Shown here: piece by piece, positions 1 through 64,000 of the stretch
Layout of the letters: every line of letters starts with the position of its first letter
Numbering within the stretch: the first letter of the stretch is position 1
IMG/VR virus record: IMGVR_UViG_3300047160_036266
Span: 96,001 to 160,000 of that record
DNA: 64,000 bases
Direction: 5' to 3' (one strand)
Source of the DNA: a virus
Lineage: Duplodnaviria > Caudoviricetes
Notes under the pieces: model-generated
The model's database searches: none
The model's input: the letters and a program-made list of their open reading frames with translations, nothing else
What the model was told of the DNA's origin: nothing
Made by a program: the position numbers and the translations under genes

Positions 1-177
1 ACTTGCGCAGTGTTGAAGTGACTGTGAACAATCTGACGGCGTTAGGCGGTCGTGGATATTAGTCCCGGTTGCTGGTAGACTCCTTGAGCAAGACCAGGAT
101 TACGAAGATCACAAGCACCAAGATTATGGTGCCCCAGCAGTCAAATATGGCCGTGCCGATGTCGTTGGCTGCAAACA

Positions 178-1632
178 TTAAAAATCCACCTTGTCTTTGA
201 TGATAACCTCGTGTCCTTTGTCCTTGAGGATGCGGACCCGCTTGTTGCTGTGCGTTTCGAGGTATTCATTGATCTTGAAAATAAAATCGTAGTAGTTGAG
301 GATTTCCTTGTCATCGGCCTGGCGCAAGCCACGACCGATGCGCTGCTCGATCTGGTGTTCGGCCTGGCCACCGGCGGCGTTGATGAGGTTGTGGACGAAG
401 ACATTGATGCCGGTGTTGAAGATGCCCTGGGTGGCGATGGCGACGACGTTGCCTTTGGCCCGCTGGAGCTTCTTGATGACCACCTGGCGGGTGTCCGGGG
501 TGTCCTGGCCCTGGACCCAAAGGGCACCGGGGATCATTTTGGAGAGAGCGTCCCCGTGGGCCAGGCGCTCCACCAGGATCAGCGTGCGGCCCGTTTGCAG
601 CTTCGCCAGGCGACTGACGATCTGGTGGAAGTGGTAGCTCTCAGCGATGCCGTGGGTAACGGCATCCATGTAAATATCCCAGGGAATCTGCGGTTCGGTG
701 ATGGGATAGAAGGTGCAGCGCGAGGAAGACAGAATGCTGCGCTCCTGAAGTTCCTTCGTCGTAATCTTACCGTCCCAGGTCGCCTTGGTTTTGAGGACCG
801 GGCCGAAGAAACCCTTGACGAAAAACTTCTGCACGCGATCCGTCTCGCCAAACTTGAATGGTGTGGCGGACAGAGCTACACGCACGGAGCAGTCCTTCAA
901 TAGCCGGTAAACCTGCTTGGCTTTGGTGGTCATCATGTCGTGGATTTCGTCCACGATCAGGCACCTGATCTTTGGCAGCAGTCGCTTGATCTTGTCGATG
1001 GACTGGATGGTGGAGCAGGTGATGATATTTGGGTCGTGATAGCCGCCGCCCAGCATACCGCAGTAGGGGAAGCCCCAATTGCTGATCTCGTCGTAGTTCT
1101 GCTTGGCCAGGCTGATGCGGTTCTGGAGAACCAGCGTGGGCGTCCCTGGGGGCAATGTCTTGAGGATGCCAACCATGATGTAGGTCTTGCCGCTGGCGGT
1201 GGGGGCGAAGATAACGCCCCGGTGGTTCCTGGCGACCTGATTGATGAGGTCCACTTGGTAGTCGTGGAGGATAATGGGCGAGGCCGGAGTGCCGTCCACC
1301 CAGGTCTTGGGAAGCCACTGGTTGAGGAACTGCTCGTCTACCTTGTCAAAGCGGAAGGGAAAGGCGTGGCGCTCATCGACCAATTCATAGTCGATATTCT
1401 TGCGGTCGAGGACCGACTTGACTTCGGGCAACAGGCCGGTGAGGAACTTGCCGGGTTCGCGCTTGAAAAACTCGGTGTAGCCGTCCCATATTTTTTGCTT
1501 GTAGGCACGGTTGTGGAAGTAATTCCGCTCCCGGAAACGCAGGCTGGTCCACAGGAGGGTCTTGACCGAATCGTTATTGGTGATGAGCCAGGAGTAGTCG
1601 TTCTGAATGCGTAGTATCGCTGCCATGCTCAT
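178..1632 (-). CDS. SF2 DEAD/DEAH-like DNA helicase (T4 UvsW-like)
   Basis: Motifs Q (LHDYQ), Walker A (APTASGKT), DEIH, SAT, GRTLILV..LAHG and QRIGRGLR; N-terminal extension as in UvsW. Confidence 0.85.
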   Translation of the reverse strand: MSMAAILRIQNDYSWLITNNDSVKTLLWTSLRFRERNYFHNRAYKQKIWDGYTEFFKREPGKFLTGLLPEVKSVLDRKNIDYELVDERHAFPFRFDKVDEQFLNQWLPKTWVDGTPASPIILHDYQVDLINQVARNHRGVIFAPTASGKTYIMVGILKTLPPGTPTLVLQNRISLAKQNYDEISNWGFPYCGMLGGGYHDPNIITCSTIQSIDKIKRLLPKIRCLIVDEIHDMMTTKAKQVYRLLKDCSVRVALSATPFKFGETDRVQKFFVKGFFGPVLKTKATWDGKITTKELQERSILSSSRCTFYPITEPQIPWDIYMDAVTHGIAESYHFHQIVSRLAKLQTGRTLILVERLAHGDALSKMIPGALWVQGQDTPDTRQVVIKKLQRAKGNVVAIATQGIFNTGINVFVHNLINAAGGQAEHQIEQRIGRGLRQADDKEILNYYDFIFKINEYLETHSNKRVRILKDKGHEVIIKDKVDF

Positions 1633-1694
1633 ATTTACGACTCCCTTCCCTGAAAGTCGTATTATAACCCATTGGCCCGCAAGGAAAAAGTCGG

Positions 1695-1937
1695 TTATCG
1701 GCGCTGGGACGGGATGTAACCCAACATGCGCCGCAGCTTTTCATCCACAAAATCTCGTGGGGCCATACCCGCTCGGTGATTGGGGACTATTTCCTCCTCA
1801 ATCTCGACTTCAGTTACCTTTTCAACGGCGTAGAACCAGTCTGCCAGATGATCGCCTGCGATCCCCTTGCGCAGCCGGCAAAGATAGCGAAAGTAAGCGG
1901 CCACCTGGATGTGATCGTGAGGTACGGTGGCACTCAT
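1695..1937 (-). CDS. Small DUF2934-like protein
   Basis: IQVAAYFRY...G.AG...DWFYA pattern resembles DUF2934. Confidence 0.5.
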   Translation of the reverse strand: MSATVPHDHIQVAAYFRYLCRLRKGIAGDHLADWFYAVEKVTEVEIEEEIVPNHRAGMAPRDFVDEKLRRMLGYIPSQRR

Positions 1938-1985
1938 TTGGCCACCGTGTCCTCTTTGGGTGCAGGTTTGGGCTGCTCCAGCGGT

Positions 1986-2336
1986 TTAGCTGGTTGCTGA
2001 GTCTTCGGGAGGGGCCTTATCACCCGGCTGCGGCCCCGAACCATCCTGGGTACTTTTCGACAGCACATCCTTCCCTCCTTTGAGTATGTGGCTGGGATAG
2101 CTTATATAGCCGTCCATGCCCTCTTCTTGCTTCTTCTTCTCGTCGTACTCGAAGAAGGAGGAGTAGTTGTCGTTGATGATGACCTCCAGATCGTGGTGGT
2201 CGATGTAATAATCCTTGTATTTGCGGCGGTCCAGTGGGTCGTAGATGCGGAAGAACAACTGGCCGTCCACACCCCGGAGGAGGAAACCCTTGACGTGGTG
2301 GGCCGGCGTTTCATTGGGCTGGAGGGGTCTTGCCAT
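1986..2336 (-). CDS. Hypothetical protein
   Basis: 116-aa ORF in gene-dense minus-strand run. Confidence 0.5.
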   Translation of the reverse strand: MARPLQPNETPAHHVKGFLLRGVDGQLFFRIYDPLDRRKYKDYYIDHHDLEVIINDNYSSFFEYDEKKKQEEGMDGYISYPSHILKGGKDVLSKSTQDGSGPQPGDKAPPEDSATS

Positions 2337-3699
2337 GTGACATCACCTTTGGTTCGATTAGGGTTCCAGGCATGAAAATACCCATGTATTCACGCATGTC
2401 GTCGTAGATCGCCCGTAGCGTCCCCGTCATGGGATTCTTCTTGCACTCCTCAATGTGGACATCGCAGAAGTGGTGCCAGAAGAATGTGAAAAGCAGAAAA
2501 CCTGCCTCCGTCCAGTCATATTCCTCGAAGGCGGCGTTAATGCGCTTCTTAAAGTCCAGCCACTCATTCCAGACCGCCTCATTCTTGCCATCGTCAGTCT
2601 GCAAGTCCAAGAAACGCTTGGCGTTGCGCCACTTATTGACGCAGCGCTTGCCATATTCCATGACGACGGGGTTGATGCGGGCGTCGGACCCGACCTGGGG
2701 TTGTGCGGCCCAATAGCGGACGCCATCCGAAGTATGCTGGTCCATATACTTGCCAGGAGGGACGAAGTTGCCAGCCGTCTTGGAAATCTTCTTCCCTTTA
2801 TCGTCCAGAGCGTGCCCGCAGATCACTATGGTTCGCCACGGTATCTGGTCGTTGTGAAGGACGCTTTTGATGATTGTGAAGAGCGCCCAGGTGCGGATAA
2901 TGTCGTGCGCTTGGAAACGAACGTCGAAGATTGGGCATTTGAGAGTGAGTTCGTACTGGTTGGCCTCGTGCCAGGCTAGTTGCGGCGACAGGCTGGACGT
3001 GTGCCAGGTGTCAAAAACGATACCCGGCTCGCCGGGGATGGGGATGCCGTAGTTCCGTTCCCGGCTGATAGACCAGTCCGAATCGCACTGATCCAGCCAG
3101 GAGAGGAGGCGGCCCTTGTACATCTCCGGCTTCCAAACGATCTGGTCAATGGCGGCACGGATGCGGGGCAGGTTGTCGAGGACTTTGATGAACCAACCCT
3201 CACCCCGGCGAAGCTCGACCTTAGCACCACTGCGCTCGTAGCAACCGTCTTCGGTCAACTCATTTTGGGAGACGGAAACCTTGGTGAGCGGGCAGTAGTA
3301 GTATTCCCGCTCGGCCTTATACGCCTGGCCCTTGTCCACCAAGTCCTTGAAGGACAGTTCGGCCAGTTTGATGGCGAAGGGGCAGAAGGTGGTGTAGTGG
3401 TGCCAGGACCAGGCCATTGCCAGGCGCATGAAGAGAAGGTGGTAAGCGATGGACTCGTGGTAGGAAAAGTCAATGATCTTGTCCTGGTCGGTGATTCCAG
3501 CGGCCTGGGCGAGCTTTTCGGTGGGCAACCCGTTGTTGTCGTAGCAATAGGGGTAGACTAGGTATTCGCCCTTGATGTGGCGGTGGTAACGGGCAATGAA
3601 GTCCATTTGGGCGTAGCTGAAGACGTGCCCCATGTGGAGGTTGCCGCTAATCGTAGGCGGCGGACAGTCGATGAGAAAGCGTTTGTTCTTGTCGTGCAT
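2311..3699 (-). CDS. valS: Miniature valyl-tRNA synthetase (archaeal/type-2-like), no CP1 editing domain, truncated C-terminus
   Basis: IDCPPPTISGNLHMGH (HIGH), YDNNGLPTE, DWSISRER.YGIPIP, FDTW.TSSLSP, QAHDIIRTW, KISKT (KMSKS); start taken at ATG 3699; about 460 aa. Confidence 0.85.
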   Translation of the reverse strand: MHDKNKRFLIDCPPPTISGNLHMGHVFSYAQMDFIARYHRHIKGEYLVYPYCYDNNGLPTEKLAQAAGITDQDKIIDFSYHESIAYHLLFMRLAMAWSWHHYTTFCPFAIKLAELSFKDLVDKGQAYKAEREYYYCPLTKVSVSQNELTEDGCYERSGAKVELRRGEGWFIKVLDNLPRIRAAIDQIVWKPEMYKGRLLSWLDQCDSDWSISRERNYGIPIPGEPGIVFDTWHTSSLSPQLAWHEANQYELTLKCPIFDVRFQAHDIIRTWALFTIIKSVLHNDQIPWRTIVICGHALDDKGKKISKTAGNFVPPGKYMDQHTSDGVRYWAAQPQVGSDARINPVVMEYGKRCVNKWRNAKRFLDLQTDDGKNEAVWNEWLDFKKRINAAFEEYDWTEAGFLLFTFFWHHFCDVHIEECKKNPMTGTLRAIYDDMREYMGIFMPGTLIEPKVMSHGKTPPAQ

Positions 3700-3857
3700 G
3701 GTGGGTTTGTCCGGTGAGAGAGCGTGTGGAAACGACGGGGCCACGCTCCTCCACGGAGACGCAGCCCGAAGCCACGCCCACACGGACAACAAAACTAGCC
3801 GCAAGAACGGTCATGTAGGTATTATACGTCAGTGTCGCTCAAAACGCTACCCGAAAA

Positions 3858-3952
3858 TGCCCAGGGCGGGACTCGAACCCGCACGGGAGTTACCTCCCAC
3901 GGGATTTTAAGCCGACTTAAATCCCGTGTGTCTACCATTCCACCACCTGGGC
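3858..3952 (-). tRNA. tRNA-Leu(TAA), class II, with a 10-nt insertion in the anticodon arm
   Basis: GCCCAGG/CCTGGGC acceptor, A73, D-loop TGG, long variable arm, GGTTCGAGTCC; anticodon arm is 27 nt (CGGGATTTAAGTCGGCTTAAAATCCCG) instead of 17. Confidence 0.85.
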
Positions 3953-4663
3953 TTAGACCTCCCACTCGGCGTCGATGCTGCGGTAAACCCGACCCTTCTT
4001 CACTTTGGGCTGGTCCAGGTCAAAACCCATGTGTTGCTCGATCACGCTTTTCACAGTGGCGGCATCCTCCATCCGTGGAATGGTGGACAGGGTATGGAGG
4101 GATGCCATCCAGAAGTCCCATTCCTTCTTGGTCCCGGCCTTGGAGGGTTCCAAGAAGCCGGACTGGCTGTAATCAGGATATTGAATGCCACCGGGGCCAT
4201 GCTGCATAAAGCGGCGAACCTGGAAATCACGCCCGGTTTTATAGTGGGTCACGTCGCCAAGGGGTTTTTGAATGTGGCCGGACTGGCGCAGGAAGTTCAC
4301 CTGTCCGGCGATGGCGGTAATAATGATGGTGTGCAAGGTCTTGCCCATTGAAAAAACGAGCGGCCCCTTGTCTTGGTTGCGGCGGTCGATGACGTTGTAA
4401 TATATCCGCTCGACCGGCTTGATCTGCTTGGCTTCCTGCTCCCGCTGCTGCCGCCAGAGGGCTGTGAAGAGGGAACAATAGTCGCATTGACCAATCCACT
4501 TGCCATCCTTGAGGGTCATGTGGCAGAAGTGGGTGCCGTTCGCCAGGCGGTGGGTACGGCAGCCGTGGAACAGCTTGCAACCCTGTTTCGGCGGCAGGAT
4601 GCGCAAGTCGAAAGGTTCGATGCCGTTGGGCAGTTGACAGAAGATGTTGTTGAGGTTGCCCAT
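3953..4663 (-). CDS. Single-stranded DNA-binding protein, T4 gp32-like
   Basis: LRILPP, His/Cys cluster, YYNVIDR...GPLVFSMGK pattern typical of gp32-like SSBs. Confidence 0.6.
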   Translation of the reverse strand: MGNLNNIFCQLPNGIEPFDLRILPPKQGCKLFHGCRTHRLANGTHFCHMTLKDGKWIGQCDYCSLFTALWRQQREQEAKQIKPVERIYYNVIDRRNQDKGPLVFSMGKTLHTIIITAIAGQVNFLRQSGHIQKPLGDVTHYKTGRDFQVRRFMQHGPGGIQYPDYSQSGFLEPSKAGTKKEWDFWMASLHTLSTIPRMEDAATVKSVIEQHMGFDLDQPKVKKGRVYRSIDAEWEV

Positions 4664-4813
4664 GAGGGCCTATCCTACCCCGTTTTTTCTAGCAGGTAAA
4701 GGTTGAATACTTCAGGATTTGGCAGTACAATCAGAGTGGAGAGGTTGCGCCTTCCACGGAACAAAGGTACAGTAGCCGACCCTCTATTTCCTTCCTGCCG
4801 GCTATATACCAGC

Positions 4814-5638
4814 ATGGACTTCACCGAATTTCTGCTTGAGGCCAAGTTTGCCAAGATCATGAACGCCCTCCGGGGTGACGTGCCGCACGTCAACCAAATG
4901 GGCATCATGACCGCCCAGAATCCCTTGGGCGTAGAGGCCCCGGCCCAGCAGAACAACGCCGCCAACCGGGAGCTTCTGAAGGAGCTTCGTCGCGCCAACT
5001 TCCGGGGCTACCCGGTGAATCCCCGCTGGATAATGGGTAAGTTTGGAAATATCGAGGACAGCTACTTCATCCCGCATATCGACCGGAATACCCTCATCAC
5101 CTTGGGTGCCCGCTTCGGCCAGCGGTCGGTGATCTGGGGCCAGAAGATGCAGGACGAAGATGGCACCTACATTCGCTTCGAGTATATCGACACCCCGGCA
5201 GAGACATTGCCTCTGGACCCGTCCACCTACCAGACATCGCAAACGAGGGACGTGGTTCTGGCCGGCAAAGAGGCGGCTGAGCGCAGCGATTTGTTCTCGG
5301 CCAAACCCTTTCCCCGCAGCGGCATCGACAAGCGCACCGGCAGGCCGGCGACGGTTCGGAAGTTCGTCATTCCCTTCTTTGATCCCACCTACGAGAAGGC
5401 GAAATTCGCCCCTGACAAGGCCAGTGTCATGAAGCCGGTCGAGGATTCCGTGTCCGCCGAACCCTCGTTCTTATCTTCCGAATTGCCGGACACGCCCGAA
5501 GTCCGGCGGCTGGTCGAGGAGATTCGCAACCGGGAGGGCAGCTTGTATGCCCAGGGTAAGGTGCAACGCTGGTATTGGGAGAGTCGGGGGCTGCTGGAAG
5601 TGTCCCTTCAGAAGCTTCGTGAAGTTCTTAAAGGTTAA
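4814..5638 (+). CDS. DUF3293-like protein with N-terminal capsid-targeting-like motif
   Basis: Start MDFTEFLLEA; GIMTAQNP...N..ANREL...RFGQRSVIW resembles DUF3293; TATATA 5 nt upstream of ATG. Confidence 0.55.
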   Translation: MDFTEFLLEAKFAKIMNALRGDVPHVNQMGIMTAQNPLGVEAPAQQNNAANRELLKELRRANFRGYPVNPRWIMGKFGNIEDSYFIPHIDRNTLITLGARFGQRSVIWGQKMQDEDGTYIRFEYIDTPAETLPLDPSTYQTSQTRDVVLAGKEAAERSDLFSAKPFPRSGIDKRTGRPATVRKFVIPFFDPTYEKAKFAPDKASVMKPVEDSVSAEPSFLSSELPDTPEVRRLVEEIRNREGSLYAQGKVQRWYWESRGLLEVSLQKLREVLKG

Positions 5639-6366
5639 TTGTTGGATGGGTCGAAGGTTTCCTCATCCTCGTCTTCATCCAGGCCCAGGTCTTCCCAGGG
5701 CACCGTTTCCAGTTCCCCGCTCTTGATCTTCTCGGTTGTCTCCTTCATCTCTTCGAGGAAGGCGGCGTTGTCTGCCGGCCCGCCCATGAAGGAAATATCG
5801 TCGTAGATTGCATCCAGCACGTCCAACAAGGTGAAGTCCCGTTCCCCCATGAAGATGAGCTTGGCCTTGCCGTCGCGCATCTTGGGGTCATAGATGCTGA
5901 CTTCCGTATTGAGCTTGACGGGCAGGTTGGCAAGTTCCCACATGGGGGAGTAGGAGACGCTGTAGCAGGTGAAGCCCTGTTCGTTGGGCTTGCCAATGCC
6001 GTGGAAGCCCGCTGACAGGTCGATGCTGTTCTTCTTCTTGTAGTTGTGGGTGCTGGCGTGCCAGTAGATTTCCAGGTGGTCCAGCGGTTCGGGGTCCGGC
6101 TCCATTTTGAGGACCATTTTGCGGGCGTCCTCGTGGAACTCGTCAATGTGCCGGCACCACGCATATTGCGAGATGAAGTCCTTCAGGTCAGGGAGCTTGG
6201 CCACCCCCTCGAAGATGTCCCGCAGCGTCACTCCTTCCTCGATCTCGCAGGAGCAGCGCAGCAGGGTCCAGATGTACCGAGGCCGGCGCTTTACATATTC
6301 ACGCGCGTCTCCGTCCCATTTGTAGGACCAAATGCCGTCCTTCTCGATTTTGGCATGTTCCGACAT
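5635..6366 (-). CDS. Hypothetical protein
   Basis: 243-aa ORF with acidic C-terminus. Confidence 0.6.
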   Translation of the reverse strand: MSEHAKIEKDGIWSYKWDGDAREYVKRRPRYIWTLLRCSCEIEEGVTLRDIFEGVAKLPDLKDFISQYAWCRHIDEFHEDARKMVLKMEPDPEPLDHLEIYWHASTHNYKKKNSIDLSAGFHGIGKPNEQGFTCYSVSYSPMWELANLPVKLNTEVSIYDPKMRDGKAKLIFMGERDFTLLDVLDAIYDDISFMGGPADNAAFLEEMKETTEKIKSGELETVPWEDLGLDEDEDEETFDPSNN

Positions 6367-6381
6367 AGCAGTTCCTTAATA

Positions 6382-6628
6382 GGTAGCACACTCCCGTAAG
6401 CAGGATTCTGTTCTATGCCATCATTTATCTCACAGGCCGTGGTGGGCCTGCGGCCTTGCGGCTGCACCTACCAGACCCGTTGCCCTGCTCACCGGCTGGG
6501 TCTATTTGGTTTGCACCCTCCGGGGTGGTAGCGATACTGAGCCTTGCGGCTGTTCTCTCCCCCGTTAAGCAGTGGTGTCCTGACTTTCCTCTATCCCTTG
6601 CGGGACAGCGATGGCTCGGAGCGCTACC
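6382..6628 (-). ncRNA. rnpB: Minimal RNase P RNA
   Basis: Minus strand: P1 GGTAGCGCTCC/GGAGTGTGCTACC, P2 GCCATC/GATGGC, P3 GTCCC-GCAA-GGGAT, CR-I GAGGAAAGTCAGGACACC, GGGTGCAAACC, GAGCAGGGC, GAGATAAATGATGGC, CR-V AGAACAGAATCCTGCTTA; P4 covaries (AAGTCAGGA/TCCTGCTT); 247 nt. Confidence 0.85.
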
Positions 6629-6671
6629 TAGTTAGTGATTGTACCAGGGATTTGGCCGGTTGTAAAGCCCC

Positions 6672-9185
6672 TCAATCTTCTGAGCCGCCGTCCGTTCCTG
6701 GGTCAGCGTCCTCCGATCCGTCGTCGCTCCAGGTCACATCCGGCGAGTTCCAATCCCAATCATCTGCGTTTTGAAGCCGCAATCGACAGACATTTCCAAA
6801 AAGGAGACGCCGGCCAGAGTCGTCATGGGTAATAACCGACTGGCTAGGATTAGCCGTTACCACATAACGGAAACCTGTGGTTTGTTCCCAACAACCTTGC
6901 CTCACGACCTCCTGAATAATGTAGCGACCGGGCCGAACGTAGAATAGCAGATCGCCGTTCCTGTCCGTTTCGCCCACTATCCTGTCATTTGCCAGAATGC
7001 GCCATCCCGCCAGACCTTCCTCGTCAGGGTCCAGTTCCCCATTGCCATTACGGTCGTTGAACTTGTGAACCAGAATGGCCACCTTGATAGGTCCAGGCTC
7101 GGCACTATCATCGCCGCCGCCTCCTCCACTTAAATTTCTTGGCGGGCCAGTTATCACTGGCTCAAAGGGATTGTAGGGCGAAACCACAAAAGGAGGATTC
7201 TGATTGGGCAGATAAGGCAGGAGGGATATAATCGCGTAGAGTATCTTTATCTTTAGCAATGCTCGCAGAATGTCTCCCTCAAGTGCCAAGTCAGGGTTTT
7301 CACCTGGGGGTTTTTCGCCACCGTCTCCTGGGGGCTTACCACCGCCACCGCCACCGCCACCGCCACCGCCACCGCCACCACCACCACCGCCACCATTTTG
7401 GGGAATTACCACGGTTTGTTCGGTGATTCCTCCCTGGTCGTTAGTAGCGTGGTTATTGCTGTCGCCGTTATAGTGAACCGTCCATGTATATTTGCCGGGC
7501 ACCGATCCCAGGGTGAAGCCGATTGGGGTAGCATAGGTTCCATTGCCGTTGACCGTTACCGTCTCAGTGTCCACCGTATTACCGCCCGGCCCCGTCAGGG
7601 TGAAGGTGATTGTGCCAGTGGGCGAAAAACCGCCGGCCAGGATCGCTTTGTCAGTCAGGATGGCCGAGGCCGGCAGGGTCACTGTGTTGGGGCTGGCGTT
7701 CGTAACCAGCGTGGGGCTGTTTGGTGTAATCACTGCTCGCTCCTGTGCAGGATTACTGTCGCTGAGGCTGTTGTTGTTGCCGTCGCCGCTGTAGGTGGCG
7801 ACCCAGAGGTAGGTGCCAGCGCCCGCCCCTGTGAAGCCGATGGGCGTTGTATAAGTGCCATTCCCATTGACCGTGACCATCTCCGTGTCCACAGGCAGGA
7901 TTCCACCGTTGAGGAATAGTCTGAAGGTGATAGTCCCGGTGGGGTCGAATCCCCCGGCCAGGATTGCCTTGTCAGTTAGCACTGGAGCCGGCAAAGGGGC
8001 TGTGGCGGGGCTGGCGGCTGTGAACAAGTTCGGACTGGCCGGTGTAATGACAACCCGCTCCTGGGTGGGATTGTTGTCGATGGTTCCATTATTATTGGGA
8101 TCGCCGCTATAGGTAGCGACCCATTGATAAGTGCCGGCTCCTGTGGCTGCATTCAAGGTGAAACCGACAGGTGTGGTGTAGGTGCCGTTGCCAAGTACCG
8201 CAACCATTTCCGTGTCCACGGGCAGGATGCCGCCGTTGAAGAACAATCTAAAGGTGATGCTGCCGACCTCGAAGAAGCCGCCGCTCAGCGTAGCCGAGTC
8301 CTTCAGCACCGTGGGTGTGTTGCCCAGGGTGACGGCGCTTGGATTGGCGCTGGTGGTCAGTGTCGGATTCGCCGGACTTACGACGGTTTGTTCTGCGGTC
8401 CCTCCTTGGTCGTTGGCGGGACTGTTTGCGCTATCGCCGCTGTAGTGAACTGACCATGTATAGGTGCCGGCCACTGATCCGGTGATGGATATATTGGTGC
8501 TGGCGCTGTAGGTGCCGTTACCGTTGACCGTTTCGGTCTGGGTGGACGAGAAACCGCCTGGGCCGTTCAACGTGAAGACGATGGTGCCTCCAGGGGAGTT
8601 GCCGCCGGACAGCACTGCCGTGTCGCTTAGTGATGCTATGCTCATCCCCAGCGTGATGGCGTTGCTGGCGGTGGTTATGAGCGTGGGTTGGACCACCGCC
8701 AGAACCTTGAAATTGTCCGTCTTGCTGTTGTTATTTTCAAAACCGAAATTGCTGTGAGGATCACCCGGATTATAGTCCGCCACCGGCGTCAGCCACACCT
8801 TGTAATTCCCCCCTGGGTTGGGCGTGGTGCTAAAGGGGAAAAGACCCACCGTTATGCCGCCGAAGACCGAGACGCCGATAGCGTGCGTCGTGCCGAGGTA
8901 AGCGTCGAAAACGCCCGCTGCTGAAACATGGGCCTCACGCTCGGTGATCGGGTCGGTGGAAAGTAGAGTGGAGCCGTTCGGGTCGGTGACTTGAAAAAAA
9001 TAGTCGCCGCTTGGGGTGTTGCCCTGGTTGCTATTGCCGACCCGGATATAAACGTCCGACTTGTTGGCGAAGTTGTTGCCGTTGATCGTTGACCCATCCA
9101 CGGTGGTGGCAAACACATTACCAGCAAAAGAGGGGCAACATCTATCTTCTAACTGCTCAAGCCTTGGGCGGAAGGTATTTCGCAT
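6672..9185 (-). CDS. Secreted surface/adhesin-like protein: planctomycete leader, four Ig-like repeats, poly-Gly linker, SdrD-B-like domain
   Basis: N-terminal RPRLEQLEDRCCPS; repeats PTL.T.AS...L.D.A.L.GG..P.GTI.F.L...GNGTY...Y.W...YSGD.NN; C-terminal KFNDRNGNGELDPDEEGLAGW. Confidence 0.75.
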   Translation of the reverse strand: MRNTFRPRLEQLEDRCCPSFAGNVFATTVDGSTINGNNFANKSDVYIRVGNSNQGNTPSGDYFFQVTDPNGSTLLSTDPITEREAHVSAAGVFDAYLGTTHAIGVSVFGGITVGLFPFSTTPNPGGNYKVWLTPVADYNPGDPHSNFGFENNNSKTDNFKVLAVVQPTLITTASNAITLGMSIASLSDTAVLSGGNSPGGTIVFTLNGPGGFSSTQTETVNGNGTYSASTNISITGSVAGTYTWSVHYSGDSANSPANDQGGTAEQTVVSPANPTLTTSANPSAVTLGNTPTVLKDSATLSGGFFEVGSITFRLFFNGGILPVDTEMVAVLGNGTYTTPVGFTLNAATGAGTYQWVATYSGDPNNNGTIDNNPTQERVVITPASPNLFTAASPATAPLPAPVLTDKAILAGGFDPTGTITFRLFLNGGILPVDTEMVTVNGNGTYTTPIGFTGAGAGTYLWVATYSGDGNNNSLSDSNPAQERAVITPNSPTLVTNASPNTVTLPASAILTDKAILAGGFSPTGTITFTLTGPGGNTVDTETVTVNGNGTYATPIGFTLGSVPGKYTWTVHYNGDSNNHATNDQGGITEQTVVIPQNGGGGGGGGGGGGGGGGGGGKPPGDGGEKPPGENPDLALEGDILRALLKIKILYAIISLLPYLPNQNPPFVVSPYNPFEPVITGPPRNLSGGGGGDDSAEPGPIKVAILVHKFNDRNGNGELDPDEEGLAGWRILANDRIVGETDRNGDLLFYVRPGRYIIQEVVRQGCWEQTTGFRYVVTANPSQSVITHDDSGRRLLFGNVCRLRLQNADDWDWNSPDVTWSDDGSEDADPGTDGGSED
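7338..7394 (-). repeat. GGT/GGC codon repeat encoding about 19 consecutive Gly
   Basis: (acc/gcc)n run on the plus strand. Confidence 0.9.
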
Positions 9186-9221
9186 ACCATATAAATTGTC
9201 CTCGTGTTGAAATTCTTTTAG

Positions 9222-9305
9222 TGCCCCCGCCAGGACTCGAACCCGGACTCCCGTTACAGGAACTTGGGCCTAAGCCAAGCGCGTCTACCCTTTCGCCACG
9301 GGGGC
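9222..9305 (-). tRNA. tRNA-Leu(TAG)
   Basis: Cloverleaf; CTTGG-CTTAGGC-CCAAG arm, long variable arm, GGTTCGAGTCC, A73. Confidence 0.92.
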
Positions 9306-10364
9306 TTACGGTCGCCTCGCTGAAGCGACCCAGATGACCGAGTGTTTGGCGCGACTTGCCGCCGTGTACGCCCAGCGTTTATGGTCCCAGCGATCACACA
9401 CCTGCTCGTAGACCAGGATATTGTCCCACTCATCGCCCTGGCTCTTATGGCAGGTCACGCAGTAGGCGTAATCGAACGGATTGGGCGGCTCCCAGCCACC
9501 CTTTAATTCGGTCTTCTCCTTGCCGAACTGCTCCCGGTCGTACCGGATGTAGTAATAGATATGCCCGTCCGACTCGAAATCGAACATATCGGGCTTGTGC
9601 AGGGTCTTCACCACGCCCTGCATCCCGTTGAAGATGCCCAGGCGCTTGTTATTTTTCAAGCACATGACCCGCTCGCCCCGCTCGATGAGGGCCTTCTTGC
9701 CCAGGTGGTGGCGGATGCGCTCGTTGGTGTTGACCCGGAACTTATTGTAGGCGCAGATAATCTGGTCGGTGTTGGTCAGGTGTTCGTCCTGAATGTCACT
9801 TACCGTGCCGATCTGGACCTTCTGGCGTTCCGTGAAGGTCCAGGGCGAGCGGCCTTTGCGAAGGTGTTCGGCAAAGTGGGCGATCTCTCCAGCGTTGCGG
9901 TGGACCATCTCCAGTTTGTACATTGGGTCCATCATCAGGTTGAAGTCGCTGCCGACCGGCTCAAGCTGGCCGTGGTCGCCAACGTAGATAATGGGCAGCC
10001 CGAAGGACTGGAGATCGGTGTCCAGGTCTTTGCTAACCATCGAGCCTTCGTCAACGATGAAACCCTTCTTGGTGAAGTCATCCGGGTGGATAAGGTCGAA
10101 GTAGATGTGCCCGTCGTACTCGTAGGGCCGGTAGATGGTGCTATGGATCGTCTGCGCCCCGTGAATGCCCTTGCGCCGCAGGACGTTGGCTGCCTTGCCG
10201 GTGAAGGCACAAACGGCCCAATCAGAAAGCTTCTGGACCAGAACCGAGATGAGGGTCGTCTTGCCGGTGCCGGCGTAACCGCCTACCGTTTGGATTGCCT
10301 CGTTCTCCTTGTTCTGGAGAAGCTTCCTGATGATCGTCTTCTGTTCTTCGCTCAGGTCCGGCAT
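9306..10364 (-). CDS. SF1B helicase (Dda / RecD-like)
   Basis: GGYAGTGKTT, AFTGKAA, IVDEGSM, VGDHGQL, YAYCVTCHKSQG, YTAASRAK. Confidence 0.88.
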   Translation of the reverse strand: MPDLSEEQKTIIRKLLQNKENEAIQTVGGYAGTGKTTLISVLVQKLSDWAVCAFTGKAANVLRRKGIHGAQTIHSTIYRPYEYDGHIYFDLIHPDDFTKKGFIVDEGSMVSKDLDTDLQSFGLPIIYVGDHGQLEPVGSDFNLMMDPMYKLEMVHRNAGEIAHFAEHLRKGRSPWTFTERQKVQIGTVSDIQDEHLTNTDQIICAYNKFRVNTNERIRHHLGKKALIERGERVMCLKNNKRLGIFNGMQGVVKTLHKPDMFDFESDGHIYYYIRYDREQFGKEKTELKGGWEPPNPFDYAYCVTCHKSQGDEWDNILVYEQVCDRWDHKRWAYTAASRAKHSVIWVASARRP

Positions 10365-10553
10365 GTTTTTCTTTCTCTCGAAACTTCCAGCATTTCTTGC
10401 AGTAATCGTACTGCGGCCAGTTCGGTTCCCCCAGGCCCGCCCAATAGAAGGTGTCCCAGGCGTGGCCAAAGGTAAGGAAACAAACCACCCGCCGCCACAG
10501 CGGCGGGTGGGGAACGAACAGGGGAGGCCAACAATCCCTGGGCCAAAATTCCA

Positions 10554-10949
10554 CTATTTCACCTTCCTTGGCGATTCAAACGTGACCTGTACCCCGCTGC
10601 TGCATTGGCCCTTGGTCATTTTGTTCAGCAGCCGACCACGGAAGTCGATGGTCAGTTTGATGGTGTAGTCGTACTGGCTGTAGAACGTACCGTCCATTGT
10701 CTCCTTGGTATACAGCACGTCGTCTTTGAAGGTCCAGGTGCCGTAATACCTCGTCGTGCCGAGGGTACAGTAGAATTTACCACCCGGTTGGAGGACATAG
10801 ACCCCGGTGTGGCCCCCGTAGTTCCACTGGAATTCATGTCCGGTAAGGTGTTTGGCCTCGACCTTGGGAATCGGTTTGGGTATTGGGGCGGGAGCAGCCT
10901 GACACAGCCCGGTGACGTACAGGGCGATGCCTACCAATAACCACTTCAC
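10554..10949 (-). CDS. Secreted hypothetical protein (APAP-type signal)
   Basis: Hydrophobic signal then AAPAPIPKP. Confidence 0.6.
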   Translation of the reverse strand: MKWLLVGIALYVTGLCQAAPAPIPKPIPKVEAKHLTGHEFQWNYGGHTGVYVLQPGGKFYCTLGTTRYYGTWTFKDDVLYTKETMDGTFYSQYDYTIKLTIDFRGRLLNKMTKGQCSSGVQVTFESPRKVK

Positions 10950-10963
10950 GACTAACCTCCGTG

Positions 10964-11446
10964 TCAGATTTCGTCTCGGTATTTTTCTCCCACTTCACGC
11001 TTGATGTTTCCATCAGGGGTCTGCTTGAATGTTGTCACCCGCAAGGGCCGCTCACCCCTGGCCCACTGAAGTCCCTCCTGTAGACCACGGACGATCTTAT
11101 CGGCTACCGTCTGAGGCTCGCCCAGCTTTTCGCTGGCCTCCCACGCTTGTTCCAGACTGGAGCCGATCTTAGCAAATAAGTCCTCCGGCGAATAGCCGGG
11201 ATAGGCCGTGCCAGTAGCGTGATATTGCTCGGCCTTCCAGTGGCAGTTATCCTGGTCGTCGCCGGCGCAGAGTGTGATGCCGTTCTCCGGGACGTATCCG
11301 CCATTGGGCATGTCGTGGCGGTCTTCAATATGATGGGCGTCCAGTTTCTTGGTCTTGCAGCCGCACATGACGCACTGGTGGCGGTCCCGCTCGAAGCAGG
11401 TGGTGCGGAAGGCTTCACGAATCGCTTTCTTTTCCTGCTTGCTCAT
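10964..11446 (-). CDS. HNH endonuclease family protein
   Basis: RD..QCVMCG...LDAHHI...NGITLC...CH. Confidence 0.75.
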   Translation of the reverse strand: MSKQEKKAIREAFRTTCFERDRHQCVMCGCKTKKLDAHHIEDRHDMPNGGYVPENGITLCAGDDQDNCHWKAEQYHATGTAYPGYSPEDLFAKIGSSLEQAWEASEKLGEPQTVADKIVRGLQEGLQWARGERPLRVTTFKQTPDGNIKREVGEKYRDEI

Positions 11447-12164
11447 CGGGCTTCTCCTTGGTGCGTTTTTGCGCCGCCCAGCCCGGAAAGTCGCCGGGCT
11501 TGACGTGGTGACAGCCCTCCGTGGGTGGGTCAGCGAGCGTCAGCCCGCAGCTTGGCATGTGTTTGATCTCGCCGCCGCCGAACCAGATGCGATACCAGCC
11601 CGGCCAGTCGCCCTTGGCGACCACAACGCCCAGGGCGTCTCGGTTCCATACCCACTGGAGGAGTTCAAAATCCGGGTACTCCGGTTCCTTGATGACGACC
11701 TTGCGGCGCTTGCCGTCCTTGTCGTACATGCTCGGCCCGGCGTGGCCAGCAAAATTCAGGTCGGCAAAATAAGAACCGATCTCCTTCTCGTTTCGGATTT
11801 GTAGGAAGCTGCCCAAGGCAGCTTCCAGGTCGGCGGTGCGGTCCATGATCTTGCCGTTGTAGACGATCTCCCAGCCCTTGTCGCTGCCCGCCGCCCCGTA
11901 GGCGATCTCGCGCAGTTCCAGGCAGGAGTCGTGGTCCAGGCAGCCCTTCTCGGTGAAGGCGGGGCCGACGATGCGAATGACGAAATCACGTTGGCTCGCC
12001 AGCAGGGTGAGGATGGCGATTTGCAGCTTTTCCTCGTCGCCGGTGGACCAGTAGTAGCGGGCTATTTCCTTGTCGCCCTGCTTGTTGATGACCAGTTCGC
12101 CGGCACGCCAGGGGTGGCGGACGGTTTCGTAGGTTTTGCGCAGCGGCTCTCCTTGCGGTGTCAT
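11415..12164 (-). CDS. Hypothetical protein
   Basis: ORF coupled by ATGA overlap to the upstream gene. Confidence 0.55.
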   Translation of the reverse strand: MTPQGEPLRKTYETVRHPWRAGELVINKQGDKEIARYYWSTGDEEKLQIAILTLLASQRDFVIRIVGPAFTEKGCLDHDSCLELREIAYGAAGSDKGWEIVYNGKIMDRTADLEAALGSFLQIRNEKEIGSYFADLNFAGHAGPSMYDKDGKRRKVVIKEPEYPDFELLQWVWNRDALGVVVAKGDWPGWYRIWFGGGEIKHMPSCGLTLADPPTEGCHHVKPGDFPGWAAQKRTKEKPDEQAGKESDS

Positions 12165-12559
12165 TTGGATTCCTCCGGCCATTCAATCAGGTCTTTGGTG
12201 GCGTTCTTCAGGGTTTCGTAGTCGATAATTCCGTGGTAACTGAACTCATTCTCCCCGGCCAACTTGCAGAACTCTCGCAGGGTTTCGTCCGACTCCATCA
12301 TGCCTAGAACTGTGTCCAGGTTCATGCCGTTGTCGTGCATCTGCTGGTATTCTTCAACCGGCGCTGGCGGGTCATCCCGGAGTTGCTGGCCGAAGACAAC
12401 CTCCTCGTCCACCATGACCCGCAGATAGCCCCAGCGGTAACGGGCGTATATTTCCTTGCCGTCCGCTGTCTTGCCGTTCCACGAGGAAGGGCAGCCGAAG
12501 CAGGTCTGCTCTACTTCGGTAACTTTGATTTTCTCAAGCGTGTCTTTATATTCTTTCAT
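12161..12559 (-). CDS. Hypothetical protein
   Basis: ORF with TCFGCPSSWNG motif; ATGA overlap. Confidence 0.55.
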   Translation of the reverse strand: MKEYKDTLEKIKVTEVEQTCFGCPSSWNGKTADGKEIYARYRWGYLRVMVDEEVVFGQQLRDDPPAPVEEYQQMHDNGMNLDTVLGMMESDETLREFCKLAGENEFSYHGIIDYETLKNATKDLIEWPEESK

Positions 12560-12798
12560 GACCAGTATCTTTTCCATCGCTGCCACAGGGAGTGATATTT
12601 CTTCTGATGCTGCTGGTGGTCCTGCATCTCGGCCACGTCTGTAGTGTGGTAGCCGCAGTCCACGCAGGTGTACTCCTTCTCCAAGGTAGACCCGTCGATC
12701 ACCGTGCCGTCTTCGATGGGTTCACGGGAGTCGAACAGGAATTCCATCTTGGTGCGGGGCGGGATCGGACCAAGGTTGTGGATTTCAATTTCTGGCAC
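12556..12798 (-). CDS. Small C2H2-type zinc-finger protein
   Basis: YTCVDCGY...DHQQHQKKYH; GTG start with GGAGG RBS inferred. Confidence 0.45.
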   Translation of the reverse strand: MPEIEIHNLGPIPPRTKMEFLFDSREPIEDGTVIDGSTLEKEYTCVDCGYHTTDVAEMQDHQQHQKKYHSLWQRWKRYWS

Positions 12799-12800
12799 CG

Positions 12801-13361
12801 TCAACCCTCCCGACGAATACTCTCCCATTGAATATACTGCGGCGGAACCCGATCCGTCAACCAAACGCCGTTCTCCGACTGGAAGAACTTGTAGCCATCT
12901 CGGTGCATGTCTCCCGACCGGACCACCAGGATGATCGGCTTGCCCCGCCGGGAACCGACCTTGATGGCGGTGTCGGTATCGGGTGACAGGTGGACGTGGT
13001 GGCGATCCATCCGCAGCAAACCCTTGGTCTTAATTTCGGCCAGGAAACGATTTACCGTCCCATGATATAGTAGGGCCGGCGGCTCCTTCTCTTCAAGCTG
13101 GAGGTCAACGGGCGTTGAATGGCCCTGGTTGGCTCGGATGAGGGTCTGGGTTGAGTCCAGCGAAAAGCGCTTCTTGTCGTTGAGTTTGACGCACTCCTTG
13201 ATTTCTTCCAGGGTCACAGGGAAGTGCTTCTGGCGGGCACCTTCGATGACTGCGGCGATTGAAACCCACCCGCCGGGCATGAGGGTGAGGCCAAGTTCCT
13301 CCGGCTCGTGGCGAAGGTACTTGGCAAGGAATTTGCTAACACGGATGAGTTGAGGAGTCAT
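12801..13361 (-). CDS. kptA: RNA 2'-phosphotransferase (KptA/Tpt1)
   Basis: SKFLAKYLRHEP, NDKKRF, IRANQGHS, LYHGT, RHHVHLS, VWLTDRVPP. Confidence 0.93.
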   Translation of the reverse strand: MTPQLIRVSKFLAKYLRHEPEELGLTLMPGGWVSIAAVIEGARQKHFPVTLEEIKECVKLNDKKRFSLDSTQTLIRANQGHSTPVDLQLEEKEPPALLYHGTVNRFLAEIKTKGLLRMDRHHVHLSPDTDTAIKVGSRRGKPIILVVRSGDMHRDGYKFFQSENGVWLTDRVPPQYIQWESIRREG

Positions 13362-13954
13362 CTGGCAGTATTCTGTTTGAGGTAAGTGCGAAGGCCGTGC
13401 AGCAGGGCGTCCAATTCACCCCAGACCGGCCATTTGACACTGGTGATGAAGCTGGGGTCGTCAGCCGTCGTCTTGGCCCATTTGGACCAGTTTGGACCGC
13501 TGTACGAACCAATGTGACGGTCGTTGGCGTAGGCGTTTTTGGTCTGGTAATCCCGATCCAGACTCCCGGCACAGGTCCACAGTCCTCCCCACAACACGCC
13601 AATGGCCCTGGCCCAGAACTCTTCCTCATTCTCTTTGGCCTGCCTGACAACATTGCTGTCACCGAGGCACAGCCGAAGGTCGCCCGTGTAGACGTTCCAC
13701 AAGCTGGGGTAGCAAAGAGTTTGATCCTTCTGCGTCATGGAGGTATTGCGAAACGCCAGGTGGATGGTCAGGAGATGATTCGTGGTATAACAAAGCGAAT
13801 AAACCTGCCAGGGAAAGGCGAGACGGAAATGCTCGTCCTTGTAACGGGAGTTCTCACTGCCAATACGCACAACCTCCCTAATGAAGATGGTGCGACAGGT
13901 GGGAGGGCGCTCAATAACGGCGATTCCCTGCTCGTAATAACGAAGACCGTCCAC
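13358..13954 (-). CDS. Hypothetical protein, possible prokaryotic E2 family D-like
   Basis: LCYPSLWNVYTG...LCLG resembles Prok-E2_D core. Confidence 0.4.
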   Translation of the reverse strand: MDGLRYYEQGIAVIERPPTCRTIFIREVVRIGSENSRYKDEHFRLAFPWQVYSLCYTTNHLLTIHLAFRNTSMTQKDQTLCYPSLWNVYTGDLRLCLGDSNVVRQAKENEEEFWARAIGVLWGGLWTCAGSLDRDYQTKNAYANDRHIGSYSGPNWSKWAKTTADDPSFITSVKWPVWGELDALLHGLRTYLKQNTAR

Positions 13955-13957
13955 GTC

Positions 13958-14284
13958 TTATCTCCCGAACAGGGCGAGCAGCGATAGTCCGACAAACAAT
14001 AGGACAACTAGCACCCACCATAGGGCTTTCCAGTTTGGGACCGACTTCGGCACCCACATAACCACATGGGGCTTGTAGAGCCGTTGGGCTTGTTCGTTGT
14101 TGATCTGATCGAGGAACACCTTGCAGTTGCCGCAGTAGTGTTCCTGAATGTCGTCCCGGTTGTAGCTGGTCATGCCACACAGGTGGCAGGTGATCCCACC
14201 GTCCCGGACGGTGTACAGTTTGCCCTGGGCGACGTACTGCCTCGTCGCGTCATCGAGATGCCGTTGAACGATGCGCTTGTCCAT
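13958..14284 (-). CDS. Zn-ribbon protein with C-terminal membrane helix
   Basis: CHLCG...YCGNC; hydrophobic C-terminus. Confidence 0.55.
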   Translation of the reverse strand: MDKRIVQRHLDDATRQYVAQGKLYTVRDGGITCHLCGMTSYNRDDIQEHYCGNCKVFLDQINNEQAQRLYKPHVVMWVPKSVPNWKALWWVLVVLLFVGLSLLALFGR

Positions 14285-14285
14285 G

Positions 14286-15464
14286 TCAGCTTCCGTAATG
14301 CACCCGCTCCCCGAAAATATGCGGCACGAAGCGGCTCATATTTTGAGTGATGCGGCTGCCGTCCTCTCGGATGCCAATGCCGCAGGCCCAGCCGTTGACG
14401 ATCCAACTGCCGATGACCGGGAAGTGACCGTCAAAGTTGGGCAACTCCCAAAGCTCTTGATAAATCGCCGGGCCGGTGTACGGCCCTTCGGTTTCCTCCA
14501 CCTTGACCCCATGCTCGAACACGGCGATGTTGGCCCCCTCACGGGCCAGGATCGGCTTTTTCACATAATCGTTGATGCCGTGAATCTCCATGTCGGTGGC
14601 GTCGAAATATGCCGCCAACAGGTAGGTGTTGTTGGGATACAGTTCCCAGAGCGTTGGAAGCAAGGCTTTATTGCTGAGCAGCGACTTCCAGGGCGGCTCC
14701 CACCACTTGGTCCGGGCGCTGCGCAAGTAGGGACCGAACTGCTCGCGCATCAGCCATTCCCAAGGGTAGAGCTTGAAGATTTGTTTGATCTCCCGCTCCT
14801 GCAAGTCCGTGAAGATGCCGCTGGCATTGTTCCAGCCCACGTCGTCAATGTCCAGGTACTCTACTCCGGCGATGGGGCCAAACCCGGCCTGCACCGCCAC
14901 GTCCTTGAGATACTGGACGGTCATGTAGTCTTCCAGGTGGCCCTTGAGCGCCGCAAAATAAAAGCGCTCGTCACCGACCTCCTTATAGATGGTCTGGAAG
15001 ACTTCCATGAGGCGGTCGTGGATGCTGTTGAACTGGTCGCCCGCCGGGTGGACCGCCTTCAGCCAGTGCCACTGAATGACAGAGGCTTCCAGCAGGGCGG
15101 TCGGCGTGTCGGCGTTATACTCAAACAGCATGGGGTCTTTGCCGGGCTGGAAGCAGAAATCGAACCGCCCGTAAATACTGTGTTCGTCCTCCTCCCAGGA
15201 GCGGATGATATATTCCTCGTAGCCCGGCGGAATTTGAAAACGCTCAAAGAGGTTGTTGTCGATGACGTGCTGGACGACCGCCAGGCACATCTCGTTGAGG
15301 GCGTAGGTGGCCTTCTCGATCTGGTCAATTTCCTGGCGGGTGAACTCGTAGTACGCCGACTCGTTCCAGTACGGCGTACCGTCTTCGGACGTGTGAAAAT
15401 ACAAGCCCTGCTCTTCGACAATCTTTTGCCAGTTCTCACGAGGCTGTATTTCCACCCGTTTCAT
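14286..15464 (-). CDS. Glutathionylspermidine synthase family ATP-grasp protein (YgiC/YjfC-like)
   Basis: YWNESAYY, YGRFDF, EYNADTPTALLEAS, EPPWK.LLSNKALL, KKPILAREGANI, GIGIRED...IT..MSRFVPH. Confidence 0.92.
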   Translation of the reverse strand: MKRVEIQPRENWQKIVEEQGLYFHTSEDGTPYWNESAYYEFTRQEIDQIEKATYALNEMCLAVVQHVIDNNLFERFQIPPGYEEYIIRSWEEDEHSIYGRFDFCFQPGKDPMLFEYNADTPTALLEASVIQWHWLKAVHPAGDQFNSIHDRLMEVFQTIYKEVGDERFYFAALKGHLEDYMTVQYLKDVAVQAGFGPIAGVEYLDIDDVGWNNASGIFTDLQEREIKQIFKLYPWEWLMREQFGPYLRSARTKWWEPPWKSLLSNKALLPTLWELYPNNTYLLAAYFDATDMEIHGINDYVKKPILAREGANIAVFEHGVKVEETEGPYTGPAIYQELWELPNFDGHFPVIGSWIVNGWACGIGIREDGSRITQNMSRFVPHIFGERVHYGS

Positions 15465-15793
15465 TGCTTATACCTCTTCTCAACTCGGTCCACGATGTCA
15501 AACATGGTTTGCTCGTCGTCCGAGTCGGTATAAAGGGTCTTGAGGCCCGCTGATATTTCCTGCTGGCTGACGTGGAAAGCGAGGATTGGCTTGGGCAGGT
15601 CCAATAAAGCTCCCAGGTCACGGACGGCGTTTCGATAAGAATGGCACTCGTCGTCCACCACCCCAATGCGCAGTTCCCCGTCTCGGAAGGAGAGTGGCAA
15701 AAGGTTATACACCGTCGCCAGCGTCTCCGGTATCAGACAAATCGCTTTCCGCTGCGTGTTATGCGGTTCCTTCCAGGTGTCGTAGTGCTGCAT
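15461..15793 (-). CDS. Stand-alone T2SS GspE/PilB N-terminal (T2SSE_N)-like domain
   Basis: LIPETLA..YNLLPL....ELRIGVVD...DL..LL...I......I...L..LY. Confidence 0.55.
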   Translation of the reverse strand: MQHYDTWKEPHNTQRKAICLIPETLATVYNLLPLSFRDGELRIGVVDDECHSYRNAVRDLGALLDLPKPILAFHVSQQEISAGLKTLYTDSDDEQTMFDIVDRVEKRYKQ

Positions 15794-15796
15794 GGT

Positions 15797-16273
15797 TCAC
15801 ACCATGTCGAGGCCACCGACAGCGCGATAAAACTCGCGCCAGTACAACCGCCCGGCAAAGTTGGACGTGCAAAGACTGACTCGCTTGACCAACTTGCTTC
15901 CAGGCAAGGGCCGCACGAACTCTCCGGCGAAGTGGTGCATCCCAGGGCAATGGTTGAAACAGTAGGTCACTTCCACCGGCCCCTCCACTTCCCAACCAAA
16001 GGCCAGAGGGTTATAGGCCGCAGACTCCCGATATTCTTCGGGAATATAGACGTAGTTGCCGGCGTAGTCGTTGGGCTTGGCCGTGCGAATGACTTTGCGG
16101 TGGACTCGACCTTCGTTGTAGGTGACGATGCGCCCGTCGCTGGTGACAAGCGATTCCCAGCCGGTTTCGCTTTCCTCGAAAGGCTGGGTGGCCGCACGGA
16201 TGGGTTTGGGGCGGGGCAGGAATATGGCTCCGAGGAGCGCCCCGCAGAGTTTTAGGAAGTTGCGTCGGATCAT
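15797..16273 (-). CDS. Hypothetical exported protein with twin-arginine-like signal
   Basis: MIRRNFLKLCGALLGAIFL. Confidence 0.55.
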   Translation of the reverse strand: MIRRNFLKLCGALLGAIFLPRPKPIRAATQPFEESETGWESLVTSDGRIVTYNEGRVHRKVIRTAKPNDYAGNYVYIPEEYRESAAYNPLAFGWEVEGPVEVTYCFNHCPGMHHFAGEFVRPLPGSKLVKRVSLCTSNFAGRLYWREFYRAVGGLDMV

Positions 16274-16277
16274 GGTC

Positions 16278-16589
16278 TTAGCCCCCGGCAGCCGCATGGC
16301 CCATGCCACCGAAGCCGCCACGAACGGAGATGGAGGGGGCTTTAGCGCCGCCCCCGGAAGCTATGCCGTGGCCGCTGAACACGGCGGTGCCGCCAGCGTG
16401 AGGGAAAATGACGGTCCCTTCCGTAGACGGTATTGGGACGGCGTGAGGATAAATCAAGTAACCGCCGCCCCTGGCAGGCCGATCTCGTTCGTCCTCAGTC
16501 GGGTGATGGGTGCTGCACCCAGCCAGAATGAGAGACGACGAGATCAGCCACAGGTTGATTTTCTTCGAGAGCCTGCTATTGAACCACAT
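16278..16589 (-). CDS. Small lipoprotein, YgiB/DUF1190-like
   Basis: Lipobox LAGC; Gly-rich C-terminus with VRGGFG; adjacent to GSP-synthase homolog. Confidence 0.6.
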   Translation of the reverse strand: MWFNSRLSKKINLWLISSSLILAGCSTHHPTEDERDRPARGGGYLIYPHAVPIPSTEGTVIFPHAGGTAVFSGHGIASGGGAKAPSISVRGGFGGMGHAAAGG

Positions 16590-16826
16590 TTAGCGGACCA
16601 CTTGGCCGACGAGGTACGCGATCCCCAGCAGGATCGACCCGATGACGATGGCCACGGCGATGTTCTTGTGTTCAGACAGTTCGCGCTGGAAGTGGACTTG
16701 TGGAAACAGCCAGTCGAACAGCTTGAACCCCGCCAGCATCAAGCAGATGCCGATGGCTCCGAAGATCAACGAACCGAGGACACCCTCACCGATTTTTTCG
16801 AGGGACAGTTCGGCTAACAGGACCAT
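16590..16826 (-). CDS. DUF350 membrane protein (YjfL-like)
   Basis: Two TM helices, FKLFDWLFP...EL..KNIAVAIVIGSILLG. Confidence 0.75.
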   Translation of the reverse strand: MVLLAELSLEKIGEGVLGSLIFGAIGICLMLAGFKLFDWLFPQVHFQRELSEHKNIAVAIVIGSILLGIAYLVGQVVR

Positions 16827-16866
16827 TTTTGGCACTCCTTTGTTTTTGGGGCGAGTACGCCGGGAA

Positions 16867-18150
16867 TTATACCGGCTTCCTGTCGGGCTGTAAAGCGATT
16901 CCGGGCGCGAAGCAGCGCAGCATGGGTAGCAGGGCTTCGACCGTCTGGGCGGAAGGTTTCTGCCCCTTATTCTTGTTGTAAAACTCCATGAGGGTCGAGA
17001 CAACCTTGTTGACCTTCCAACTACGCATGTAGTGATGGAGATTGGCGTGCAGGTCGGTGAGGTCGATGTCGTCTTGTCCCGGTTCGGCCAGCCAGCGGCG
17101 CAGTCGGCCCAGGAACCGGCGGATACCCGTAATGGCCTTATCATCCCAATCGCCGCCGTCCTGGTATGGCCCCAGGAACATGAGGTAGAGGCGCAGTTCA
17201 TCCGGGTCGTAGGCGTCCGGGTTGACGGCGTTGCCCTTGCTCTTCCCCATCTTGGCCCCGCCCGCCGTAATCATACCCTGGTGGATCACCTGTTTGAACG
17301 GTTCCTCCTCTTGCACGATCCCCTGGTCGTAGAGGAACATATTGATGAAGCGGGCGTAAATCAGGTGCATACAGGCGTGTTCCGGCCCGCCTACATACAG
17401 GTCCACTTGCTGATATTTCTCCGGGTGCAGGAACGTGTCCGAATCGTTTTCAAGATACCGGAGGAAATAAAAGCTGGAATCCACGAAGGTGTCCAGCGTG
17501 TCGGTTTCGCCCTCGACGGGGATCGGACAGCCCCAGCGGCGCTGGCGGGAAACGCACCAGTCGTGCAGGTTCTCCAGCCAGGCCCGCTGCTGGTTGAGGG
17601 TGCCGATGGGGTAGTCGATCTTGTCCAGGTTGGCGATCAGGCGGTCCTTGTAAGCCGTGGTGCGGAAGAACCACTGGTTGAGCGACCGCTGTTCAATCTT
17701 GGCCTGGCAGCGCTCGCAAAAGCCGCCGCCACACTGCTCTTTGGCCAGTACGGTGTCGCAGGACGGGCAGTAGTTGACGGGACCGAAGGCTTTGTAGGCC
17801 AGGCCGTTCTCGCGCAGCAGGGTAAAGAGCCATTGCGTCCATTTGATGTAGGATGGGTCGCACGTCACCAGTTTTTCCTGGTACACCGTGTTCATGTGTC
17901 GCATCTGGCCCCGGAAGCGTTCGATGTTGGCCCAGGTAACGGTGGCCGGGTCGCCGCCGATGGAACGGGCGTAGTTCTCGGCGGGCAGGCCGAAAGCGTC
18001 GTAGCCAAAGGGCTGGAAGACCTCGATGCCCAGGTAGCGCAGCCACCGGCAGTACGAGTCCACGATGGCGTAGTTGTAGTAGTGCCCCAGGTGCAGGCCG
18101 GCACCGGAGGGATACGGGAACATGACGCAGCAGTAGAATGGCTTGCTCAT
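16867..18150 (-). CDS. leuS: Miniature leucyl-tRNA synthetase, no CP1 editing domain, no C-terminal domain
   Basis: MFPYPSGAGLHLGH, GYDAFGLPAEN, WTQWLF, QWFF, DWCVSRQRRWGCPIP, DTLDTFVDSSFY, YVGGPEHACMHLIYARF, KMGKSKGN; 427 aa. Confidence 0.92.
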   Translation of the reverse strand: MSKPFYCCVMFPYPSGAGLHLGHYYNYAIVDSYCRWLRYLGIEVFQPFGYDAFGLPAENYARSIGGDPATVTWANIERFRGQMRHMNTVYQEKLVTCDPSYIKWTQWLFTLLRENGLAYKAFGPVNYCPSCDTVLAKEQCGGGFCERCQAKIEQRSLNQWFFRTTAYKDRLIANLDKIDYPIGTLNQQRAWLENLHDWCVSRQRRWGCPIPVEGETDTLDTFVDSSFYFLRYLENDSDTFLHPEKYQQVDLYVGGPEHACMHLIYARFINMFLYDQGIVQEEEPFKQVIHQGMITAGGAKMGKSKGNAVNPDAYDPDELRLYLMFLGPYQDGGDWDDKAITGIRRFLGRLRRWLAEPGQDDIDLTDLHANLHHYMRSWKVNKVVSTLMEFYNKNKGQKPSAQTVEALLPMLRCFAPGIALQPDRKPV

Positions 18151-18153
18151 GAC

Positions 18154-18327
18154 CTATGGTACTGTGGGATCGTCGGGTTGTTTAGTACGATTGGGCCACC
18201 ATGTCCGCATGTTGGCTTCTGCCGCCTCCTTGGGATAGCGCAGAAATAGGAAAATAAGAAACTCCCGGCGGACACCTTCCGGGAGTTGGTCGATCTTATC
18301 GAGAATGATCTTTTCGTCTTCGCTCAT
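18154..18327 (-). CDS. Small hypothetical protein
   Basis: 57-aa ORF MSEDEKIILDK..., ATGA overlap with upstream gene. Confidence 0.45.
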   Translation of the reverse strand: MSEDEKIILDKIDQLPEGVRREFLIFLFLRYPKEAAEANMRTWWPNRTKQPDDPTVP

Positions 18328-19022
18328 GACTTCTTCGCCCGTTCAAACCGCTTGCTATCACTATTATAAGCGGCAAATAGGCGGAATTCCTTGACCACGT
18401 TGATGTCCCAGAGGACGCCGCTGGCGCAGTCCCAGCCGTAATACCAGTGGGATTCCAACCGCTTCTGGTAGAGGTAGGGGTTAATTTCCACACCGGCGTA
18501 TTGTTCGGCCACGGCGGGCCAGTCAATGTAGTCCATGCGGAGCAGGCCCCGGTGCCGGCGAAAGGGCCGCATGAGTTCGGCCAAGCGCTCGTCCTGTTCC
18601 CAGGGCGGGCCGCAGGAGAATTCTTCCTCGAAGTCTTCAAACTCCTTGAGCGTGGTGATGACTCGCAAGCACTTTGGGTCCAATTCCAGTTCGTAGAAGT
18701 ATTTCTCGCTGCCCCGGAACTCGGCGCACAAACACCAGTCGGCCCAGGAGCCGTTTATTCCCCACCAGAAGCCGGTTGGGGTCGGTTCGCGCTTTTCAAC
18801 CGAGAAGATGGCGGGCTTGTAGTCGTGCTGGTCAGGCGGATATTCCACCTGGAGGCGGTTGATTTTCTTCTTTGACAGGTGCAGACGGTGCTTCCCCCGC
18901 AGGCGGTCGATGAACGTCCGCATCGCCTCGTTGATTGGACTCTCTCGGTGGCGACGTTGGTGGGCCTTCATTTTCTTGATGCTGGCTTCCATGTCCGGCG
19001 TCAAGTTGGGGTTTGGCTTCAT
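18324..19022 (-). CDS. Hypothetical protein
   Basis: 232-aa ORF with GGAG RBS. Confidence 0.6.
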   Translation of the reverse strand: MKPNPNLTPDMEASIKKMKAHQRRHRESPINEAMRTFIDRLRGKHRLHLSKKKINRLQVEYPPDQHDYKPAIFSVEKREPTPTGFWWGINGSWADWCLCAEFRGSEKYFYELELDPKCLRVITTLKEFEDFEEEFSCGPPWEQDERLAELMRPFRRHRGLLRMDYIDWPAVAEQYAGVEINPYLYQKRLESHWYYGWDCASGVLWDINVVKEFRLFAAYNSDSKRFERAKKS

Positions 19023-19209
19023 CGGTTCTCCTCACCGGCTCTATGAGGCAATAATACCTGCGAACCATCTCTGTTATATTTACCTTGAGGATGGGGTTTC
19101 CGTTGGCCTCCTGCCACGGTCGCACCAGGATTGTCAACTCCTCTAAGGAACGGGCAGTACCAATCAGCCGACCGTCGAGGGTCTTGGCCTGGTAGATGCC
19201 CATGTCTTG

Positions 19210-19740
19210 ACGCCACTCGATTTGATCCACGTCAACTCCAAGTTTACAGGCTGGCTTCACGCCACTTACTCCTTCCGGCCTCTTGGCGGTCTGCCTGGGA
19301 CTCCTTTCTCCAGCACAGGGTCCGGCTACCGTTCCTGCCTACTCTCTCGCACCCCCGGTCACGCCTGGCCTTTTCATGCGGTTCCAGGTCCGCCTGAGCG
19401 ACCCCCTTAGTATACTTCTAGGGGCGTGTTGGGCAGCGTATGGGCAAAAAACATGGCTGGTCCCAACGACCTTATAAGATATTCCGCCAACCATAAGGGT
19501 GCCAGCGTCGTAGGCCCGCTGGGAGTTGACCGGAGGAGTAGTGGCGGGTTTGTCCCGCAGTCCCTAGTTTCCACTTTACCACCCTGGGACTTTCCACGCA
19601 CTCAGTTTGAGACTGAGGCTGGGCTACCAGTGTCGCATCGGCAGGTATCAGCACTAAGCATGGAAACCGGGCTTAGTTTTGCCTGCTGCATTTTCTGGCC
19701 ACGTCTTCACCGTGGGGCACCGCTCCAAGCTTCCGGTTGA
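19210..19740. ncRNA. Candidate large structured non-coding RNA
   Basis: About 530-nt gap lacking a credible ORF, with many hairpins (see findings). Confidence 0.4.
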
Positions 19741-19862
19741 TTCATTTGCGCCAGGACTTCCAAAATCCGTCGTCCCAATAGGGTTGAAAGCTGGGGCAAC
19801 CGCAGAACGACGTATAATGTGATCCACAGCTTGCGCAATTATACTCGACCCCGCCGGAAAAG

Positions 19863-20291
19863 TCACCCGTCTTTTGCCACGGGTGGCCCCGCCAGCGGCA
19901 GAGCAATTTTCTTAGCGCCTTCACGGCCTTTTCCCGGAGTCGGGTCAGCAACGTGACCATAACACGCTCTCCCTTCATGTCCTTCGGGGAGGTATTCGGT
20001 GATGGGCAGACCTTCGGGCGTAACGAACAGCAGGCAGTGGCAGTATTTCCAATTTTTCATTTCATCGCAAGCGCAGTTCCACTCCCGGCTGCGTTCGACC
20101 TGGGCCTTTTTCCCTTCCGGGTAGAAGTTACAAGGACACAAGGGCCGACCCACTTCATCCAAGTTGAGGGCCAGCCCTTGTATGACAGACTCAGTGACTT
20201 CGGGGTTCGGGTGTTTGGTGGTCCCGGTCTTCTCCCAATAAGTCTGGACGTACCTCTCGATCTTCCGCTTGGTTTCCGGCTTCGGTTCCAT
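19863..20291 (-). CDS. Ferredoxin-thioredoxin reductase catalytic (beta) subunit
   Basis: GRPLCPC...WNCAC...YCHCLLFVT Cys triad of FTR-c. Confidence 0.85.
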   Translation of the reverse strand: MEPKPETKRKIERYVQTYWEKTGTTKHPNPEVTESVIQGLALNLDEVGRPLCPCNFYPEGKKAQVERSREWNCACDEMKNWKYCHCLLFVTPEGLPITEYLPEGHEGRACYGHVADPTPGKGREGAKKIALPLAGPPVAKDG

Positions 20292-20292
20292 C

Positions 20293-20673
20293 TTATTTTT
20301 TGATCTCCTCAATGAAGTCAATCGCCATGCGCACCTTGGCCGCTCCGATCCGCTCGATCAGGTCCAGCGTGTCCTTGAGGCAAATCAGGGAGGAGGCCGT
20401 GTGGGGCTGCTTGAGATAGTCCGCCACCTTCTGCACGTCCTGCATGGTCAGTTCCAGCTTGTCGTTCTCCCGGACGCCGACCGGCAGGCCCATCCTGCGG
20501 CGAAGAGCGGCCCGCTCGGTCCAGAACATGGACGCTTCGCAGCCATTGGTGATGCCGTAGCGCCCGAAATAGGTGTCCACCTGCTGCCGAGTCGCCTCCG
20601 GCCCCAGCTTTTCAAGGGCCTCCTGGGCGATCTGCTGCCTCGTCTTGCCTTTGTACAGTTGCGGCTTGCCCAT
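20293..20673 (-). CDS. Hypothetical protein
   Basis: 126-aa ORF with GGAG RBS. Confidence 0.55.
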   Translation of the reverse strand: MGKPQLYKGKTRQQIAQEALEKLGPEATRQQVDTYFGRYGITNGCEASMFWTERAALRRRMGLPVGVRENDKLELTMQDVQKVADYLKQPHTASSLICLKDTLDLIERIGAAKVRMAIDFIEEIKK

Positions 20674-21442
20674 CTGAAATCTCCTTCGGGTGTGTGGTGA
20701 GGATTCTGCAACCTTTGTCAGTCACGAGAACCGTATGCTCGTACTGTGCGCTTAAAGCCCCATCCTGGGTGCGGGCCGTCCATTGGTCAACTTCGTCAAT
20801 CACGGCTTCGGCCACGCCGAGATTTATCATTGGCTCGATGGTGAATATCATGCCTGGGCGCAGGCGTGGTCCCTCGCCCCTGACCGTGTTGTTATACGTC
20901 ACCTGTGGCTCTTCATGAAACTGAATGCCAACGCCATGCCCGCAGAACTGGTGGACCACGCTACAACCCTGCGACCGGGCGTACTTGTTAATTTCAAAAC
21001 CGATGTTGCCAAGCCTTTGGCCCGGCCACACGTTGGCAATGCCGATGTTCATGCACTTGTGGGCGACCGCCATGATTTTCTTGGCGTCATCCGAGACTTC
21101 ACCCACGGCAAACATATAGCTAGTGTCGCCGTAGTAGCCGCCGAGGATTGTGGTCACGTCGATGTTGACAATATCGCCGCCTTTGAGAATCTGCCCGCCA
21201 GGAATGCCGTGGCAAATGACCTCGTTGACGGAGATGCAAGTGGCCCTGGGGAAGCCGCAATAACCCTTGGGGGCTGGAAGGGCGGCGTGGTCGTAGATGA
21301 ATTTTTCAATTTGCAAATCCAGTTCGGAAGTCGTCACGCCGGCCCTTACGAATGGACGGATATATTCCAGGCATTCGCCGGCCAGCTTGCAACTCTGCTC
21401 AATGCCGACCACCTGCCGGGGAGTTTTGATAATGATGCCCAT
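20612..21442 (-). CDS. map: Methionine aminopeptidase type I
   Basis: CISVNEVICHGIP, GDIVNIDVT, YYGDTS, GHGVG..FHEEP, FTIEPMIN, SAQYEHTV. Confidence 0.95.
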   Translation of the reverse strand: MGIIIKTPRQVVGIEQSCKLAGECLEYIRPFVRAGVTTSELDLQIEKFIYDHAALPAPKGYCGFPRATCISVNEVICHGIPGGQILKGGDIVNIDVTTILGGYYGDTSYMFAVGEVSDDAKKIMAVAHKCMNIGIANVWPGQRLGNIGFEINKYARSQGCSVVHQFCGHGVGIQFHEEPQVTYNNTVRGEGPRLRPGMIFTIEPMINLGVAEAVIDEVDQWTARTQDGALSAQYEHTVLVTDKGCRILTTHPKEISDGQAATVQRQDEAADRPGGP

Positions 21443-21488
21443 GCTTGTATTATAATGCACCAGCATCTCAAGCCCACGGTAGCGTTTG

Positions 21489-21522
21489 AAAAAGCCCGGC
21501 GGGAGGGTCGGCCCGCCGGGCT
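21489..21522 (-). terminator. Intrinsic terminator
   Basis: GCCCGGCGGG/CCCGCCGGGC hairpin followed by U-tract on the minus strand. Confidence 0.7.
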
Positions 21523-21527
21523 ACGGG

Positions 21528-21806
21528 TCATGCGATCTGGATTTGCGTCTTCTGGTGCTGGGTGTCGAGGATGGTGATGCGACACTTGTTCGTGATGAGC
21601 AGGTCGAGCTTGTTCAATCTCTCCCGCACGTCCTGGCCGGTCGGACACAAGGGATGATAGAAGACTTCATCATCCGTTGTCATCCAGCCGTCATCCTTCA
21701 GTTTGTCGATCACCTTCTGGAACTTTTTGAGCGTTTTGGCGACGGTCTTCTTGGCTTCAGGCTCCACCTGAACACCGGGCAGGTCTTTCCTTTCCTCTTC
21801 AGCCAT
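21528..21806 (-). CDS. Hypothetical protein
   Basis: 92-aa ORF. Confidence 0.5.
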   Translation of the reverse strand: MAEEERKDLPGVQVEPEAKKTVAKTLKKFQKVIDKLKDDGWMTTDDEVFYHPLCPTGQDVRERLNKLDLLITNKCRITILDTQHQKTQIQIA

Positions 21807-21957
21807 CAGTAGCCCTCTCTCACAAAGACTCGGTTATTGCCCAGCCTCCTTCCCTGTCTTTTTCAGATGCTACTGAAGAAACTTGTGGTTGTAAAGCACA
21901 CAAATGGAGGCGGCGCGACTTGCACGCGCAAGCAACTCCAGCCTTTCGGTTTAGGAA

Positions 21958-22395
21958 TTACTCAGCCTTCTCGCCCCCCGTCCTTTTCGCTTCCCAGAGC
22001 CTCCGTGTCTCCTCCCGGCACGCCTTGCAGTGGGTCTTGATCCAGTTGGTTGGCGTGGGCAGGGGTTCGGCTTCCTCTGTGCTGCCGCATCGTTCGCACA
22101 CCTTCGCAGAGTCCTCCTCTGCCTTGTGGATCAGGTCGTAGATGGACTGGTTTCCACCACTACCGTATATACGCAGCGTCCCGAACTTCTCCTTGATCTG
22201 GAGGAACTTGAAGTCCACGCTGCTGTCCTTGGCCGACTCCTCTCGGATTTTGTCGCACAGCAAGAACAGGATCGGGAACCAGCCCTTCTCGACGCAAACG
22301 CCGAAAGCCATACAGGTTACGCGAGGATCACCGCCGTGGTCCCGGAAGAAGGTCGGGAACTCTTCCACCAGTTTCTTTTCCCATTCTTCGGTCAT
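21958..22395 (-). CDS. Hypothetical phage protein
   Basis: QIKEKFGTLRIY motif and CERCG/HC Zn-ribbon. Confidence 0.6.
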   Translation of the reverse strand: MTEEWEKKLVEEFPTFFRDHGGDPRVTCMAFGVCVEKGWFPILFLLCDKIREESAKDSSVDFKFLQIKEKFGTLRIYGSGGNQSIYDLIHKAEEDSAKVCERCGSTEEAEPLPTPTNWIKTHCKACREETRRLWEAKRTGGEKAE

Positions 22396-22405
22396 GCTGT
22401 TCTCC

Positions 22406-23179
22406 TTATCGACAGGCGAAGAGGCGGGCAGGCTGAAGTTTCACTTTTTGGCCGTTGCCGTACCTCCGCACCTTCCCTTTCTCACAAATTACCATCTGTC
22501 CCCTGCCCATGACTTGGACGGTGTTATCTATTATGATGATCGCCGTTGCCTCGTCAATGCCTATCCCCATAAGGTTGGGGTGCTTACTCAAAAGGTTGAG
22601 CAAGCGGTTAAGACGTTTTCGGTTGGTGAAATGCTGGTCCACAATGGGGTCCACGAGGCCCAGACCCACTGCTTCGGTATCTTCGTACACCATCACCTTG
22701 CTGACGATGGAAGCGCCGGCGGACGTGCCTCCGATCACCCCGCCCCGACGATACAGGTTCTTTAATTCCTCCTCAACCCTGGTGCCGCCGTAGCGTTCGG
22801 CAAGGATCGCCTGGTCGCCGCCGGAAAACCAAACGCCGGTGGCTTTTTGCAAAACACCGGCGAGTTTATTCGATTGGAGGCGGTTGGGAGCGTGGAGTAC
22901 CTGGATCGAGGCCACCTTCTCCGTGGCCCAATAACGCAGGATCGTTCGTTCTATATTCGGTTCCCGACAGGCGGTGGGGATTAAGACGATCCGTGCCTGT
23001 TCACCGCCTGCCAGCACGATGAACTGCTGTCTTATTTCTGGTAAGGTTGTCCCACCACCGACCAGGACGAAGGAACCGTAATGGACGGGCGAGGATTCAA
23101 TATGGGGTGCCTGCAATTGACAAGGGATGCAGGCAAAAAGGGCGAAGCAGAGGAGCAAGAAAATGCAGTAGCGTAACAT
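22406..23179 (-). CDS. Cyanophycinase / peptidase S51, with signal peptide
   Basis: LVGGG, IVLIPTA, GVWFSGGDQ, GGTSAGA, IVDQHF..R.RL.RL, GIGIDEATA. Confidence 0.88.
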   Translation of the reverse strand: MLRYCIFLLLCFALFACIPCQLQAPHIESSPVHYGSFVLVGGGTTLPEIRQQFIVLAGGEQARIVLIPTACREPNIERTILRYWATEKVASIQVLHAPNRLQSNKLAGVLQKATGVWFSGGDQAILAERYGGTRVEEELKNLYRRGGVIGGTSAGASIVSKVMVYEDTEAVGLGLVDPIVDQHFTNRKRLNRLLNLLSKHPNLMGIGIDEATAIIIIDNTVQVMGRGQMVICEKGKVRRYGNGQKVKLQPARLFACR

Positions 23180-23218
23180 ACTTCCGTGTAATTAGTTGTA
23201 CATATCCATATTTCAGCG

Positions 23219-23590
23219 TTATTTCTTCGGAATTTGCCCTCGATGAGTTTGGTGAAAGAGCTTCACGGCAGCCGTGGCGGCTTCCCGCTTACTCATCCCC
23301 GGAGGGTCTTCTTCCGTCCCGCCATGACAGTGACAGCGTTTCATCTGGTGCCCCACGGAACCGACCACGCTGCGAACGAAGCAGTCGATGTGCCAGGGGT
23401 GACTTTCGAGCCGGGGCAGCTTCTTGAGAAAGTCCTCGATATTGAAGCCGAACAGGCCGTCGATCATGACCCCCTGATCGCCCTCCGCAATCGGCTCGTC
23501 GCAATGGGCGCAGAGGACACCCACCGGCGTGTCCACATGCTCGCCCTGACAAACAGATGCGCCCCAACTCTCGCCAAACCACTTGGTCAT
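23219..23590 (-). CDS. Hypothetical Cys/His-rich protein
   Basis: CAHC...HIDC. Confidence 0.5.
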   Translation of the reverse strand: MTKWFGESWGASVCQGEHVDTPVGVLCAHCDEPIAEGDQGVMIDGLFGFNIEDFLKKLPRLESHPWHIDCFVRSVVGSVGHQMKRCHCHGGTEEDPPGMSKREAATAAVKLFHQTHRGQIPKK

Positions 23591-23754
23591 TGGCTCCTCC
23601 AGGCCAGGTAAAGGTTGACCGCCAGCCATATTAACAGGCCCAGGACGAAGGAGCCAAACAGGAGGTTCCCTGTCTTGATGTACCCTTTATTATGGAGCCG
23701 GGCGGTGGCATAACCAACGCCCAGCCCCAGGATCAGGAAAATGGTGCCGGTCAT
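23587..23754 (-). CDS. Small two-TM membrane protein
   Basis: 55-aa ORF MTGTIFLILGLGVG...; ATGA overlaps both neighbours. Confidence 0.5.
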   Translation of the reverse strand: MTGTIFLILGLGVGYATARLHNKGYIKTGNLLFGSFVLGLLIWLAVNLYLAWRSQ

Positions 23755-24101
23755 ATCGCCTCGCGCCGTCCGTATTTGGTGAAGTTGCCTCGTGTGTAGC
23801 CGCAGCCATGCAAGGCGTACTCGATCACCAGCCGCAGCGACTTCCAGTATTCCAGCGGGAACGCCCCGCCGTAACGGTGGTTCAGCCGGGCGATGCGATT
23901 CTTGCCCTCGCCCTCGACCAGCAGGAACCAGTCGTTGCCACCCAAGTCCCAGGAGTCGCTGCCGCCGCCTTTCTGATAGGGAATGCCTTCCGACTTCAGG
24001 CCCCAGACGAGCATGGACAGCCGCTCGGCCAACTCCTTCTCGTCCCAGGTGCCGATTTCAAAATGAATCTCGCCAACGCTGTCGTCGTCAAGCGTCAACA
24101 T
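23751..24101 (-). CDS. Hypothetical protein
   Basis: 116-aa ORF. Confidence 0.5.
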   Translation of the reverse strand: MLTLDDDSVGEIHFEIGTWDEKELAERLSMLVWGLKSEGIPYQKGGGSDSWDLGGNDWFLLVEGEGKNRIARLNHRYGGAFPLEYWKSLRLVIEYALHGCGYTRGNFTKYGRREAI

Positions 24102-24537
24102 GGATGAACTCCTTGAGGATGCGGATTCCGTTCCATGTCTGTTCCTGTTCTTTCCGTTTGGACTCTTCGATCTGTTCGGCTGTCACCCAGGGGGCGTAAC
24201 AGGCGATGTAGAAGGTCCGGGGCCACTTGGTCTGGTCGTCACCGGGGTGGTTGGCGAGCATCCTTTTTATTTCCGCCATCAGGTCGGGCGGACACAAGCG
24301 GATGAACTCCTCCATCTCATCCCGAATGGCGAGCCGGCAGACGTAGTTCCCAAACTCAGTCTTGGTAATGTCGCCCCGGTTGTAAACATCGACAGCGTGG
24401 ATCATGTGCGGTTTGGCACGCTTCGGACGGGACGCTTCCAGGTCTTTCCACCACTGGATTTGCTCCTCCCGGCTCAGCGCGTCCCACTCCTCTGGCGAAA
24501 TCTCATTGGGACGCCAGATCAGTCGTTCCTTGGTCAT
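24088..24537 (-). CDS. Hypothetical protein
   Basis: MTKERLIW... with GGAG RBS. Confidence 0.5.
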   Translation of the reverse strand: MTKERLIWRPNEISPEEWDALSREEQIQWWKDLEASRPKRAKPHMIHAVDVYNRGDITKTEFGNYVCRLAIRDEMEEFIRLCPPDLMAEIKRMLANHPGDDQTKWPRTFYIACYAPWVTAEQIEESKRKEQEQTWNGIRILKEFIHVDA

Positions 24538-25213
24538 CGCAGCACTCCTTGGAGAGTTTGCCAGAGCCGCAAAGGCATTGCTCGTCTGGTTTTGCGTCGT
24601 TCCAGGCGTCCTCGTCCCAATCCGCCACGTCGATCTGGTGCCGTTCGGTCGGCCCGATCCACAGGTGGACGCCTTTCTTGCCGTCGTTGACGTGCATCCA
24701 CATTGTACACGCATCCATCCGCTCCATGTGGAGAATGCACTTGCCCTGGAATTTGAAAAACAGTTCATCGAAGATGCCGTCGTCGCCGGCCCAGCCCTCG
24801 CAGATGGTCCACGGGCCGCAGAGGTAATCGTGGTCGCCGTCCTTCTCCAACTTCGCTTTGCGGGCCTGCATGATCTCGGCGTAGGTGAACTTGGCGTCTA
24901 CCATCGCCTGTTCTTCTTGGGTCCATTCCTCTTCGATGTCCCAAACGACGCCGGAGGGAGTGACATCGAGGGGGCGGAAGTGAATGACAAGGCGGCGCAG
25001 GGTTCCCGGCTCGTAGAGCGCCATCCAGATAACGTGGTCATCCAGGCGTTCCAGGTGGATGAGGCATTCGTCGTTCTTGCACAGGACCACTTCATCCAGG
25101 TCTTCGTCGTCCTGCGGCTCAAAGCGCAGTTCAATCTCCCCGATCCACTCCTGGCGGTAGCGGTGGGTGCGGCCTCCGACTTGGTATTCGTGGTAGTGGT
25201 AGTTGGTATTCAC
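24503..25213 (-). CDS. Hypothetical protein with C-terminal SEC-C motif
   Basis: EQCLCGSGKLSKECC; start uncertain. Confidence 0.5.
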   Translation of the reverse strand: MNTNYHYHEYQVGGRTHRYRQEWIGEIELRFEPQDDEDLDEVVLCKNDECLIHLERLDDHVIWMALYEPGTLRRLVIHFRPLDVTPSGVVWDIEEEWTQEEQAMVDAKFTYAEIMQARKAKLEKDGDHDYLCGPWTICEGWAGDDGIFDELFFKFQGKCILHMERMDACTMWMHVNDGKKGVHLWIGPTERHQIDVADWDEDAWNDAKPDEQCLCGSGKLSKECCDDQGTTDLASQ

Positions 25214-25484
25214 GGCAGTAGCTCTCGAAGGTGGCGATGCCGAAGTGTTCCAGAAACCTCGTGAAGTATTGGCTGCGGTCCCGCCCTTCACGGGCCTGGT
25301 GCTTCTCTAGTTGATAGCATACTTCCAGAAGGTAACTTTGGAAAGTACGAAACCCCCGACCTCGCAGCGTTGATTTCACCACGAAGGTCGGGTAAAAGTC
25401 GCACGCTCGTGCGAGATCAGGGGTGATGAAATCCTTGATGGCGACGGGTAGCTCGATGTCATCCACCAGGATTTGAGTTGACAT
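25131..25484 (-). CDS. Hypothetical protein
   Basis: MSTQILVDD...; 3' end overlaps next ORF. Confidence 0.4.
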   Translation of the reverse strand: MSTQILVDDIELPVAIKDFITPDLARACDFYPTFVVKSTLRGRGFRTFQSYLLEVCYQLEKHQAREGRDRSQYFTRFLEHFGIATFESYCREYQLPLPRIPSRRPHPPLPPGVDRGD

Positions 25485-25753
25485 TAGTAGACTCGCACAC
25501 GCTTGTAGCGGTAACAAAGCTTCTCAATGTAACCCGTCACGACGCCGTAGCAGTCGTAAACCGGAACTGTCCTGTAGTAAGGCACGCGAATCCGCTTGTA
25601 CCGAACCCGGTAGGCGCTGTAGCCATATCCGTGGACATGACGATAACTATGCCGGTGGTGGCGGTGGTGCTTGTAGTGAGCCGCTTCTGCCGTGCCTGTG
25701 CCGCCCACAAGGGAAGCCAGACCTACAACGGCGGAAAGCAGTAACGCTTTCAT
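25484..25753 (-). CDS. Small secreted His/Tyr/Arg-rich protein
   Basis: Signal peptide ending AEA; HYKHHRHHRH. Confidence 0.6.
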   Translation of the reverse strand: MKALLLSAVVGLASLVGGTGTAEAAHYKHHRHHRHSYRHVHGYGYSAYRVRYKRIRVPYYRTVPVYDCYGVVTGYIEKLCYRYKRVRVY

Positions 25754-25823
25754 GCGTTCCTCCTAACTCTAGGGTATGAACCTACTTATATAGGAGGAAT
25801 GACAACTAATTTAGTGAACATTC

Positions 25824-26003
25824 CTAACGTGGTGCAAATAATAGGATTACGAACCCCAGGATCAGGAATACCAGTGCGATCCAGCCGGTGGTTTGTTGAG
25901 CTTCGGGCGAGTCCCAGCGGCGTCCTGCGTTATTGAGGAACAGCAATAACGCGCCAAAGGCTACGAGAATCCATCCAAGTACGAACACGATGAAAGCCTC
26001 CAT
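25824..26003 (-). CDS. Small two-TM membrane protein
   Basis: MEAFIVFVLGW... Confidence 0.5.
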   Translation of the reverse strand: MEAFIVFVLGWILVAFGALLLFLNNAGRRWDSPEAQQTTGWIALVFLILGFVILLFAPR

Positions 26004-26015
26004 TCTTTTTGGGAG

Positions 26016-26099
26016 TGCCAGGGGAGGGAGTCGAACCCTCACGGGATTTCTCCCACCAGATTTTGAGTCTGGCGTGGCTGCCGATTACACCACCCTGGC
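26016..26099 (-). tRNA. tRNA-Leu(CAA)
   Basis: CCAGA-CTCAAAA-TCTGG, long variable arm, GGTTCGACTCC, A73. Confidence 0.92.
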
Positions 26100-26302
26100 T
26101 AATTGGCCGACATCTTGCCGATGCCGTTACCCTGATGTGCCATTATAAGGACGGCTTCCTCACGAGAGAAACCTTCCGCCATCATAGCGTCGAGGGTTTT
26201 CTTATAGAGGCGGGCAGCGATTTTGAAAATCTCTTCCTGCTTTTCCGCCGCTTCCATCATATATTTGACGGCCTCAAACATCTCGTCTATTTGCTCGATC
26301 AT
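26099..26302 (-). CDS. Small hypothetical protein
   Basis: MIEQIDEMFE..., GGAGG RBS. Confidence 0.5.
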   Translation of the reverse strand: MIEQIDEMFEAVKYMMEAAEKQEEIFKIAARLYKKTLDAMMAEGFSREEAVLIMAHQGNGIGKMSAN

Positions 26303-26316
26303 GGGAACCTCCAAAG

Positions 26317-26400
26317 TGTCCAGGGCGGGAGTCGAACCCGCACGCCCTTTCGGGCACCAGCCCCTCAAGCTGGCGTGGCTACCAGTTACACCACCTGGAC
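26317..26400 (-). tRNA. tRNA-Leu(GAG)
   Basis: CCAGC-TTGAGGG-GCTGG, long variable arm, GGTTCGACTCC. Confidence 0.92.
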
Positions 26401-26612
26401 AGGGGCGGCGGTTGTTACCTCTTGCCAGATCAACATTCTCGGCACGGGGGCCATTGAGAAGGTCATCTAAGCACCAGGGCCACGCTCCGTGTCAAAAGAC
26501 GACTCGGCGTTTACCTGGCTCTGGCAGACGACTTCCCCTTCCGCCGCCCGGTCGTCTACTCGATGGTATCGAAGACGCGCAATAGTCGGGGAAGAGGCCA
26601 AGACAGAGGCAG

Positions 26613-26695
26613 TGCCCAGGGTGGGAGTTGAACCCACACGCCCTTACGGGCACACGGCCCTGAACCGTGCGTGGCTGCCATTACACCACCTGGGC
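26613..26695 (-). tRNA. tRNA-Leu(CAG)
   Basis: CACGG-TTCAGGG-CCGTG, long variable arm, GGTTCAACTCC. Confidence 0.92.
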
Positions 26696-26707
26696 TTTCA
26701 TTTCATT

Positions 26708-28357
26708 CTATCCTGCGGCGAGCGGGAGCGATACCCTTCCTGCCGGCTTTTGTTGCTGTTGCGCCTGACGCTTCTTGACATAATCACTAAAACTCGTCGG
26801 CGGCTGGGCAATGTCAAGGTCTTTGTCGAGGTACTGGCTGGCCAACTGGATGAACCTTTGATGCCATCGCTCATGCACCTGCGGGTCCGTATGGAACGAC
26901 TTTTTAATCTGGTTCTCGTCCCGGTCGGCATCGGACGCCACATGAATGTCGTTCTTCAACTCCGTGTCATCATATATCGCCAGGCTGTAAATGTTCAAGT
27001 GGCTGATGATGTCCTTGTTCTCCAACAACCAGTTGTAGGTTTTTCGGTAGGTTTCTTCTGTCTCATCAGGAAAGCCCACGATGATGTTCGGTATCAACCA
27101 GACATTGCCGCCCTCCTGGCGAATTTGCCGTATTTTCGTCGCTGCCAGGTCGATGCTCTTCTCCGTGGCCGGCTTCTTCTGGCTTTTGAGGATGAAGTCG
27201 TTATACGACTCAATCCCCAACTCAATGAACCGTATCCCCGCCTCCTTGATAAACTCGTTGGGCAGCCGCTTACTGGCCATCGTGGAAGCCGTTGTCTGGA
27301 CCACAAACCCCTGGAAATTGGGGTTGCGTTTCTTAATCTCCCAATAGATTTCCGGCAGGAGAGTGTAGTTGTTGGCCTGGCCGAAGGTCTTGTCGTTAAT
27401 GTATACCAGCTTGGACTTTAGCTGGGACAGCGCCTTGGCCTCCTGCTCGATGGTTTCGGTCGGGACTTCCTCCAGCTTGCGCGACACGTCGCAGAATTTG
27501 CACTTGTGGCGACAACCGCTGCTCATACACAGCCTGGGGATGACCGCCGTTCCTCTGAAGAGGTTATAATCGGTGCCGCCCTCCATCCCGCCTTTCTTGT
27601 GCTTTTGTTCGAGGATGAAGTCCTGCATACTGTTGAACACATGCACGTTTTTGAACGGGGCGAATTCTTCCGCCAGGTTGGTGCTGTAGCCGCCCACGGC
27701 AATGGCCCCTGGATAGCTCTGCGCAATGCGCTTAACCTGGGGCAGCACCACGTCCATGACCGAGAAGATGACCTCCTTATATTTCGCCTGGTTGAAGAAC
27801 TGGATCGCTTCGTTCACGTCCCGGACAACGTAAAAGTCAACATTGTTGAGGTTGCGGGAGATGACGGCGACCCAATATGGTACTTCCCAGAAGTCCTCTG
27901 GCTTCTCGTAACCCTGCCGCTTGGCGTACAGCTTCTCGTAATATTCGTCGGCGTAGTTGGGCTTGTGGGTGTACAAGGTCTTGGCGGCGAACTGACAGGC
28001 CAGGATTCGGTCATGGTTGTTAGGGTCCGCCGAGTGTTTCACCCAAATATTTTTTGTCTCTCTGGCTGGGTCGGCGGCTCCGTGTTGGTAATACGGATAG
28101 GCGGTCCCGTAGGGTGTTTTGTCCTTGAAGGAGGCTGGGGCCTGGTGGCCTAGTTCATCGCTCAGGTCGTGGATGTAGCGGTTGAAAACCGGGTCGTTGT
28201 AATCGGGTGCCTGGCCCTGCTGCCGCTCCAACTCGATGATCTTACGCAGATGCCCTTGGTAGAAGGCATCCGGTTTGCCGGGGAAATAACGCTGGAGGCG
28301 GGCCAGATAGTCGTCAGCTTTGGACTCAATGCTTTCGAGAAACCTACGGAAGCGCAT
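26708..28357 (-). CDS. Radical SAM protein (B12-binding-like subclass) with capsid-targeting-like N-terminus
   Basis: GCRHKCKFC (CxxxCxxC), INDKTF, ELGIES, NIIVGFPDETEET; N-terminus MRFRRFLESIE. Confidence 0.8.
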   Translation of the reverse strand: MRFRRFLESIESKADDYLARLQRYFPGKPDAFYQGHLRKIIELERQQGQAPDYNDPVFNRYIHDLSDELGHQAPASFKDKTPYGTAYPYYQHGAADPARETKNIWVKHSADPNNHDRILACQFAAKTLYTHKPNYADEYYEKLYAKRQGYEKPEDFWEVPYWVAVISRNLNNVDFYVVRDVNEAIQFFNQAKYKEVIFSVMDVVLPQVKRIAQSYPGAIAVGGYSTNLAEEFAPFKNVHVFNSMQDFILEQKHKKGGMEGGTDYNLFRGTAVIPRLCMSSGCRHKCKFCDVSRKLEEVPTETIEQEAKALSQLKSKLVYINDKTFGQANNYTLLPEIYWEIKKRNPNFQGFVVQTTASTMASKRLPNEFIKEAGIRFIELGIESYNDFILKSQKKPATEKSIDLAATKIRQIRQEGGNVWLIPNIIVGFPDETEETYRKTYNWLLENKDIISHLNIYSLAIYDDTELKNDIHVASDADRDENQIKKSFHTDPQVHERWHQRFIQLASQYLDKDLDIAQPPTSFSDYVKKRQAQQQQKPAGRVSLPLAAG

Positions 28358-28407
28358 GTAATATTTATGCGCCTCGCAGAGAAAGTCATGAACCGACTAT
28401 ATATTGC

Positions 28408-29838
28408 ATGGGATACAGGATCACGCCACATACGAATGTCACCAACGACGACGGCACCATCACGATTTCCGAAGAGGGGGTCACTGAGACTATCAGCGTT
28501 AATCTCGCCAAGGATAATACTTGGTCGGCAACCCAAACCGTGGAAACGGACGGCAGCACAGTTCCGGTAGTCGTTAGAGCCGCCACCAACCAAACCGCCG
28601 ATCTCCAGCAGTGGCAGGACGCCAGCGGTAATGTCGTCAGCCGGGTCGGGCCGGACGGTCAGTTGGAGATTTCTGTGACGAGCGGGGTTATTTCCATCAC
28701 CAACGATGACGGCACTTTAACGATCACGCCCACCACGGGCGATGCCGTAGCTAAGCTCAATCTTGGCAATGCCAATACATGGTCTGCCACGCAAACTCTG
28801 GCACCAGCTACAGATACCGTACCCCTGGTCATCAAGGCCAGCGCTACTCAGACGGCTGCATTGCAGCAATGGCAGGACACCACCGGAAAGACGCTAAGTA
28901 GCGTCAATGCAGCCGGCCAGTTTGTCCTGGCGACCAGCACGGGTACTCCCAGCGGTTCGGCCACCGATGGCACCTGTGTGGTGGACCCAAGCAATTTGAA
29001 ACTGTGGATTTACCTACAGGGCGACTGGCGGGAATCAACCTTGTTTGGGGAGCCATCTTTGTGCCAGGGCCGGCTCACTCTAACCTCCGGCACTCCCGTA
29101 ACCACCCAGGATGTAATTGGGGCCTCTACCATATATTTCACACCCTTCGGCGGCAAGCGCATCAGTCTGTATGATGGCAAGGGCTGGGTATCCCATCAGT
29201 TTACCGAGGCCAGTCTCGCTTTGGGCGGGCTGACATTAGGCATCCCCTATGATGTCTATGGCTACTGGAACAATGGCCTGGTTCTCGGTTTGGACCCCTG
29301 GAGCGGACCCAATGCCCGCACGGGCAACCTGAACCTTCAGGACGGCATCTATGTGATGGCTGTTGATCCGACGTACCGCTTTCTGGCTACTATTTACCCC
29401 ACCAGTGCGACCACCACGGAGGACTCGGATGCCAAGCGATTCGTGAACAATTACTACAACTACCGGCTGCGGCGTCTGCGCATTGCCGATACCGGGACGC
29501 ACACTTACAACACTACTGTGTGGCGACCCTATAACAATAACGCTGTCAACAGAGTCGAGTTTGTGATTTCGATGGTGGAAGACGCCATTCACTGTGCGTT
29601 ATTTGCCCAGGTAAATGCCAACGGTGCTGCCGGCATCAATGTCGATGCGACGGATGGTTCGGGAGTCTTGCAGCAGTGCATTGCCAATGCAAATAATAGT
29701 AGTGTCTGGGCGGGTTCCTCCCCCACTTTTTTGCCGCCGTCAGAAGGCTATCACTTCCTTCAGGCGATGGAATATTCCGGTGGCGGTCAGACATCCAATT
29801 TCACCGGCATGGTCCTAAACGGCATGATCCCAGGTTAA
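28408..29838 (+). CDS. Probable virion tail/fibre-associated structural protein
   Basis: Two internal repeats NTWSATQT...VP.V..A...QTA.LQQWQD..G; Thr/Gly-rich; TATATA 4 nt upstream. Confidence 0.55.
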   Translation: MGYRITPHTNVTNDDGTITISEEGVTETISVNLAKDNTWSATQTVETDGSTVPVVVRAATNQTADLQQWQDASGNVVSRVGPDGQLEISVTSGVISITNDDGTLTITPTTGDAVAKLNLGNANTWSATQTLAPATDTVPLVIKASATQTAALQQWQDTTGKTLSSVNAAGQFVLATSTGTPSGSATDGTCVVDPSNLKLWIYLQGDWRESTLFGEPSLCQGRLTLTSGTPVTTQDVIGASTIYFTPFGGKRISLYDGKGWVSHQFTEASLALGGLTLGIPYDVYGYWNNGLVLGLDPWSGPNARTGNLNLQDGIYVMAVDPTYRFLATIYPTSATTTEDSDAKRFVNNYYNYRLRRLRIADTGTHTYNTTVWRPYNNNAVNRVEFVISMVEDAIHCALFAQVNANGAAGINVDATDGSGVLQQCIANANNSSVWAGSSPTFLPPSEGYHFLQAMEYSGGGQTSNFTGMVLNGMIPG

Positions 29839-30305
29839 ACTGGCATCGGTGATGGTGATTTGATGGCCGGTTTGGGCTTCGGTGGTTTGGGCGCACCCAT
29901 GTCATCACTTCGCACCGGGGCGCGATCCTTGGCCTGAATGTAGAAGACGTAAGTTACACGGTCGTCCGCCCCGCCGCTTTGCCTTTCCGTCTGCCGGAAC
30001 ACGACCATGAGCTTGGTCTGGGCTGATTCGTATTGCATGAATTCCTTGAGGCGGGCGATAGTGGAAGCGATGAACTCCTTGCTGCCCGTGATGCGGATGC
30101 CGTCTTGTTGGTAGGTGGAACCTTCGTGTTCGTAGGGGATAGGCTGCATGGCGAGGGGCATATTTGGTTGGAGGCCCTGCCAGTAGGACATTACCTGTTC
30201 CTTGGTGGCCTTCCACTTCTTGCCGGGCTGCATGGTGGCGCTGGTGGTCGTCGGGGGCGTCGTTTGCAGCGGGCGCTCATACCGCCATTCGTTGAAGTTC
30301 TTCAT
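29835..30305 (-). CDS. Hypothetical protein with capsid-targeting-like N-terminus
   Basis: MKNFNEWRYE. Confidence 0.6.
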   Translation of the reverse strand: MKNFNEWRYERPLQTTPPTTTSATMQPGKKWKATKEQVMSYWQGLQPNMPLAMQPIPYEHEGSTYQQDGIRITGSKEFIASTIARLKEFMQYESAQTKLMVVFRQTERQSGGADDRVTYVFYIQAKDRAPVRSDDMGAPKPPKPKPAIKSPSPMPV

Positions 30306-30460
30306 CAGTATTATCTATGACCGGCATCCGCTTTTTGTGCTTGTGCTTGCGGCCATTTTGACACCACGGGCAGGAGCCGTGGTTGCGGCAAGAGCCGTCT
30401 ACGGCCTTGGCCGAACGGGGCTTATAAGCCTTGCGCCAGTCCTTGCGATGGGGATAGACC

Positions 30461-30649
30461 TTATCGAAGCTCATCGGAACCTCTCCTGGCCTTTCTTATT
30501 TTCATCAGTTCCAGCATCTTCGGGACGTTCAAGGTGCGGATGTAGTTATCAAGCCCTCTCCTCTGGATGATGCGACCTTTTTCCAGCTTCTCCCAATACT
30601 CACGGGAGACGCCGAAGACTTCTTCAGGGTCGAGCAGTTCTTCTTCCAT
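30461..30649 (-). CDS. Small hypothetical protein
   Basis: MEEELLDPEE... Confidence 0.45.
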   Translation of the reverse strand: MEEELLDPEEVFGVSREYWEKLEKGRIIQRRGLDNYIRTLNVPKMLELMKIRKARRGSDELR

Positions 30650-30651
30650 AG

Positions 30652-30725
30652 TAGCACGGGTGGGAATTGCACCCACGGCATCTCAGTTTTTGAAACTAAG
30701 TGGTCTACTGTCTGCCTACCGTGCC
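30652..30725 (-). tRNA. Non-canonical tRNA-like gene, anticodon CAA (Leu)
   Basis: GGCACGG/CCGTGCT, A73; D-arm GGCAGACAGTAGACC without GG; 6-bp anticodon stem CTTAGT/ACTGAG; 5-nt variable loop; T-loop TGCAATT; 74 nt. Confidence 0.8.
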
Positions 30726-30729
30726 ATAT

Positions 30730-30840
30730 CCCGTGACAGGAGCATTGCGGTTTTGCGGCTGCGCCGCCTTTACCCCGCTCGCATTAGCCCCATGTCACCT
30801 GCATCCCGATGCGAGCCGTTATGACAGGTCGAGTCACGGG
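30730..30840. ncRNA. Candidate small structured RNA inside the tRNA-like array
   Basis: Closing stem CCCGTGAC/GTCACGGG and internal GCTCGCAT/ATGCGAGC. Confidence 0.35.
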
Positions 30841-30843
30841 AAG

Positions 30844-30917
30844 TGCCCAGGGCCGGAGTTGCACCGGCGGCATCACTGGTTCTAAGCCAATGTGGTCTGC
30901 TGTCTGCCTACCTGGGC
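30844..30917 (-). tRNA. Non-canonical tRNA-like gene, anticodon TAG (Leu)
   Basis: GCCCAGG/CCTGGGC, A73; CATTGG-CTTAGAA-CCAGTG; T-loop TGCAACT; 74 nt. Confidence 0.8.
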
Positions 30918-30920
30918 AAG

Positions 30921-30994
30921 TGGCACGGGTGGGAATTGCACCCACGGCATCGCTGGCTCTCGACCAACGTGGTCTACTGTCTGCCTACCGTGCC
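30921..30994 (-). tRNA. Non-canonical tRNA-like gene, anticodon GAG (Leu)
   Basis: GGCACGG/CCGTGCC, A73; CGTTGG-TCGAGAG-CCAGCG; T-loop TGCAATT; 74 nt. Confidence 0.8.
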
Positions 30995-30998
30995 ATAG

Positions 30999-31072
30999 TG
31001 CCCAGGGTGGGAGTTGCACCCACGGCATCAGAGGTTCTGGACCTCTGTGGTCTGCTGTCTGCCTACCTGGGC
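30999..31072 (-). tRNA. Non-canonical tRNA-like gene, anticodon CAG (Leu)
   Basis: GCCCAGG/CCTGGGC, A73; CAGAGG-TCCAGAA-CCTCTG; T-loop TGCAACT; 74 nt. Confidence 0.8.
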
Positions 31073-31075
31073 CTG

Positions 31076-31423
31076 TTATTGAAGTCGATCTCGGATACTT
31101 TCAAACCACTGGATGAACTTTTCTTTGTTTGGATGTTGCCCTTGCGACACAACCTCCACCGCACGGTCCAGGGCGTAGTGCATATTGCCGATTAGGTCGT
31201 TGAGCCATCGACCCTTGGGGATTGCCGATCTGAGCGCCTTGGCGTCCGCCGGCAAGTGCTGGGCATAAGCCTGCATATTGTGCAGGAGGTTTCCGCCCAT
31301 GTCCCAGCGCCCTTTTAACATTTCCTGCGCTAACCGACCCAGCTTCGTGGTGTTGACCAGGGCATTGGTGACTATCTCTTGGGCTACGTCAGCGGCCTCC
31401 AGCCATTGTCGGAAGGTACTCAT
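31076..31423 (-). CDS. Hypothetical protein with capsid-targeting-like N-terminus
   Basis: MSTFRQWLEAA; TACATA 5 nt upstream. Confidence 0.6.
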   Translation of the reverse strand: MSTFRQWLEAADVAQEIVTNALVNTTKLGRLAQEMLKGRWDMGGNLLHNMQAYAQHLPADAKALRSAIPKGRWLNDLIGNMHYALDRAVEVVSQGQHPNKEKFIQWFESIRDRLQ

Positions 31424-31443
31424 GGAGTTATGTAGGCTTCCCG

Positions 31444-31743
31444 CTACCAAAACGGGTCGCTGTCGGGCTTGCACTCCTCAAAGCCGCCTTCCTTGTCAAA
31501 CATCCGTTCCCACAAGGTCGCGTCCCGATATAGTTCGATGGTCCGGGCTGAACTGCAACAGTCGTGGTAATCATAAGGGTCTTGCTCGTGCAATTCGAGG
31601 TAGGTTGCCTTGTCCTCGAAGAGAATATGCGTGAGCGTCACTCGGTCCTGGCCGAAGCGGCTGACCTTCTGGCCCCGGAAGGCCACGATATTCATGCCGA
31701 TCAGGTCGGTCCACTTCGGAATGCTGGACTTTTTCTTTGCCAT
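31444..31743 (-). CDS. Hypothetical protein
   Basis: MAKKKSS..., GGAGG RBS. Confidence 0.55.
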   Translation of the reverse strand: MAKKKSSIPKWTDLIGMNIVAFRGQKVSRFGQDRVTLTHILFEDKATYLELHEQDPYDYHDCCSSARTIELYRDATLWERMFDKEGGFEECKPDSDPFW

Positions 31744-31755
31744 AATTCCCTCCAG

Positions 31756-31829
31756 TGGCACGGGCCGGACCTGCCCCGGCAGCATCACTGATTTTAAGTC
31801 GGTGTGGTCTTCTTCTTGCCTACCGTGCC
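31756..31829 (-). tRNA. Non-canonical tRNA-like gene, anticodon TAA (Leu)
   Basis: GGCACGG/CCGTGCC, A73; D-arm GGCAAGAAGAAGACC; CACCGA-CTTAAAA-TCAGTG; T-loop GGCAGGT; 74 nt. Confidence 0.75.
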
Positions 31830-31833
31830 AAAA

Positions 31834-31920
31834 TGAGCAGTGGAGGAGTTGAACCACTCGGCATCCGCCCCACTTCTTTAATGCCAACAGTTTTACAGAC
31901 TGCCGTGGGGAACACCGCTC
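31834..31920 (-). tRNA. Atypical tRNA-Tyr(GTA)-like gene lacking a conventional D-arm
   Basis: 8-bp acceptor GAGCGGTG/CACTGCTC; CGGCAGT-CTGTAAA-ACTGTTG; D region reduced to TTCCCCA; irregular T-stem with TTCAACT loop. Confidence 0.55.
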
Positions 31921-32048
31921 AAATTCTTTCGATCCGAATTGACATGATTGCCCAAATGAGTTATTGTCTCCTAACTGTAGTGCGGCTGGACGGGACCGCA
32001 CTACGAGGGCGGGTTGTGCGAGGGGGCACACCCGCCCATTTTATTTAG

Positions 32049-32123
32049 CGCCTGGGAGCGGTATCGCACCGCTGACCTCCGGTGTTTCAAGCCGGCGCTC
32101 TGTCTTGTCTGAGCTACCCAGGC
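32049..32123 (-). tRNA. Non-canonical tRNA-like gene, anticodon GAA (Phe)
   Basis: GCCTGGG/CCCAGGC, G73; D-loop AGACAAGACA (no GG); CCGGC-TTGAAAC-ACCGG; T-loop TGCGATA. Confidence 0.75.
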
Positions 32124-32127
32124 GTAA

Positions 32128-32224
32128 CCGGAGATATATTCGTTAAGGACTGCCGATTTGAACGGCCAATTCCCCTTGTGGGGGAACACATCACCTAGAA
32201 GTATTCCTTAACTGCACCATCCGG
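32128..32224 (-). ncRNA. Y-RNA-like element 1
   Basis: CCGGA/TCCGG ends, GGTGCAG-TTAAGGA-ATACTTC motif, T-arm GCCG-TTCAAAT-CGGC, TTAAGGA/TCCTTAA stem. Confidence 0.5.
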
Positions 32225-32227
32225 TAG

Positions 32228-32300
32228 TGCCTGGGGTCGGAGTCGCACCGACGACCTCTTGCTCTTCAGGCAAGCGCTCTACTGGTTGAGCTACCCAGGC
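32228..32300 (-). tRNA. Non-canonical tRNA-like gene, anticodon GAA (Phe)
   Basis: GCCTGGG/CCCAGGC, A73; D-loop AACCAGTA (no GG); CTTGC-CTGAAGA-GCAAG; T-loop TGCGACT; 73 nt. Confidence 0.8.
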
Positions 32301-32306
32301 ATATAA

Positions 32307-32450
32307 GGCAGGAGAAAAAGACGCTGAGAGAGATTTTTCCCGCTCTACCACTGAGCTACCTCCCAATAATTTCAGAGTTGGGAGGGTCGGGATCGAACCG
32401 ACGACCTGGCGCTTTTCATGCGAAGTAACCCTCAACTGCACCGTCCTGCC
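32307..32450 (-). ncRNA. Y-RNA-like (YrlA-type) tRNA mimic
   Basis: GGCAGGA/TCCTGCC ends; GGTGCAG-TTGAGGG-TTACTTC; T-arm GTCGG-TTCGATC-CCGAC; loop-closed acceptor CCTCCCAA/TTGGGAGG; D-arm GCTC-AGTGGTA-GAGC; no anticodon loop. Confidence 0.65.
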
Positions 32451-32453
32451 TAG

Positions 32454-32543
32454 CGGAAGCGGAGGGAATCGAACCCTCGCCGGTTTTGAAGCCGGTCCCG
32501 TTTTCAAAACGGGTGCAGCAACCCAACATCCGACCTCGCTTCC
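32454..32543 (-). tRNA. tRNA-Ser(TGA)
   Basis: CCCGT-TTTGAAA-ACGGG, long variable arm, GGTTCGATTCC, G73. Confidence 0.9.
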
Positions 32544-32544
32544 T

Positions 32545-32685
32545 TCAGAGATAACCAAATACCCTCAACAGAACCAGCGTGCCGATAATCAGCGAAGCTA
32601 AATTCAAAATCGTGCGGATCAATTCCAGTTCGTGATTATGGCGGTCAAGCCAGCGTTCCAGCTTGTCCCTGTGGTTGTCTTCCAT
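32545..32685 (-). CDS. Small membrane protein
   Basis: 46-aa ORF MEDNHRDKLE...IIGTLVLLRVFGYL. Confidence 0.45.
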   Translation of the reverse strand: MEDNHRDKLERWLDRHNHELELIRTILNLASLIIGTLVLLRVFGYL

Positions 32686-32698
32686 GCGGGTATTTAGA

Positions 32699-32768
32699 GG
32701 CGGGAGATATAAACGGTGAGGGGGGTTTTCTTTTCAAGAGAAGTATCCCTCATCTGCACCATCCCGCC
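32699..32768 (-). ncRNA. Y-RNA-like element 3 (stem only)
   Basis: GGCGGGA/TCCCGCC, GGTGCAG-ATGAGGG-ATACTTC, TGAGGG/CCCTCA. Confidence 0.5.
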
Positions 32769-32771
32769 GAG

Positions 32772-32843
32772 TGCCACCCCACGGAGTTGAACCGTGACCT
32801 AGACGTTTTCAGCGTCCCGTGCAGACCCCTACACAAGAGTGGC
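32772..32843 (-). tRNA. tRNA-Phe(GAA), canonical T-loop
   Basis: GCCACTC/GGGTGGC, A73; D-loop with GG; GGACG-CTGAAAA-CGTCT; GGTTCAACTCC. Confidence 0.8.
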
Positions 32844-33110
32844 ATGGCGCTGTTGAGTGCGGGGTCTAAGATGGCCCCCACCAGCCCGCATAAGCAGGCC
32901 GTTTTCATCCCCGCCTTTGCAGCGATGTTTCAGTATCGTGAGAGCAGACTCGCCTGCGTTGACCGCAAGAGGCTTATCGCTCACGTTTCAGCATCGCTCC
33001 CACCCCGATAAATCGAAGCGGGTCCGGGCCTCCCTATCAGGGGAGGACTTACCTGGCGCTAGAGCGGCCCCGAAGGGCCAACCCAACAGCATAAGGCTTT
33101 CACCGGGTTG

Positions 33111-33410
33111 TCAAAGAGCAGCCTTTAGTTTCTGGACCAAAGGTAGCAATCTTTCGATCTTCCCCATCAGGGGCCGCTGCCGTTCTTGCTGGAGCAGCGT
33201 ATATTCGTGTTTTTCCAGTGACCGTCTGCCGCTCAGCCAGATCGCCACCAACCGATGGTGGCCGTTCAAGACCTGGATTTCTCCGTCTTCGGACTCGATC
33301 AACCTGATCGGCGGCAGCGTCTCGCCCCGTCTAAGGGCTTCCACCATGCCAGGAATCTGCGCCTTGCGGCGCAGCTTCCGCTGGGCCATCCATATTTTCG
33401 TGATGTCCAT
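33111..33410 (-). CDS. ParB/Sulfiredoxin-like N-terminal domain protein
   Basis: LPPIRL...IQVLNGHHRLVA. Confidence 0.65.
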   Translation of the reverse strand: MDITKIWMAQRKLRRKAQIPGMVEALRRGETLPPIRLIESEDGEIQVLNGHHRLVAIWLSGRRSLEKHEYTLLQQERQRPLMGKIERLLPLVQKLKAAL

Positions 33411-33579
33411 TGAAACCTCCGTCGAAGACGGAGGTAGGACCATCACGAATCAGGTAGCCCTCGCCGTTGCAGGCTTTGCAGTCACGACCGTTGTGCGCCC
33501 CGCAGGTATAGCGGAACGCCAGGTCGGGATCGGTCCCCGATCCCCTGCACCGGCGACATATTTTTGGCTTCATTTCCAT
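33331..33579 (-). CDS. Small DnaJ-type Zn-finger protein
   Basis: CRRCRGSG...CKACNGEG; 3' end overlaps next ORF. Confidence 0.4.
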   Translation of the reverse strand: MEMKPKICRRCRGSGTDPDLAFRYTCGAHNGRDCKACNGEGYLIRDGPTSVFDGGFNGHHENMDGPAEAAPQGADSWHGGSP

Positions 33580-33590
33580 AATTCACCAAG

Positions 33591-33679
33591 CGGAGGCCAA
33601 GGGAATCGAACCCTCGCCGGGGGTTAGACCGGAGCCGCTTTCCAGGCGACCGCAGCAAACCAACATCTGCCTAGCCTCC
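33591..33679 (-). tRNA. tRNA-Ser(GGA)
   Basis: GTCGC-CTGGAAA-GCGGC, long variable arm, G73. Confidence 0.9.
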
Positions 33680-33742
33680 AATGTGCCCTGGGTTCATCAG
33701 GCGTCCCGTGCTGGACGCCAGGATCGCCCAGGGCGGCGGGAG

Positions 33743-33828
33743 CGGAAGCGGTGGGACTCGAACCCACAAAGCATATTTCAGCCCATACGCTTTCGAGGCG
33801 TACTCCTCATCCAAGCCGGATCGCTTCC
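33743..33828 (-). tRNA. tRNA-Ser(CGA)
   Basis: TACGC-CTCGAAA-GCGTA, long variable arm, G73. Confidence 0.9.
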
Positions 33829-33841
33829 AAGTTTTCGAGAG

Positions 33842-33931
33842 CGGAGGCCAGGGGAATCGAACCCCCACCGGCTTTGACCCCGGAACGGTTTAGCAAACCG
33901 CCGCAGCAACACCACCATCTGCCTAGCCTCC
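33842..33931 (-). tRNA. tRNA-Ser(GCT)
   Basis: GCGGT-TTGCTAA-ACCGT, long variable arm, G73. Confidence 0.9.
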
Positions 33932-34160
33932 GTGAGAAATTCCCTCCTTCTTCCTGTCCTTATCTGGTAGAGGCTGTCACAAACCGAAAGGTTCGCGTCC
34001 TTATACCAGTGGAGGACCACCATGCAACATTACTTCGAGTACGTCTGCCACAAGTTCGCCAAGGAGAGGATTGTCGCCCGCTTCTTGGAGAACCCTGCCC
34101 TCCTTGACGAGCTACGCCGCCGTCTGGAGGACGAGGATATTGTTCCCTGGGACGACGAGC

Positions 34161-34838
34161 CTACTCGTCGTCAATCGACCGATACTTCGGAGGGCGAGGC
34201 GGTTCCTTGATCCGCCCGTCCTTGATGGCCTCGATCAGCTTGAAGGCCACTTCCGTCTCCACGCCGAGTTCATCCCGGATGAGCTTCATGCAGTGGGCCT
34301 TGTTCTGGCTGTCCTTTATCAGCCGCCGCACGTCCGACCAGACAAACCAACTCAGGTTGTCCGGCCAGGGCGTCCGGTTATATTGCAGGTCTTCAACGGC
34401 ATCCTTGGCCTCCTTCAGCCCCCAGCCAGTCTCCTCGCGCACCCTCTTAATGGCGGCGATCTTCTGCTCCGGGAGCATCTTGCGGACCTCTTCCTCAAGA
34501 TCATCCGGCATCGGCGGCATGAAGGCCAGGTCTGGCGTTTGCAGTCTCATGCGTTCCTCGAAGTCGATCAAAACCTGACGAGCTTCGTTCAGGTATTGCA
34601 GGTTCATCTTTTCCCGAATCAACCTGATGGCTTCAATCCGCAAGCCCTTCTGCGCCAGCGCCTTTACTTCCACTTCCAGTTCTGCCGTCCACATGACGTT
34701 ATTTACGCTGGTCGGGGTCGAAAGTACCTCCTGTATAAGCTGGGCCATTGCATTGGTCTGGCCCATCTGGGCGAACATGCGGGCCTGTTCGACCTTCTCC
34801 TCCAAGCTGCCCGGCAGATAACCAACATCGTCGTCCAT
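34161..34838 (-). CDS. Protein with ribosomal L7/L12 C-terminal-domain-like repeats
   Basis: KIAAIKRVREETGWGLKEAKDAVE plus two degenerate copies (RIEAIRLIRE.., KAHCMKLIRDELG..). Confidence 0.75.
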   Translation of the reverse strand: MDDDVGYLPGSLEEKVEQARMFAQMGQTNAMAQLIQEVLSTPTSVNNVMWTAELEVEVKALAQKGLRIEAIRLIREKMNLQYLNEARQVLIDFEERMRLQTPDLAFMPPMPDDLEEEVRKMLPEQKIAAIKRVREETGWGLKEAKDAVEDLQYNRTPWPDNLSWFVWSDVRRLIKDSQNKAHCMKLIRDELGVETEVAFKLIEAIKDGRIKEPPRPPKYRSIDDE

Positions 34839-35137
34839 CAGTCCTCTACCTTCGTCAGCTTGCCGTATATTGCGGCCCGGCCTATCCAGCCGTTTATGTG
34901 GCCCCGGTTGTTGCCGATCTGGAAGCGGTCGCCCTGGACCGCCTTGACCAGATGAAGGTACTCAGCGCCACGCACCTTGCACAGCACTATATCGCCCTTC
35001 CCGATCTCACCGTTCACCGGCTCGACCGTACACAACTGACCGGACTCGATCTTGCCGGTCATGGAGTTGCCACGGGGGCGAAACTGCACCGTCTCGCCTT
35101 TCCCCAGCTTGGCAATGTACTGCGTTGCCCAGCCCAT
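34838..35137 (-). CDS. Peptidase S24/S26-like domain protein
   Basis: RGNSM..., GDIVL...YLHLVKA...GNNRG. Confidence 0.6.
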   Translation of the reverse strand: MGWATQYIAKLGKGETVQFRPRGNSMTGKIESGQLCTVEPVNGEIGKGDIVLCKVRGAEYLHLVKAVQGDRFQIGNNRGHINGWIGRAAIYGKLTKVED

Positions 35138-35325
35138 CGCACCCCCATAAAACGCCAAAGGCCCCAGGTCAGCTTGGGTTTCCAAGTGACCTGGGGCCTC
35201 TATCCCCCAATTCCTCAGTCAGCTTAGACACCCTCCTCCGGCCCGCTGCTAAGCGAGCTATAGGACAGACTAAACAGGACTGAGGACAACACGTTCATTT
35301 CATCGCTCCGATTTCCGGTAAGAGT

Positions 35326-35354
35326 ATAGTACGCACCGGCGGGCAATTTTGCAA
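35326..35354 (-). promoter_or_regulatory. Sigma70-type promoter
   Basis: TTGCAA-N17-TACTAT on the minus strand. Confidence 0.6.
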
Positions 35355-35467
35355 GTGCTTTTTCAGAATTTTTATGCCGGGCGGGGAAAGCCCACAACCC
35401 CGCCCGGCATGGAGAAACAACACTCCTAGTATCCTACCGCCGGTTCACCCCGTTGTAAAGGGGAATA

Positions 35468-35680
35468 TCAGCCGGCCTTCCTCTCCAGCAACTCGATCTC
35501 TTCCTTGGTCTTGCGCATCCGGTGCAGGGCCGTGTCAAGGGCCTGCTCCATCTTCCACTCGTGCTTGTCCTTGTAGGTCGTCAGCCCGCAGCACTCACAC
35601 TTGCTCCGGTCGTTGCAGAGGGTCATCTTGACCTCCGTGACCAGGGCGATAGCGACATTCAGCTTCTCGATCCGACTCAT
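35468..35680 (-). CDS. Small hypothetical Zn-binding protein
   Basis: CECCG; GGAGG RBS. Confidence 0.5.
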   Translation of the reverse strand: MSRIEKLNVAIALVTEVKMTLCNDRSKCECCGLTTYKDKHEWKMEQALDTALHRMRKTKEEIELLERKAG

Positions 35681-35746
35681 GGGAACCTCCAGGTTAGGGG
35701 AACACGCCTCTACCAAGGAATGTCCGCCTGGAGGCTCGCGCGTGCA

Positions 35747-36514
35747 TCAATTTTCGAGAATTCCAAGGAAATTCGCCATCACCCGGTCGGTGCCGATGGC
35801 AACCTCCAGGCAGTGCGCCCCCTGGATGGCTGCCCGCCGGCCCTGGTCATCTTCGATAGTCCGGGTGAAGTCCTTACGACGGCTGATGCTGCAAAGCTCC
35901 AGGCCCGTCCGCTCCAGCACAATATCCATCGTGGACTCGGAATAGTCCGGGAGCCGGTCGCTTTCCTCGACCTTGCAAGGGCCGAGAAGCTGGACGAAGG
36001 CTTTCAGCAGGTAATCAAGGACCAAGGGCCGGTAGTCGTTGCCGGTGGTAAGGCCGTAGAGGCACTGGAATTCAAGCTGATAGAACTCCTTGAGCCGCAT
36101 GTGCTTCTGGGGCTGGTCCTGCTCCCGGCGGAAGCTCTTGCCGTGCTGCCAGACACAGAGGGGAAGGCGGACGCCGGTGTGGTGGTCCAGCAGGTAGCGG
36201 GCGTACTGGTAGCTGCCCATCGTGGTTTCGGGGCGCAGCGCGATATTGTCGAAGAGCATGATGTCTCTCGTCTCGTCTGCTGCGTCCTGGGTGAGCGTGG
36301 CCGGCATGAAGATATTGTCGCCAGTGTAGTTGTCGTTGATGAGATGGCGGGGCGTCAGCAGCGGGGCCTCGACCTGGACCATCTCGAAGGCCCGGTTTTG
36401 CTTTTTAAGAGCTTGGCCCATCACCAGGACGAACCGCTCCTCGATCATCCGCCGGACCTTGATCTGCTCCTCGTTCCAGAAGATCAAGCCGTTCTTGTCG
36501 TACAAATTCATCAT
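35747..36514 (-). CDS. Class II aminoacyl-tRNA synthetase catalytic core only (alpha2 GlyRS-like)
   Basis: Motif 1 VEAPLLTP, LRPETT, motif 2 GKSFRRE...MRLKEFYQLEFQ, motif 3 CLEVAIGTDR; 255 aa, no anticodon-binding domain. Confidence 0.75.
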   Translation of the reverse strand: MMNLYDKNGLIFWNEEQIKVRRMIEERFVLVMGQALKKQNRAFEMVQVEAPLLTPRHLINDNYTGDNIFMPATLTQDAADETRDIMLFDNIALRPETTMGSYQYARYLLDHHTGVRLPLCVWQHGKSFRREQDQPQKHMRLKEFYQLEFQCLYGLTTGNDYRPLVLDYLLKAFVQLLGPCKVEESDRLPDYSESTMDIVLERTGLELCSISRRKDFTRTIEDDQGRRAAIQGAHCLEVAIGTDRVMANFLGILEN

Positions 36515-36592
36515 ATGTAGCCTCGCCTTCCTTCTCGCACCGTGGGGAACAGTAGGCCGGCGGAAGCTTTCCCGCCGGCACATAGTAGGTTT

Positions 36593-37291
36593 TCAAGCAG
36601 TTCCGGCAGGTGTAGCCGTACTCCCACCCGGTTTTTTGCGCATCCATAACTGGAGATTATATTTCTTGTCGATATTGAGGACCACAGGCTCTACCTCCAG
36701 GCTCTCGACAAGTTCGGCCTGGGCCACATCGAGGACGTAATTTTGAAATTCCTTCATGGCTGCCTGTATCGGCGGGTCGGCACTTTGCCAGCGCATCTCG
36801 ATCTGGTCTTCCATGACCATGCCGGCCTTCTTCCGTGCCATCTGGATCGCGTGGGCGATGTCCCTCGCCAGTCCTTCCAGTTCTAGCTCCCGGTCGATGG
36901 TCTTGTCCAGGGCGATGGTGCCGAATTCGCCGCCGTCCTGGGTGACGTACTCGGCCACATGGTCGTGCGGCAGGCCGTGGCGGTACTCGTACAGCCGGGC
37001 AGCGGCGAATTCACCATCGAACGCCCCGTACTGGCCGCAGATGAAGCACTTGACGTTCAACTCGTCAAGGAGATGACACACCAGGCCGGGAGAGGTTACG
37101 ATCTGGTGCGCCGGATTCTGGCTCAGGTCGATTTTTGTGGGGTCGTGTGTGAGGATGACTGGCACTGTCCCTTTGTACATGCCGGCGGACGTGTCGCCCC
37201 CGAAGGCGTAGACCATGAAGTGGTATTCAGCGTAGGTGAAGAAGTCACCGACGTTGAGTTCAACCGGCCCGTACTTTGTGAGGATGAGCAT
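36593..37291 (-). CDS. Stand-alone IleRS (type 2) C-terminal domain, DUF5915-like
   Basis: IALDKTID.EL..EGLARDIAHAIQMARKKAG...EDQI. Confidence 0.7.
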   Translation of the reverse strand: MLILTKYGPVELNVGDFFTYAEYHFMVYAFGGDTSAGMYKGTVPVILTHDPTKIDLSQNPAHQIVTSPGLVCHLLDELNVKCFICGQYGAFDGEFAAARLYEYRHGLPHDHVAEYVTQDGGEFGTIALDKTIDRELELEGLARDIAHAIQMARKKAGMVMEDQIEMRWQSADPPIQAAMKEFQNYVLDVAQAELVESLEVEPVVLNIDKKYNLQLWMRKKPGGSTATPAGTA

Positions 37292-37317
37292 AAAAAAGGC
37301 GGGGCAAGTGCCCCGCC
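37292..37317 (-). terminator. Intrinsic terminator
   Basis: GGCGGGGC/GCCCCGCC hairpin plus U6 on the minus strand. Confidence 0.65.
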
Positions 37318-37341
37318 CCTCCAGTCCTCACCAGGATACGG

Positions 37342-37767
37342 CTAGGTATGAGCTTCTGTAAACTCCACCTTGAGGAAGGAATTGACCTTGGTGACTTGGA
37401 AGACTTCCTGAACGAAGGGCTGCATGTCACGCAGGACCAATTCGCCGCCACGCTTGAGGAGTCTCTTGTGGAGAGTGATGATGTGCGCGAGATCGGTGCT
37501 GCACACTGTCTCCACCTTGCTGAAGTCGAGAATGACCCGGCCATCCAGGGCCATCTTGTCCAGGCGGGGGAGCGTTGCACGCTCCACCACGAAGACGGTT
37601 TCGGGCTTGTTATTCATCCGTTCACGGACCTCCTGACGGTGAACCGGGACATCTTTGGGTGCCGTAATCCCCAGGCGAACGGTATTCCCCTGCACAGAGA
37701 CTACGACCACTTCCACATTCCCACCGATCAGGATTCTCTCTCCGGGGCGACGTGATAAAACCAACAT
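37342..37767 (-). CDS. csrA: CsrA fused to a STAS (anti-sigma-factor antagonist) domain
   Basis: MLVLSRRPGERILIG...VRLGITAPKDVPVHRQEV then VILDFSKVETVCSTDL..II.L.KRL..RGGELVL..MQP.V.EVF.VT. Confidence 0.85.
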   Translation of the reverse strand: MLVLSRRPGERILIGGNVEVVVVSVQGNTVRLGITAPKDVPVHRQEVRERMNNKPETVFVVERATLPRLDKMALDGRVILDFSKVETVCSTDLAHIITLHKRLLKRGGELVLRDMQPFVQEVFQVTKVNSFLKVEFTEAHT

Positions 37768-37845
37768 CCCCGCCTCCTTTCGGAAAAACCACCTTGTTTT
37801 CAGGCCGTGCGTGGCCCGGCGACCCCCGTTGGTCGCAAGGGGAGA

Positions 37846-37874
37846 AGAATAGCTGAATCGGGTGGGTTCGTCAA
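37846..37874 (-). promoter_or_regulatory. Sigma70-type promoter upstream of csrA-STAS and aaRS-like genes
   Basis: TTGACG-N17-TATTCT on the minus strand. Confidence 0.65.
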
Positions 37875-38078
37875 GGGAAACTAAGAAGGGGCCAGTTTAC
37901 GTCCGGCCCCAGGACGGCGAGTTCTTGGCACCACGCGAGCCAGAGTCGATTGTCGCACCGACTCGGAGCGTCAGGTTTTCAGGTCCAGAAACCCGGTCTT
38001 TTGAGCCTGACTCCCGGCCTCCTCTGTAAAGGGACGAGGAAACCCTCCCCTTTTAGGTAGGGGCAACCTCCAATTGGC

Positions 38079-38924
38079 TCAGTCGCTACCGCCACCCCCG
38101 CCGTCGCCCCCACCGCAGTCGGAGCTACCGCAGTCCGATGAACTGCTGCTGTCGTAGCTCGAACTGCTGCTGTCATAGCTGCTGCTCGAACTGTCGTAGC
38201 TCGGCGTGGGGTCCGGCGTGTAACTCGGCGTTGGATCGGGGGTATAGCTGGGTGTCGGATCGGGCGCAGGGGCCGGCGCTGGTGTCGGGTCCGGCGTATC
38301 GAAGGGCGGCTGGTAGGTGTCAGCCACATATTCGCTCTTAGCACCGACATCGGCCCCGACCGTTAAAGGTTCGGCTCCCACAGGCTGGTCCTGATCCTGC
38401 TGTTGTGGCTCCGGTTGCGGTTCGGGTTCTTCCTTGCCGCCGCCGAATATGCTGCCGAAGAAGCCGCCGACACTATCGGCCAGTTCGGAGAAGAAACCGG
38501 CGCTTTCTTCGTTCTCTTCCTCTTCGGCCAGGCACACGAAGTCGCCGTCGAAGTCATCGACCAGCAACACGCTGTCTTCCTCCAGGCTGGAGGAAACGAC
38601 GAGGTAGAACTTGGCGGTAGTGGTCGTGCCGTCCGCCTTCTTCACCGTTACGGTGGTGCAGGTTTCATTGATGGCGATGGAATCCGGCGTGCCTGGGGTG
38701 GCACTGCGGGAATCCTCATTGGCCGTCAACTCAACCGATTCGGTTGTTGAAACCTTCATAACCACTTGATCGCCGTCCTCGACGGCGACAAAGTAGGCGT
38801 CCGCTTCGGTTTCAGCGGGGAACTTATCCCGATACGCGCTGACCGGCTGGATTTCGGCAGGGGTGTTACCGTCTTCCCCACGGAAGAAGGACACGCTCAC
38901 GGGACCAATGTTGACTGACTGCAT
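38079..38924 (-). CDS. Hypothetical protein with TPDPTPSY repeats and Ser/Asp/Gly tail
   Basis: Low-complexity C-terminus DSSSSSY..SDCGGGDGGGGGSD. Confidence 0.65.
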   Translation of the reverse strand: MQSVNIGPVSVSFFRGEDGNTPAEIQPVSAYRDKFPAETEADAYFVAVEDGDQVVMKVSTTESVELTANEDSRSATPGTPDSIAINETCTTVTVKKADGTTTTAKFYLVVSSSLEEDSVLLVDDFDGDFVCLAEEEENEESAGFFSELADSVGGFFGSIFGGGKEEPEPQPEPQQQDQDQPVGAEPLTVGADVGAKSEYVADTYQPPFDTPDPTPAPAPAPDPTPSYTPDPTPSYTPDPTPSYDSSSSSYDSSSSSYDSSSSSDCGSSDCGGGDGGGGGSD

Positions 38925-38975
38925 ACGTTTCTCCTTTTTGCTCTTTTGTTCTATTAAAGCCTACGCCGAAGAACG

Positions 38976-39731
38976 CTATTTGTCAATCGCTTTTGGCATT
39001 ATAGGCGGTGGGGCCACCGGCACTGGAACCGCCACCCGACCCATTCTTATAACCGCTGTGCCAACTCCCTGCGCCGGGCATACTTGCGCCGCTTCCCTTT
39101 TCAAAAGCTTGCCGGGAGGACTGATTTGCCGGTAAACGCCCTTGCTGTCGTGTCCGTATGTCCCATTCTCGTTGTACATATTCTTCGCGTTTTCCACCAT
39201 CCCATTTAAGCGGGCTTTGGCTTTTTTGTGCGACATGCCCTTCCAAAGCAGGTCTTTGATGTACAACTGAGTGGCGTATTGGGTGATGTACCCTTCACTC
39301 CAGTTCTCTGGGGAAATCGTCTCCTGGGGCGACCGCCCCTTGTTATACACTTTGCGGGCCTTGGCATAATAGTGTTTGGCTATGTCTCGCCCATCCTGCC
39401 CATCCGGCCAGCGGTGGTCATTATCCAATAACCATATTGACGGTATTGGGGTGTCCTTGTCGTCGGAGGAGACGCCGTAATACTTGGCCAGGCTGCGTTC
39501 GGCACGCCGGGCGATCTCGATGTCTTTGTGTTTTACGGCACCTTGCAGGGCACGCAGGGCCTTCCAGCCCATCGCTTCCAGGTCTTTGTTGGCCTTTTCC
39601 CGAACGTGATAAGAGTCATCGCCCATCAATTCCACGAGTTTCAGTTGTTCCTTCGTAGGCTGGGGCGGGCCGTTGAACGGAGGGGCAGCCCCAAACGCCA
39701 GGGCCAGGGCTAATCCAAAAGCAGAGTACAT
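38976..39731 (-). CDS. Secreted protein with HEAT-like repeat
   Basis: Signal peptide; LVELMGDDSYHVREKA...L..MG..AL.AL......D.EI.RRA. Confidence 0.6.
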   Translation of the reverse strand: MYSAFGLALALAFGAAPPFNGPPQPTKEQLKLVELMGDDSYHVREKANKDLEAMGWKALRALQGAVKHKDIEIARRAERSLAKYYGVSSDDKDTPIPSIWLLDNDHRWPDGQDGRDIAKHYYAKARKVYNKGRSPQETISPENWSEGYITQYATQLYIKDLLWKGMSHKKAKARLNGMVENAKNMYNENGTYGHDSKGVYRQISPPGKLLKREAAQVCPAQGVGTAVIRMGRVAVPVPVAPPPIMPKAIDK

Positions 39732-39813
39732 AGTTGTGGCCTCCTTTGCCACAAGGGGAAATGTACCTGTATTATAATGCTTGGGGAATTTTGGTGAAGC
39801 CCGAATAAATAAG

Positions 39814-40131
39814 ATGATGCGTAGTTTTTTGCAATTTGTGGACTTACTTCGTGAACAAGCACCGCCCCCGCCGCCCGGTGGGGCAGCCCCGCCCCCTCCA
39901 CCACCAGGAGGAGCGCCTGGGGGAGCGCCGCCTGGTGGCGCACCACCCGGTATGCCGCCGCCCGGCGGGGCACCGCCGCCTGGAGGGATGGGTGGTCCGC
40001 CGGGCATGGGTGGCCCTCCGATGGGAGGCGCACCTGGGGGACAGCAAGGACCGATGAAGTTGAAATCTACCAACGTGTGGGACGTGCTAGAGAAGCTATT
40101 GGGTGGTGAGCAGCAAAAGCAACACGGCTAA
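39814..40131 (+). CDS. Pro/Gly-rich protein with capsid-targeting-like N-terminus
   Basis: MRSFLQFVDLLRE; TAAATA just upstream. Confidence 0.5.
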   Translation: MMRSFLQFVDLLREQAPPPPPGGAAPPPPPPGGAPGGAPPGGAPPGMPPPGGAPPPGGMGGPPGMGGPPMGGAPGGQQGPMKLKSTNVWDVLEKLLGGEQQKQHG

Positions 40132-40379
40132 TATTCCTTGGCCGGTCGCCACGTCGGATCATCTTTATAGGTAGCGGGCCGGGGCTTCATAATCCCTGGC
40201 TTAATCCAGGTTGTTCCTCGTGGATACACGATGTCAAGGTAGGTGATAAAGTCGGCGGCGTGCGGTGTAACGTACAGCGGCGGGTACTGGCCGAGTTGGT
40301 CGGAGGGTTCGGGGTACAGTCCAAGTCTGTTCGTCCGCCGCTCGTCCTCATTTAATCGCAGCCATTCCTTGAATTCCAT
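40128..40379 (-). CDS. Small protein with capsid-targeting-like N-terminus
   Basis: MEFKEWLRLNE; TAAATA-CCAGC-ATG. Confidence 0.6.
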   Translation of the reverse strand: MEFKEWLRLNEDERRTNRLGLYPEPSDQLGQYPPLYVTPHAADFITYLDIVYPRGTTWIKPGIMKPRPATYKDDPTWRPAKEY

Positions 40380-40441
40380 GCTGGTATTTATCCGAGATTA
40401 GCCAAGAACTACAATTATCTTACTCGCCCGGAGGAAATAGC

Positions 40442-41518
40442 ATGGCACACGCGCTGATTTTTTCCGACATCCACATTTATCCGCATAAGCGGAAGGTCGA
40501 GCGTCTGGAGGACTGCCTCAAGGCGCTCGATTGGGTTTTCCAGGTCGCCAGGGAGCGCAAGATCGAGGACATTATCTTCGGTGGCGACCTGCTGCACGAC
40601 CGCCAGCGCATCGACGTGTTTACTTACATGCGGACCTGGGAAATTCTGAAAAGGAACATGACCGGCAACCTGCGGCTGTGGCTGCTGCTTGGCAATCACG
40701 ACCTGTGGTTTGCGCAGAAGTGGAGCGTCAGCAGCATCCACCCCTTCTCGGCCTTACCCGGCGTGACGGTTATTGACAAGCCCTCCCGGCTGAAGATCGC
40801 CGGGGCGTATTTCGACTTTATTCCTTATACCCATGACCCCATCGCCGCCTTGGAGGAACTGCGCCAGATGGGCGGCAAGGTTCCCTATGCCGTTGGCCAC
40901 CTGGCGATGCACGGGGCCAAGATCAATGCCCACCATCAGGCGGATGTTGTTATCGAACACGACGGCGACATGGTGACGGTGGACCCGAAGATATTCAAGG
41001 GCTATGAATGGGTGTTCCTGGGCCACTACCACGCCGCCCAGCAGATTGCCGACAACGTGGAGTACATCGGCTCCCCGCTCGAATTGAGCTTCGGGGAGGC
41101 TTTTCAAAAGAAGCACATCATCGACTTCGACGTGGCCCATAACCACCGGGAATATATTGAAAACACGTTCTCGCCCAAGCACCTGTACCTGAAGCCCGAA
41201 GATTTGAACAAGCACGACCTGGACAATAACTTCGTAATTGTCCTGACGGATGATATTTCGGCGGCTGACGTGACGCAGTTGCGTTCCGAGTTACTGAAGG
41301 AGCATGAACTCGGCAGCCTGCAAATTCGCCAGGTTCAGCGCAAAAATGCCGATGACGACACCATTATTCATGACGCCAAAGCTATCTTATTCAAGGAGGA
41401 CGAGATGTTGGAGCGGTACATGAAAGAAGTGCCGCCGGACAACCTCGATAACGATACCTGCCTTCAAGTCGGCAAGCGGATCATCACCGAAAAGAATAAA
41501 GTTGACGTAACAATATAA
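40442..41518 (+). CDS. Recombination nuclease subunit (SbcD/Mre11, T4 gp47-like)
   Basis: SDIH, GGDLLH, GNHD, HLAMHG, LGHYH, YIGSP. Confidence 0.92.
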   Translation: MAHALIFSDIHIYPHKRKVERLEDCLKALDWVFQVARERKIEDIIFGGDLLHDRQRIDVFTYMRTWEILKRNMTGNLRLWLLLGNHDLWFAQKWSVSSIHPFSALPGVTVIDKPSRLKIAGAYFDFIPYTHDPIAALEELRQMGGKVPYAVGHLAMHGAKINAHHQADVVIEHDGDMVTVDPKIFKGYEWVFLGHYHAAQQIADNVEYIGSPLELSFGEAFQKKHIIDFDVAHNHREYIENTFSPKHLYLKPEDLNKHDLDNNFVIVLTDDISAADVTQLRSELLKEHELGSLQIRQVQRKNADDDTIIHDAKAILFKEDEMLERYMKEVPPDNLDNDTCLQVGKRIITEKNKVDVTI

Positions 41519-41526
41519 GGGGACTG

Positions 41527-42297
41527 ATGCAACAATGTGTAGTGACCAGTTTTGATAAGCGTTACTGGCAGGAGTGGGGTGCTGCCTGGGTCGCCTCGCT
41601 GAAGGAGCTTGCCAAATATAAAGGCAACGTGGTGGTTATCAACATGGGCGACCTGCCCGGTCCTGCGGTGGGCCGGCTCAAACAGTTGAAATTTACGGTC
41701 ATTCCCGTCGTTTCCCGGTTCGATAATCCTCCCCTGGATCGCTTTGTGACCCTTGGTTTGTATGGCCGGGAGAATCCGGGCCACTACGCCTATTGGGAGG
41801 CCGATGCCTATTTCCAAGCGGACCTGGAGGGGGTGTTCGACGCCCCTTCCCTGGCCTGCACCTTTGACCACAGCACATTCGGCCAGCAGCCAATTCACAC
41901 CGGCTTTATTAGTGCGCCGTCAGAATTATGGAACGTATTCGGCAACTTCCTCACGTTTGCCGCCAACTTTGGCAACACGTCTGACCAGGATATATTAAAC
42001 AACTTTGGCCGTTGTTTTAACCGACTGGTAACGGTGGCCGACCCCAAGTGGAACTGCACGGACCTTGCCAGTTTGAAATGGCGGGACGGGTTTTATTTGG
42101 GTGACTCGTTGGTGCGTGTCGTTCACCCCAGCGGGGCTTTCAAAAATATGACGGGCCGGCAATATATGTTTAGCGAAAAATATAAGAGCCTCTATGATGA
42201 TTGGCACGCCTGGCTTATCAAGGGCAACTCCACGTCGGCCCGCAGTATTCTAAAGAAAACGTCAAAATACCTGACCTTCAAAAAGAACTCACCTTGA
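41527..42297 (+). CDS. Glycosyltransferase-like (GT-A fold) hypothetical protein
   Basis: YWEADAYF (DxD-like), HTGFI, SDQDILN, KWNC. Confidence 0.45.
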   Translation: MQQCVVTSFDKRYWQEWGAAWVASLKELAKYKGNVVVINMGDLPGPAVGRLKQLKFTVIPVVSRFDNPPLDRFVTLGLYGRENPGHYAYWEADAYFQADLEGVFDAPSLACTFDHSTFGQQPIHTGFISAPSELWNVFGNFLTFAANFGNTSDQDILNNFGRCFNRLVTVADPKWNCTDLASLKWRDGFYLGDSLVRVVHPSGAFKNMTGRQYMFSEKYKSLYDDWHAWLIKGNSTSARSILKKTSKYLTFKKNSP

Positions 42298-42360
42298 TCC
42301 GAGTTGGCTGCCGCCAGACAATAACAGGTCTGGCTATAATACGGTCGGACGGAGCAGCCA

Positions 42361-44391
42361 ATGCGGAACCTTCACTTCAAGTACGCCAAAGCAGAGAACT
42401 TTATTTGCTTCGGCCCGGAACCCATCGAACTGAAATTCGAGACACTTGGCAACATCGTCCTGGTCCGGGGCCGTATCCTCGACCGGCAGCAGGATAGCGA
42501 GGAGGACGATGATAAAGCGTCCTGCAACGGCGTCGGCAAGTCTTCGATCCCCGAAATCCTCACTTATGCCCTTTACGGGAAGACGATAAAGAAGCCCAAG
42601 AAAATCGGGCACAAGGACGTTATCAACAACAAATGCACCGGCAAATTGCGGGTGGAGGTCCAGTGGGACGACTACCGGGTGGTGCGCACGCGCGTCCTGG
42701 GCAAGACGGGGAAGGACAGCGGCACCATTCAGTTCTGGGAAAGCTCGGAGGGCATCTGGAACGACGACACGGAAAAAACCTTGGGTGGGATGCCGGCTAC
42801 CCAAAAACTCATCGAGGAAAAGATTGGCCTCTCTTACGAGGCGTTCGTCAACGTCGTTATCTTCACCGATGACTCCAATGCCGCCTTCCTTGAATGCGAC
42901 ACCGGGGAGAAGCGGCAGATCGTTGAGAACCTGTTATCCCTGGAGAAGTACCGGGATTATGGGGAAACGGCCAAGCGCCTCCTCAAAGAATCCAATAACA
43001 GCGTGAAGGTGCTGGCCAAGGAATATGAATTGCTGCTGGCAAGCAAGGACACCACCGAGCGCCGGGTCGGGCAGATCAGGAGTCAAGAAAAGCAGTGGAA
43101 GGATAACCGCCTGGCGGAAATAAAGGGCCTGTTTGACCAGGCCAAAGCCAAGAAAGTCCAACTGGAAAGCACGGACGAAGGATCGGCGCTGCTCCAGTAT
43201 CAGGAAGCCCAGGATAAAATCAAGGTACTCAGCGAGGAAATAACCGAGTACGAGGGGAAGGCCCAGGTGGCAAGCGACCACCTAAAAAAGACCCATGCTG
43301 CCCTTAACCTCCTGCGGGATGGGCGAAACGCTAAAGCCATTGAACTTCAGACCGCCAAGCTCGCCATTGCCGCCCAGGAAAAGGAGATTGCCGCTAAGGA
43401 GCGGGCCGTTCGGGAACTCCAGGGGAAGCAAGGAACCTGCCCCTGGTGCTACGGCCAGGTCGATCCGGCCAACTTTGCTCATGTCATCGAACATGCCCAG
43501 CAAGCCCAGGAGGAGGCTCGCCAGGCCATCGTCGGTTTCAAGGATGAGATGGCCGGCTTCAACGAAAGTATCGCCAAATACGACGAGAAGATCGAACGGT
43601 GTCATGCCGTTATAAGCGATGCCGAAACCAAAGCCCAGCGGATTCAGACTAAATTGCGGGAGAACCGCAATCAGATTCACGCCTTTTCCCAGGTGCGCGA
43701 ACCGAAGGCTAATAGCGCCCAATTACTCTTGGAGCAGCAGATCGCTGACCTGCGCAAGCAGGCGGCGGATAAGAACGCCGAACTGGAGGGGCCTTCCCCA
43801 TACGCCGAGATATTGAAGTCCTCGCTGGACGATATTGATAAGGCGACCGCCGCCTGCGTGGCCAAGGACGCCCAGATCAAGGAGGAGGAAGCCTCGCAGC
43901 CTTACTACACCTACTGGCTCAAAGCGTTTGGCGACGATGGCATTCGCAAGTTCGTCATTGACGGCATCATTCCAGCGCTGAACGCCCGCATCGAATATTG
44001 GCTCCAGTTTCTCATCGACAATAAGATCGAATTGGTATTCAACAACCAGTTGGACGAGAATATCCAGCGCAACCCGCCGGACGGCAACCCCTTCGTCTAC
44101 CACATGCTCAGCAAAGGTCAGCGGCAGCGCTTAAACCTGGCGGTGTCCCAGGCTTTTGCCTACGTTATGATGCTCAACTCTGGCACGTCGCCGTCCGTGG
44201 TCTTCCTCGATGAAGTGACCACCAATGTGGACCCGCAGGGCGTGCAGGGAGTTTATAATATGATCTGCGAACTGGCGAAGGACAAGCAGGTTTTTGTCAC
44301 CACTCATGACCATGATCTGCTCGGTATGCTTCATGGTTGTCAGACTATCAACCTGGAGATGCGGAACGGTATTACCACCCTCGCCAAGTAA
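42361..44391 (+). CDS. Recombination ATPase subunit (SbcC/Rad50, T4 gp46-like)
   Basis: NGVGKSS Walker A, coiled coil with CPWC hook, LSKGQRQRL signature, FLDE Walker B, TTH. Confidence 0.93.
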   Translation: MRNLHFKYAKAENFICFGPEPIELKFETLGNIVLVRGRILDRQQDSEEDDDKASCNGVGKSSIPEILTYALYGKTIKKPKKIGHKDVINNKCTGKLRVEVQWDDYRVVRTRVLGKTGKDSGTIQFWESSEGIWNDDTEKTLGGMPATQKLIEEKIGLSYEAFVNVVIFTDDSNAAFLECDTGEKRQIVENLLSLEKYRDYGETAKRLLKESNNSVKVLAKEYELLLASKDTTERRVGQIRSQEKQWKDNRLAEIKGLFDQAKAKKVQLESTDEGSALLQYQEAQDKIKVLSEEITEYEGKAQVASDHLKKTHAALNLLRDGRNAKAIELQTAKLAIAAQEKEIAAKERAVRELQGKQGTCPWCYGQVDPANFAHVIEHAQQAQEEARQAIVGFKDEMAGFNESIAKYDEKIERCHAVISDAETKAQRIQTKLRENRNQIHAFSQVREPKANSAQLLLEQQIADLRKQAADKNAELEGPSPYAEILKSSLDDIDKATAACVAKDAQIKEEEASQPYYTYWLKAFGDDGIRKFVIDGIIPALNARIEYWLQFLIDNKIELVFNNQLDENIQRNPPDGNPFVYHMLSKGQRQRLNLAVSQAFAYVMMLNSGTSPSVVFLDEVTTNVDPQGVQGVYNMICELAKDKQVFVTTHDHDLLGMLHGCQTINLEMRNGITTLAK

Positions 44392-44497
44392 TAATACCCC
44401 TCTCGGTGTAATAGCCGAATTTTTGGCGCTATTACACTTAGATACCTGCCCCTGAAGACGGGATCGTTGACTTTAAGTAGAAGAAAGAAGGGAGAAA

Positions 44498-46750
44498 ATG
44501 TCTATAAAGGCTTTACAAGATTACACTTACGTCAGTAAGTACGCCCGATATAACGCGAATGATCGGAAGCGGGAGTCATGGGTGGAGGCAGTGGAGCGGG
44601 TGAAGGAAATGCACCTGCGCAAGTACCCGCAGGTGCGACCTGAGATCGAGTGGGCGTTCGAGCAGGTCCGGTTGAAAAAGACGTTAGGAAGTCAGCGTGC
44701 TTTACAATTTGGCGGCACGCCAATCGAGCGGAAAAACGCCCGGATGTACAATTGCTGCGTTTCATTTTGCGACCGGATGCGCTTTTTCCAAGAATGTTTC
44801 TGGTTGCTCCTTTGCGGTTGCGGCACCGGCTTTTCAGTGCAAAAGCATCATGTCGCCAAGTTACCTGATTTTTCCAAGAACTTACTTACCAAGGGCAAGC
44901 GAACCTTCATTATTCCTGACACCATCGAGGGTTGGGCTGATGCCCTGGGGATATTGTTAGCGACCTACATGGCGCACCCGCAGTACCCGGAATGGGAAGG
45001 TTATGAGGCGGTCTTTGACTACACACGCATTCGTCCCGCCGGTTCCGATCTGGCTTCGGGTGTTGGCAAGGCCCCCGGTCATAAACCTTTGAAACGGTCC
45101 CTGGAAATCGTCCGCCAACTCCTCGACCAGCGGATTGGCGAGGGCTTTACCCGCCTGCGGCCCATCGACGCTTATGACATCGTGATGCACGCTTCTGATG
45201 CCGTGTTGTCTGGCGGCGTTAGACGCTCAGCGACGATCTGCCTGTTTTCGGCGGACGACATGGAGATGGCCACCGCCAAGACTGGCAACTGGTTTGCCGA
45301 GAATCCCCAGCGTGCCCGCTCAAATAATTCTGCTTTGTTATTGCGTGACAAGACCACGCGCAAGCAGTTCCTCAAGCTGATGGAGAGCGTCAAGGAGTTT
45401 GGCGAGCCGGGCTTTGTATGGAGCGACAGTACCGAGTTGGTAGTCAACCCCTGCGTGGAGATCGGCATGTGGCCGGTCCATTGGCTGACGGGGGAAACGG
45501 GCTGGCAAATGTGCAACCTGTGCGAGATCAATGGGCGAAAAATAAAGTGCAAGGAGGACTTCGCCCTCGCCGCCAAAGCGGCAGCTATTATTGGCACTCT
45601 CCAGGCCGGGTATACGGATTTTGATTACCTGGGGAAGACCAGCAAGGAGATCGTGGACCGGGAGGCGCTGCTGGGGGTATCAATTACGGGGATGATGGAC
45701 AACCCGGACATCATATTTGACCCGAAAACGCAGCGGGAGATGGCCAAATTGGTGTTGGACGTGAACGCCGAATTCGCCCCAAAAATCGGCGTCCGCCCAT
45801 GCGCCCGTGGCACCTGCGTCAAGCCAGCCGGCACGACATCCTGCATCCTGGGATGCGCCAGCGGCATTCACCCCCACCACGCCAAACGCTATTTCCGGCG
45901 GCAGCAGGCCAATTATATGGAGGCCCCCCTTCAGCACTTTAAGAAGTTCAATCCCAAGGCGGTGGAACCTTCGGTGTGGAGCGCCAACCAGACCGACGAG
46001 GTTATTACGTTCTGCGTGGAAGTGCCGGACGGCGCTCGCACCAAGAACCAGACCAACGCCATTACCCTGCTCAAATACGTCAAGTTGACGCAGCAAAATT
46101 GGGTCACGCACGGGAAGCGGGCCGAAGTCTGCACGCAGCCCTGGCTGACCCATAACGTCTCCAACACGATCAACGTCAAGCCGGAGGAGTGGGGGCCGGT
46201 GTCGGAGTTCATCTATGACAACCGCCAGTTTTTTGCCGGTATTGCGCTGCTGCCGCAGTCCGGCGACCTGGATTACAAGCAGGCTCCCATGTGCGTGGTC
46301 CACGACGCGAAGGAAATCGTCAAGACCTACGGTGAAGGGAGTCTTTTTGCTTCCGGGCTGATTGTTGACGGGCTGCGGGCCTTCGACAACGATCTGTGGG
46401 AAGCCTGCGATGCTGCCCAGGGGAAAGGAACGCCGGTCGAGGAGCCGGTGGAACCCGTGCGTTTGACGCCAACCTTTTCCGTGCCGGAGTTCAGCGAATG
46501 GAAGGCGGCGAAGGAGAAATACGAGGCGAAGCTCGACTGGATTCGACGGGCCAAGCAGTTTGCGCAACGGTATTTTGGCGACGACATTCGGCAGATGTCT
46601 TACTGCCTCAAGGAAGTCGCCAATTGGAAGCAGTGGTGCGACCTGAGCCGGGCGTATGTGGATGTACCCTGGCAGGAGATGGTGGAAGAGGAGGATAATA
46701 CCAAACCGATGCAGGAATGGGCCTGCGCTGGCGGCGCGTGCCAGATATAA
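44498..46750 (+). CDS. nrdJ: Class II (adenosylcobalamin-dependent) ribonucleotide reductase, monomeric type
   Basis: SQRALQFGG, YNCC, GCGTGFS, GGVRRSA, RARSNNS, NPCVEI, CNLCEI, TCVKPAGT. Confidence 0.92.
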   Translation: MSIKALQDYTYVSKYARYNANDRKRESWVEAVERVKEMHLRKYPQVRPEIEWAFEQVRLKKTLGSQRALQFGGTPIERKNARMYNCCVSFCDRMRFFQECFWLLLCGCGTGFSVQKHHVAKLPDFSKNLLTKGKRTFIIPDTIEGWADALGILLATYMAHPQYPEWEGYEAVFDYTRIRPAGSDLASGVGKAPGHKPLKRSLEIVRQLLDQRIGEGFTRLRPIDAYDIVMHASDAVLSGGVRRSATICLFSADDMEMATAKTGNWFAENPQRARSNNSALLLRDKTTRKQFLKLMESVKEFGEPGFVWSDSTELVVNPCVEIGMWPVHWLTGETGWQMCNLCEINGRKIKCKEDFALAAKAAAIIGTLQAGYTDFDYLGKTSKEIVDREALLGVSITGMMDNPDIIFDPKTQREMAKLVLDVNAEFAPKIGVRPCARGTCVKPAGTTSCILGCASGIHPHHAKRYFRRQQANYMEAPLQHFKKFNPKAVEPSVWSANQTDEVITFCVEVPDGARTKNQTNAITLLKYVKLTQQNWVTHGKRAEVCTQPWLTHNVSNTINVKPEEWGPVSEFIYDNRQFFAGIALLPQSGDLDYKQAPMCVVHDAKEIVKTYGEGSLFASGLIVDGLRAFDNDLWEACDAAQGKGTPVEEPVEPVRLTPTFSVPEFSEWKAAKEKYEAKLDWIRRAKQFAQRYFGDDIRQMSYCLKEVANWKQWCDLSRAYVDVPWQEMVEEEDNTKPMQEWACAGGACQI

Positions 46751-46839
46751 TGCGTAGCACCCGGCGGGTCTTCCTGCCGGGTGCTTTCGTTTGGTATACT
46801 ACTCTCATAGATAAGAGCGAAGCTTTTATGGGGGTGGTC

Positions 46840-48483
46840 ATGGGCAAGTACATTATCGTGGCGGGCGGCGTTATTTCGGGAACGGGAAAGGGAATTTCAG
46901 CCGCTTCGCTCGGTTTGCTTCTGAGCCTCCGTGGCCTCAAGATTCACCCAATCAAGTTCGATCCCTACCTGAACACCAACGCCGGCATTCTCGCGCCTCG
47001 TGAACACGGGGAGGTTTACTTGTGCGACGACGGCAGCGAGACGGACCTGGACCTGGGACACTATGAGCGCATTATCGGCTGTCCGGTATCGAGCAAGAAT
47101 ATCCTCACCAGCGGCACGGTCTACAAGGAACTCATTCAGGAGGAGGAGGAAGGTAAGTACCTGGGCCAGACGGTCCAGTTTATTCCCCACGTCACCGACA
47201 AGATTATGCACCGCATGACCGACTTAGGCAAGGAGGCCGACGTGGTGATTATCGAGATCGGCGGCACGGTGGGGGACATCGAGAGCGGCCCTTTCCTTGA
47301 GGCCGTCCGCCAGTTCAAGCAGCGCAACTGGAACGATGTCATGCTCATCCTGGTCGCCCCGATCCTGTGGATTCCGACGATCAAGGAGTTCAAGACCAAG
47401 CCGCTCCAGAAGGCTGTCCGGGAGCTTCAATCGTTCGGCCTGACGCCGGAAATCCTGCTCTGCCGTGTTGACCGTCCAATGTCTTCCAAAATCCTTGACA
47501 AAGTATCCAACCTGACCAACGTACCCCGTGCGGCGGTGTTCGAGGCCCCCGACGTGGAGACGATCTATCAGGTGCCCCTGGAGCTTTACAATCGCCACGT
47601 CGATGATCTGATTATTGACAAGTTCCACATGACCCGCAACGGCGTGCGCATTCACAAGTACCGGGAGTTGGTCGAGAAATATGTGGACGACAAGGAAATG
47701 TCCGAAGTGGAGATCGGCGTCCTGGGCAAGTACGACAATTGCTGCGAGGCGTACCTGTCCTTGAAGGAGGCCATCTACCATGCCGGCGTGTCGAACAACG
47801 TCCGCACCAAGATTCGCTGGATTGCCGCTGAGGAGTTGGAGAACGCCAAGGACATGCGTGGGGTCTGGAAGCACTTCGAGGGCTTGCACGGTGTCATCGT
47901 ACCGGGCGGTTTCGATGCGCGTGGCATCGAGGGCAAGATTCGGGGCATCAAATACGTCCGGGAGAAAAAGATACCTTTCCTGGGCATCTGTCTGGGCCTC
48001 CAATGTGCGGTCATTGAATATGCACGGAGCCGGGGGCTGGAGAAGGCCAACAGTGAGGAGTTCGACGCCAAGACGCAGCATCCGGTCATTCATTATGTCA
48101 AGGGCCAGGAAGGATTGACCAAGAAGAGCGCCACCATGCGCTTGGGAGCCTACGACTGTGAACTGGAGAAGGATTCCCTGGCGTTTGATCTTTACAAGAA
48201 GAAGACGATCAGCGAGCGGCATCGGCACCGTTACGAGGTCAATCCTTTTTACGCCGACAACCCGACGTTTTCGGAGAAGGGGCTGCGGGTGACGGGCCGG
48301 CACCCCAGCGGGCTTATTGAGATCATGGAGATGGACCGCAACGTGCATCCGTTCTTTATAGGGACGCAGGCGCACCCGGAGTTCAAGAGCCGACTAACGG
48401 CGGCTGCGCCGCTGTTCCAGGGTTTAGTCGCTGCCGCCGTGCAGCGCAAAGCGTTGGAGCCTGATAATGACTCAAAAGTATAG
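46840..48483 (+). CDS. pyrG: CTP synthase
   Basis: GGVISGTGKG, KFDPYLN, ETDLDLGHYER, EIGGTVGDIE, KTKPLQ, GICLGLQ, ERHRHRYE, QAHPEF. Confidence 0.97.
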   Translation: MGKYIIVAGGVISGTGKGISAASLGLLLSLRGLKIHPIKFDPYLNTNAGILAPREHGEVYLCDDGSETDLDLGHYERIIGCPVSSKNILTSGTVYKELIQEEEEGKYLGQTVQFIPHVTDKIMHRMTDLGKEADVVIIEIGGTVGDIESGPFLEAVRQFKQRNWNDVMLILVAPILWIPTIKEFKTKPLQKAVRELQSFGLTPEILLCRVDRPMSSKILDKVSNLTNVPRAAVFEAPDVETIYQVPLELYNRHVDDLIIDKFHMTRNGVRIHKYRELVEKYVDDKEMSEVEIGVLGKYDNCCEAYLSLKEAIYHAGVSNNVRTKIRWIAAEELENAKDMRGVWKHFEGLHGVIVPGGFDARGIEGKIRGIKYVREKKIPFLGICLGLQCAVIEYARSRGLEKANSEEFDAKTQHPVIHYVKGQEGLTKKSATMRLGAYDCELEKDSLAFDLYKKKTISERHRHRYEVNPFYADNPTFSEKGLRVTGRHPSGLIEIMEMDRNVHPFFIGTQAHPEFKSRLTAAAPLFQGLVAAAVQRKALEPDNDSKV

Positions 48484-48552
48484 AGGGTACTACTATTACG
48501 GTAGGCCCTTTGCTTGGTATTTCGACTGGAAAGGCCACTATATAAAGGTGTT

Positions 48553-49119
48553 ATGGATTTCAAGGAATTCTTATTGCTAGAGCAGAGGGCCTATCTGGGC
48601 CAGAAGGTTGGCGACATTTTGACCGCCATCCATGACCTGCGTGACGATGCCAAGAGCATGGGCAGTCGCAATCTGATAAAATACTCAGAGAAGGTCGTCA
48701 ATCAAATTCGACGCATCCTGCATCAGCATTGGCCCAGGGAAGAGATCAAACACCTGAAAGTGTTGCAGAAGGTGGCGGTGGCCTTGATGAAGGCCATTGA
48801 TGAGAAGGATGATCTGCCGGGGGTTGTATCCAGTGTGGCGCAAGAGTTGGAGAGGCTGAGTGGAAAGCTGGGCGTACCGATTCATCAATTGGGCACTCCC
48901 GATAAGAGGTCTGAGGGACCAGACGATGACAAGCAAGGAACTGCGCCTCCTCCTGAAAAGGAAAGTCCTGAACAACCTCCTGCCCCGCCTCCAGGCGGTG
49001 AGGGCGCTCCTCAGCCGGGCGGGATGCCTCCTGGTCAACCTGCCGCCCCGCCACCAGGAAGTGGACCTCCTGGTGGAGCGAGTCCTTTGGGCGCACCGCC
49101 GACGATGCCTACTACATAA
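48553..49119 (+). CDS. Hypothetical protein with capsid-targeting-like N-terminus and Pro-rich tail
   Basis: MDFKEFLLLE; TATATA 8 nt upstream. Confidence 0.6.
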   Translation: MDFKEFLLLEQRAYLGQKVGDILTAIHDLRDDAKSMGSRNLIKYSEKVVNQIRRILHQHWPREEIKHLKVLQKVAVALMKAIDEKDDLPGVVSSVAQELERLSGKLGVPIHQLGTPDKRSEGPDDDKQGTAPPPEKESPEQPPAPPPGGEGAPQPGGMPPGQPAAPPPGSGPPGGASPLGAPPTMPTT

Positions 49120-49143
49120 GCTCAGGCAATACGGAGTTGAATC

Positions 49144-50304
49144 GTGTGTGGAATTACAGGCTATTTGGGAGAATCCAAGAAACCCATAGCAACCTATCAA
49201 ATTATTACCAAGCTCTTTGAGAAAACCGAGAGCCGTGGCATGGATGCCGCCGGCTTTTGGGGAACCCAGGCCGGCAGGGATGGCAAGATCATATTCCATA
49301 AGGAACCGATCAAGGCCAGCCTGCTGGTCAAAAAGGAAATCTGGCGAAAGGTCGCCCGCCTCAATCCCAACCTGCTGCTTTGCCACGCTCGTGCGGCCTC
49401 CCAGGGCGTGGGCGAACCCTCGCACAACTTCAATAACCATCCCTTCGTCAGCCACAACCGCTTGATCGGCCTGGTCCACAACGGGCGCATCACCGACCAG
49501 GAATATCAGGCTCTCAAGCAGAAATACGAAGTGCTGTCGGAGTGCGACTCGGAAATCCTGCTCCGGGTGTTCGAGGGCGCAGAGAAATACAGCAGAAAGG
49601 CCAAAGAGGAGTTCCCGGATTTCAGCGCTCATATTGCTGCACGGTTCGCCGGCCTGCGGGATATTTTTTCCCTGGTGAACCAAGGACACATGGCGGTGGC
49701 CATCGGGGAGCGGCAGGATAACAGCCGCTTCCTGTGGCTGTTCCGCAATATCCATCGGTCCCTGTACCTCGTGGACATGCGCGAAACGCTGGGTCAGATT
49801 TTTTTCTGTTCCACCCCTGAAATATGGCAGGATGCAATCGGGGCCTGCGAAAGCGTTCATGCCTACATTGGCAAGAGCCACAAGATCATTGAAGTGCCGC
49901 CGGAGGAAATCTGGTTCTTCAAAATAACCAGCGATGCCCCTCAAGTCGAGAAAGTGCAGCGGTTCGACATCGCTAGGGACAACGACTATAAGCAGTGGGT
50001 TTATGACGGCGAGCGGCTGACGATTAACCGGCGCAACGCCGACGTGGAAGTTGTTTGCCGCCTGGACGAGAACGAGGACGTGATTAAGGGCGAGAAAAAC
50101 CCCAACCCACTGCCGGAGTATAATATCCATGAGTTCCAAACGTGGTGCCAGAAGATCAAGGAGAAGGTCAACGACATCGAGGCGCAAACCCTTATCATGA
50201 CCCAGGAGGGGTCACTGACCCTGAGCGACTTCAATGAGTTGATGCAGTCGTTGGAACACAACGAGCGGGACATGGAGGGAATTCTGAAACTGTTGGAGGG
50301 CTAG
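49144..50304 (+). CDS. Class II (Ntn) glutamine amidotransferase domain protein
   Basis: MCGITG, RGMDAAG, HARAAS, NNHPF, VHNGRI, CDSEI. Confidence 0.85.
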   Translation: MCGITGYLGESKKPIATYQIITKLFEKTESRGMDAAGFWGTQAGRDGKIIFHKEPIKASLLVKKEIWRKVARLNPNLLLCHARAASQGVGEPSHNFNNHPFVSHNRLIGLVHNGRITDQEYQALKQKYEVLSECDSEILLRVFEGAEKYSRKAKEEFPDFSAHIAARFAGLRDIFSLVNQGHMAVAIGERQDNSRFLWLFRNIHRSLYLVDMRETLGQIFFCSTPEIWQDAIGACESVHAYIGKSHKIIEVPPEEIWFFKITSDAPQVEKVQRFDIARDNDYKQWVYDGERLTINRRNADVEVVCRLDENEDVIKGEKNPNPLPEYNIHEFQTWCQKIKEKVNDIEAQTLIMTQEGSLTLSDFNELMQSLEHNERDMEGILKLLEG

Positions 50305-50853
50305 ATGAATGATGCTTATGACGATTATGACGTTGACGATATTCTTGTGACCAGGAGGAAGAAGGTGGATGGAGGCAAAAAGGGCAAGAGGACGGAACGC
50401 AATCTGGTGGGGGTGCTGACCAAGCGCTTTGGGGAGGGTTTTAGCCGCTCGCTGGGGTCCGGCAACCGCTGGGGCCAGGTGGCCCACCTGCCGAAGCACG
50501 CCAAGGACACGTTGACCGGCGACCTGTGCTGTCCCAAGGGCTTCAAATTCGTTATCGAGAGCAAGGGCGGCTACAGCGGCATCGACATTGATTCAATATT
50601 TGTGCGGGGCAATAGCGAACTGGACAAGTTTCTCAATCAAGTGAGCAAGGACGGCAAGCGCTGCAACCGCAAACCCATGCTCATGTGGAAGCGCGACCGC
50701 AAACCGTGGCTGGCGTTTGTCCATTCAGCGGAGATAAAGGGTCGGAGGTTCAAGTACAAGCTTAATTATGGCCGGTGGACCTGTGTGGCCCTGGAACACC
50801 TTCTCAAGCTCGAAGACTCGTTCTTTTTCGATCAGGATTCCGTGGGATCGTAG
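50305..50853 (+). CDS. Holliday junction resolvase (Hjc-type PD-(D/E)xK)
   Basis: GKKGKRTER, GDL, VIESKG. Confidence 0.75.
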   Translation: MNDAYDDYDVDDILVTRRKKVDGGKKGKRTERNLVGVLTKRFGEGFSRSLGSGNRWGQVAHLPKHAKDTLTGDLCCPKGFKFVIESKGGYSGIDIDSIFVRGNSELDKFLNQVSKDGKRCNRKPMLMWKRDRKPWLAFVHSAEIKGRRFKYKLNYGRWTCVALEHLLKLEDSFFFDQDSVGS

Positions 50854-52322
50854 CCCCAGACCTTTTTGAACCAGGCGGCTTCTGCGGCGTCCTTGGCTGC
50901 CTTCCGGGACTTCTTGCCGCCCAGGGCCATGCGCTGGGCGATAATCCGGCGGACGTGTTCGGGGTCCACTTCGAGGTCGCTGCCCGTGACGGCAGGGCCA
51001 AAATACTTGAGGGCGGATGGCTCCACACCCATCGTCTGGTCAAGGGGTCCGCCCTTCGGCCCCTTGTGGAAAGCGACGGCCCGTGCCGCAGGACTTCCGG
51101 CCTGACCCAGCCGGTACATTTTGTAGAACTGCTTCAGTGCTTCGTCGGGTTCCATTGGCAAGTGGGTGGCGCTGGCTCCCATGCCGACCCGGCCCTTAGC
51201 GAGTGGCACCATAACGCCGCCTGCATCCTTGCCGATTCCACGCTTCGGGATGGTGACGCCCTTCATCGAGGCATATTCGGGCGAGGACGGGTCGAGGGCA
51301 CCGCCCTGGTAATCGTAGTAACCCATGCCGTGCTTGGTAATCATGATGTACATGGATTCCACGAAGTCCACCCACACGTCCCATAACTGCTTCGTGCCAA
51401 TGCCCCGGCTTTGCAGCTTGTCCAGCAAGCCTGTATATTTCTTGACCTTGGCGGTGCGGCTCTTATCGCTGGCGGACTTGCCGATCTGCCAGGGGTCTTT
51501 TACGCCCCGCTTGGTGGGATCGCCAAACTCGCCGGCCAATTCCAGGTCCGGGAAGACCTTGGAGTAAATGTCGATGTTGTGCGTGTCGATGCAACCCGAC
51601 CGGCCCCAGAGTAACTGGACGATGAACCCGGCCTTGACGGGCTGGACGCCTGGGAGCTTGGTGAGCCGCTTTATCAGGGACACGTCATCCCCAGCGGCGG
51701 CGAGGCCGTTCAGTTCTTTGTAGAGGGCCTTGCGATTGGTCCAAATCTCAGATATTGTTTGGAACTTCCAGCCGCTTATGGTATGGGCCATCGCGTGGCG
51801 CTTTTCACCGAAGGAGTCCACGGCATGGGAAAGGTTTTGGGGCGTCCAGCCCTCCTTTTCTCTACCCGGAGGCCCATTGGGGAATCGCGTCAATATCATC
51901 ATCAGAACTTGGTAGTTGTCCCAATGCTTGGCGAAGGGGGTGTTGGCAGACAGGGGGGAAAACATCAAGACCTGGGCGAAGTTTTCGGGGCTGGCTTTCG
52001 CGTAATTTTTGATGGTTTCAATATGGCGGGCGTAGCCGCTCAGGGGCGTCACCGGACAGCTTTGGCCGATGGTTCTGCCCTGTTGTTCCGGCGCTTCGAC
52101 GGGACTGGCTTTTTGGATGCGCTGGCCGATCTTCTCTTCGGGGTCATCCGGGGCACCAAATAGGTCCGCCACACGGGTGAAGTCCTGGGAAGCCAGCTTC
52201 TTGCGGTCCTTGCGGCCTTCGAGGGCCAGTTCCTCAGCAATCACGGTCATTAAGGAGGAGAGGACGTACCCGCCAAAACCCTCGTCCAATGTCATGAACT
52301 CTTTGAAATCCCCACTTTGCAT
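50832..52322 (-). CDS. HhH DNA-glycosylase-fold protein with capsid-targeting-like N-terminus
   Basis: LTKLPGVQPVKAGF...CIDTHN (HhH Lys plus Asp); N-terminus DFKEFMTLDE; TAAATA 4 nt upstream. Confidence 0.55.
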   Translation of the reverse strand: MQSGDFKEFMTLDEGFGGYVLSSLMTVIAEELALEGRKDRKKLASQDFTRVADLFGAPDDPEEKIGQRIQKASPVEAPEQQGRTIGQSCPVTPLSGYARHIETIKNYAKASPENFAQVLMFSPLSANTPFAKHWDNYQVLMMILTRFPNGPPGREKEGWTPQNLSHAVDSFGEKRHAMAHTISGWKFQTISEIWTNRKALYKELNGLAAAGDDVSLIKRLTKLPGVQPVKAGFIVQLLWGRSGCIDTHNIDIYSKVFPDLELAGEFGDPTKRGVKDPWQIGKSASDKSRTAKVKKYTGLLDKLQSRGIGTKQLWDVWVDFVESMYIMITKHGMGYYDYQGGALDPSSPEYASMKGVTIPKRGIGKDAGGVMVPLAKGRVGMGASATHLPMEPDEALKQFYKMYRLGQAGSPAARAVAFHKGPKGGPLDQTMGVEPSALKYFGPAVTGSDLEVDPEHVRRIIAQRMALGGKKSRKAAKDAAEAAWFKKVWGYDPTES

Positions 52323-52350
52323 GAATTATTTAGGCGCATATTCGCAAAAT

Positions 52351-52383
52351 AAAACCGCCGGGCTGGTTGCCCGGCGGTTTTTT
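52351..52383. terminator. Bidirectional intrinsic terminator
   Basis: AAAACCGCCGGG-CTGGTTG-CCCGGCGGTTTTT. Confidence 0.75.
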
Positions 52384-52400
52384 ATTTCTCAGGGGGTTTC

Positions 52401-53021
52401 TCAGGTGGCAGGTAGAAGTAACCCCCGTTCTTCACGGGGGCTGTCTCTGATGGCTTCCTCGACCTCCTGCTTGATGCGTTCGAGTTCTCGGTTGTGTTCC
52501 ACGGCCTGGCGTTTTTCAATAACCCGCTGTTCGAGAATCTTCAGGTCCACTTCGTCGTTGTTGTTGAGCAGGTCGTCCGGGAGCGTGTAGTCTTCGTCCC
52601 ACTCGAAGATGTCGGTCTTGATGGGGCTGATCCGGTCGATTTTGCGGCCTTCCATGTAGGCCCGGACGGCGCAAATGGTCTTGCGGTAGACCTCGACGGT
52701 CTTTTCGTCACGGGCGCTGTTCTTGAGCAGGTAGAGCCAGAGGAGATGGGCTGGGTCGTCGGGGCCTTGAAACTTCAGCTTGGTGAGGGCGGCACATAGA
52801 GCTTCCGTCTTCTCGACGCCGTAGACGATCAGGGCTTTGCAGATCACCGCCGGGACAGCGGCGCTGGCCCGTTTGTGGGTAGGGAGCTTGTCAAGCACCC
52901 AGCGGATTTTGTCCTCGTGACGGCGCAGGAAGGCAGCTTGCTGCTTCTTGTTCGCCGGAAGTCGCCCATAGTTCGGTCCCTTCATCATCTGGTTGGCGAC
53001 CATCTGCGTCAGGTCATTCAT
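52401..53021 (-). CDS. Paralog of the C-terminal half of the ParB-like protein at 60050
   Basis: KALIVYG...C..L.KL.FQG..DPA..L..YL...YRKTI.A..A.ME.R matches 60050..61291. Confidence 0.6.
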   Translation of the reverse strand: MNDLTQMVANQMMKGPNYGRLPANKKQQAAFLRRHEDKIRWVLDKLPTHKRASAAVPAVICKALIVYGVEKTEALCAALTKLKFQGPDDPAHLLWLYLLKNSARDEKTVEVYRKTICAVRAYMEGRKIDRISPIKTDIFEWDEDYTLPDDLLNNNDEVDLKILEQRVIEKRQAVEHNRELERIKQEVEEAIRDSPREERGLLLPAT

Positions 53022-53080
53022 TTGAGCGCAGTCCTCCTTTCGTTCCTTGATTGTACCGTGGGCAACATCACCCGTCAAAG

Positions 53081-53716
53081 TTAGCGCAAAGGCGGCGGGT
53101 CGAGCAGCTTGCAGGGCCACTCCTCGCCGCAGTACATGCAGTTGACCTTGCCGGGGATGAGGCACATGCGGTCGATGGCGGTGATGGTGTCTTCCGACAC
53201 GACGATGCGAAGGGAGGCGATGGTGAGTAGTGGTACGGGCTGGCCCCAGCCCTGCTTGACGATCTCGATGAAGTTGCGGAGGGTCTGTTCGGGGAAGTCG
53301 GTGATCTTCTCGTCCTCCAGCACTTCCAGGGGCGTGAAGCCTTCCACGCCGCATTTGGCGCAGTTGAAGGCACCGGCGTCCTCCAGCCTCCTGCCCTTGA
53401 GCAGTGGGGCCAGGTGGTACTCCTGGCGGCAGTGATCGCAGTTGACGCGATCCGGGACCACCTGGAGGTTGAGGCCGGGCGGTGTCGCGTTGACGCCCTC
53501 AGAGCGAAGCTGGGCCACGTTCAGGTCCAGTTCGTAGATTTTCTGCATCGCCTCCTCGCCGTAGCGCTCCAGGGCGACGGCAAAGCCGGTGCGGTCGCCC
53601 CCGAACTGCACCGTGGTCGCGTTTATCCACACGCTCTGTCGGCAGCGCTTGCACTGGATGAAATACGCCGGGTACAGGTCCACGGTCGTCACGGTGTCTC
53701 TCCTGGTGGCGATCAT
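53081..53716 (-). CDS. Multi-CxxC zinc-binding protein
   Basis: CKRC, CDHC, CAKC, CMYC. Confidence 0.6.
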   Translation of the reverse strand: MIATRRDTVTTVDLYPAYFIQCKRCRQSVWINATTVQFGGDRTGFAVALERYGEEAMQKIYELDLNVAQLRSEGVNATPPGLNLQVVPDRVNCDHCRQEYHLAPLLKGRRLEDAGAFNCAKCGVEGFTPLEVLEDEKITDFPEQTLRNFIEIVKQGWGQPVPLLTIASLRIVVSEDTITAIDRMCLIPGKVNCMYCGEEWPCKLLDPPPLR

Positions 53717-53719
53717 ACG

Positions 53720-54124
53720 TTAGCTCCCCCTGTTGGCACCACACTTGAACAAAACGGCACGAACGTGGCGCAGCATCTCATAACGGTCCCGGTCCTTCAG
53801 CCCGTCAAAGTCGATGCCCGCCGTCAACAGCATGTGGGCAATATCGAGGCCGTCAATGACCGTCAAAACCTCGACGGCTTCCAGGGTCACGAAGCTGACG
53901 TGGCGGGGGTGCCGACACCGGCTGCCGTTGCGGCAGGACCGATTGTGGACCTTCATGCCGGCGTTCAGCTTGCCGACCAGGGCTTCGACCTCCCCGGCCC
54001 GGTGGGCACGCTCGCCGGGGAACCAGGGGCGACTCAGGGGTTGCGGCCCGCCGTTGTCCAGCAGCGAACGCAGGACCAACGTGGCGCTGGTCGTGGCCTT
54101 TAACTCCGGGATGGTGAATTTCAT
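53720..54124 (-). CDS. Hypothetical protein
   Basis: MKFTIPELK..., GGAGG RBS. Confidence 0.5.
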   Translation of the reverse strand: MKFTIPELKATTSATLVLRSLLDNGGPQPLSRPWFPGERAHRAGEVEALVGKLNAGMKVHNRSCRNGSRCRHPRHVSFVTLEAVEVLTVIDGLDIAHMLLTAGIDFDGLKDRDRYEMLRHVRAVLFKCGANRGS

Positions 54125-54588
54125 CGACCCTCCTCCTCCTCCCACGGTGCGTCAATCGAGCGGTACTCGGTTTTCTTCTTGGGCGGGATGATCGGCTGGC
54201 CAGTCATCGGGTCGGCCTGGGCGTTGAAGAGCATCGTCACCGGAACCTCCTTGCCGGCGGCACGGAGGCCGTGCAAACGCATCAGCCCGTCTGCCAGACC
54301 GCCCTGGGGGTCGGTGGCGATAACGCTGGGAAGGAAGCGGCCTTCGAGGATGTCCTGGGCGTAGGCGTCCACCATCTTCTGGTTGGGCAGGCGGCACCCT
54401 GCCCCGGCACAGTCCAGAAGCTCCTGGGCCATTTCCGGCGTCACGGTGACGATCTCCTGGTAGCAATGGGGTGCGCGCGTGTAATGGTGCCACGGTCGCT
54501 TGCCCTTCTTGATTTCTTCGCGCTGCCGGCGCAGATAATACGCCTGGTTCTCCTTGCCTTTTTCTTCTGGCGTCATAGTTGTTTCCAC
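54121..54588 (-). CDS. Paralog of the N-terminal ParB-like domain of the protein at 60050
   Basis: VTVTPEMAQELL...V.AYA.DI..G......DGLMRL. Confidence 0.6.
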   Translation of the reverse strand: METTMTPEEKGKENQAYYLRRQREEIKKGKRPWHHYTRAPHCYQEIVTVTPEMAQELLDCAGAGCRLPNQKMVDAYAQDILEGRFLPSVIATDPQGGLADGLMRLHGLRAAGKEVPVTMLFNAQADPMTGQPIIPPKKKTEYRSIDAPWEEEEGR

Positions 54589-55058
54589 TCCTCGTTGCGG
54601 CGTTCATATTCCTCTTGGGAGAACGCCGAGTGTTGTTGAAACTCCTCCAGGGAAGGAACGGCCAATGAAGGTGTGCTGTCCGGCAAGGGGCGGTCTTTGT
54701 TGGCTTCGTACCAGCGGAATACCCGGCGCTTGTCGCCCTCGCTCATTACCCCGACCTTGCCGGAGTCAAGCAGGGACGCGAAGAAGAAGTCCCCCACCAG
54801 GCCGCACGAGTTGTACGGCAGGTGACGCACCAGGCCGTTGCCGTTGACGCACACATGAACCTTACCGCCCAGGTGGACCCATTCGGGATTGCCGCCGACA
54901 AGGTAGCTGGCAGCTTCTTTGTCCGTCTCCCAGCGCAGAATGCCCGATGCAGGCGTGATGCCGGCGCAGAAGAGTTGGGTGACGTAGGGTTCGTCACCGA
55001 CCTTCTTCACTACCACTTCCACCTTCGGCGGTGGCTTCTCCTTTGCCTTCTTCCCCAT
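54573..55058 (-). CDS. Hypothetical protein
   Basis: MGKKAKEK... Confidence 0.5.
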   Translation of the reverse strand: MGKKAKEKPPPKVEVVVKKVGDEPYVTQLFCAGITPASGILRWETDKEAASYLVGGNPEWVHLGGKVHVCVNGNGLVRHLPYNSCGLVGDFFFASLLDSGKVGVMSEGDKRRVFRWYEANKDRPLPDSTPSLAVPSLEEFQQHSAFSQEEYERRNEEWKQL

Positions 55059-56067
55059 CCTTCTTGTCCTCGACAACATAATCCAGCAACGCTTGCGCGA
55101 TCCGGCAGTAGTTCCCGTCGTCGTTGAAGACGACGTGAATCTTGTCATTGCGGGCACGCATGGGCTTGACCTGCGTACCCCGAAGAAAGACCCCAGCTTC
55201 CACGCGCACGGCCTTCTTCGGCACCTTGCGCTTTGCGCCCATCGGCAGGCCGATAAAGCCGCCCTCCGGCACCCGCCACACCTGCACGTCCTCGATAAAG
55301 CGCAGGGCCGGGTGGCGGGCCTTTTCCTTCGCCAGCACAATGTTCAATTCGCGTGCCCGCCGCTGGGCAAAAGCTTCCTCCTCAGCGATCCCCAGCTTCA
55401 TCTGTTTGAGCCGGACGCTGGTAATGGTCTGGCCCAGCTTGATGTTCTCCCGGTAGACCTGGCGCATCTTGCGCAGGCCGTCCATCGTCAACTCCTTGGC
55501 TGAGCCTTTGAGGATGTTGCAGATGGTACACATGGTCTGGAGGTTGTCCAGGTGTTCGGGGCCGTCGTGGGCCACGGGGATGATGTGGTCCTTGGTGAAC
55601 AGCACGTCCCGCCCGTCCTCGACGCCGTAGAGGTTGAAGTGGGGCCGGGGCGTGTGCCTGGCCTTCTCCAGTACCATCTTCGTGCCGACCAGGCCACAGC
55701 AGACGCAGGTGCAGGCATCGCGTCGGAAGCACTGGTAACGCAGGCTGCTCATCTTGACCATGAAGGCTTCGCCCGCCGCCGTGGTGTACTGGCGCTGGCC
55801 CTTGTCGTCTTCGGGCGTCAGGAAGCTCAGGACTTCCTCCACCGGCCACTCGCCCAGGATGATCTTCTTGGGCTGTTTCTCGACCACCGGCTGGACGCGC
55901 ACTTTCAATTTCCAGCCCTGGAGAATATCGGCTGGAATATATTGGCTCAGGACGTTTTCAAAATAATGGATGGCCTGGGCGTTGGCCTGGTGAATATCAC
56001 CATCGGCCTCCATGTCCCAGATGACGGTGGCGAGGCCCTTGAACTTTTTACTGGTTGGGGTGGTCAT
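54994..56067 (-). CDS. HNH endonuclease family protein
   Basis: CVCCG, FTKDHIIP...G....NLQTMCTICN..KG. Confidence 0.8.
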   Translation of the reverse strand: MTTPTSKKFKGLATVIWDMEADGDIHQANAQAIHYFENVLSQYIPADILQGWKLKVRVQPVVEKQPKKIILGEWPVEEVLSFLTPEDDKGQRQYTTAAGEAFMVKMSSLRYQCFRRDACTCVCCGLVGTKMVLEKARHTPRPHFNLYGVEDGRDVLFTKDHIIPVAHDGPEHLDNLQTMCTICNILKGSAKELTMDGLRKMRQVYRENIKLGQTITSVRLKQMKLGIAEEEAFAQRRARELNIVLAKEKARHPALRFIEDVQVWRVPEGGFIGLPMGAKRKVPKKAVRVEAGVFLRGTQVKPMRARNDKIHVVFNDDGNYCRIAQALLDYVVEDKKDGEEGKGEATAEGGSGSEEGR

Positions 56068-56629
56068 GGTCGTCTCCGGTCCAGGGGTTCTTCCAGCACT
56101 CCCGGAGCCGCTGCTCTACCAGGGGTGGAACCCCTAGCTGGTCGCCGCCCGTCGAAATGCCGATCAGGGCTTGCACAAGGCGCTGCTCGTAGCGATAGTT
56201 GCGAACCTCGTCGTTGAGAAATAAAACGTGGTACTGCTTCCAGGCGCAGAATATGCGGCTCCACACGCCGATCTCGCGTTCGGGGTGGGCGTCGCGCATG
56301 AAGCCCACTTCCCACTGCTCCAGGGTGTACTTCTCGTCGTAGACGTAGCGGCCCACTGTCTGGAACAACATCCTGATCTTGGGCAGTAGGTCCGCCGGCA
56401 AGCTGCTGTGGCGGATCGGGGCATCCTTCAGGTCGCCCACGTTGACGCGAATCAACTCGCCCGTCTCCACGTCTCGCGCCTGGATGGTCGGCCCGATGTT
56501 TTCACCGTAGTGCCGCTCGTGGATCACCAGGCCCTTGGCGTGCCGGCGCTTCTTGTCGATCTCGCGCTGCTTGGCCCGTTCGCGTTTGGCCCGCCGTTTG
56601 CGCTTCTTGCGGTCATCTTCTCGACTCAT
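56048..56629 (-). CDS. Hypothetical protein
   Basis: 193-aa ORF with basic N-terminus. Confidence 0.55.
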   Translation of the reverse strand: MSREDDRKKRKRRAKRERAKQREIDKKRRHAKGLVIHERHYGENIGPTIQARDVETGELIRVNVGDLKDAPIRHSSLPADLLPKIRMLFQTVGRYVYDEKYTLEQWEVGFMRDAHPEREIGVWSRIFCAWKQYHVLFLNDEVRNYRYEQRLVQALIGISTGGDQLGVPPLVEQRLRECWKNPWTGDDHDHPNQ

Positions 56630-56703
56630 GTTGCCCTCGCCGGAAACGCACCACAGGCAGGGAGATTATCCCTGCCTATGGTACTGCGGAATGTCCAGGT
56701 TGT

Positions 56704-58104
56704 TTACTCGAAGTCCGCCAAGTTGTAGACGTTGCACTCCTTGGGGACGTAGGTGCCGACGATGTTCTTCATGTTGTAGCTGGTCCCGCCGCTGATGAAC
56801 CAGTACCACTGCTCCGGCGTTTTCGGCTCCACCTTGTTGCCCCAGCCGTCCGTGATGACGAAGACCGCCTCCGGGTAGCGCCCGGCGTTCTCGCCCTCCT
56901 TCATTTCCTTCTGGATGAATTTCTCCAGAATGTCGAAGGCCGTGCCGCCGCCTCCGTAGACCTTCTTGGACGCGAGGGTGGTTTCCTTGACCACGGTATC
57001 GAAGCAGAACAGGCGAATGTCGAAGCGCTCTTCGGGCAGGCTCTCGGCAGCCTGGAAGAAGCGGTCCTTGAGGCCCCAGCACGAGCCGGACGTGTCGAGG
57101 AAGAAGTAGACCTTGATGCGGTGCTTCTCCTCGTTGACTTCCTCAATCTCCATGTCCGAGGGCAGGAACATATCCTTGGGCAGCATCGAGAAGCGGCGGT
57201 TGAGTCGCGCCCACTGCTCCCGGTCCTTGCTGTCCGCAATCATGTACTTCCGTGCCCACTTCTTGATGACGGACTCCCACTTCTTTTTCTTTTTCACCTT
57301 CTCCGTGGTGACGAAGTGCCACTGCCCGCCGGTGCCGGTGCCGGCCTTCTGTTCCTCCTGCTCAAAGTGCTTGTCGATGATGGCCTTGAGGGATTCCTTT
57401 TCCTCTTTGCTCAGGCCCTCGTCCAGCCGGTCGATGACTTCCGAGAAGTCGCTGTCGTTCATCAGGCTGTGATCGTCCACCGTACCCAGGCCGTCGCCGG
57501 GCTTGCCGTCGCCCTTCTTGCCGGTGCCGACGCGAATGCGGGGCAGCGTGATCTTTTCAAACTGGTTGATGTAGTATTCAAAGCAGTCGTCGTCCGGGAT
57601 CGGACGGCCCTTGTCCGTCTTGATCGAGCCGTCCGGCTGCTTGAACACGGTGTCCACCCAGCACAGCTTGTCCCAATTGGCAATATGATGCCGGTCGAAG
57701 CCGAAGCTGCGCAAGAGCATGTGGTTGACCACAACATCCAGCGCGACGTTGCAGGCGCGAGGGTCGTCGGTGTCCTTGATGCGGACGCCGTGGTTGAGGA
57801 TGACGTGCAGCGCCTCGTGGCAGATCGTGAAAAGCCGCTCGTAGGGCGTGCAGGACGCCCAGAATTCCGGGTTGAAGTGGAAATATACGAAGTCCCCGCC
57901 CCGGTCGAACTGGATGGCGGCGGTTTCCACGGCGTCGGAGAAGATCGGCTTGCCCATCTCCCACAGCTTGTAGAAGACGGCGTGGTGCTGCTCAAGCTGA
58001 GCGCAAATATCGAACCACTCCTCCTTCTTCATCGGCTTGAAGTTGATCGGCTTCTTGTCCCGGCCCTGCGGCGGGGCGTCTGGCGTTGCGGTCGGATTCG
58101 ACAT
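56704..58104 (-). CDS. Metallopeptidase (HExxH)-VWA protein (DUF2201-like)
   Basis: ICHEALHVIL.H, NVALDVVVN, FLDTSGS, CFDT, GGGTAF, VITDG. Confidence 0.85.
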   Translation of the reverse strand: MSNPTATPDAPPQGRDKKPINFKPMKKEEWFDICAQLEQHHAVFYKLWEMGKPIFSDAVETAAIQFDRGGDFVYFHFNPEFWASCTPYERLFTICHEALHVILNHGVRIKDTDDPRACNVALDVVVNHMLLRSFGFDRHHIANWDKLCWVDTVFKQPDGSIKTDKGRPIPDDDCFEYYINQFEKITLPRIRVGTGKKGDGKPGDGLGTVDDHSLMNDSDFSEVIDRLDEGLSKEEKESLKAIIDKHFEQEEQKAGTGTGGQWHFVTTEKVKKKKKWESVIKKWARKYMIADSKDREQWARLNRRFSMLPKDMFLPSDMEIEEVNEEKHRIKVYFFLDTSGSCWGLKDRFFQAAESLPEERFDIRLFCFDTVVKETTLASKKVYGGGGTAFDILEKFIQKEMKEGENAGRYPEAVFVITDGWGNKVEPKTPEQWYWFISGGTSYNMKNIVGTYVPKECNVYNLADFE

Positions 58105-58197
58105 GGGGGTTCCTCCGGTTAGGTGATCTGGAGAGCCAGGTACACGAACCCGCCGGGTGGTCAGAATTTCCCGGCGGATTCGTGGCGCGTTTTATTT

Positions 58198-59826
58198 TCA
58201 AACGCTGGCGGGCTGGCCGGAGCCGGACGGTGTGAACAGCTTGTTCGCCAGGCCGGCGTCCTTGATCTTCTCCAGCAGGTGGCGCATCCGTCCGCCGTGC
58301 GTGCCGACAATATCGACCCAGCCCTTGCCCGTCCCTTGGGCCACCTGGGCGATGCAGTGGTTGACCATGTTGATGAGCAGCTTGAGCGACACGCTGCCCA
58401 CGGTGCTGGTCCAGCAGCGGCCCACGATCAGGTCGAACAACTCCAGGGTCGCCAGGGCGTCGTCGGGCATCATGACCTTGGGGATGTTGGTCATGATCTG
58501 GTTGTACAGCTTCATGCGCTGCTGGGTCGTGTCCATCTGCTCGCGCTTCATCTGCGCGACCTGCTGCGCCCACGCCACGTTTGACGCCGGCTTCTCATTG
58601 TAGTGCGCCGGGGCCGGCTGGGACGCGCCCGCCCCCACGAAGCTGGAGGCCATGACCTGATTCTCGGTCAGGGCCTTGCGGATGCGCTTGACCAGCTTCT
58701 TGTTCTGGTTCGCGTTGAGAATGTCCTTCATCACCGCCTGGAAGTGCGGGTACTGACCGCCACGGGCGCAGATGAAGCGGCAGGCCCGGTCGTTGCTGCT
58801 CATCAGCACCGACAGCTTTTCCTTGTTCAGCAGCGGCAGGAAGAACTCCATCAGCGTCTCGCTATCGGTGATATAGCGGATGGCGCTGTTGTAGTTGTTC
58901 TCGTTGCTGAGGAACAACCGGGCCGCAGTGGTGTCCTTGGCCTTGTAGAATTCCTCCACCTTGTCGCTGGCCGGGCCGACGTTGAGAACCTGGCCCAGCT
59001 TCGTGACGTTGCTGCTGACGGGCAGCACGTCCCGAATATCGCCCTTCACTTCCCAGAGGTTCAGAGCGTACTCCAGCCGGCGGGGGCTGACCTTGTTCTG
59101 CTCCTCTTCGGACAACTCATCCCACCAGGAGATCGCCGCCTTGGCAACGCGATCCCCGAAGCGCTGGATGAACCACGTCGCGCTCGGCTTGTACGGGACC
59201 GTGACCGTGATATGGAAGCGGTCGGCCTGGGCGGGGTCGATCTTCTCCACGTCGTACTCGCTCTCCTCGTCCTCCGGGTTGATAGCCGCCCACACCACCT
59301 TGAGGTTGGGGAACGGTTTGCCGTTGATGGACTTGAATTGCAAGCACTCCATCACGGCATTACGGACCTTCTTCGGGCTGCGGTTGAATTCATCGAAGAA
59401 TAGCGCCTCGACCTTCGCCTGCGCGAACGCCTTCGGGCGGACCAGATCGAGATAGGTCAGGCCGTCCTGGCGGTCCAGGGCGTGGGAGACGACCTTCTTG
59501 CAGGCATCGCTGCCCAGGTGCCAGTTCTTCTCCACCCACTCGTAGGCCATCTCCAGGTCGATGGCAGCCAGTTCCTTGATGATGGAGAACGCCTCCGGCA
59601 CCTTGTCAGTGATGCGCTCCTTCGGAACGCCCACAAGGTCCACCCACGGGTCCAGCGTGGACGCCGAGAAGTACAGGAAGGTTTCACCCAGCACCAGATC
59701 GTGCCGCTCGAAGCACGACTTTATCATGGCCGTCTTGCCGACGCCGTGCTTGCCGACGAACAGCACGTTCTGCTCATGCTCCAGCCAGAAGTCCAGTTTC
59801 TCATCCCGAACAGTGGTCGCGCTCAT
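58198..59826 (-). CDS. MoxR-like AAA+ ATPase
   Basis: GKHGVGKT, DLVGVP, LFFDEFNR, AAINP, DPAQADRF. Confidence 0.88.
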   Translation of the reverse strand: MSATTVRDEKLDFWLEHEQNVLFVGKHGVGKTAMIKSCFERHDLVLGETFLYFSASTLDPWVDLVGVPKERITDKVPEAFSIIKELAAIDLEMAYEWVEKNWHLGSDACKKVVSHALDRQDGLTYLDLVRPKAFAQAKVEALFFDEFNRSPKKVRNAVMECLQFKSINGKPFPNLKVVWAAINPEDEESEYDVEKIDPAQADRFHITVTVPYKPSATWFIQRFGDRVAKAAISWWDELSEEEQNKVSPRRLEYALNLWEVKGDIRDVLPVSSNVTKLGQVLNVGPASDKVEEFYKAKDTTAARLFLSNENNYNSAIRYITDSETLMEFFLPLLNKEKLSVLMSSNDRACRFICARGGQYPHFQAVMKDILNANQNKKLVKRIRKALTENQVMASSFVGAGASQPAPAHYNEKPASNVAWAQQVAQMKREQMDTTQQRMKLYNQIMTNIPKVMMPDDALATLELFDLIVGRCWTSTVGSVSLKLLINMVNHCIAQVAQGTGKGWVDIVGTHGGRMRHLLEKIKDAGLANKLFTPSGSGQPASV

Positions 59827-60049
59827 GGGGGCCGTCTCCTTCAGTTTGGTGTCTCGTTGCCGCCTCTGCCCCTACTGGTACACGTTACGCCCTAGCGGTC
59901 AGAATTTTTCGGGGCTGCGTTCCTTTTTTCTCATCGGCACGCCGGAAGCAGATATTCAACATTACGGCGGATTGTACCAGTTGTAAACCTCGAAAACAAG
60001 AAAACCCCGGCGAACCGGGGATTCTTGTTTTCCAGGGCGGGGAGGGCGC

Positions 60050-61291
60050 TCACGGCTGGCCCTCTTGCTGCTGCGGCTGAGGCTGCTGTCCGGCCCCGGA
60101 GGGAGCGCCCGGCGGCACTTCCCAGCCCGGCAACCAGGGGAAGATGTCGTCGTCCTGCTCGTAGAGCTTGGCGACGGTGCGATCCTCCATCAGCGCCGTG
60201 ATCGCCGCCAGCGTCTTCTTGTAGGTCACGAGCGGGTTCTGGGAACGGGTGGCCTTGGCCCGCTGCAAGAAGATGTAGAGGGCCTTGGCCGGGTCGCCGT
60301 CGCCGGAGAACTGTAACTGCTTGAAGCGCTTGCAGAACGGCTTCAGCTTGTCCTCCCCGTACCAGATGACGGCCTTGGCTACCGCCGCCTGCACGTCCGC
60401 TCGCGTGTTGGGCAGGAACTCCCCGATCCAGTCGGAGACGTGCTGCCACTTGATGGAGAACTCCACGATCTCCGAGTCGGAGAAGCGGGCGCGATTGGCC
60501 GTGCCACGCATCAGGGCCTTGAGGAAGCCGCTGGTGCGGTTGCCCAGGCTGGGGTCCACCACCATCTGGATGCGCTCGGCGGTCGGGCGCTTCTTGCCGG
60601 AGTCGGCCACGAACTTGGCCTCGTCCAGCACGTTGAAGACGATCCACAGCGGCCAGCCCTTGTTGGCTTCCACGATGGCCAGGCCCCGGTGCTGGCCGTC
60701 GAACATATTGCCGCTCAGGTTGATGCCGATGCCCTCGTGGGACGGCACCCAGCGGTCGTGTTCCACGTCCCGCTTATAAGCCGCCACGGTCTGGGCGCTG
60801 ATATTCCGGTTGTCCGGGTTGTAGCGGAGCAGTTCTTCGGCCATGTCCGGGGTGACGAACACGAACTCGCCGTACTGCGTCCGCTTCTTCGGGTACTGGA
60901 ACCAGGGCTTCTTCAGGTCGTCTTCCAGGGCCTTCGACTCGTAATACTCCTTGTTGGCGAGGGCTTCCTCCCAGATCAGGTCTTTCTGCTGGCGCGACTG
61001 AATGACCTCCGGGATGTCGCCCAGGTCGGGGATTTGGACCGGCTCCAGAACCGCCGGTCCAGCGGCCCCGCCGTCCCGTACCGCCCCAGGAATGGAATGC
61101 TCGCTGTCTGCGGGGGCTTCCTCCGTGGCACCCAAACCCTGACGGATTCGGTGCAACTTCAGGAGGTACATATCGTGGTAGCTGGACCGCCCACCGCCGC
61201 CGCCCTGGCGGGCCGCAAGTCCTTGCAGGCCAGTGCCTTTGGGCTGCGGGCCTCGCGCCGCATCTCGTTTTTCTTTCCGCTTGTTGCTCAC
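60050..61291 (-). CDS. ParB-like (DGQHR) domain protein
   Basis: VTPDMAEELL..N..NR...Y..D....W......DGQHR..AI; start uncertain. Confidence 0.7.
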   Translation of the reverse strand: MSNKRKEKRDAARGPQPKGTGLQGLAARQGGGGGRSSYHDMYLLKLHRIRQGLGATEEAPADSEHSIPGAVRDGGAAGPAVLEPVQIPDLGDIPEVIQSRQQKDLIWEEALANKEYYESKALEDDLKKPWFQYPKKRTQYGEFVFVTPDMAEELLRYNPDNRNISAQTVAAYKRDVEHDRWVPSHEGIGINLSGNMFDGQHRGLAIVEANKGWPLWIVFNVLDEAKFVADSGKKRPTAERIQMVVDPSLGNRTSGFLKALMRGTANRARFSDSEIVEFSIKWQHVSDWIGEFLPNTRADVQAAVAKAVIWYGEDKLKPFCKRFKQLQFSGDGDPAKALYIFLQRAKATRSQNPLVTYKKTLAAITALMEDRTVAKLYEQDDDIFPWLPGWEVPPGAPSGAGQQPQPQQQEGQP

Positions 61292-61515
61292 GTCTGAACG
61301 CCTCCAGAAAGTGCCTCGAAGCAAAGCCCTCTATCTCACTATACGCGAAAGCGGGTTTGCGTAAAGGCTTCCTTCGAGAAAATCTGCCAGAAAACCCGCT
61401 TCCAGCACACGCATGTTTTACCACAGATCGGGCCGGTTGTAAACCTGAATTATTTGTTCACTTCTGAACGCCTGTTCCAAATGGCACGGCCTCTGCAAAG
61501 GGGTACGAAACGTGG

Positions 61516-61544
61516 TTGACAACTTTTCCTGTTCGGAGTACACT
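61516..61544 (+). promoter_or_regulatory. Sigma70-type promoter
   Basis: TTGACA-N17-TACACT. Confidence 0.7.
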
Positions 61545-61587
61545 GGAATGAGGATTTTTGTCTTTCCTGTGCATCGAGGGCTGTGCC

Positions 61588-62361
61588 GTGGGAGTCGAGA
61601 CGACGATTTCGTGGACCGATCACACCTTCAATATTGTATGGGGGTGCGAGAAGGTTTCTCCGGCTTGCGACAACTGCTATGCTGAAGTCTTCGCTCACCG
61701 CATGGGCCTGGACATCTGGGACGACCAGCGGCCCCAAAGCGCCACCAAGGGGAAGACGCAGACGCCCCGGCGGGTTTTCGGTGTCAAGCACTGGAACGAG
61801 CCGCTGAAGTGGCACCGCAAGGCCATCAAGGAAAAGAAGCGCCATCGCGTCTTCTGCGGGTCGATGTGCGACATCTTCGAGAACCACCCCCAGGTCATTG
61901 GGGAGTTGGCGAAGCTCTGGCCGCTCATCAGGGCCACCCCGATGCTGGACTGGCAGCTTTTGACCAAGAGGCCCCACCGTATCAAGCAAAGCCTGCCGCC
62001 CGATTGGGGTCCGACCGGCTACGAAAATGTGTGGCTGGGCACCACCATTGAGAGCAACGAGTATGCGCATCGCGCCAAGCGCCTGATCGAGAACCCCGCC
62101 CCGGTTCACTTCATCAGCTACGAGCCGGCGCTGGGTCCGCTGGATACGCTGGACCTGACCGACATCGAGTGGGTGATTTACGGCGGCGAAAGCGGCGCTC
62201 ACCGCCGTCCCGAAGACCTTCAGTGGGCCAGGGACATGGAAAAGCGCTGCACCCAGGCGGGCGTGGCCTTTTGGTTCAAGCAGTCGTCCGGCCTCAAATC
62301 GGGAACGAACCCGACCCTGGATGGCGTTCAACATCACCGCTTTCCCCTGGCCCTGGTGTGA
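61588..62361 (+). CDS. DUF5131 (phage Gp37/Gp68) radical-SAM-like protein
   Basis: ISWTDHTFN...GC.KVSP.C.NCYA, VFCGSMCDIF, LLTKRP, NVWLG, FISYEP.L, WVIYGGESG. Confidence 0.88.
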   Translation: MGVETTISWTDHTFNIVWGCEKVSPACDNCYAEVFAHRMGLDIWDDQRPQSATKGKTQTPRRVFGVKHWNEPLKWHRKAIKEKKRHRVFCGSMCDIFENHPQVIGELAKLWPLIRATPMLDWQLLTKRPHRIKQSLPPDWGPTGYENVWLGTTIESNEYAHRAKRLIENPAPVHFISYEPALGPLDTLDLTDIEWVIYGGESGAHRRPEDLQWARDMEKRCTQAGVAFWFKQSSGLKSGTNPTLDGVQHHRFPLALV

Positions 62362-62708
62362 AAAAGAAACTGACCCCGCTGGAAATACCCGGCGACATCA
62401 ACTTGTATGATGAATTGGTGGCGATGGCCGGGAAGAACCCGGATGTCGCCGCCCTGGTGGATTGTCTGCACCGTACCATGCAGCATTTTGAGATTCCACG
62501 CGAGCGCTGGCGTGAGGTCGGCAACGTGGTGCAGCGATTCTCCATGTTACTGTGTCTTCAGGACGAGCAGGTGAGCGTTGATACCGATGACCCTGGCGTT
62601 CATGCGCTCATCGACCTGACGGAGCATTATAACAAACTGGCCGGGAAGGAACTAGAGGGGAAGGAGGTTGACCCCTTCCCCTCCTGGCCTCGGCGCTTTT
62701 CAAAATAA
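62358..62708 (+). CDS. Hypothetical protein
   Basis: GTG start overlapping the upstream stop (GTGA). Confidence 0.5.
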   Translation: MKKKLTPLEIPGDINLYDELVAMAGKNPDVAALVDCLHRTMQHFEIPRERWREVGNVVQRFSMLLCLQDEQVSVDTDDPGVHALIDLTEHYNKLAGKELEGKEVDPFPSWPRRFSK

Positions 62709-62743
62709 GAGCGTGGCCCATATATACTCTCAGGGAGGATATA

Positions 62744-62997
62744 TGGCCAAAACACCCACAAATACGTTCTATGTCAGGGTCAGCAGCGTAGTCGCCTCAA
62801 GCGGCTACCTCATTGTTACCGGCGACAAGCCGTGGGTCAGCCACCAGGGCAACCTGTCCTTTGGCAACGACCCCACGCCGGTAGTCATTCCGGCCCATTA
62901 TTGGCAGGTGGTCTACGCCGTGGACCCAGCGACCAAGATGCCGATTAACGTCACCGTGCCCAGGGAGAAAGACCTGCCTGAGTGGTGCCGGCATTGA
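62744..62997 (+). CDS. Hypothetical protein
   Basis: MAKTPTN..., GGAGG RBS. Confidence 0.5.
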
Positions 62998-63720
62998 TTA
63001 TTCCTGCTGAAGTGCCTTGAAAGTCGCTATCAAGCGGTCGATACGCGCACCGACCTGGCCTAATATTCTGCGCAATTCCAGGGCCTCTTTCTCCAGCTTA
63101 CCTTTCGTGGTCACATATTTCAGGCCGGCGAGCTTCAGGTAGTTTGTAATTTCCAAATCCAACTGGTTGATCCGACCCTCGACCATCGCCTGGAGGGGCA
63201 AGGGCATTCCAGAGTCTTTCAACTGCTGCGGCACGAGTCCGGCCCGCCGCTTCCACTCCTCGCGTATGTTGGAAGTCACCCGCTTCCACCAGTCGTACTC
63301 AGGATGGCTGGGGAAGGGGCTGGGGAAGGGGTTGTCAATGATATATTCGTTGCTGGCGCAGTCCAAGAACGGCACCGGAGCGGTGGCCTTCTGCCGATCC
63401 TGCCACTCCCATTGCTCGTGTTTCTTCTTGTATGCCTCTCCAGCCGCCTTTTGCTGCTCAATGAAAGCTTCGTCTTTCTTCTCCTGCTGCCTGATCTTGG
63501 CGATCTCGGCCTGGAGGTTGGGATTGTTTTTCAGATCGAAGGTTTCGTTTTGGGCGATCAGCCGAATGTCAATCATGTCGGCGTCGGGCGTCTGGTTCAG
63601 CCACATTTTTTCAAAATTGCCGTCTGGGTATTCGAGATGATATTTCAACCCGGTGGCGTCCTCCCGGCCCAGAAAACTGTGGGCGTAAGCGGGATGTGCG
63701 GTCCTGTTCGACTCATCCAT
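62998..63720 (-). CDS. Hypothetical coiled-coil-rich protein
   Basis: 240-aa ORF, GGAG RBS. Confidence 0.55.
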   Translation of the reverse strand: MDESNRTAHPAYAHSFLGREDATGLKYHLEYPDGNFEKMWLNQTPDADMIDIRLIAQNETFDLKNNPNLQAEIAKIRQQEKKDEAFIEQQKAAGEAYKKKHEQWEWQDRQKATAPVPFLDCASNEYIIDNPFPSPFPSHPEYDWWKRVTSNIREEWKRRAGLVPQQLKDSGMPLPLQAMVEGRINQLDLEITNYLKLAGLKYVTTKGKLEKEALELRRILGQVGARIDRLIATFKALQQE

Positions 63721-63865
63721 TTATATGCTCCTTTTCTCATTATAAAGTAGTACCTTTCACCCGTAAGCAGTCGGGTACTTTATCTAGGCAGGAGCGTTAT
63801 TAAAAACAAACCCCCGGCGAGGATTTGCCTCGTCGGGGGTCAACCACTACTACCTTCTGTAGTGA

Positions 63866-64000
63866 TTAGAACTTGTGGCCGCACTTGCCGCAGAAGTGGT
63901 CGGCCTTGCGAGCCTTCCGCTGGCCGCAGTTGGTGCAGTAAGCCTCTTCCTTGGGCTTGATGCTGGTGACACCCAGCTTGTCGCTGGCTTCCGGCTTGAA
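63866..64000 (-). CDS. C-terminal fragment of a double-Zn-ribbon protein (runs off window)
   Basis: YCTNCGQ...HFCGKCGHKF*. Confidence 0.55.
   Translation of the reverse strand, partial: FKPEASDKLGVTSIKPKEEAYCTNCGQRKARKADHFCGKCGHKF

Follow-up and report, generated by a model that had tools for sequence, protein, structure and literature searches.

A translation gene region of a soil phage

The window, a 64,000-nt stretch of the ~670-kb genome of a phage from soil, carries on its minus strand tRNA genes together with genes for an RNase P RNA and a leucyl-tRNA synthetase (LeuRS). All window features located below by coordinates lie on this strand (-). The tRNA genes include a canonical long tRNA-Leu(UAG) (9222..9305), canonical long type II tRNA-Leu species with the anticodons CAA (26016-26099), GAG (26317-26400) and CAG (26613-26695), and a canonical tRNA-Phe(GAA) at 32772..32843 (Rfam tRNA, 51.5 bits), with GG in the D loop and the T loop UUCAACU. 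Apart from seven genes described below, the Leu, Ser and Phe tRNA genes of the window have canonical elbows.

A Tpt1/KptA RNA 2'-phosphotransferase is encoded at 12801..13361 (PF01885, 174.9 bits); the chemistry of these enzymes is that of tRNA ligation or repair. Just outside the range covered by the first-pass annotation (3858-32300), positions 2311..3699 encode a ValRS-like mini class Ia synthetase of 462 amino acids that is devoid of CP1 and C-terminal domains. This protein scores 337 bits with NCBIfam PRK13208 versus 85 bits for LeuRS, and alignment with 1GAX shows that PPP, DTW and HDIIxxW, the motifs of the ValRS pocket, are kept. Its family is present on phage contigs of 500-670 kb.

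An RNase P RNA with a vestigial specificity domain

RNase P is never mentioned in the reference survey of huge phages, which does list tRNAs and synthetases (PMC7162821), and we found no paper describing phage mini RNase P RNAs. Judged from its sequence, the ~250-nt element at 6379..6631 is an RNase P RNA with a full catalytic domain and its own predicted promoter, an assignment based on Rfam RF00010 and on covariation. The RF00010 match (6379-6627, 249 nt) spans the full model, positions 1-367, with 65.9 bits and an E-value of 5e-18. The score lies below the Rfam gathering cut-off of 100 bits because the S-domain is deleted: in the RF00010 alignment, the ~105 model positions of P8-P14 are reduced to 8 nt. 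What is left of this domain is a ~45-nt stub made of P7 and a single GCAA-capped hairpin, in agreement with the first-pass annotation, which had described the specificity domain as nearly lost. The P7-P14 domain of bacterial type A RNAs, with CR-II and CR-III forming the elbow-binding T-loop module, is not present as such.

The catalytic domain, by contrast with the S-domain, is complete, with P1-P5, P15-P18, the P6 pseudoknot and CR-I, CR-IV and CR-V. P4, flanked by CR-I and CR-V, is formed by AAG-U-CAGGA pairing with UCCUGCUU and has a bulged U; it is 100% paired in 11 phage copies and includes three covarying positions (A-U, U-A, G-C). P15-P17 are present with the GGU motif in L15 that binds the 3' end, and CUGGUAGGU follows P16. 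The P6 pairing, CUGCU/AGCAG, is kept at 90% across copies. Over the 11 phage homologues, 86.8% of the cells are paired and 33 pairs have changed on both sides, a level of covariation reached in none of 500 shuffles. P2 and P5, like P4, are 100% paired and P3 97%, and covariation is strong in P2-P5 and P7. The predicted sigma-70-like promoter, TTTACA-17-TGgTACAAT (6638..6666), would place +1 at ~6631, the 5' end of the RNA. TTGACA-17-TACAAT is found at the same position in ~158-nt phage relatives from which the S-domain is wholly absent.

The phage RNA shares the catalytic-domain architecture and conserved nucleotides of bacterial type A RNase P RNA (RF00010; E. coli M1 RNA, T. maritima). Common to both are P1-P5, P15-P18, P6, the P4 bulged U, the L15 GGU and the sequences of CR-I (GAGGAAAGUC), J18/2 (AGAUAAAUG) and J2/4 (ACAGAAUCC). 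However, it is phage-encoded, ~120 nt shorter, lacks P8-P14 including CR-II and CR-III, falls below the Rfam cut-off and comes without a cognate rnpA gene. Type T RNase P RNA also resembles it, being a natural RNA whose C-domain is intact and whose S-domain is cut to a hairpin-like stub. Type T RNA is archaeal, has Pop5, Rpp30 and Rpp29 as partners, and its stub has been modelled with one T-loop stacking on C56, whereas the phage RNA is of the bacterial type and its stub shows no recognisable T-loop motif.

Such mini RNAs are present in many phages. Among IMG/VR loci with the RNase P motif, 45 of 52 were validated by a profile, and the median distance between CR-I and CR-IV is 145 nt on viral contigs versus 265 nt in bacterial genomes holding the same motif. 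All 13 related records examined contain a mini RNase P RNA, irrespective of tRNA form, and the tRNAs of these phages are mostly canonical. In G013 the homologue (24585-24776) sits inside a tRNA array with 1-nt spacers, and in G019 it directly abuts a tRNA gene.

The RNA would fold as a type A catalytic domain. Because no rnpA gene was found in G000, in the complete genomes G004, G005 and G008, or in the 343 kb of the source phage genome searched, it probably borrows the RnpA protein of the host. The resulting enzyme is predicted to cleave the leaders and 3-4-nt spacers of the packed phage tRNA genes. It may recognise its substrates by the acceptor stem, N-1 and the 3' end and take no measure of how far away the elbow lies, in which case canonical and altered tRNAs would be handled alike. 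One could instead imagine that the RNA is no processing enzyme and titrates host RnpA, stopping host tRNA maturation. The RnpA-binding part (P2-P3, J18/2, J2/4) is indeed kept and a phage rnpA was not found, but a decoy of this kind is hard to reconcile with the covariation-backed conservation of P6, of the nucleotides of the catalytic core, of the bulged U in P4 and of the L15 GGU, or with the location of the gene in or adjoining tRNA arrays in many phages; we give it very little credence. The RNAs with a vestigial S-domain and their ~158-nt relatives make it possible to test how large a part of the ribozyme is required in vivo.

A LeuRS reduced to its core

The mini-LeuRS (16867..18150, 427 amino acids) was delineated with TIGR00396 and by alignment with T. 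thermophilus LeuRS (Tt-LeuRS). It matches TIGR00396 in four pieces (model positions 13-221, 411-428, 484-569 and 603-752 of 843) that total 380.5 bits, below the curated equivalog cut-off of 548 bits, and aligns with Tt-LeuRS residues 36-228, 418-436, 487-579 and 636-700. The CP1 editing domain is absent (model 221-411; Tt residues 229-417), as is the leucine-specific domain. The match stops at model position 752 of 843, so that the C-terminal domain (CTD), which binds the elbow, is also missing; no separate match to the C-terminal part of LeuRS exists anywhere in the 343 kb of source genome. The first-pass annotation had correctly reported the loss of the CTD and left the other two domains unmentioned.

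The class I Rossmann core motifs are present, HIGH as HLGH (within PYPSG..HLGH) and KMSKS as KMGKS. The segments MFPYPSG, DAFGLPAEN and EHACMHLIY align with the leucine pocket of Tt-LeuRS, of which MFPY, D80 and EHxxxH are conserved. Since the pocket residues are conserved, the enzyme is predicted to activate leucine. Its family comprises >7700 members of ~420 amino acids that are 65-88% identical; the contigs carrying them reach 634 kb. In many huge phages the mini-LeuRS genes adjoin tRNA-Leu clusters in which type II and unusual type I species are mixed. Leu accounts for 60 of 220 tRNAs within 10 kb of a mini-LeuRS gene versus 19 of 198 genome-wide (Fisher values for such counts are indicative only, as tRNA paralogues are not independent), and type I stands beside type II tRNA-Leu at 10 of 53 mini-LeuRS loci. 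A73 is found in 98 of 104 phage tRNA-Leu. Mini-LeuRS may charge both parallel phage Leu sets, type II and type I, by reading A73 and the acceptor stem only, and would do so without proofreading.

The bacterial LeuRS CTD contacts G19:C56 of the tRNA elbow, and its deletion abolishes aminoacylation by the E. coli and T. thermophilus enzymes (PMC3561953). A natural enzyme lacking the CTD may therefore depend on a partner or do something else. The Mycoplasma mobile LeuRS (PDB 3ZIU) likewise has a catalytic core with a naturally lost editing domain, but it keeps the CTD. The engineered CTD deletions lack the elbow-binding domain as the phage enzyme does, but are inactive (PMC3561953). Only in the phage enzyme are CP1, the leucine-specific domain and the CTD lost together, and it is still conserved in thousands of phage sequences. 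The conservation of a LeuRS devoid of a domain essential in its E. coli counterpart raises the question of how tRNA-Leu is recognised.

Seven tRNAs with a rewired elbow

As first described, seven tRNA genes have altered elbows; ARAGORN and Rfam identify them as five tRNA-Leu and two tRNA-Phe. Four of the short tRNA-Leu genes, each 74 nt long, have the anticodons CAA (30652-30725), UAG (30844-30917), GAG (30921-30994) and CAG (30999-31072). They share the D region GGCAGACAG(C/U)AGACC, the T loop UGCAAYU and A73, and the UAG, GAG and CAG genes lie only 3-4 nt apart. The fifth, also 74 nt, is the UAA copy (31756-31829; ARAGORN at the 95% threshold), which is the most deviant: its T loop is GGCAGGU and its anticodon stem contains a C-A mismatch. 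In all five the variable region is 5 nt, with no long arm, and A73 is kept. Both altered tRNA-Phe genes carry GAA. The one at 32228-32300 (Rfam, 68.8 bits; ARAGORN) has the D loop AACCAGUA, the T loop UGCGACU and A73; the second (32049-32123; Rfam, 52.5 bits; ARAGORN) has the D loop AGACAAGACA, the T loop UGCGAUA, G73 and one mismatch in the anticodon stem. The cloverleaf is recognised by ARAGORN in 7/7, in two cases not below the permissive setting of a 95% threshold, and Rfam tRNA scores of 31-69 bits are obtained for 5/7.

None of the seven D loops (AGACAGCAG, AACCAGUA, AGACAAGACA) contains GG, and the T loops read UGCAAYU or UGCGAYN, apart from GGCAGGU in the UAA copy. Instead of the canonical G18-G19 / U54-U55-C56 combination, all seven have AG with UGC (GGC in the UAA copy). 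This amounts to a compensated G18A/U55G swap in which the outer G19-C56 pair is retained: the elbow is rewired rather than lost. GG is absent from 11 of 12 G55 tRNAs versus 29 of 505 U55 tRNAs, a contrast for which Fisher values are likewise indicative only given the non-independence of paralogues. In relatives the short Leu scaffold has a canonical GG/TTC elbow, so the elbow change is specific to the lineage of the source phage. The swap itself occurs in G005, G010, G012/G019 and G013 as well, across unrelated phages and identities (Gly, Gln, Phe, Leu and a UCA suppressor), and its recurrence makes it a natural experiment for studying the tertiary pair that is most conserved in tRNA.

With two Leu sets and three Phe genes present, the altered copies might be redundant and drifting towards pseudogenes, the elbow change being functionless. 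The stem mismatches of the UAA and second Phe copies could mean decay, and their aberrant T loops, as well as C33 in place of U33 in two of the five short Leu tRNAs, point the same way. Relaxed selection is nevertheless improbable, as G18A accompanies U55G in 11/12 cases, the swap is common to all seven genes with stems still paired, and it has recurred independently in the phages just named. The anticodons of the short set (UAA, CAA, UAG, CAG and GAG) cover all six Leu codons, and the acceptor and T stems of the short CAG tRNA are identical to those of the long CAG species. This coverage and the T stem shared with the canonical isoacceptor argue for ordinary ribosomal use of the short Leu set. 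The seven tRNAs would then represent a lineage-specific compensated variant that still decodes on the ribosome.

Two known systems invite comparison. In Staphylococcus, the tRNA-Gly species set aside for cell-wall synthesis are distinguished by a UGC T loop; like the phage tRNAs, these non-proteogenic species carry TGC/TGT where the T loop usually has TTC (no Psi55), and their D loop is non-canonical (PMC7826273). However, they are single-anticodon species whose T-stem pairs weaken EF-Tu binding and which feed FemXAB (PMC7826273), while the phage set spans all Leu codons, has a canonical T stem, and no dedicated transferase was found: genes for Aat, CDPS and FemAB are absent from the 343 kb searched, as is one for PheRS. 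With 343 of ~670 kb covered, gene absences in the source phage are weak evidence. The other system is the type I tRNA-Leu of Streptomyces coelicolor. Type I tRNA-Leu is reportedly not charged by ordinary bacterial LeuRS, and in S. coelicolor one long host LeuRS serves both tRNA-Leu types via its leucine-specific domain (PMC6614811). The phage differs in that its linked LeuRS lacks this domain, the type I isoacceptors number five and the elbow is rewired.

Separate inheritance of the parts

The first-pass annotation proposed that the phage has its own route for processing and charging tRNAs that host enzymes would handle poorly, giving a Leu and Phe aminoacyl pool possibly hidden from EF-Tu or host defences. 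In the strict form of this idea, the S-domain-poor RNase P and the CTD-less LeuRS would exist specifically for tRNAs rejected by the host, and the pool could also feed a non-ribosomal consumer. Part of this stands: the phage does encode an RNase P RNA and a LeuRS, both devoid of elbow-contacting modules, and mini-LeuRS is linked to tRNA-Leu clusters, type I included, across IMG/VR. What the three parts lack or have altered are in each case features that come together at the elbow of the tRNA (PMC3561953), and the staphylococcal T loop and the reported failure of typical bacterial LeuRS to charge type I tRNA-Leu fit the proposal. An obligatory three-part circuit, however, does not emerge from the relatives. 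Both mini-LeuRS and G55-type elbows occur in G000, mini-LeuRS alone in G008, altered tRNAs alone in G013 and G005, and neither in G004 (56 tRNAs, 0 with G55), so that no co-variation of the two is seen across these five complete or near-complete genomes. Related phages inherit the parts separately, not as one closed 'orthogonal' circuit: the expected co-occurrence failed, RNase P RNA being present in 13/13 and LeuRS and G55 elbows being independent of one another. Moreover, phages in which every tRNA is canonical commonly have a mini RNase P RNA, and the retained G19-C56 platform, the six-codon coverage, the short CAG stems and the lack of a consumer gene in the 343 kb searched all speak against the circuit. 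The coverage and the shared stems give no sign of a pool hidden from EF-Tu. We consider the orthogonal circuit highly unlikely.

It is unlikely too, if less so, that the short or rewired Leu and Phe tRNAs serve to escape recognition by a host tRNA-targeting nuclease or modification-dependent defence, with the phage LeuRS, RNase P and Tpt1-type repair sustaining them during host tRNA destruction. A second, full set for decoding Leu that is built on another scaffold, the recurrence of the compensated swap in unrelated phages and identities, and the presence of Tpt1 within the same island are all consistent with such evasion. On the other hand, these tRNAs have an ordinary anticodon loop, the part that known anticodon nucleases read, and the long canonical Leu set is retained in parallel. 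It is also improbable that, in this lineage, the S-domain-poor RNase P and the CTD-less mini-LeuRS are co-adapted with the type I Leu and Phe tRNAs bearing the A18:G55 elbow into a decoding channel untouchable by host enzymes or defences; if true, it would be a natural orthogonal synthetase/tRNA/processing system alongside that of the host.

With moderate confidence, we regard the region as a piece of a huge-phage 'translation island', each part of which lowers the dependence of tRNA supply on the host, the modules being separate and separately inherited. Counting against this explanation, type I Leu tRNAs are also present in G004, a complete genome that has no phage LeuRS. Each part is a natural minimal version of a core translation component and hence directly testable. 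They are obvious candidates from which to build compact or orthogonal tools for translation, and they widen the known extent of translation takeover by phages.

A further element, at 3858..3952, is a tRNA-Leu-like RNA of 95 nt whose anticodon arm is a closed 12-bp hairpin with a UCGG cap. It is either a mini-intron-containing tRNA or an anticodon-less mimic. In its G001 homologue the pairing is kept and the cap is different.

The minimal RNase P RNA, the truncated leucyl-tRNA synthetase (LeuRS) and the elbow-altered tRNAs of the window are real and conserved and, as far as a literature search shows, unpublished. The first-pass annotation had proposed that together they make up a single orthogonal circuit, independent of the tRNA elbow, that would supply a possibly hidden aminoacyl pool. 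The parts stand, but the single circuit with its pool is mostly not supported. We favour three independent modules of self-sufficiency: a ribozyme that would process phage tRNAs in general, presumably using the host RnpA; a leucine module that would combine the mini-LeuRS with dual tRNA-Leu sets; and a compensated elbow variant that would be lineage-specific. Every feature discussed lies on the minus strand.

The mini RNase P RNA

The ribozyme (6379-6631) aligns end to end with the Rfam model RF00010, positions 1-367 being matched within 249 nt (6379-6627). P8-P14, about 105 model positions, are reduced to 8 nt and a 45-nt stub is left, which bears out the claim that the specificity (S) domain is nearly lost. 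Homologues were gathered via the neighbouring synthetase gene and via a conserved motif; in IMG/VR, a single protein retrieved no match and an alignment was required as query. A hand-drawn fold comprising P1-P5, P7, one hairpin, P15-P18 and the P6 pseudoknot is supported by an alignment of 11 sequences, in which 86.8% of cells are paired and 33 pairs have changed on both sides (none of 500 shuffles was as high). Pairing reaches 100% in P2, P4 and P5 and 97% in P3. A sigma-70-like promoter (TTTACA-17-TGgTACAAT) stops 7 nt upstream of the 5' end, and the ribosome-binding site of the next gene lies directly 3' of the RNA. That neighbourhood includes a 243-aa protein without family assignment (5635-6366), which starts 13 nt past the ribozyme and remains close to it, downstream of a RecD-like helicase, in the related phage records G001, G004, G010, G011, G015 and G017. 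The protein may be a candidate partner of the RNA, or the arrangement may simply reflect synteny. On the other side, the adjoining 837-aa ORF (6672-9185) was considered as a synthetase and rejected, since it encodes an Ig-like Big_3_5 protein.

A profile made from the phage copies detects RNase P RNA in 13 of 13 related records, including the complete genomes G004, G005 and G008; its absence from G005 and G008 in an Rfam-based genome search was a false negative. The longest of the phage RNAs measures about 290 nt and the shortest about 158 nt. The smallest copies lack an S-domain altogether, since their P5 is capped by a 6-nt loop, and this loop forms P6. Among loci with one shared CR-IV/V motif, the spacing from CR-I to CR-IV has a median of 145 nt in viruses (81-254, n=35) versus 265 nt in bacteria (158-334, n=67). 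The sole 'bacterial' value below 225 nt (158 nt) comes from CALFYV010000090.1, a 546-kb contig labelled as a Bacteriovoracaceae MAG, which is probably a mis-binned huge phage. The ribozyme of G013 is flanked by two tRNA genes with 1-nt spacers, and that of G019 abuts a tRNA. G005 carries, 330 nt downstream of its RNase P RNA (83047-83302), a second, partial RNase P-like copy lacking P3 and CR-I (82556-82717, minus strand), which directly abuts a tRNA gene. Family searches found no rnpA in the 343-kb record of this phage (G000) or in G004, G005, G008, G013 and G015.

No publication on phage RNase P RNAs turned up in the literature search, and RNase P goes unmentioned in the reference survey of huge phages (PMC7162821). 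A point of comparison is the type T archaeal enzyme, which likewise has a stub S-domain and for which modelling indicates that even the stub may still stack on C56 (PMC13462272). For this reason the 45-nt stub of the window cannot be declared elbow-blind; only the relatives of about 158 nt can be so described.

Mini-synthetases and the two tRNA-Leu sets

Domain content was read from sequence-level domain maps. The mini-LeuRS (16867-18150, 427 aa) matches TIGR00396 in four pieces, with model positions 221-411 and 752-843 skipped, and its blocks align with residues 36-228, 418-436, 487-579 and 636-700 of Thermus thermophilus LeuRS. According to both alignments, it lacks not only the C-terminal domain (CTD), as had been proposed, but also the editing and leucine-specific domains. 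It retains HLGH, KMGKS and the leucine-pocket residues. Its relatives, proteins about 420 aa long with 65-88% identity to it, number over 7700, many of them on contigs of 300-630 kb. Remnants in which residues 8-63 are fused to 368-422 occur in G011 (43409-43740) and G018 (87047-87375), which shows that the LeuRS gene has decayed in a lineage whose type I Leu tRNAs persist. A second mini class Ia enzyme (2311-3699, 462 aa), also considered as the LeuRS in question and rejected, is ValRS-like and devoid of editing and C-terminal domains. Its family is spread over many phage contigs of 500-670 kb; the 343-kb record contains no tRNA-Val gene.

The tRNA set was established from ARAGORN, Rfam and sequence inspection. 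Long, type II tRNA-Leu with anticodons UAG, CAA, GAG and CAG (ARAGORN, Rfam) are accompanied by a 95-nt Leu-like RNA, four tRNA-Ser, one Tyr-like element, one canonical tRNA-Phe and seven deviant tRNAs. The latter are five 74-nt species with Leu anticodons (UAA, CAA, UAG, CAG, GAG), hereafter short or type I, and two tRNA-Phe(GAA). The short tRNA-Leu carry A73; their acceptor and anticodon stems have 7 and 6 bp, respectively, their D region (GGCAGACAGCAGACC) spans 15 nt and their variable region 5 nt.

In 53 IMG/VR loci centred on the mini-LeuRS, Leu accounts for 60 of 220 flanking tRNAs versus 19 of 198 genome-wide, and type I Leu tRNAs (74-78 nt) stand beside type II ones in 10 of the 53. 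A73 is present in 32/34 short and 66/70 long tRNA-Leu. The link between mini-LeuRS and type I tRNA-Leu is meaningful because the CTD of LeuRS touches G19:C56, and the Escherichia coli and T. thermophilus enzymes lose aminoacylation activity when it is deleted (PMC3561953). A phage LeuRS reading the acceptor end only could thus be the factor that makes a type I Leu set possible. G004 is a counter-example, having type I Leu tRNAs but lacking a phage LeuRS. The main rival to self-sufficiency holds that the duplicate tRNA set serves defence evasion.

The 95-nt 'tRNA-Leu(aag)' (3858-3952) lies immediately upstream of the mini-ValRS gene. Its acceptor, D, T and long variable arms are normal, whereas the anticodon arm forms a closed 12-bp hairpin with a UCGG cap, the anticodon-loop bases being paired to 10 additional nt. 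A homologue lies at about 9753-9850 of locus L002, and the pairing is kept in G001 with another cap. The RNA is either a mini-intron (near position 37/38) bearing tRNA or an anticodon-less Leu mimic. If the extra nucleotides are an intron, the mature anticodon would be UAA and the long Leu set would match the short one.

A rewired elbow

That seven tRNAs have altered D/T-loop elbows is right, and the alteration can be refined to a compensated swap. AG replaces the D-loop GG in all seven, and the T loop starts with U-G-C instead of U-U-C in six and with G-G-C in the UAA copy. The elbow is therefore rewired, not lost: A18-G55 substitutes for the G18-Psi55 contact and the outer G19-C56 pair is kept. 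This outer pair is the surface where the RNase P S-domain and the LeuRS CTD normally sit. In an ARAGORN survey of related phage DNA, covering 519 tRNAs whose T loops have 7 nt, the D-loop GG is lost in 11 of 12 G55 tRNAs (T loop x-G-C) versus 29 of 505 U55 tRNAs (Fisher 2e-12, indicative only since paralogues are not independent). The AG/xGC combination recurs in other phages and with other identities (Gly, Gln, Phe, Leu and a UCA suppressor). The short Leu scaffold is shared with G004, G010, G011, G015, G017 and locus L326, where it carries GG and TTC, indicating that the swap on this scaffold is specific to the lineage of G000. A UGC T loop is also known from the staphylococcal tRNA-Gly species that are set aside for building the cell wall (PMC7826273); the phage tRNAs lack their other hallmarks.

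Other elbow variants and unusual tRNA-like elements were seen. The tRNA clusters of G008 (344-346 and 420-459 kb), another huge phage, display a different kind of variation, 12 of 51 tRNAs having GCG or similar for the D-loop GG with a normal TTC T loop. An over-long (89-91 nt) tRNA-like gene with an 8-nt T loop, UAUCGAAU, and a D loop lacking GG is conserved in two phages (G004, 491736-491826; G017, 23601-23689). The 88-nt Tyr-like element of the window (31834-31921) is called Asn by ARAGORN at the 85% threshold only, and obtains a weak Sec-like score with Rfam. Three copies of the motif GGTGCAGWTRAGGRWTACTTC lie between tRNA genes (32127-32770). One of them (32339-32409) weakly matches Rfam YrlA (Y RNA-like) and contains a permuted tRNA-like module, its T arm and 3' acceptor strand preceding the 5' acceptor strand and D arm.

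Co-occurrence of the components

Co-occurrence in relatives was the test put forward with the circuit itself, and five complete or near-complete genomes were compared. All five have the mini RNase P RNA. The record of this phage (69% complete by CheckV) adds the mini-LeuRS, seven G55-type tRNAs and five type I Leu. G008 (100% complete) also has the mini-LeuRS, with 0/51 G55-type tRNAs and 12 D loops without GG. The mini-LeuRS is missing from G004 (100% complete; G55-type 0/56, two type I Leu), G005 (100% complete; 1/63) and G013 (80% complete; 2/28). It follows that the ribozyme is a general feature of these phages, and that the mini-LeuRS and the G55-type tRNAs vary independently of each other; the three do not travel together.

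Between them the short Leu tRNAs have anticodons for all six Leu codons, and the CAG member shares its acceptor and T stems with its long counterpart. In the 343-kb record, which represents about half of the genome, family searches found no Aat (Leu_Phe_trans), CDPS or FemAB, nor a PheRS-alpha that could make the Phe arm orthogonal. These observations argue against the hidden, non-ribosomal pool.

Genome setting and neighbouring genes

The window covers bases 96001-160000 of the 343-kb IMG/VR record. A 669,797-bp contig encodes an identical copy of the mini-ValRS, indicating a phage genome of about 670 kb. No match to the first 12 kb of the window (megablast) or to the ribozyme (blastn) was obtained among 50,697 deposited phage records. 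In a sequencing-run look-up, the phage DNA is present in many soil DNA metagenomes. Other products of the window include gp32-like, RecD-like, SbcCD-like (T4 gp46/47 type) and ribonucleotide reductase proteins. A translation-related stretch (34161-37291) comprises an ORF resembling the L7/L12 C-terminal domain (34161-34838), an ORF (35747-36583) that adjoins the tRNA-Ser genes, weakly resembles a class II synthetase core and was assigned to no family, and a DUF5915 protein (36593-37291). The wider island of translation genes also encodes a Tpt1/KptA RNA 2'-phosphotransferase (12801-13361; PF01885, 175 bits). Tpt1/KptA is an enzyme of yeast/plant-type tRNA ligation, and its presence would be consistent with phage tRNAs being spliced or repaired.

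Follow-up and report, generated by a model that had tools for sequence, protein, structure and literature searches.

RNase P RNA is the universal ribozyme that trims tRNA precursors. The bacterial rule is a catalytic domain (C-domain) combined with a specificity domain (S-domain) that measures the tRNA elbow, and isolated C-domains are weak enzymes in vitro. Typical bacterial type A RNAs are about 350–400 nt long. The smallest bacterial RNase P RNA on record is, to our knowledge, the 276-nt RNA of Mycoplasma fermentans, and the only natural near-loss of the S-domain that we know of is that of the archaeal type T.

Here, we describe a gene of a huge soil phage that encodes a miniature RNase P RNA and is probably expressed and functional. 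The RNA resembles type A RNase P RNA (RF00010; E. coli M1 RNA, rnpB) in its helices P1–P5 and P15–P17, the P4 and P6 pseudoknots, the bulged U, the conserved regions CR-I, CR-IV and CR-V, the GCAA of J5/15 and the GGU of L15. By contrast, it has a length of 247 nt versus about 350–600 nt, lacks P8, P10–P14 and CR-II/III, features an extra P19-like hairpin and is encoded by a virus without rnpA. As in type T, the S-domain comes down to a single stem. In the model of the type T paper, P7 and P9 are separated by a lone T-loop, and the phage analogue is a conserved U...A pentamer bulge between P7 and the hairpin, for which a T-loop may be read from sequence conservation. Unlike in type T, however, the core is bacterial (L15 GGU, bacterial J-regions) and comes with no archaeal protein set; the reduction of the S-domain evidently had an independent origin.

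A catalytic domain without a functional S-domain is also found in engineered C-domain-only ribozymes (Eco CP RPR, PMC5839562); the C-domain alone is reported to be catalytic and the constructs cleave pre-tRNA, with reduced efficiency. While these are laboratory truncations, the phage RNA belongs to a natural, conserved gene family under selection. Likewise, orthopoxviruses encode an RNA resembling RNase P RNA (camelpox; PMC3001073), but this RNA showed no processing of pre-tRNA and has only a partial structural likeness, whereas in the phage RNA the conserved core elements are all retained and covary. Natural minimal RNase P RNAs of the bacterial type in phages would put the capability of the C-domain to the test in vivo and would add a ribozyme to the translation-related functions carried by viruses. 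In the open-access papers searched, we found no earlier report of an RNase P RNA encoded by a phage, the inactive orthopoxvirus RNA coming closest, nor of a reduced one in planctomycetes, and the miniature phage family is apparently undescribed.

Identity and anatomy of the phage RNA

The window analyzed here comprises 64,000 nucleotides (positions 96,001–160,000) of the IMG/VR record IMGVR_UViG_3300047160_036266, a 343-kb virus record that contains a terminase and is 69% complete by CheckV. An earlier note on its sequence had proposed a minimal RNase P RNA of 247 nt at 6382–6628, with P1, P2, P3 and both P4 strands, and had suggested a covariance search with RF00010 (RNaseP_bact_a). In a cmscan of positions 6200–6800, this model matches the minus strand at 6379–6627 over its full length (model positions 1–367 of 367; E 7.8e-20), and the named helices are all present in the alignment. 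The score of 65.9 bits lies below the gathering score of 100 bits, and a default Rfam scan of the window at the gathering threshold reports tRNAs only. Within the RNase P clan, RF00010 is the best Rfam match; cmscan reports a single match per clan, the best one, and suppressed another with a lower score. In the whole 343-kb record, the window copy is the sole RF00010 match. The best match is not to the type T model, no archaeal protein subunits accompany the RNA, and its context is bacterial and phage. P1 ends exactly at 6628 and 6382, which yields 247 nt and agrees with both the length and the coordinates of the earlier proposal. The MFE z-score of this RNA is −3.4.

The window RNA is an RNase P RNA carried by a phage and descended from bacterial type A, in which the catalytic domain is complete and the specificity domain has collapsed, a reading that is supported by the following features:

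6382–6628, minus strand: miniature RNase P RNA gene from the P1 5' strand to the P1 3' strand, 247 nt (RF00010 match, covariance model R1, covariation)
6591–6608, minus strand: P3 hairpin, 7 bp, GCAA loop (100% paired, 7 of 7 pairs with double changes in alignment A5)
6578–6591, minus strand: CR-I / J3-4 and P4 5' strand (GAGGAAAGUCAGGA), with the bulged U (RF00010 alignment, covariation)
6565–6572, minus strand: P6 5' strand (CUGCU), with its partner AGCAG at 6485–6489 (96.9% paired)
6516–6564, minus strand: collapsed specificity domain, consisting of P7, GAG..., a 4-bp GCAA hairpin (6540–6551) and a 3' internal loop ending in GCUACCA (covariation, subtype comparison)
6464–6517, minus strand: P5 3' strand, J5/15 GCAA, P15–P16–P17, L17 (P6 partner) and L15 GGU motif (UGGUAGG) (alignment, covariation)
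6434–6465, minus strand: two hairpins between P15 and P2, one P18-like (GCAA loop) and one P19-like, variable across copies
6417–6431, minus strand: J18/2 (CR-IV, AGAUAAAUG) and P2 3' strand (RF00010 alignment)
6397–6416, minus strand: J2/4 (CR-V, ACAGAA) and P4 3' strand (UCCUGCUU) (RF00010 alignment, covariation)

All catalytic-core motifs are present. These comprise CR-I (GGAAAGUC), CR-IV (AGNNNAAUG), CR-V (ACAGAA..GCUUA) and the P4 pseudoknot with its bulged U, and the C-domain is completed by P1–P3, P5, P15–P17, P6 and the L15 GGU, with helices that are 90–100% paired and carry compensatory changes. In P4, AAG-U-CAGGA pairs with UCCUGCUU; compared to the usual CCGGG/CCCGG, two positions have changed on both sides; the earlier note had likewise observed compensatory changes in P4. 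P6 is formed by ACUGCU and the AGCAG in L17, the loop of P17, and occurs in the compensated variants CUGU/ACAG and UUGC/GCAA. Three pairs of P3 are swapped between the window and its sister phage L024. The P18-like and P19-like hairpins are missing from several phage copies and from the Gemmataceae copies described below.

The specificity domain is where the RNA departs from type A. In the RF00010 alignment, 8 nt take the place of the 15 model positions of P8 and another 8 nt that of the 105 model positions of P10–P14, and the module that binds the tRNA elbow (P8–P14 with CR-II/CR-III) is gone. The collapse of this domain had been correctly predicted; it is not lost altogether, as P7, an asymmetric internal loop and one hairpin remain. 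P7 itself is not formed by the strands ACTG...CAGT, between which the earlier note had placed an insert of about 30 nt: the pairing ACUG...CAGU is kept in 71% of cases and equalled by 42 of 500 shuffles, which is no better than chance. Instead, ACUGCU is the P6 5' strand, and the true P7 is CGGGG/CCCCG, which is 98.5% paired, shows double changes in four of its five pairs and has 34 nt between its strands. Among at least 16 sequences of the subtype, this segment follows a common plan of GA(G), a hairpin of 2–12 bp with a variable loop, and a 7-nt strand (GCUACCA in the window) with U at position 3 in 13 of 15 members and A at position 7 in all 15. This bulge may adopt a T-loop fold. The S-domain has thus shrunk and not disappeared, and with P7, the conserved U...A bulge and one hairpin as its remainder, it parallels that of type T, a likeness that the earlier note had aptly drawn.

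Homologs in large tRNA-rich phages

Homologs were sought with a DNA pattern made up of just the two P4 strands, at a spacing far below that of normal RNase P RNA. It led to 33 IMG/VR contigs of 10–389 kb. All 12 contigs of the first scan have full-model RF00010 matches of 209–242 nt, with tRNA genes at each locus. The covariance model R1, built from the window copy and that of L024, recovers 29 of the 32 sources searched, with lengths of 183–273 nt.

In the alignment of these 29 homologs, 94.5% of the cells are paired, compared to 63% in shuffles and 33–39% with slid partners, and double changes occur in 52 of the 70 pairs. The latter include pairs of P4 and P6, and since these are pseudoknots, which lie outside the R1 model, their support is independent of the alignment method. 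Among the 29 sequences, one of the two variable P4 pairs is CG in 11, AU in 9 and GC in 8, and the other is AU in 21, GC in 3, CG in 1 and UA in 1. An alignment of 14 sequences of the subtype gives the same picture of covariation. Failure of the P4 pairing in homologs had been named beforehand in the earlier note as grounds for giving up the identification; the pairing holds, even in three copies that were found via their gene neighborhood rather than the pattern (L097–L099) and that have a differently compensated P4 (AGUUCUGGA / UCCAGGCU). The window copy and that of L024 are about 90% identical and differ in 26 of 249 columns; in six base pairs, located in P1, P3, P4 and P7, both partners have changed and still pair. 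Across the family, the bulged-U P4, J5/15, J18/2, J2/4 and the L15 GGU are invariant or nearly so. The window RNA is an RNase P RNA whose structure is conserved under selection.

The window gene is a member of a widespread family of RNase P RNAs of 180–275 nt in big, tRNA-rich phages, which combine a full C-domain with a reduced S-domain. Within this apparently undescribed family, it is an ordinary-looking representative, and the whole is a variant of type A RNase P RNA. Two relatives are encoded by genomes that have direct terminal repeats and are 100% complete by CheckV. Most family members lie within tRNA arrays, where the adjacent tRNA genes on either side are often only a few bases away; the window copy is flanked by protein-coding genes instead of a tRNA array and has its own promoter. 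An unannotated copy is also present in the cultured Stenotrophomonas phage DLP6 (KU682439.2, 105774–106022; RF00010 54.7 bits, E 3e-17), in the gap just before a tRNA-Arg gene, which makes this phage a system for testing. A blastn search of the RNA against 50,697 GenBank phage records gave no match because the family is too divergent; the DLP6 copy was found only with the covariance model.

One 115-kb viral contig (L007) has a GOLLD RNA (2438–2853), a tmRNA (6827–7195) and a miniature RNase P RNA (8917–9151) within one tRNA-rich stretch of 7 kb.

Promoter, transcript ends and gene neighborhood

The neighbors of the RNA gene encode a gp32-like protein, a Dda/RecD-like helicase, an HNH nuclease and a truncated class I aminoacyl-tRNA synthetase. 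Its immediate surroundings contain three features:

6638–6666, minus strand: sigma-70-like promoter with TTTACA, a 17-nt spacer and a TG-extended TACAAT (promoter scan, 10 of 12 matches)
6384–6629, minus strand: 246-nt head-to-tail unit from sequencing run X15 (276-nt contig; implied 5' end A6629, implied 3' end A6384)
5635–6366, minus strand: 243-aa open reading frame P0001 downstream of the RNA, with a ribosome-binding site that starts 6 nt past the RNA

The −10 hexamer ends 9 nt ahead of A6629, and transcription would start from this promoter at about that position. The same TTTACA-17-TACAAT precedes the L024 copy, in a flank that is otherwise unalignable. As no terminator follows the RNA gene and the ribosome-binding site of the next gene begins 6 nt past P1, the 3' end would come from processing, by a cut or by trimming just ahead of this site.

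Traces of such an RNA were looked for in public sequencing data. Four runs were compared with the region, leaving uncovered stretches out of the evidence; contig depth in these runs cannot rank genes. The broad search of sequencing runs gave none that is on record as RNA, and the search restricted to RNA gave X15, which is ambiguous, and one true RNA-Seq run with a small share. The X15 contig has 276 nt (246 + 30) and reads from 6426 to 6384 and then from 6629 to 6397, with no shared letters at the joint. This joint connects the predicted transcription start with the predicted 3' end of P1 (2 nt short). X15 is labeled as metatranscriptomic, WGS and random PCR, but is automatically classed as probably DNA. 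The simplest reading of its contig is a discrete 246-nt RNA that was captured as a circle or via template switching at its ends, while the contig could also reflect a strain with a tandem DNA duplication of exactly the 246-nt unit, or an artefact of reverse transcription. In the soil DNA run X1, the sequence continues linearly through 6629 into the upstream gene. In the RNA-Seq run, X23, a relative with 94% identity is represented by a 170-nt contig that does not extend beyond the gene and whose listed differences fall into loops or give wobble pairs; it lends weak support to expression, which we regard as likely on the whole.

Several further genes of the phage deserve mention. A protein identical to P0001 is recorded on a contig of 669,797 bp, and the phage genome or its source contig may therefore be about 670 kb long rather than 343 kb. 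A tmRNA was located by ARAGORN at genome position 12849–13200. The phage also encodes two proteins with an RNA_ligase domain (PF09414) and two of the CCA-adding/poly(A)-polymerase family (PF01743), which nothing ties to the miniature RNA, and its record has no RtcB:

G000:C1:329891-330409, 193282-193968, 56243-56671 and 324743-325225: PF09414 / PF01743 genes (domain match)

Gemmataceae relatives, protein partner and substrates

In 185,579 species genomes, the short-spacing pattern has 54 matches. The two best R1 matches among them belong to MAGs of a single Gemmataceae genus (GTDB), with 135.8 bits (L062/G006) and 111.5 bits (L049/G007). A family-wide search yielded a third genome (G037, 195.9 bits), whose copy is the closest to that of the window after L024, and a genus search added a fourth (G039), such that the miniature is found in four Gemmataceae genomes from two genera. 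The contexts of the G006 and G037 copies are cellular, with an aldehyde dehydrogenase, GFO/IDH/MocA oxidoreductases, xylose-isomerase-like barrels, a SASA esterase, Uma2 and a BamB-like protein; an ImmA/IrrE peptidase lies on one side of the G006 copy. Since the neighbors of the Gemmataceae copies have no homologs in the phage, these contigs are not fragments of the window phage.

A canonical RNase P RNA (370–600 nt, 202–310 bits) was found in 26 of 27 other sampled Gemmataceae genomes and a miniature in none of them. In G006, G007, G037 and G039, the search for canonical and type B RNase P RNAs returned nothing besides the miniature, these genomes being MAGs, in which absence is not proof; all four have a good tmRNA, and rnpA was found in G006, G007 and G037. 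As R1 does not align full-size RNase P RNAs, the canonical and miniature RNAs of the family were compared by motifs rather than in a joint tree. The canonical ones differ from the miniatures in P4, P5 and J2/4, and the miniatures share the phage-type motifs. In an unrooted tree of 122 columns, the window and L024 group with the four Gemmataceae copies with moderate support (88/84). The syntenic phage cousins L097–L099 stand apart from this group and are placed with DLP6.

From these data, we conclude that the phage lineage and these planctomycetes have exchanged the RNase P RNA gene, which also points to the host of this uncultured megaphage. Many unrelated phages have the miniature and few Gemmataceae do, which speaks for a replacement in the direction from phage to host, a reading that is possible though less likely than not. 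It is conceivable, but rather doubtful, that a phage-borne lineage replaced the canonical rnpB in two Gemmataceae genera and that the phage RNA exists as a 246-nt head-to-tail, possibly circular species. If so, free-living bacteria would perform essential tRNA 5' processing with a viral-type ribozyme that has no normal S-domain, together with an ordinary RnpA. As the Gemmataceae link further suggests, an RNase P RNA of no more than about 225–235 nt may suffice for some bacteria.

Two observations from this bacterial family may be added. On the contig of G007, 11 tRNA genes directly follow the miniature (L049, 5772–7332), which resembles the arrangement in phages although the contig was binned with a bacterium. 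In a complete Gemmataceae chromosome, a second, weak RF00010 match of 33.5 bits and 182 nt (L119, G012:C1:4869928-4870109) lies 900 nt downstream of the canonical rnpB and is not recognized by R1.

With regard to the protein partner, the absence of rnpA (PF00825) that the earlier note had reported for the window extends to the whole 343-kb record and to five related records, two of which are complete. Since the phage has no rnpA, the RnpA of its host is the likely partner with which the RNA would pair, and these Gemmataceae, which probably run on the miniature together with an ordinary RnpA, provide the best available argument for it. A dedicated phage protein as partner, or an RNA that needs no protein, is unlikely by comparison, even though none of the phage records searched contains rnpA. 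One candidate for such a protein is P0001, an acidic-tailed protein with a family of 58 members on huge-phage contigs; synteny of this family with the RNA is seen in the window, L024, L010 and L097–L099. However, one to three other genes separate the two in L097–L099, and the linkage may reflect nothing but the common descent of this block. Pfam and PHROG give no match for P0001, most members of the RNA family lie in tRNA arrays without a P0001-like gene, and the Gemmataceae with the same RNA have an ordinary rnpA; a role of P0001 as dedicated subunit is therefore unsupported.

The complex of phage RNA and host RnpA would remove the 5' leaders of pre-tRNAs, chiefly those of the phage's own unusual Leu, Phe and Ser tRNAs, and recognition of the tRNA elbow would matter far less to it than to the full-size enzyme. 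The phage has two sets of tRNA-Leu genes as well as genes for tRNA-Phe and tRNA-Ser, none of which encodes CCA, although the CCA-binding GGU motif of L15 is kept. The tRNA-Leu and tRNA-Phe genes in the window (30651–31072, 32048–32300) have the T-loops UGCAAUU and UGCGACU, in which G replaces U55, and substrates with such G55 T-loops would be well served by an RNase P with less elbow recognition. These unusual tRNAs are not the general reason for the family, because most other members sit among ordinary tRNAs. It is quite unlikely that the RNA forms an active RNase P with real targets other than tRNAs, such as phage operon transcripts, tmRNA or other leaders. The loss of the elbow-reading domain would relax tRNA specificity, the window gene lies between protein-coding genes, and the record also encodes a tmRNA, but the family as a whole shows a close association with tRNA arrays.

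We consider it very unlikely that the RNA is not an enzyme but a decoy, which would skew tRNA maturation by sequestering the RnpA of the host or by competing with its RNase P. The poxvirus RNase P-like RNA has been discussed as a possible decoy (PMC3001073), and a protein-binding core that is kept while the S-domain is gone would serve this purpose. A decoy, however, needs neither active-site elements nor the L15 GGU, which are nonetheless invariant or nearly so, and the same RNA is the sole RNase P RNA found in four bacterial genomes. Least likely of all is an unused passenger rnpB picked up from a Gemmataceae host: while the nearest relatives outside L024 are Gemmataceae copies in the 122-column tree (88/84), the differences between window and L024 are compensatory, the gene occupies the same position in distant cousins of this phage clade, a conserved promoter of its own precedes it, and dozens of unrelated phages keep counterparts of it. 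The preferred reading is that of a working ribozyme, which would act on tRNA precursors together with host RnpA.

Short RNase P RNAs were also encountered in other bacteria. An 857-kb deltaproteobacterial contig (L039, equal to the places L105 and L101) has a full-size RNase P RNA at 2808–3203 on the minus strand (396 nt, 273.7 bits) and, 2 kb away, a 233-nt miniature at 509–741 on the same strand, whose 5' and 3' ends are nearly identical to those of the full-size copy. The miniature looks like a recent paralog with an internal deletion, which implies that miniatures can arise independently. The short-spacing pattern also matches many Elusimicrobia and Patescibacteria MAGs. Two Candidatus Shapirobacteria contigs of 735 and 949 kb (L058, 514–758; L074, 7237–7494) have RNase P RNAs of about 245–258 nt that match best to the archaeal RF00373 (102–108 bits). 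Finally, in an isolate labeled Pseudomonas sp. NPDC096917 (G009; L088, 1169–1417), the sole RF00010 match is 249 nt long and scores 187 bits.

Follow-up and report, generated by a model that had tools for sequence, protein, structure and literature searches.

Bacterial leucyl-tRNA synthetase (LeuRS) is a textbook multi-domain enzyme. Deletion of its C-terminal domain ends both aminoacylation and post-transfer editing in the Escherichia coli and Thermus thermophilus enzymes (PMC3561953). The LeuRS of Bacillus subtilis also lacks the Leu-specific domain, and that of Mycoplasma mobile, which the sequence-only reading of the present locus had correctly named as a case of CP1 loss, dispenses with both CP1 and the Leu-specific domain yet is active in leucylation, with a kcat of ~2 per second (PMC3643597). 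As many as 15 synthetases, along with numerous tRNAs, are encoded by huge phages, and the synthetases have been proposed to charge phage tRNA variants (PMC7162821; Al-Shayeb et al. 2020); leucyl enzymes and domain-minimized synthetases were not found to be mentioned in that paper's main text. Here, we analyze a phage-encoded minimal LeuRS (mini-LeuRS), for which the central question is how so stripped an enzyme grips tRNA.

Gene identity and predicted fold

The gene resides in the 343-kb record of a soil phage, and all coordinates below refer to the window, i.e., the whole stretch of 64,000 nucleotides that was analyzed. The 427-aa protein (P0001) is encoded on the minus strand (16867..18150) by a complete CDS of 427 codons plus a TAA stop, and a stop codon 3 nt ahead of the ATG rules out an upstream extension. 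Mini-LeuRS matches the NCBIfam model TIGR00396 (leuS_bact) with an E value of 1.7e-113, the Val/Ile/MetRS families being next best at 4.6e-39 or weaker. Its score of 380.5 bits does not reach the curated cut-off of that model (548.4 bits) because domains are absent. A sequence search of the PDB retrieved T. thermophilus LeuRS (1H3N) at an E value of 6.6e-82, and the top 17 matches were LeuRS without exception. Mini-LeuRS is LeuRS-derived, with a complete Leu-adenylate site, both class-defining signatures (HIGH and KMSKS), and an intact ZN1 domain. The features of the gene are as follows.

18082..18093, minus strand: HIGH motif, present as HLGH (residues 20-23) in the sequence; neither His varies in 119 family clusters
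17707..17769, minus strand: ZN1 zinc knuckle, Cys128-x2-Cys131-x13-Cys145-x2-Cys148, with E138 and R147 (E. coli E169 and R178), from mapping and conservation; residue roles from PMC13454842
17542..17592, minus strand: CP1 deletion junction, QQRAWL-EN-LHDWCVSRQ (residues 187-203), from alignments; junction kept across the family
17491..17526, minus strand: second junction, PIPV-EGET-DTLD (residues 209-220), where a ZN2 insertion of ~50 residues is missing, from alignments
17239..17277, minus strand: short linker where the Leu-specific domain would be, then the KMSKS loop (KMGKS, residues 300-304), from alignments
16897..17142, minus strand: shortened anticodon-binding helix bundle (residues 337-418), from alignment and model, ending just past the conserved FAP motif and lacking a C-terminal domain

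In an AlphaFold model of high confidence (pLDDT 93.9, pTM 0.92), the protein is predicted to fold as a compact LeuRS core. All 50 matches listed by Foldseek for this model were LeuRS, with TM scores of 0.84-0.90 against LeuRS structures; the best was the CP1-less enzyme of M. mobile (3ZIU; TM 0.90, query-normalized).

Lost and retained domains

HMMER alignment pairs residues 6-196 of the phage protein with T. thermophilus 36-228 and residues 194-212 with 418-436; therefore, the entire CP1 domain (~190 aa) is missing and only two residues (EN) stand in its place. Pfam PF13603, which models the CP1 post-transfer editing domain, is accordingly absent from the protein. Alignment to E. coli LeuRS further revealed the loss of ~35 N-terminal residues, the ZN2 insertion (E. 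coli ~435-485), the Leu-specific domain (~569-617), and everything past ~775, i.e., the last helix of the anticodon-binding domain (ABD), the linker, and the C-terminal domain, so that the chain stops ~10 residues beyond the FAP motif. Mini-LeuRS keeps its entire Rossmann fold and stem-contact fold, along with the ZN1 domain and four helices of the ABD. Loss of the Leu-specific domain is ordinary, since several full-length relatives in the alignment also lack it. What has no precedent is the loss of the C-terminal domain and the ZN2 insertion, not that of CP1 or the Leu-specific domain; natural loss of the C-terminal domain stands out because the E. coli and T. thermophilus enzymes no longer charge tRNA once it is deleted. 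The sequence-only reading had proposed a phage-borne LeuRS of about half the normal bacterial length that retains the catalytic motifs, runs from QQRAWL straight into ENLHDWCVSRQ through deletion of CP1, and lacks the Leu-specific and C-terminal domains. Each of these points is borne out by the gene and its alignments, residues 187-203 reading exactly so, although absence of the Leu-specific domain is less telling than it had seemed.

That reading had also raised the prospect of a separate subunit supplying the missing domains. No homologs of the lost domains are encoded in trans. The 343-kb record yielded no PF13603 domain, no match to positions 222-410 or 753-843 of TIGR00396, and zero matches to custom CP1, ZN2, and C-terminal domain HMMs, whereas the PF13603 search was positive in 14 of 14 control genomes. 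CP1, ZN2, and C-terminal domain homologs were likewise not found in five relatives that are 97-100% complete. An 837-aa open reading frame within the window (6672..9185), considered as a candidate full-length LeuRS, specifies an Ig-like repeat protein instead. A predicted complex of two mini-LeuRS copies, run without controls, scored 0.00, which speaks neither for nor against a homodimer that would compensate for the lost tRNA-binding domain.

Family conservation and selection

Mini-LeuRS belongs to a family of more than 100 clusters of 410- to 440-aa proteins with 65-88% identity, chiefly from huge-phage contigs, which form a single clade (SH-aLRT 100). CP1-less LeuRS of intermediate length branch outside this clade and have an independent origin, in a tree whose sequences do not include M. 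mobile LeuRS. One member (61% identity) is carried by the published 635-kb huge-phage genome LR745206, where the GenBank record leaves it unannotated. The sole PHROGs match is phrog_12710, a family without a name that was built from long synthetases, and a literature search covering part of the journals retrieved no description of a phage or viral minimal LeuRS. The family is apparently both large and undescribed.

The architecture of the truncated protein is shared by its relatives. The motif W-LENLx-DW at the CP1 junction is conserved family-wide, EGET occupies the second junction in 74 of 121 clusters, with near variants in most others, and every member ends within ~10 residues of FAP. Across 119 clusters, the equivalents of E. 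coli M40, P42, Y43, H49, H52, D80, E532, H533, and H537 are invariant, as are those of E169, Q190, R178, K619, and K622; these residues have been named as adenylate-binding or as tRNA acceptor-stem contacts (PMC13454842). Three of the four zinc ligands also show no variation, with Cys or His at the remaining position, and the tRNA-contacting ZN1 residues E138, Q159, and R147 never vary. The Leu-adenylate residues of the E. coli enzyme (L41, Y43, H52, D80, E532, and H533) correspond to F11, Y13, H23, D51, E257, and H258, all invariant except for F11 (F in 116 and L in 3 of the 119 clusters; cf. F41 in T. thermophilus). Thus, the leucine pocket is unchanged with respect to canonical LeuRS. Mini-LeuRS is under strong purifying selection, with a dN/dS of 0.15 against one relative (L090); toward the remaining relatives, dS is saturated and dN is ~0.3.

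A protein of half the usual length that scores below the family cut-off could be the decaying, functionless remnant of a captured host leuS. The conservation data refute this reading, to which we assign next to no probability: a low dN/dS, one length and one set of junctions common to more than 100 clusters, invariant catalytic residues, and a confident compact model fold are all at odds with decay.

The clade is set apart by 27 conserved positions, some of them adjacent to the pocket (Y50 by D51, F227 by Y228, and C260/M261 between H258 and H262). Only ~10 clade-specific positions are basic, and the predicted pI of the family is ~6.4, versus 8.6 for the equivalent columns of full-length LeuRS; an overall gain of basic residues that would compensate in charge for the lost domains was therefore not seen. 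Among the clade-specific basic residues, R351, K382, K395, and R412 are candidates for a role in place of the missing elbow contact.

tRNA-Leu genes and gene neighborhood

The mini-LeuRS gene lies in physical proximity to clusters of tRNA-Leu genes. Arrays around the gene cover all Leu anticodons and comprise the following putative substrates in the window.

3858..3952, minus strand: long-arm tRNA-Leu(AAG), with A73 and a canonical elbow; putative substrate, judged from its neighborhood
9221..9305, minus strand: long-arm tRNA-Leu(UAG), from gene prediction and the elbow/A73 survey; putative substrate
26015..26695, minus strand: three long-arm tRNA-Leu (CAA, GAG, and CAG); putative substrates
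30651..31829, minus strand: five armless 74-nt tRNA-Leu (CAA, UAG, GAG, CAG, and UAA), with A73, a D-loop without GG, and a TGCAAyT T-loop; possible substrates

The same phage also encodes a truncated RNase P RNA, and a second reduced synthetase, a PRK13208-type mini-ValRS of 497 aa (2311..3804) that skips the CP1 region and matches Pfam Anticodon_1 weakly (23.9 bits, against a cut-off of 25.1).

In 13 of 28 family loci, tRNA-Leu genes, often 4 to 13 of them, lie within 10 kb of mini-LeuRS; about half of the related loci have none inside that distance. tRNA-Leu accounts for 46% of the tRNAs within 3 kb versus 21% at 3-10 kb (Fisher p 2e-4, a statistic that counts related phages and is thus not phylogenetically independent). 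tRNA-Val is the second most common tRNA neighbor in relatives, and A73 is present in 66 of the 69 neighboring tRNA-Leu. Two stricter associations were rejected. An obligate pairing with armless tRNA-Leu conflicts with a complete 519-kb relative (G004) that carries the enzyme and only four tRNA-Leu genes, all long-arm; therefore, the enzyme is not dedicated to the armless set. Nor does a remodeled tRNA elbow accompany loss of the C-terminal domain throughout the family, since the short tRNA-Leu of other phages have TTCGA-type T-loops and the D-loop GG.

The sequence-only reading had suggested that such an enzyme could tolerate non-standard tRNAs or amino acids, and these data bear on whether its specificity has changed. 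Lack of the editing domain, together with the clade-specific positions flanking the pocket, would fit deliberate mischarging that places Ile, Met, norvaline, or some further amino acid at Leu codons, or charging of non-Leu tRNAs, with a statistical or recoded proteome as the outcome. We regard this as very improbable, given that the first-shell Leu-adenylate residues are all canonical and, with the exchange at F11 noted above, invariant, and that the neighboring tRNAs bear Leu anticodons and the A73 discriminator.

The neighborhood is equally pertinent to a non-homologous partner, i.e., a tRNA-binding protein of phage or host origin or a different synthetase that would replace the C-terminal domain and on which charging would depend. 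Cellular LeuRS needs the lost domain (PMC3561953), and most huge-phage genes, being of no known function, could hide a tRNA-binding factor. However, the 28 loci share no conserved protein-coding neighbor, the best hit to a Trbp111-type tRNA_bind domain in the genome falls under the cut-off (11.8 bits over 24 residues), and the six phage genomes searched lack homologs of CP1, ZN2, and the C-terminal domain. Such a dependence is distinctly unlikely.

Discussion

Judging from its sequence and genomic context, mini-LeuRS is probably a functional LeuRS that works alone and without editing, charging tRNA-Leu during infection as part of a huge-phage translation module. It would activate leucine and pass it to the long-arm and armless tRNA-Leu of the phage, and possibly to host tRNA-Leu. 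Without the elbow contact that the C-terminal domain makes in cellular enzymes, the tRNA would be gripped only by its acceptor end (ZN1, KMSKS loop, and A73) and, along its body, by what is left of the anticodon-domain helices. Because CP1 loss should rule out post-transfer editing, fidelity would be left to the synthetic site and to any pre-transfer hydrolysis. The expected benefit is a larger or more secure supply of Leu-tRNA-Leu for the enlarged tRNA-Leu pool of the phage during infection, at a low cost in coding length.

The same core might instead belong to an adenylate-forming or tRNA-binding LeuRS paralog, akin to Sulfolobus LeuRS-I or haloarchaeal LeuRS2, that aminoacylates poorly and acts in regulation or otherwise outside translation, e.g., through tRNA-Leu sequestering, leucine sensing, or Leu-AMP supply. 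Charging is gone after deletion of the C-terminal domain in model enzymes (PMC3561953), charge compensation is absent in mini-LeuRS, and LeuRS-I, whose CP1 is disrupted and whose C-terminal domain has diverged, forms Leu-AMP and binds tRNA without charging it (PMC9437257). We nevertheless consider such a role unlikely. The equivalents of Y43, E169, and Q190 are invariant, and the latter two lock the acceptor stem for transfer; the gene sits within tRNA-Leu arrays with all Leu anticodons, as expected for decoding; and a mini-ValRS beside tRNA genes in the same phages hints at a general charging module.

Beyond charging by a stand-alone enzyme, a more ambitious and doubtful proposal assigns mini-LeuRS the synthetase's part in a leucine-decoding system private to the phage, with elbow-independent recognition of tRNA-Leu through the acceptor end and A73 only. 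It would then charge the phage's own tRNA-Leu, here including the armless tRNA-Leu, whose elbow is remodeled (no G18G19, and G55), and which host LeuRS may charge poorly, needing its C-terminal domain on the elbow. In combination with the truncated RNase P RNA, leucine decoding could dispense with host enzymes and withstand host shut-off or tRNA-targeting defense. If so, the phage would offer a ready-made, compact, orthogonal LeuRS/tRNA pair.

A family without the C-terminal, CP1, ZN2, and Leu-specific domains implies that either a CysRS-sized core charges tRNA-Leu by an undescribed mode of recognition or the LeuRS core has another use. Mini-LeuRS is also a compact scaffold for the engineering of orthogonal pairs.

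Comparison with known systems

The closest described enzyme is M. mobile LeuRS (3ZIU), also natural, bacterial-type, and devoid of CP1 and the Leu-specific domain. Its chain of 637 aa exceeds that of the phage enzyme by ~210 aa. Phage residues 4-235 correspond to 37-284 of the 3ZIU chain, a segment ~16 residues longer in M. mobile. The CP1 site is filled by the nonapeptide KEEIDGKIT in M. mobile but by two residues (EN) in the phage, and the site of the Leu-specific domain by the tetrapeptide GKDG as opposed to a short linker (PMC3643597). From sequence alignment, we infer that M. mobile LeuRS has kept its anticodon-binding domain in full as well as its C-terminal domain; in the phage enzyme, by contrast, the ZN2 insertion, the final ABD helix, and the C-terminal domain are missing. 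The latter loss is shared with laboratory deletions that remove the domain touching the tRNA-Leu elbow pair G19:C56, but in the phage family it is natural, accompanied by an intact active site, and maintained under strong selection.

Mini-LeuRS resembles the LeuAC urzyme of the Carter laboratory (PMC9026127; bioRxiv 10.1101/2025.04.05.647346) in being stripped of CP1 and other accessory modules. Its earlier description as a natural near-urzyme holds insofar as this is a stripped natural phage LeuRS, but it overstates the likeness. LeuAC is an engineered fragment of ~130 aa without ZN1 or an anticodon-binding domain, whereas the naturally selected phage protein is about three times that size (427 aa) and has an entire Rossmann fold and stem-contact fold, ZN1, and the greater part of the helix bundle. 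Mini-LeuRS thus falls, as a natural example, between urzymes and present-day synthetases. LeuRS-I of Sulfolobaceae and LeuRS2 of haloarchaea (PMC9437257) are likewise additional LeuRS copies in which CP1 is compromised, the C-terminal domain has diverged, or both; however, they are archaeal-type, nearly full-length cellular paralogs with little or no charging, while mini-LeuRS is bacterial-type, half-size, and tied to tRNA-Leu arrays. The nearest parallel in the phage itself is mini-ValRS, which is of a different enzyme family but also class Ia and CP1-less; their coexistence in one phage suggests that huge phages possess an editing-free branch of class Ia aminoacylation.

Domain anatomy and predicted fold of the mini-LeuRS

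The mini-LeuRS is encoded in the window as follows:

16867..18150, minus strand: mini-LeuRS ORF, 427 codons, TAA stop

A 57-codon ORF ends in a stop codon 3 nt ahead of the ATG, which rules out an earlier start. The protein matched the NCBIfam leuS_bact model (TIGR00396) with an E value of 1.7e-113, and the ValRS, IleRS, and MetRS models at about 1e-39. Its closest solved structures by sequence are all LeuRSs (T. thermophilus 1H3N, E 6.6e-82), and it carries the class signatures as HLGH (for HIGH) and KMGKS (for KMSKS). The sequence-only reading had QQRAWL running straight into ENLHDWCVSRQ, and this junction was borne out at residues 187-203. HMMER paired mini-LeuRS residues 6-196, 194-212, 208-296, and 299-359 with T. 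thermophilus residues 36-228, 418-436, 487-579, and 636-700, respectively.

Aligned by MAFFT with E. coli LeuRS (from NC_000913) and longer relatives, the protein proved to lack about 35 N-terminal residues; the entire CP1 editing domain (Ec ~226-414), with two residues in its place; the Ec ~435-485 insertion, which bears the four-Cys ZN2 knuckle in several relatives; the Leu-specific domain (Ec ~569-617); four residues following KMSKS; a stretch near Ec 689-705; and everything past ~Ec 775, where the C-terminal domain, the linker, and the final helix of the anticodon-binding domain lie. The missing Leu-specific domain is unremarkable: it is also absent from several full-length relatives included in that alignment and from B. 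subtilis LeuRS (PMC3643597). The observation behind the sequence-only reading is real and robust, and its interpretation is right only in part; the label "near-urzyme" overstates the reduction of a protein in which the Rossmann fold, the ZN1 zinc domain, and the stem-contact fold survive along with a shortened helix bundle. Against canonical bacterial LeuRS it falls short in two structural features (CP1 and C-terminal domain) and in the NCBIfam score cut-off, while every catalytic feature that could be tested is present.

An AlphaFold2 model built on a 79-sequence alignment reached a mean pLDDT of 93.9 and a pTM of 0.92, with disorder limited to the last four residues. Among the 50 matches listed by Foldseek against the PDB, only LeuRS chains appeared. 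The best was the CP1-less Mycoplasma mobile enzyme 3ZIU, with a TM of 0.90 by query and 0.63-0.68 by target; Agrobacterium AgnB2 and the T. thermophilus, N. gonorrhoeae, and E. coli LeuRSs came next (TM 0.80-0.89 by query). Model and matches show a compact, self-sufficient LeuRS core rather than a fragment.

Selection and active-site conservation

The dN/dS ratio was 0.15 against the 84%-identical gene of a related locus (L090); against more distant phages synonymous sites were saturated and dN was still ~0.3. Both deletion junctions are conserved in the family (W-LENLx-DW and PIP[IV]-EGET-DTLD). That this domain-stripped gene is a relic has next to no probability.

In E. coli LeuRS, the adenylate is bound by L41, Y43, H52, D80, E532, and H533, and N168, E169, Q190, and the KMSKS loop lock the acceptor stem for transfer (PMC13454842). 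Their equivalents are invariant in 119 mini-LeuRS clusters, save those of N168 (93% Asn) and L41 (Phe, as in T. thermophilus). The family zinc motif is a perfect Cys-x2-Cys-x13-Cys-x2-Cys/His. The mini-LeuRS is a selected, folded core whose leucine-activation site and acceptor-end contacts are intact. A paralogue making only adenylate, or serving a regulatory role, appears unlikely with the acceptor-end contacts also kept. Twenty-seven positions are conserved solely in the short clade, some beside pocket residues (Y50, F227, C260/M261), and a shift in specificity, set against the invariant adenylate-binding residues, seems very improbable. About 10 of the clade-specific positions have gained a basic residue, and the helix bundle accounts for four of these (R351, K382, K395, R412); the family shows no overall gain in basicity versus the same columns of full-length enzymes.

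Distribution and phylogeny of the short form

Searching 5.8 billion proteins by word index returned over 100 clusters with lengths of 410-440 aa at 65-88% identity. JGI labels many of these leucyl-tRNA synthetase without comment, and contigs of 290-634 kb carry some of them. When 1.84 billion representatives were searched exhaustively with HMMER, 50% clustering left the short form with very few representatives (P0122, 429 aa); CP1-less forms of 530-650 aa are scattered alongside. The gene occurs on 25 IMG/VR viral contigs, including records of 369-519 kb that are 97-100% complete by CheckV, two of them with terminal repeats, and in the published, unannotated 635-kb huge phage LR745206 (61% identity). 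We found it in no deposited cultured phage. Among 185,579 species genomes it was confined to a handful of MAG contigs, at least two of which, L010 (16.5 kb, tRNA-packed) and L011 (375 kb), look like mis-binned phage. On a 100-kb contig of a MAG labelled Fimbriimonas sp. by NCBI (L009, 10001-11320), a 439-aa mini-LeuRS, basal in the clade, is flanked by glycoside hydrolase and histidine kinase genes. Its surroundings are those of an ordinary cellular gene, and neither phage genes nor tRNA-Leu occur within 10 kb. This gene may belong to the cell, as the source of the phage version or as one acquired from a phage.

In a maximum-likelihood tree on 427 shared columns, the short proteins group in a single clade (SH-aLRT 100, stem length 0.89) that also takes in P0123, a 530-aa protein whose CP1 is reduced. 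The remaining mid-length CP1-less proteins scatter separately among full-length LeuRSs, which argues that CP1 was lost several times and that the mini architecture arose once. P0123, from contigs of ~5.6 kb, has neither the ZN2 insertion nor a C-terminal domain; its reduced CP1 has a Thr-rich TTKPET segment and an Asp where E. coli has D345. It is a possible intermediate, and as such may show that C-terminal-domain loss does not require CP1 loss. A ~503-aa LeuRS-like protein of a 735-kb huge phage (LR756501.1 and LR756503.1, 191955-193463), aligned to the mini-LeuRS in one piece at 32% identity, appears to be a second and more distant short form.

Search for the missing domains in trans

The sequence-only reading had named, as evidence against itself, a separate subunit supplying the missing domains, and none emerged from the 343-kb record (69% complete by CheckV) or five relatives. 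The LeuRS model matched only the mini-LeuRS ORF and two other class I synthetases in the record, with zero matches to model positions 222-410 and 753-843. Pfam PF13603 (LeuRS CP1 domain), positive in 14/14 control genomes, was not found there, and our own HMMs for the CP1, ZN2, and C-terminal segments, built from 33 full-length relatives, gave nothing significant in its six-frame translation. In the five essentially complete relatives, both family searches yielded no LeuRS-type CP1 above cut-off and no C-terminal-domain match. The mini-LeuRS has neither an editing nor an elbow-binding domain, and no homologous substitute is encoded in trans in the genomes searched. With no significant Trbp111-like tRNA_bind domain in the genome and no conserved protein-coding neighbour across 28 loci, reliance on a non-homologous partner is quite improbable.

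Association with tRNA-Leu genes

The phage genome encodes MetRS and tmRNA, and the window holds ten tRNA-Leu genes: five ordinary long-arm ones (AAG, UAG, CAA, GAG, CAG) and five 74-nt armless ones (CAA, UAG, GAG, CAG, UAA), with a D-loop lacking GG and a TGCAAyT T-loop. The mini-LeuRS is genomically associated with tRNA-Leu, its recurrent neighbour across the 28 loci. In 13 of these, tRNA-Leu lies within 10 kb, often in arrays of 4-13 genes where long forms stand among short ones. The tRNA-Leu share of tRNAs is 46% within 3 kb versus 21% at 3-10 kb (Fisher p 2e-4, on loci from related phages, which are not independent samples), and A73 is present in 66/69 neighbouring tRNA-Leu.

We rejected a tie to armless tRNAs because a complete 519-kb relative (G004) has the mini-LeuRS and long-arm tRNA-Leu only (four genes, 230 kb away). 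A family-wide pairing of a remodelled elbow with the enzyme lacking the C-terminal domain was likewise rejected because other phages' short tRNA-Leu have canonical T- and D-loops; the G55, GG-less elbow was not seen among them and is peculiar to this phage. Here, both tRNA-Phe (32048-32300, minus strand) and the five armless tRNA-Leu (30651-31829, minus strand) carry G at T-loop position 55, reading TGCRA rather than TTCRA, and lack the D-loop GG (tRNA-Phe has A18), which suggests a covarying change from G18-U55 to A18-G55.

Related huge phages pair long (83-91 nt) with normal-length copies of normally short tRNAs (Asn, Ile, Thr, Met, His, Cys, Asp, Glu, Gln), mirroring the long/short tRNA-Leu pairs, at these loci:

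L096: 6972-9701
L105: 14434-14662
L106: 6854-6940 and 18730-20582
L010: 10700-11065

Within the window's tRNA array, sub-threshold Rfam matches at 31834-31921, 33744-33828, 32339-32409, and 32451-32543 (minus strand) comprise two extra tRNA-like genes with a long arm, which score as tRNA-Sec (29-35 bits), a YrlA-like RNA (31), and a short tmRNA-like RNA (26); ARAGORN made no call at the four sites.

Our preferred reading, which we consider probable, is that the mini-LeuRS activates leucine and charges tRNA-Leu of both long-arm and armless architecture. ZN1 and the KMSKS loop would hold the acceptor stem and A73, the remaining helix bundle would grip the tRNA body, and fidelity would come from the synthetic site alone, without post-transfer correction. 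The chief obstacle to this proposal is experimental precedent: in the E. coli and T. thermophilus enzymes, deleting the C-terminal domain abolishes charging (PMC3561953).

Other elements of the phage

Two further reduced elements and a promoter were noted:

2311..3804, minus strand: CP1-less ValRS, 497 aa; NCBIfam PRK13208, 337 bits versus a cut-off of 738
6379-6627, minus strand: RNase P-like RNA, 249 nt; bacterial RNase P class A, 65.9 bits, E 7.8e-20
16866-16894, minus strand: near-consensus (11/12) sigma-70-like promoter, TTTACA-17-TATAAT

The ValRS gene lies 53 nt downstream of tRNA-Leu(AAG). ARAGORN found no tRNA-Val in the 343-kb record; in related phages tRNA-Val is the second most common mini-LeuRS neighbour. 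The RNase P match covers the entire 367-position model at a score below the gathering threshold, consistent with a strongly shortened RNase P RNA. The promoter overlaps the final mini-LeuRS codons and precedes a small membrane-protein ORF with an AAGGAG ribosome-binding site.

Comparison with known systems

Huge phages carry many synthetases (PMC7162821), and our literature search found no paper noting their domain-minimised LeuRS. The mini-LeuRS contradicts the experiment-based view of the C-terminal domain as indispensable to bacterial LeuRS. It is no urzyme. Its nearest characterised counterpart is M. mobile LeuRS, itself termed exceptionally small (PMC3643597), and both lack CP1 and the Leu-specific domain. 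The M. mobile enzyme, 637 aa in 3ZIU with a nonapeptide linker replacing CP1, appears by alignment to keep the C-terminal domain, whereas the mini-LeuRS is ~210 residues shorter.
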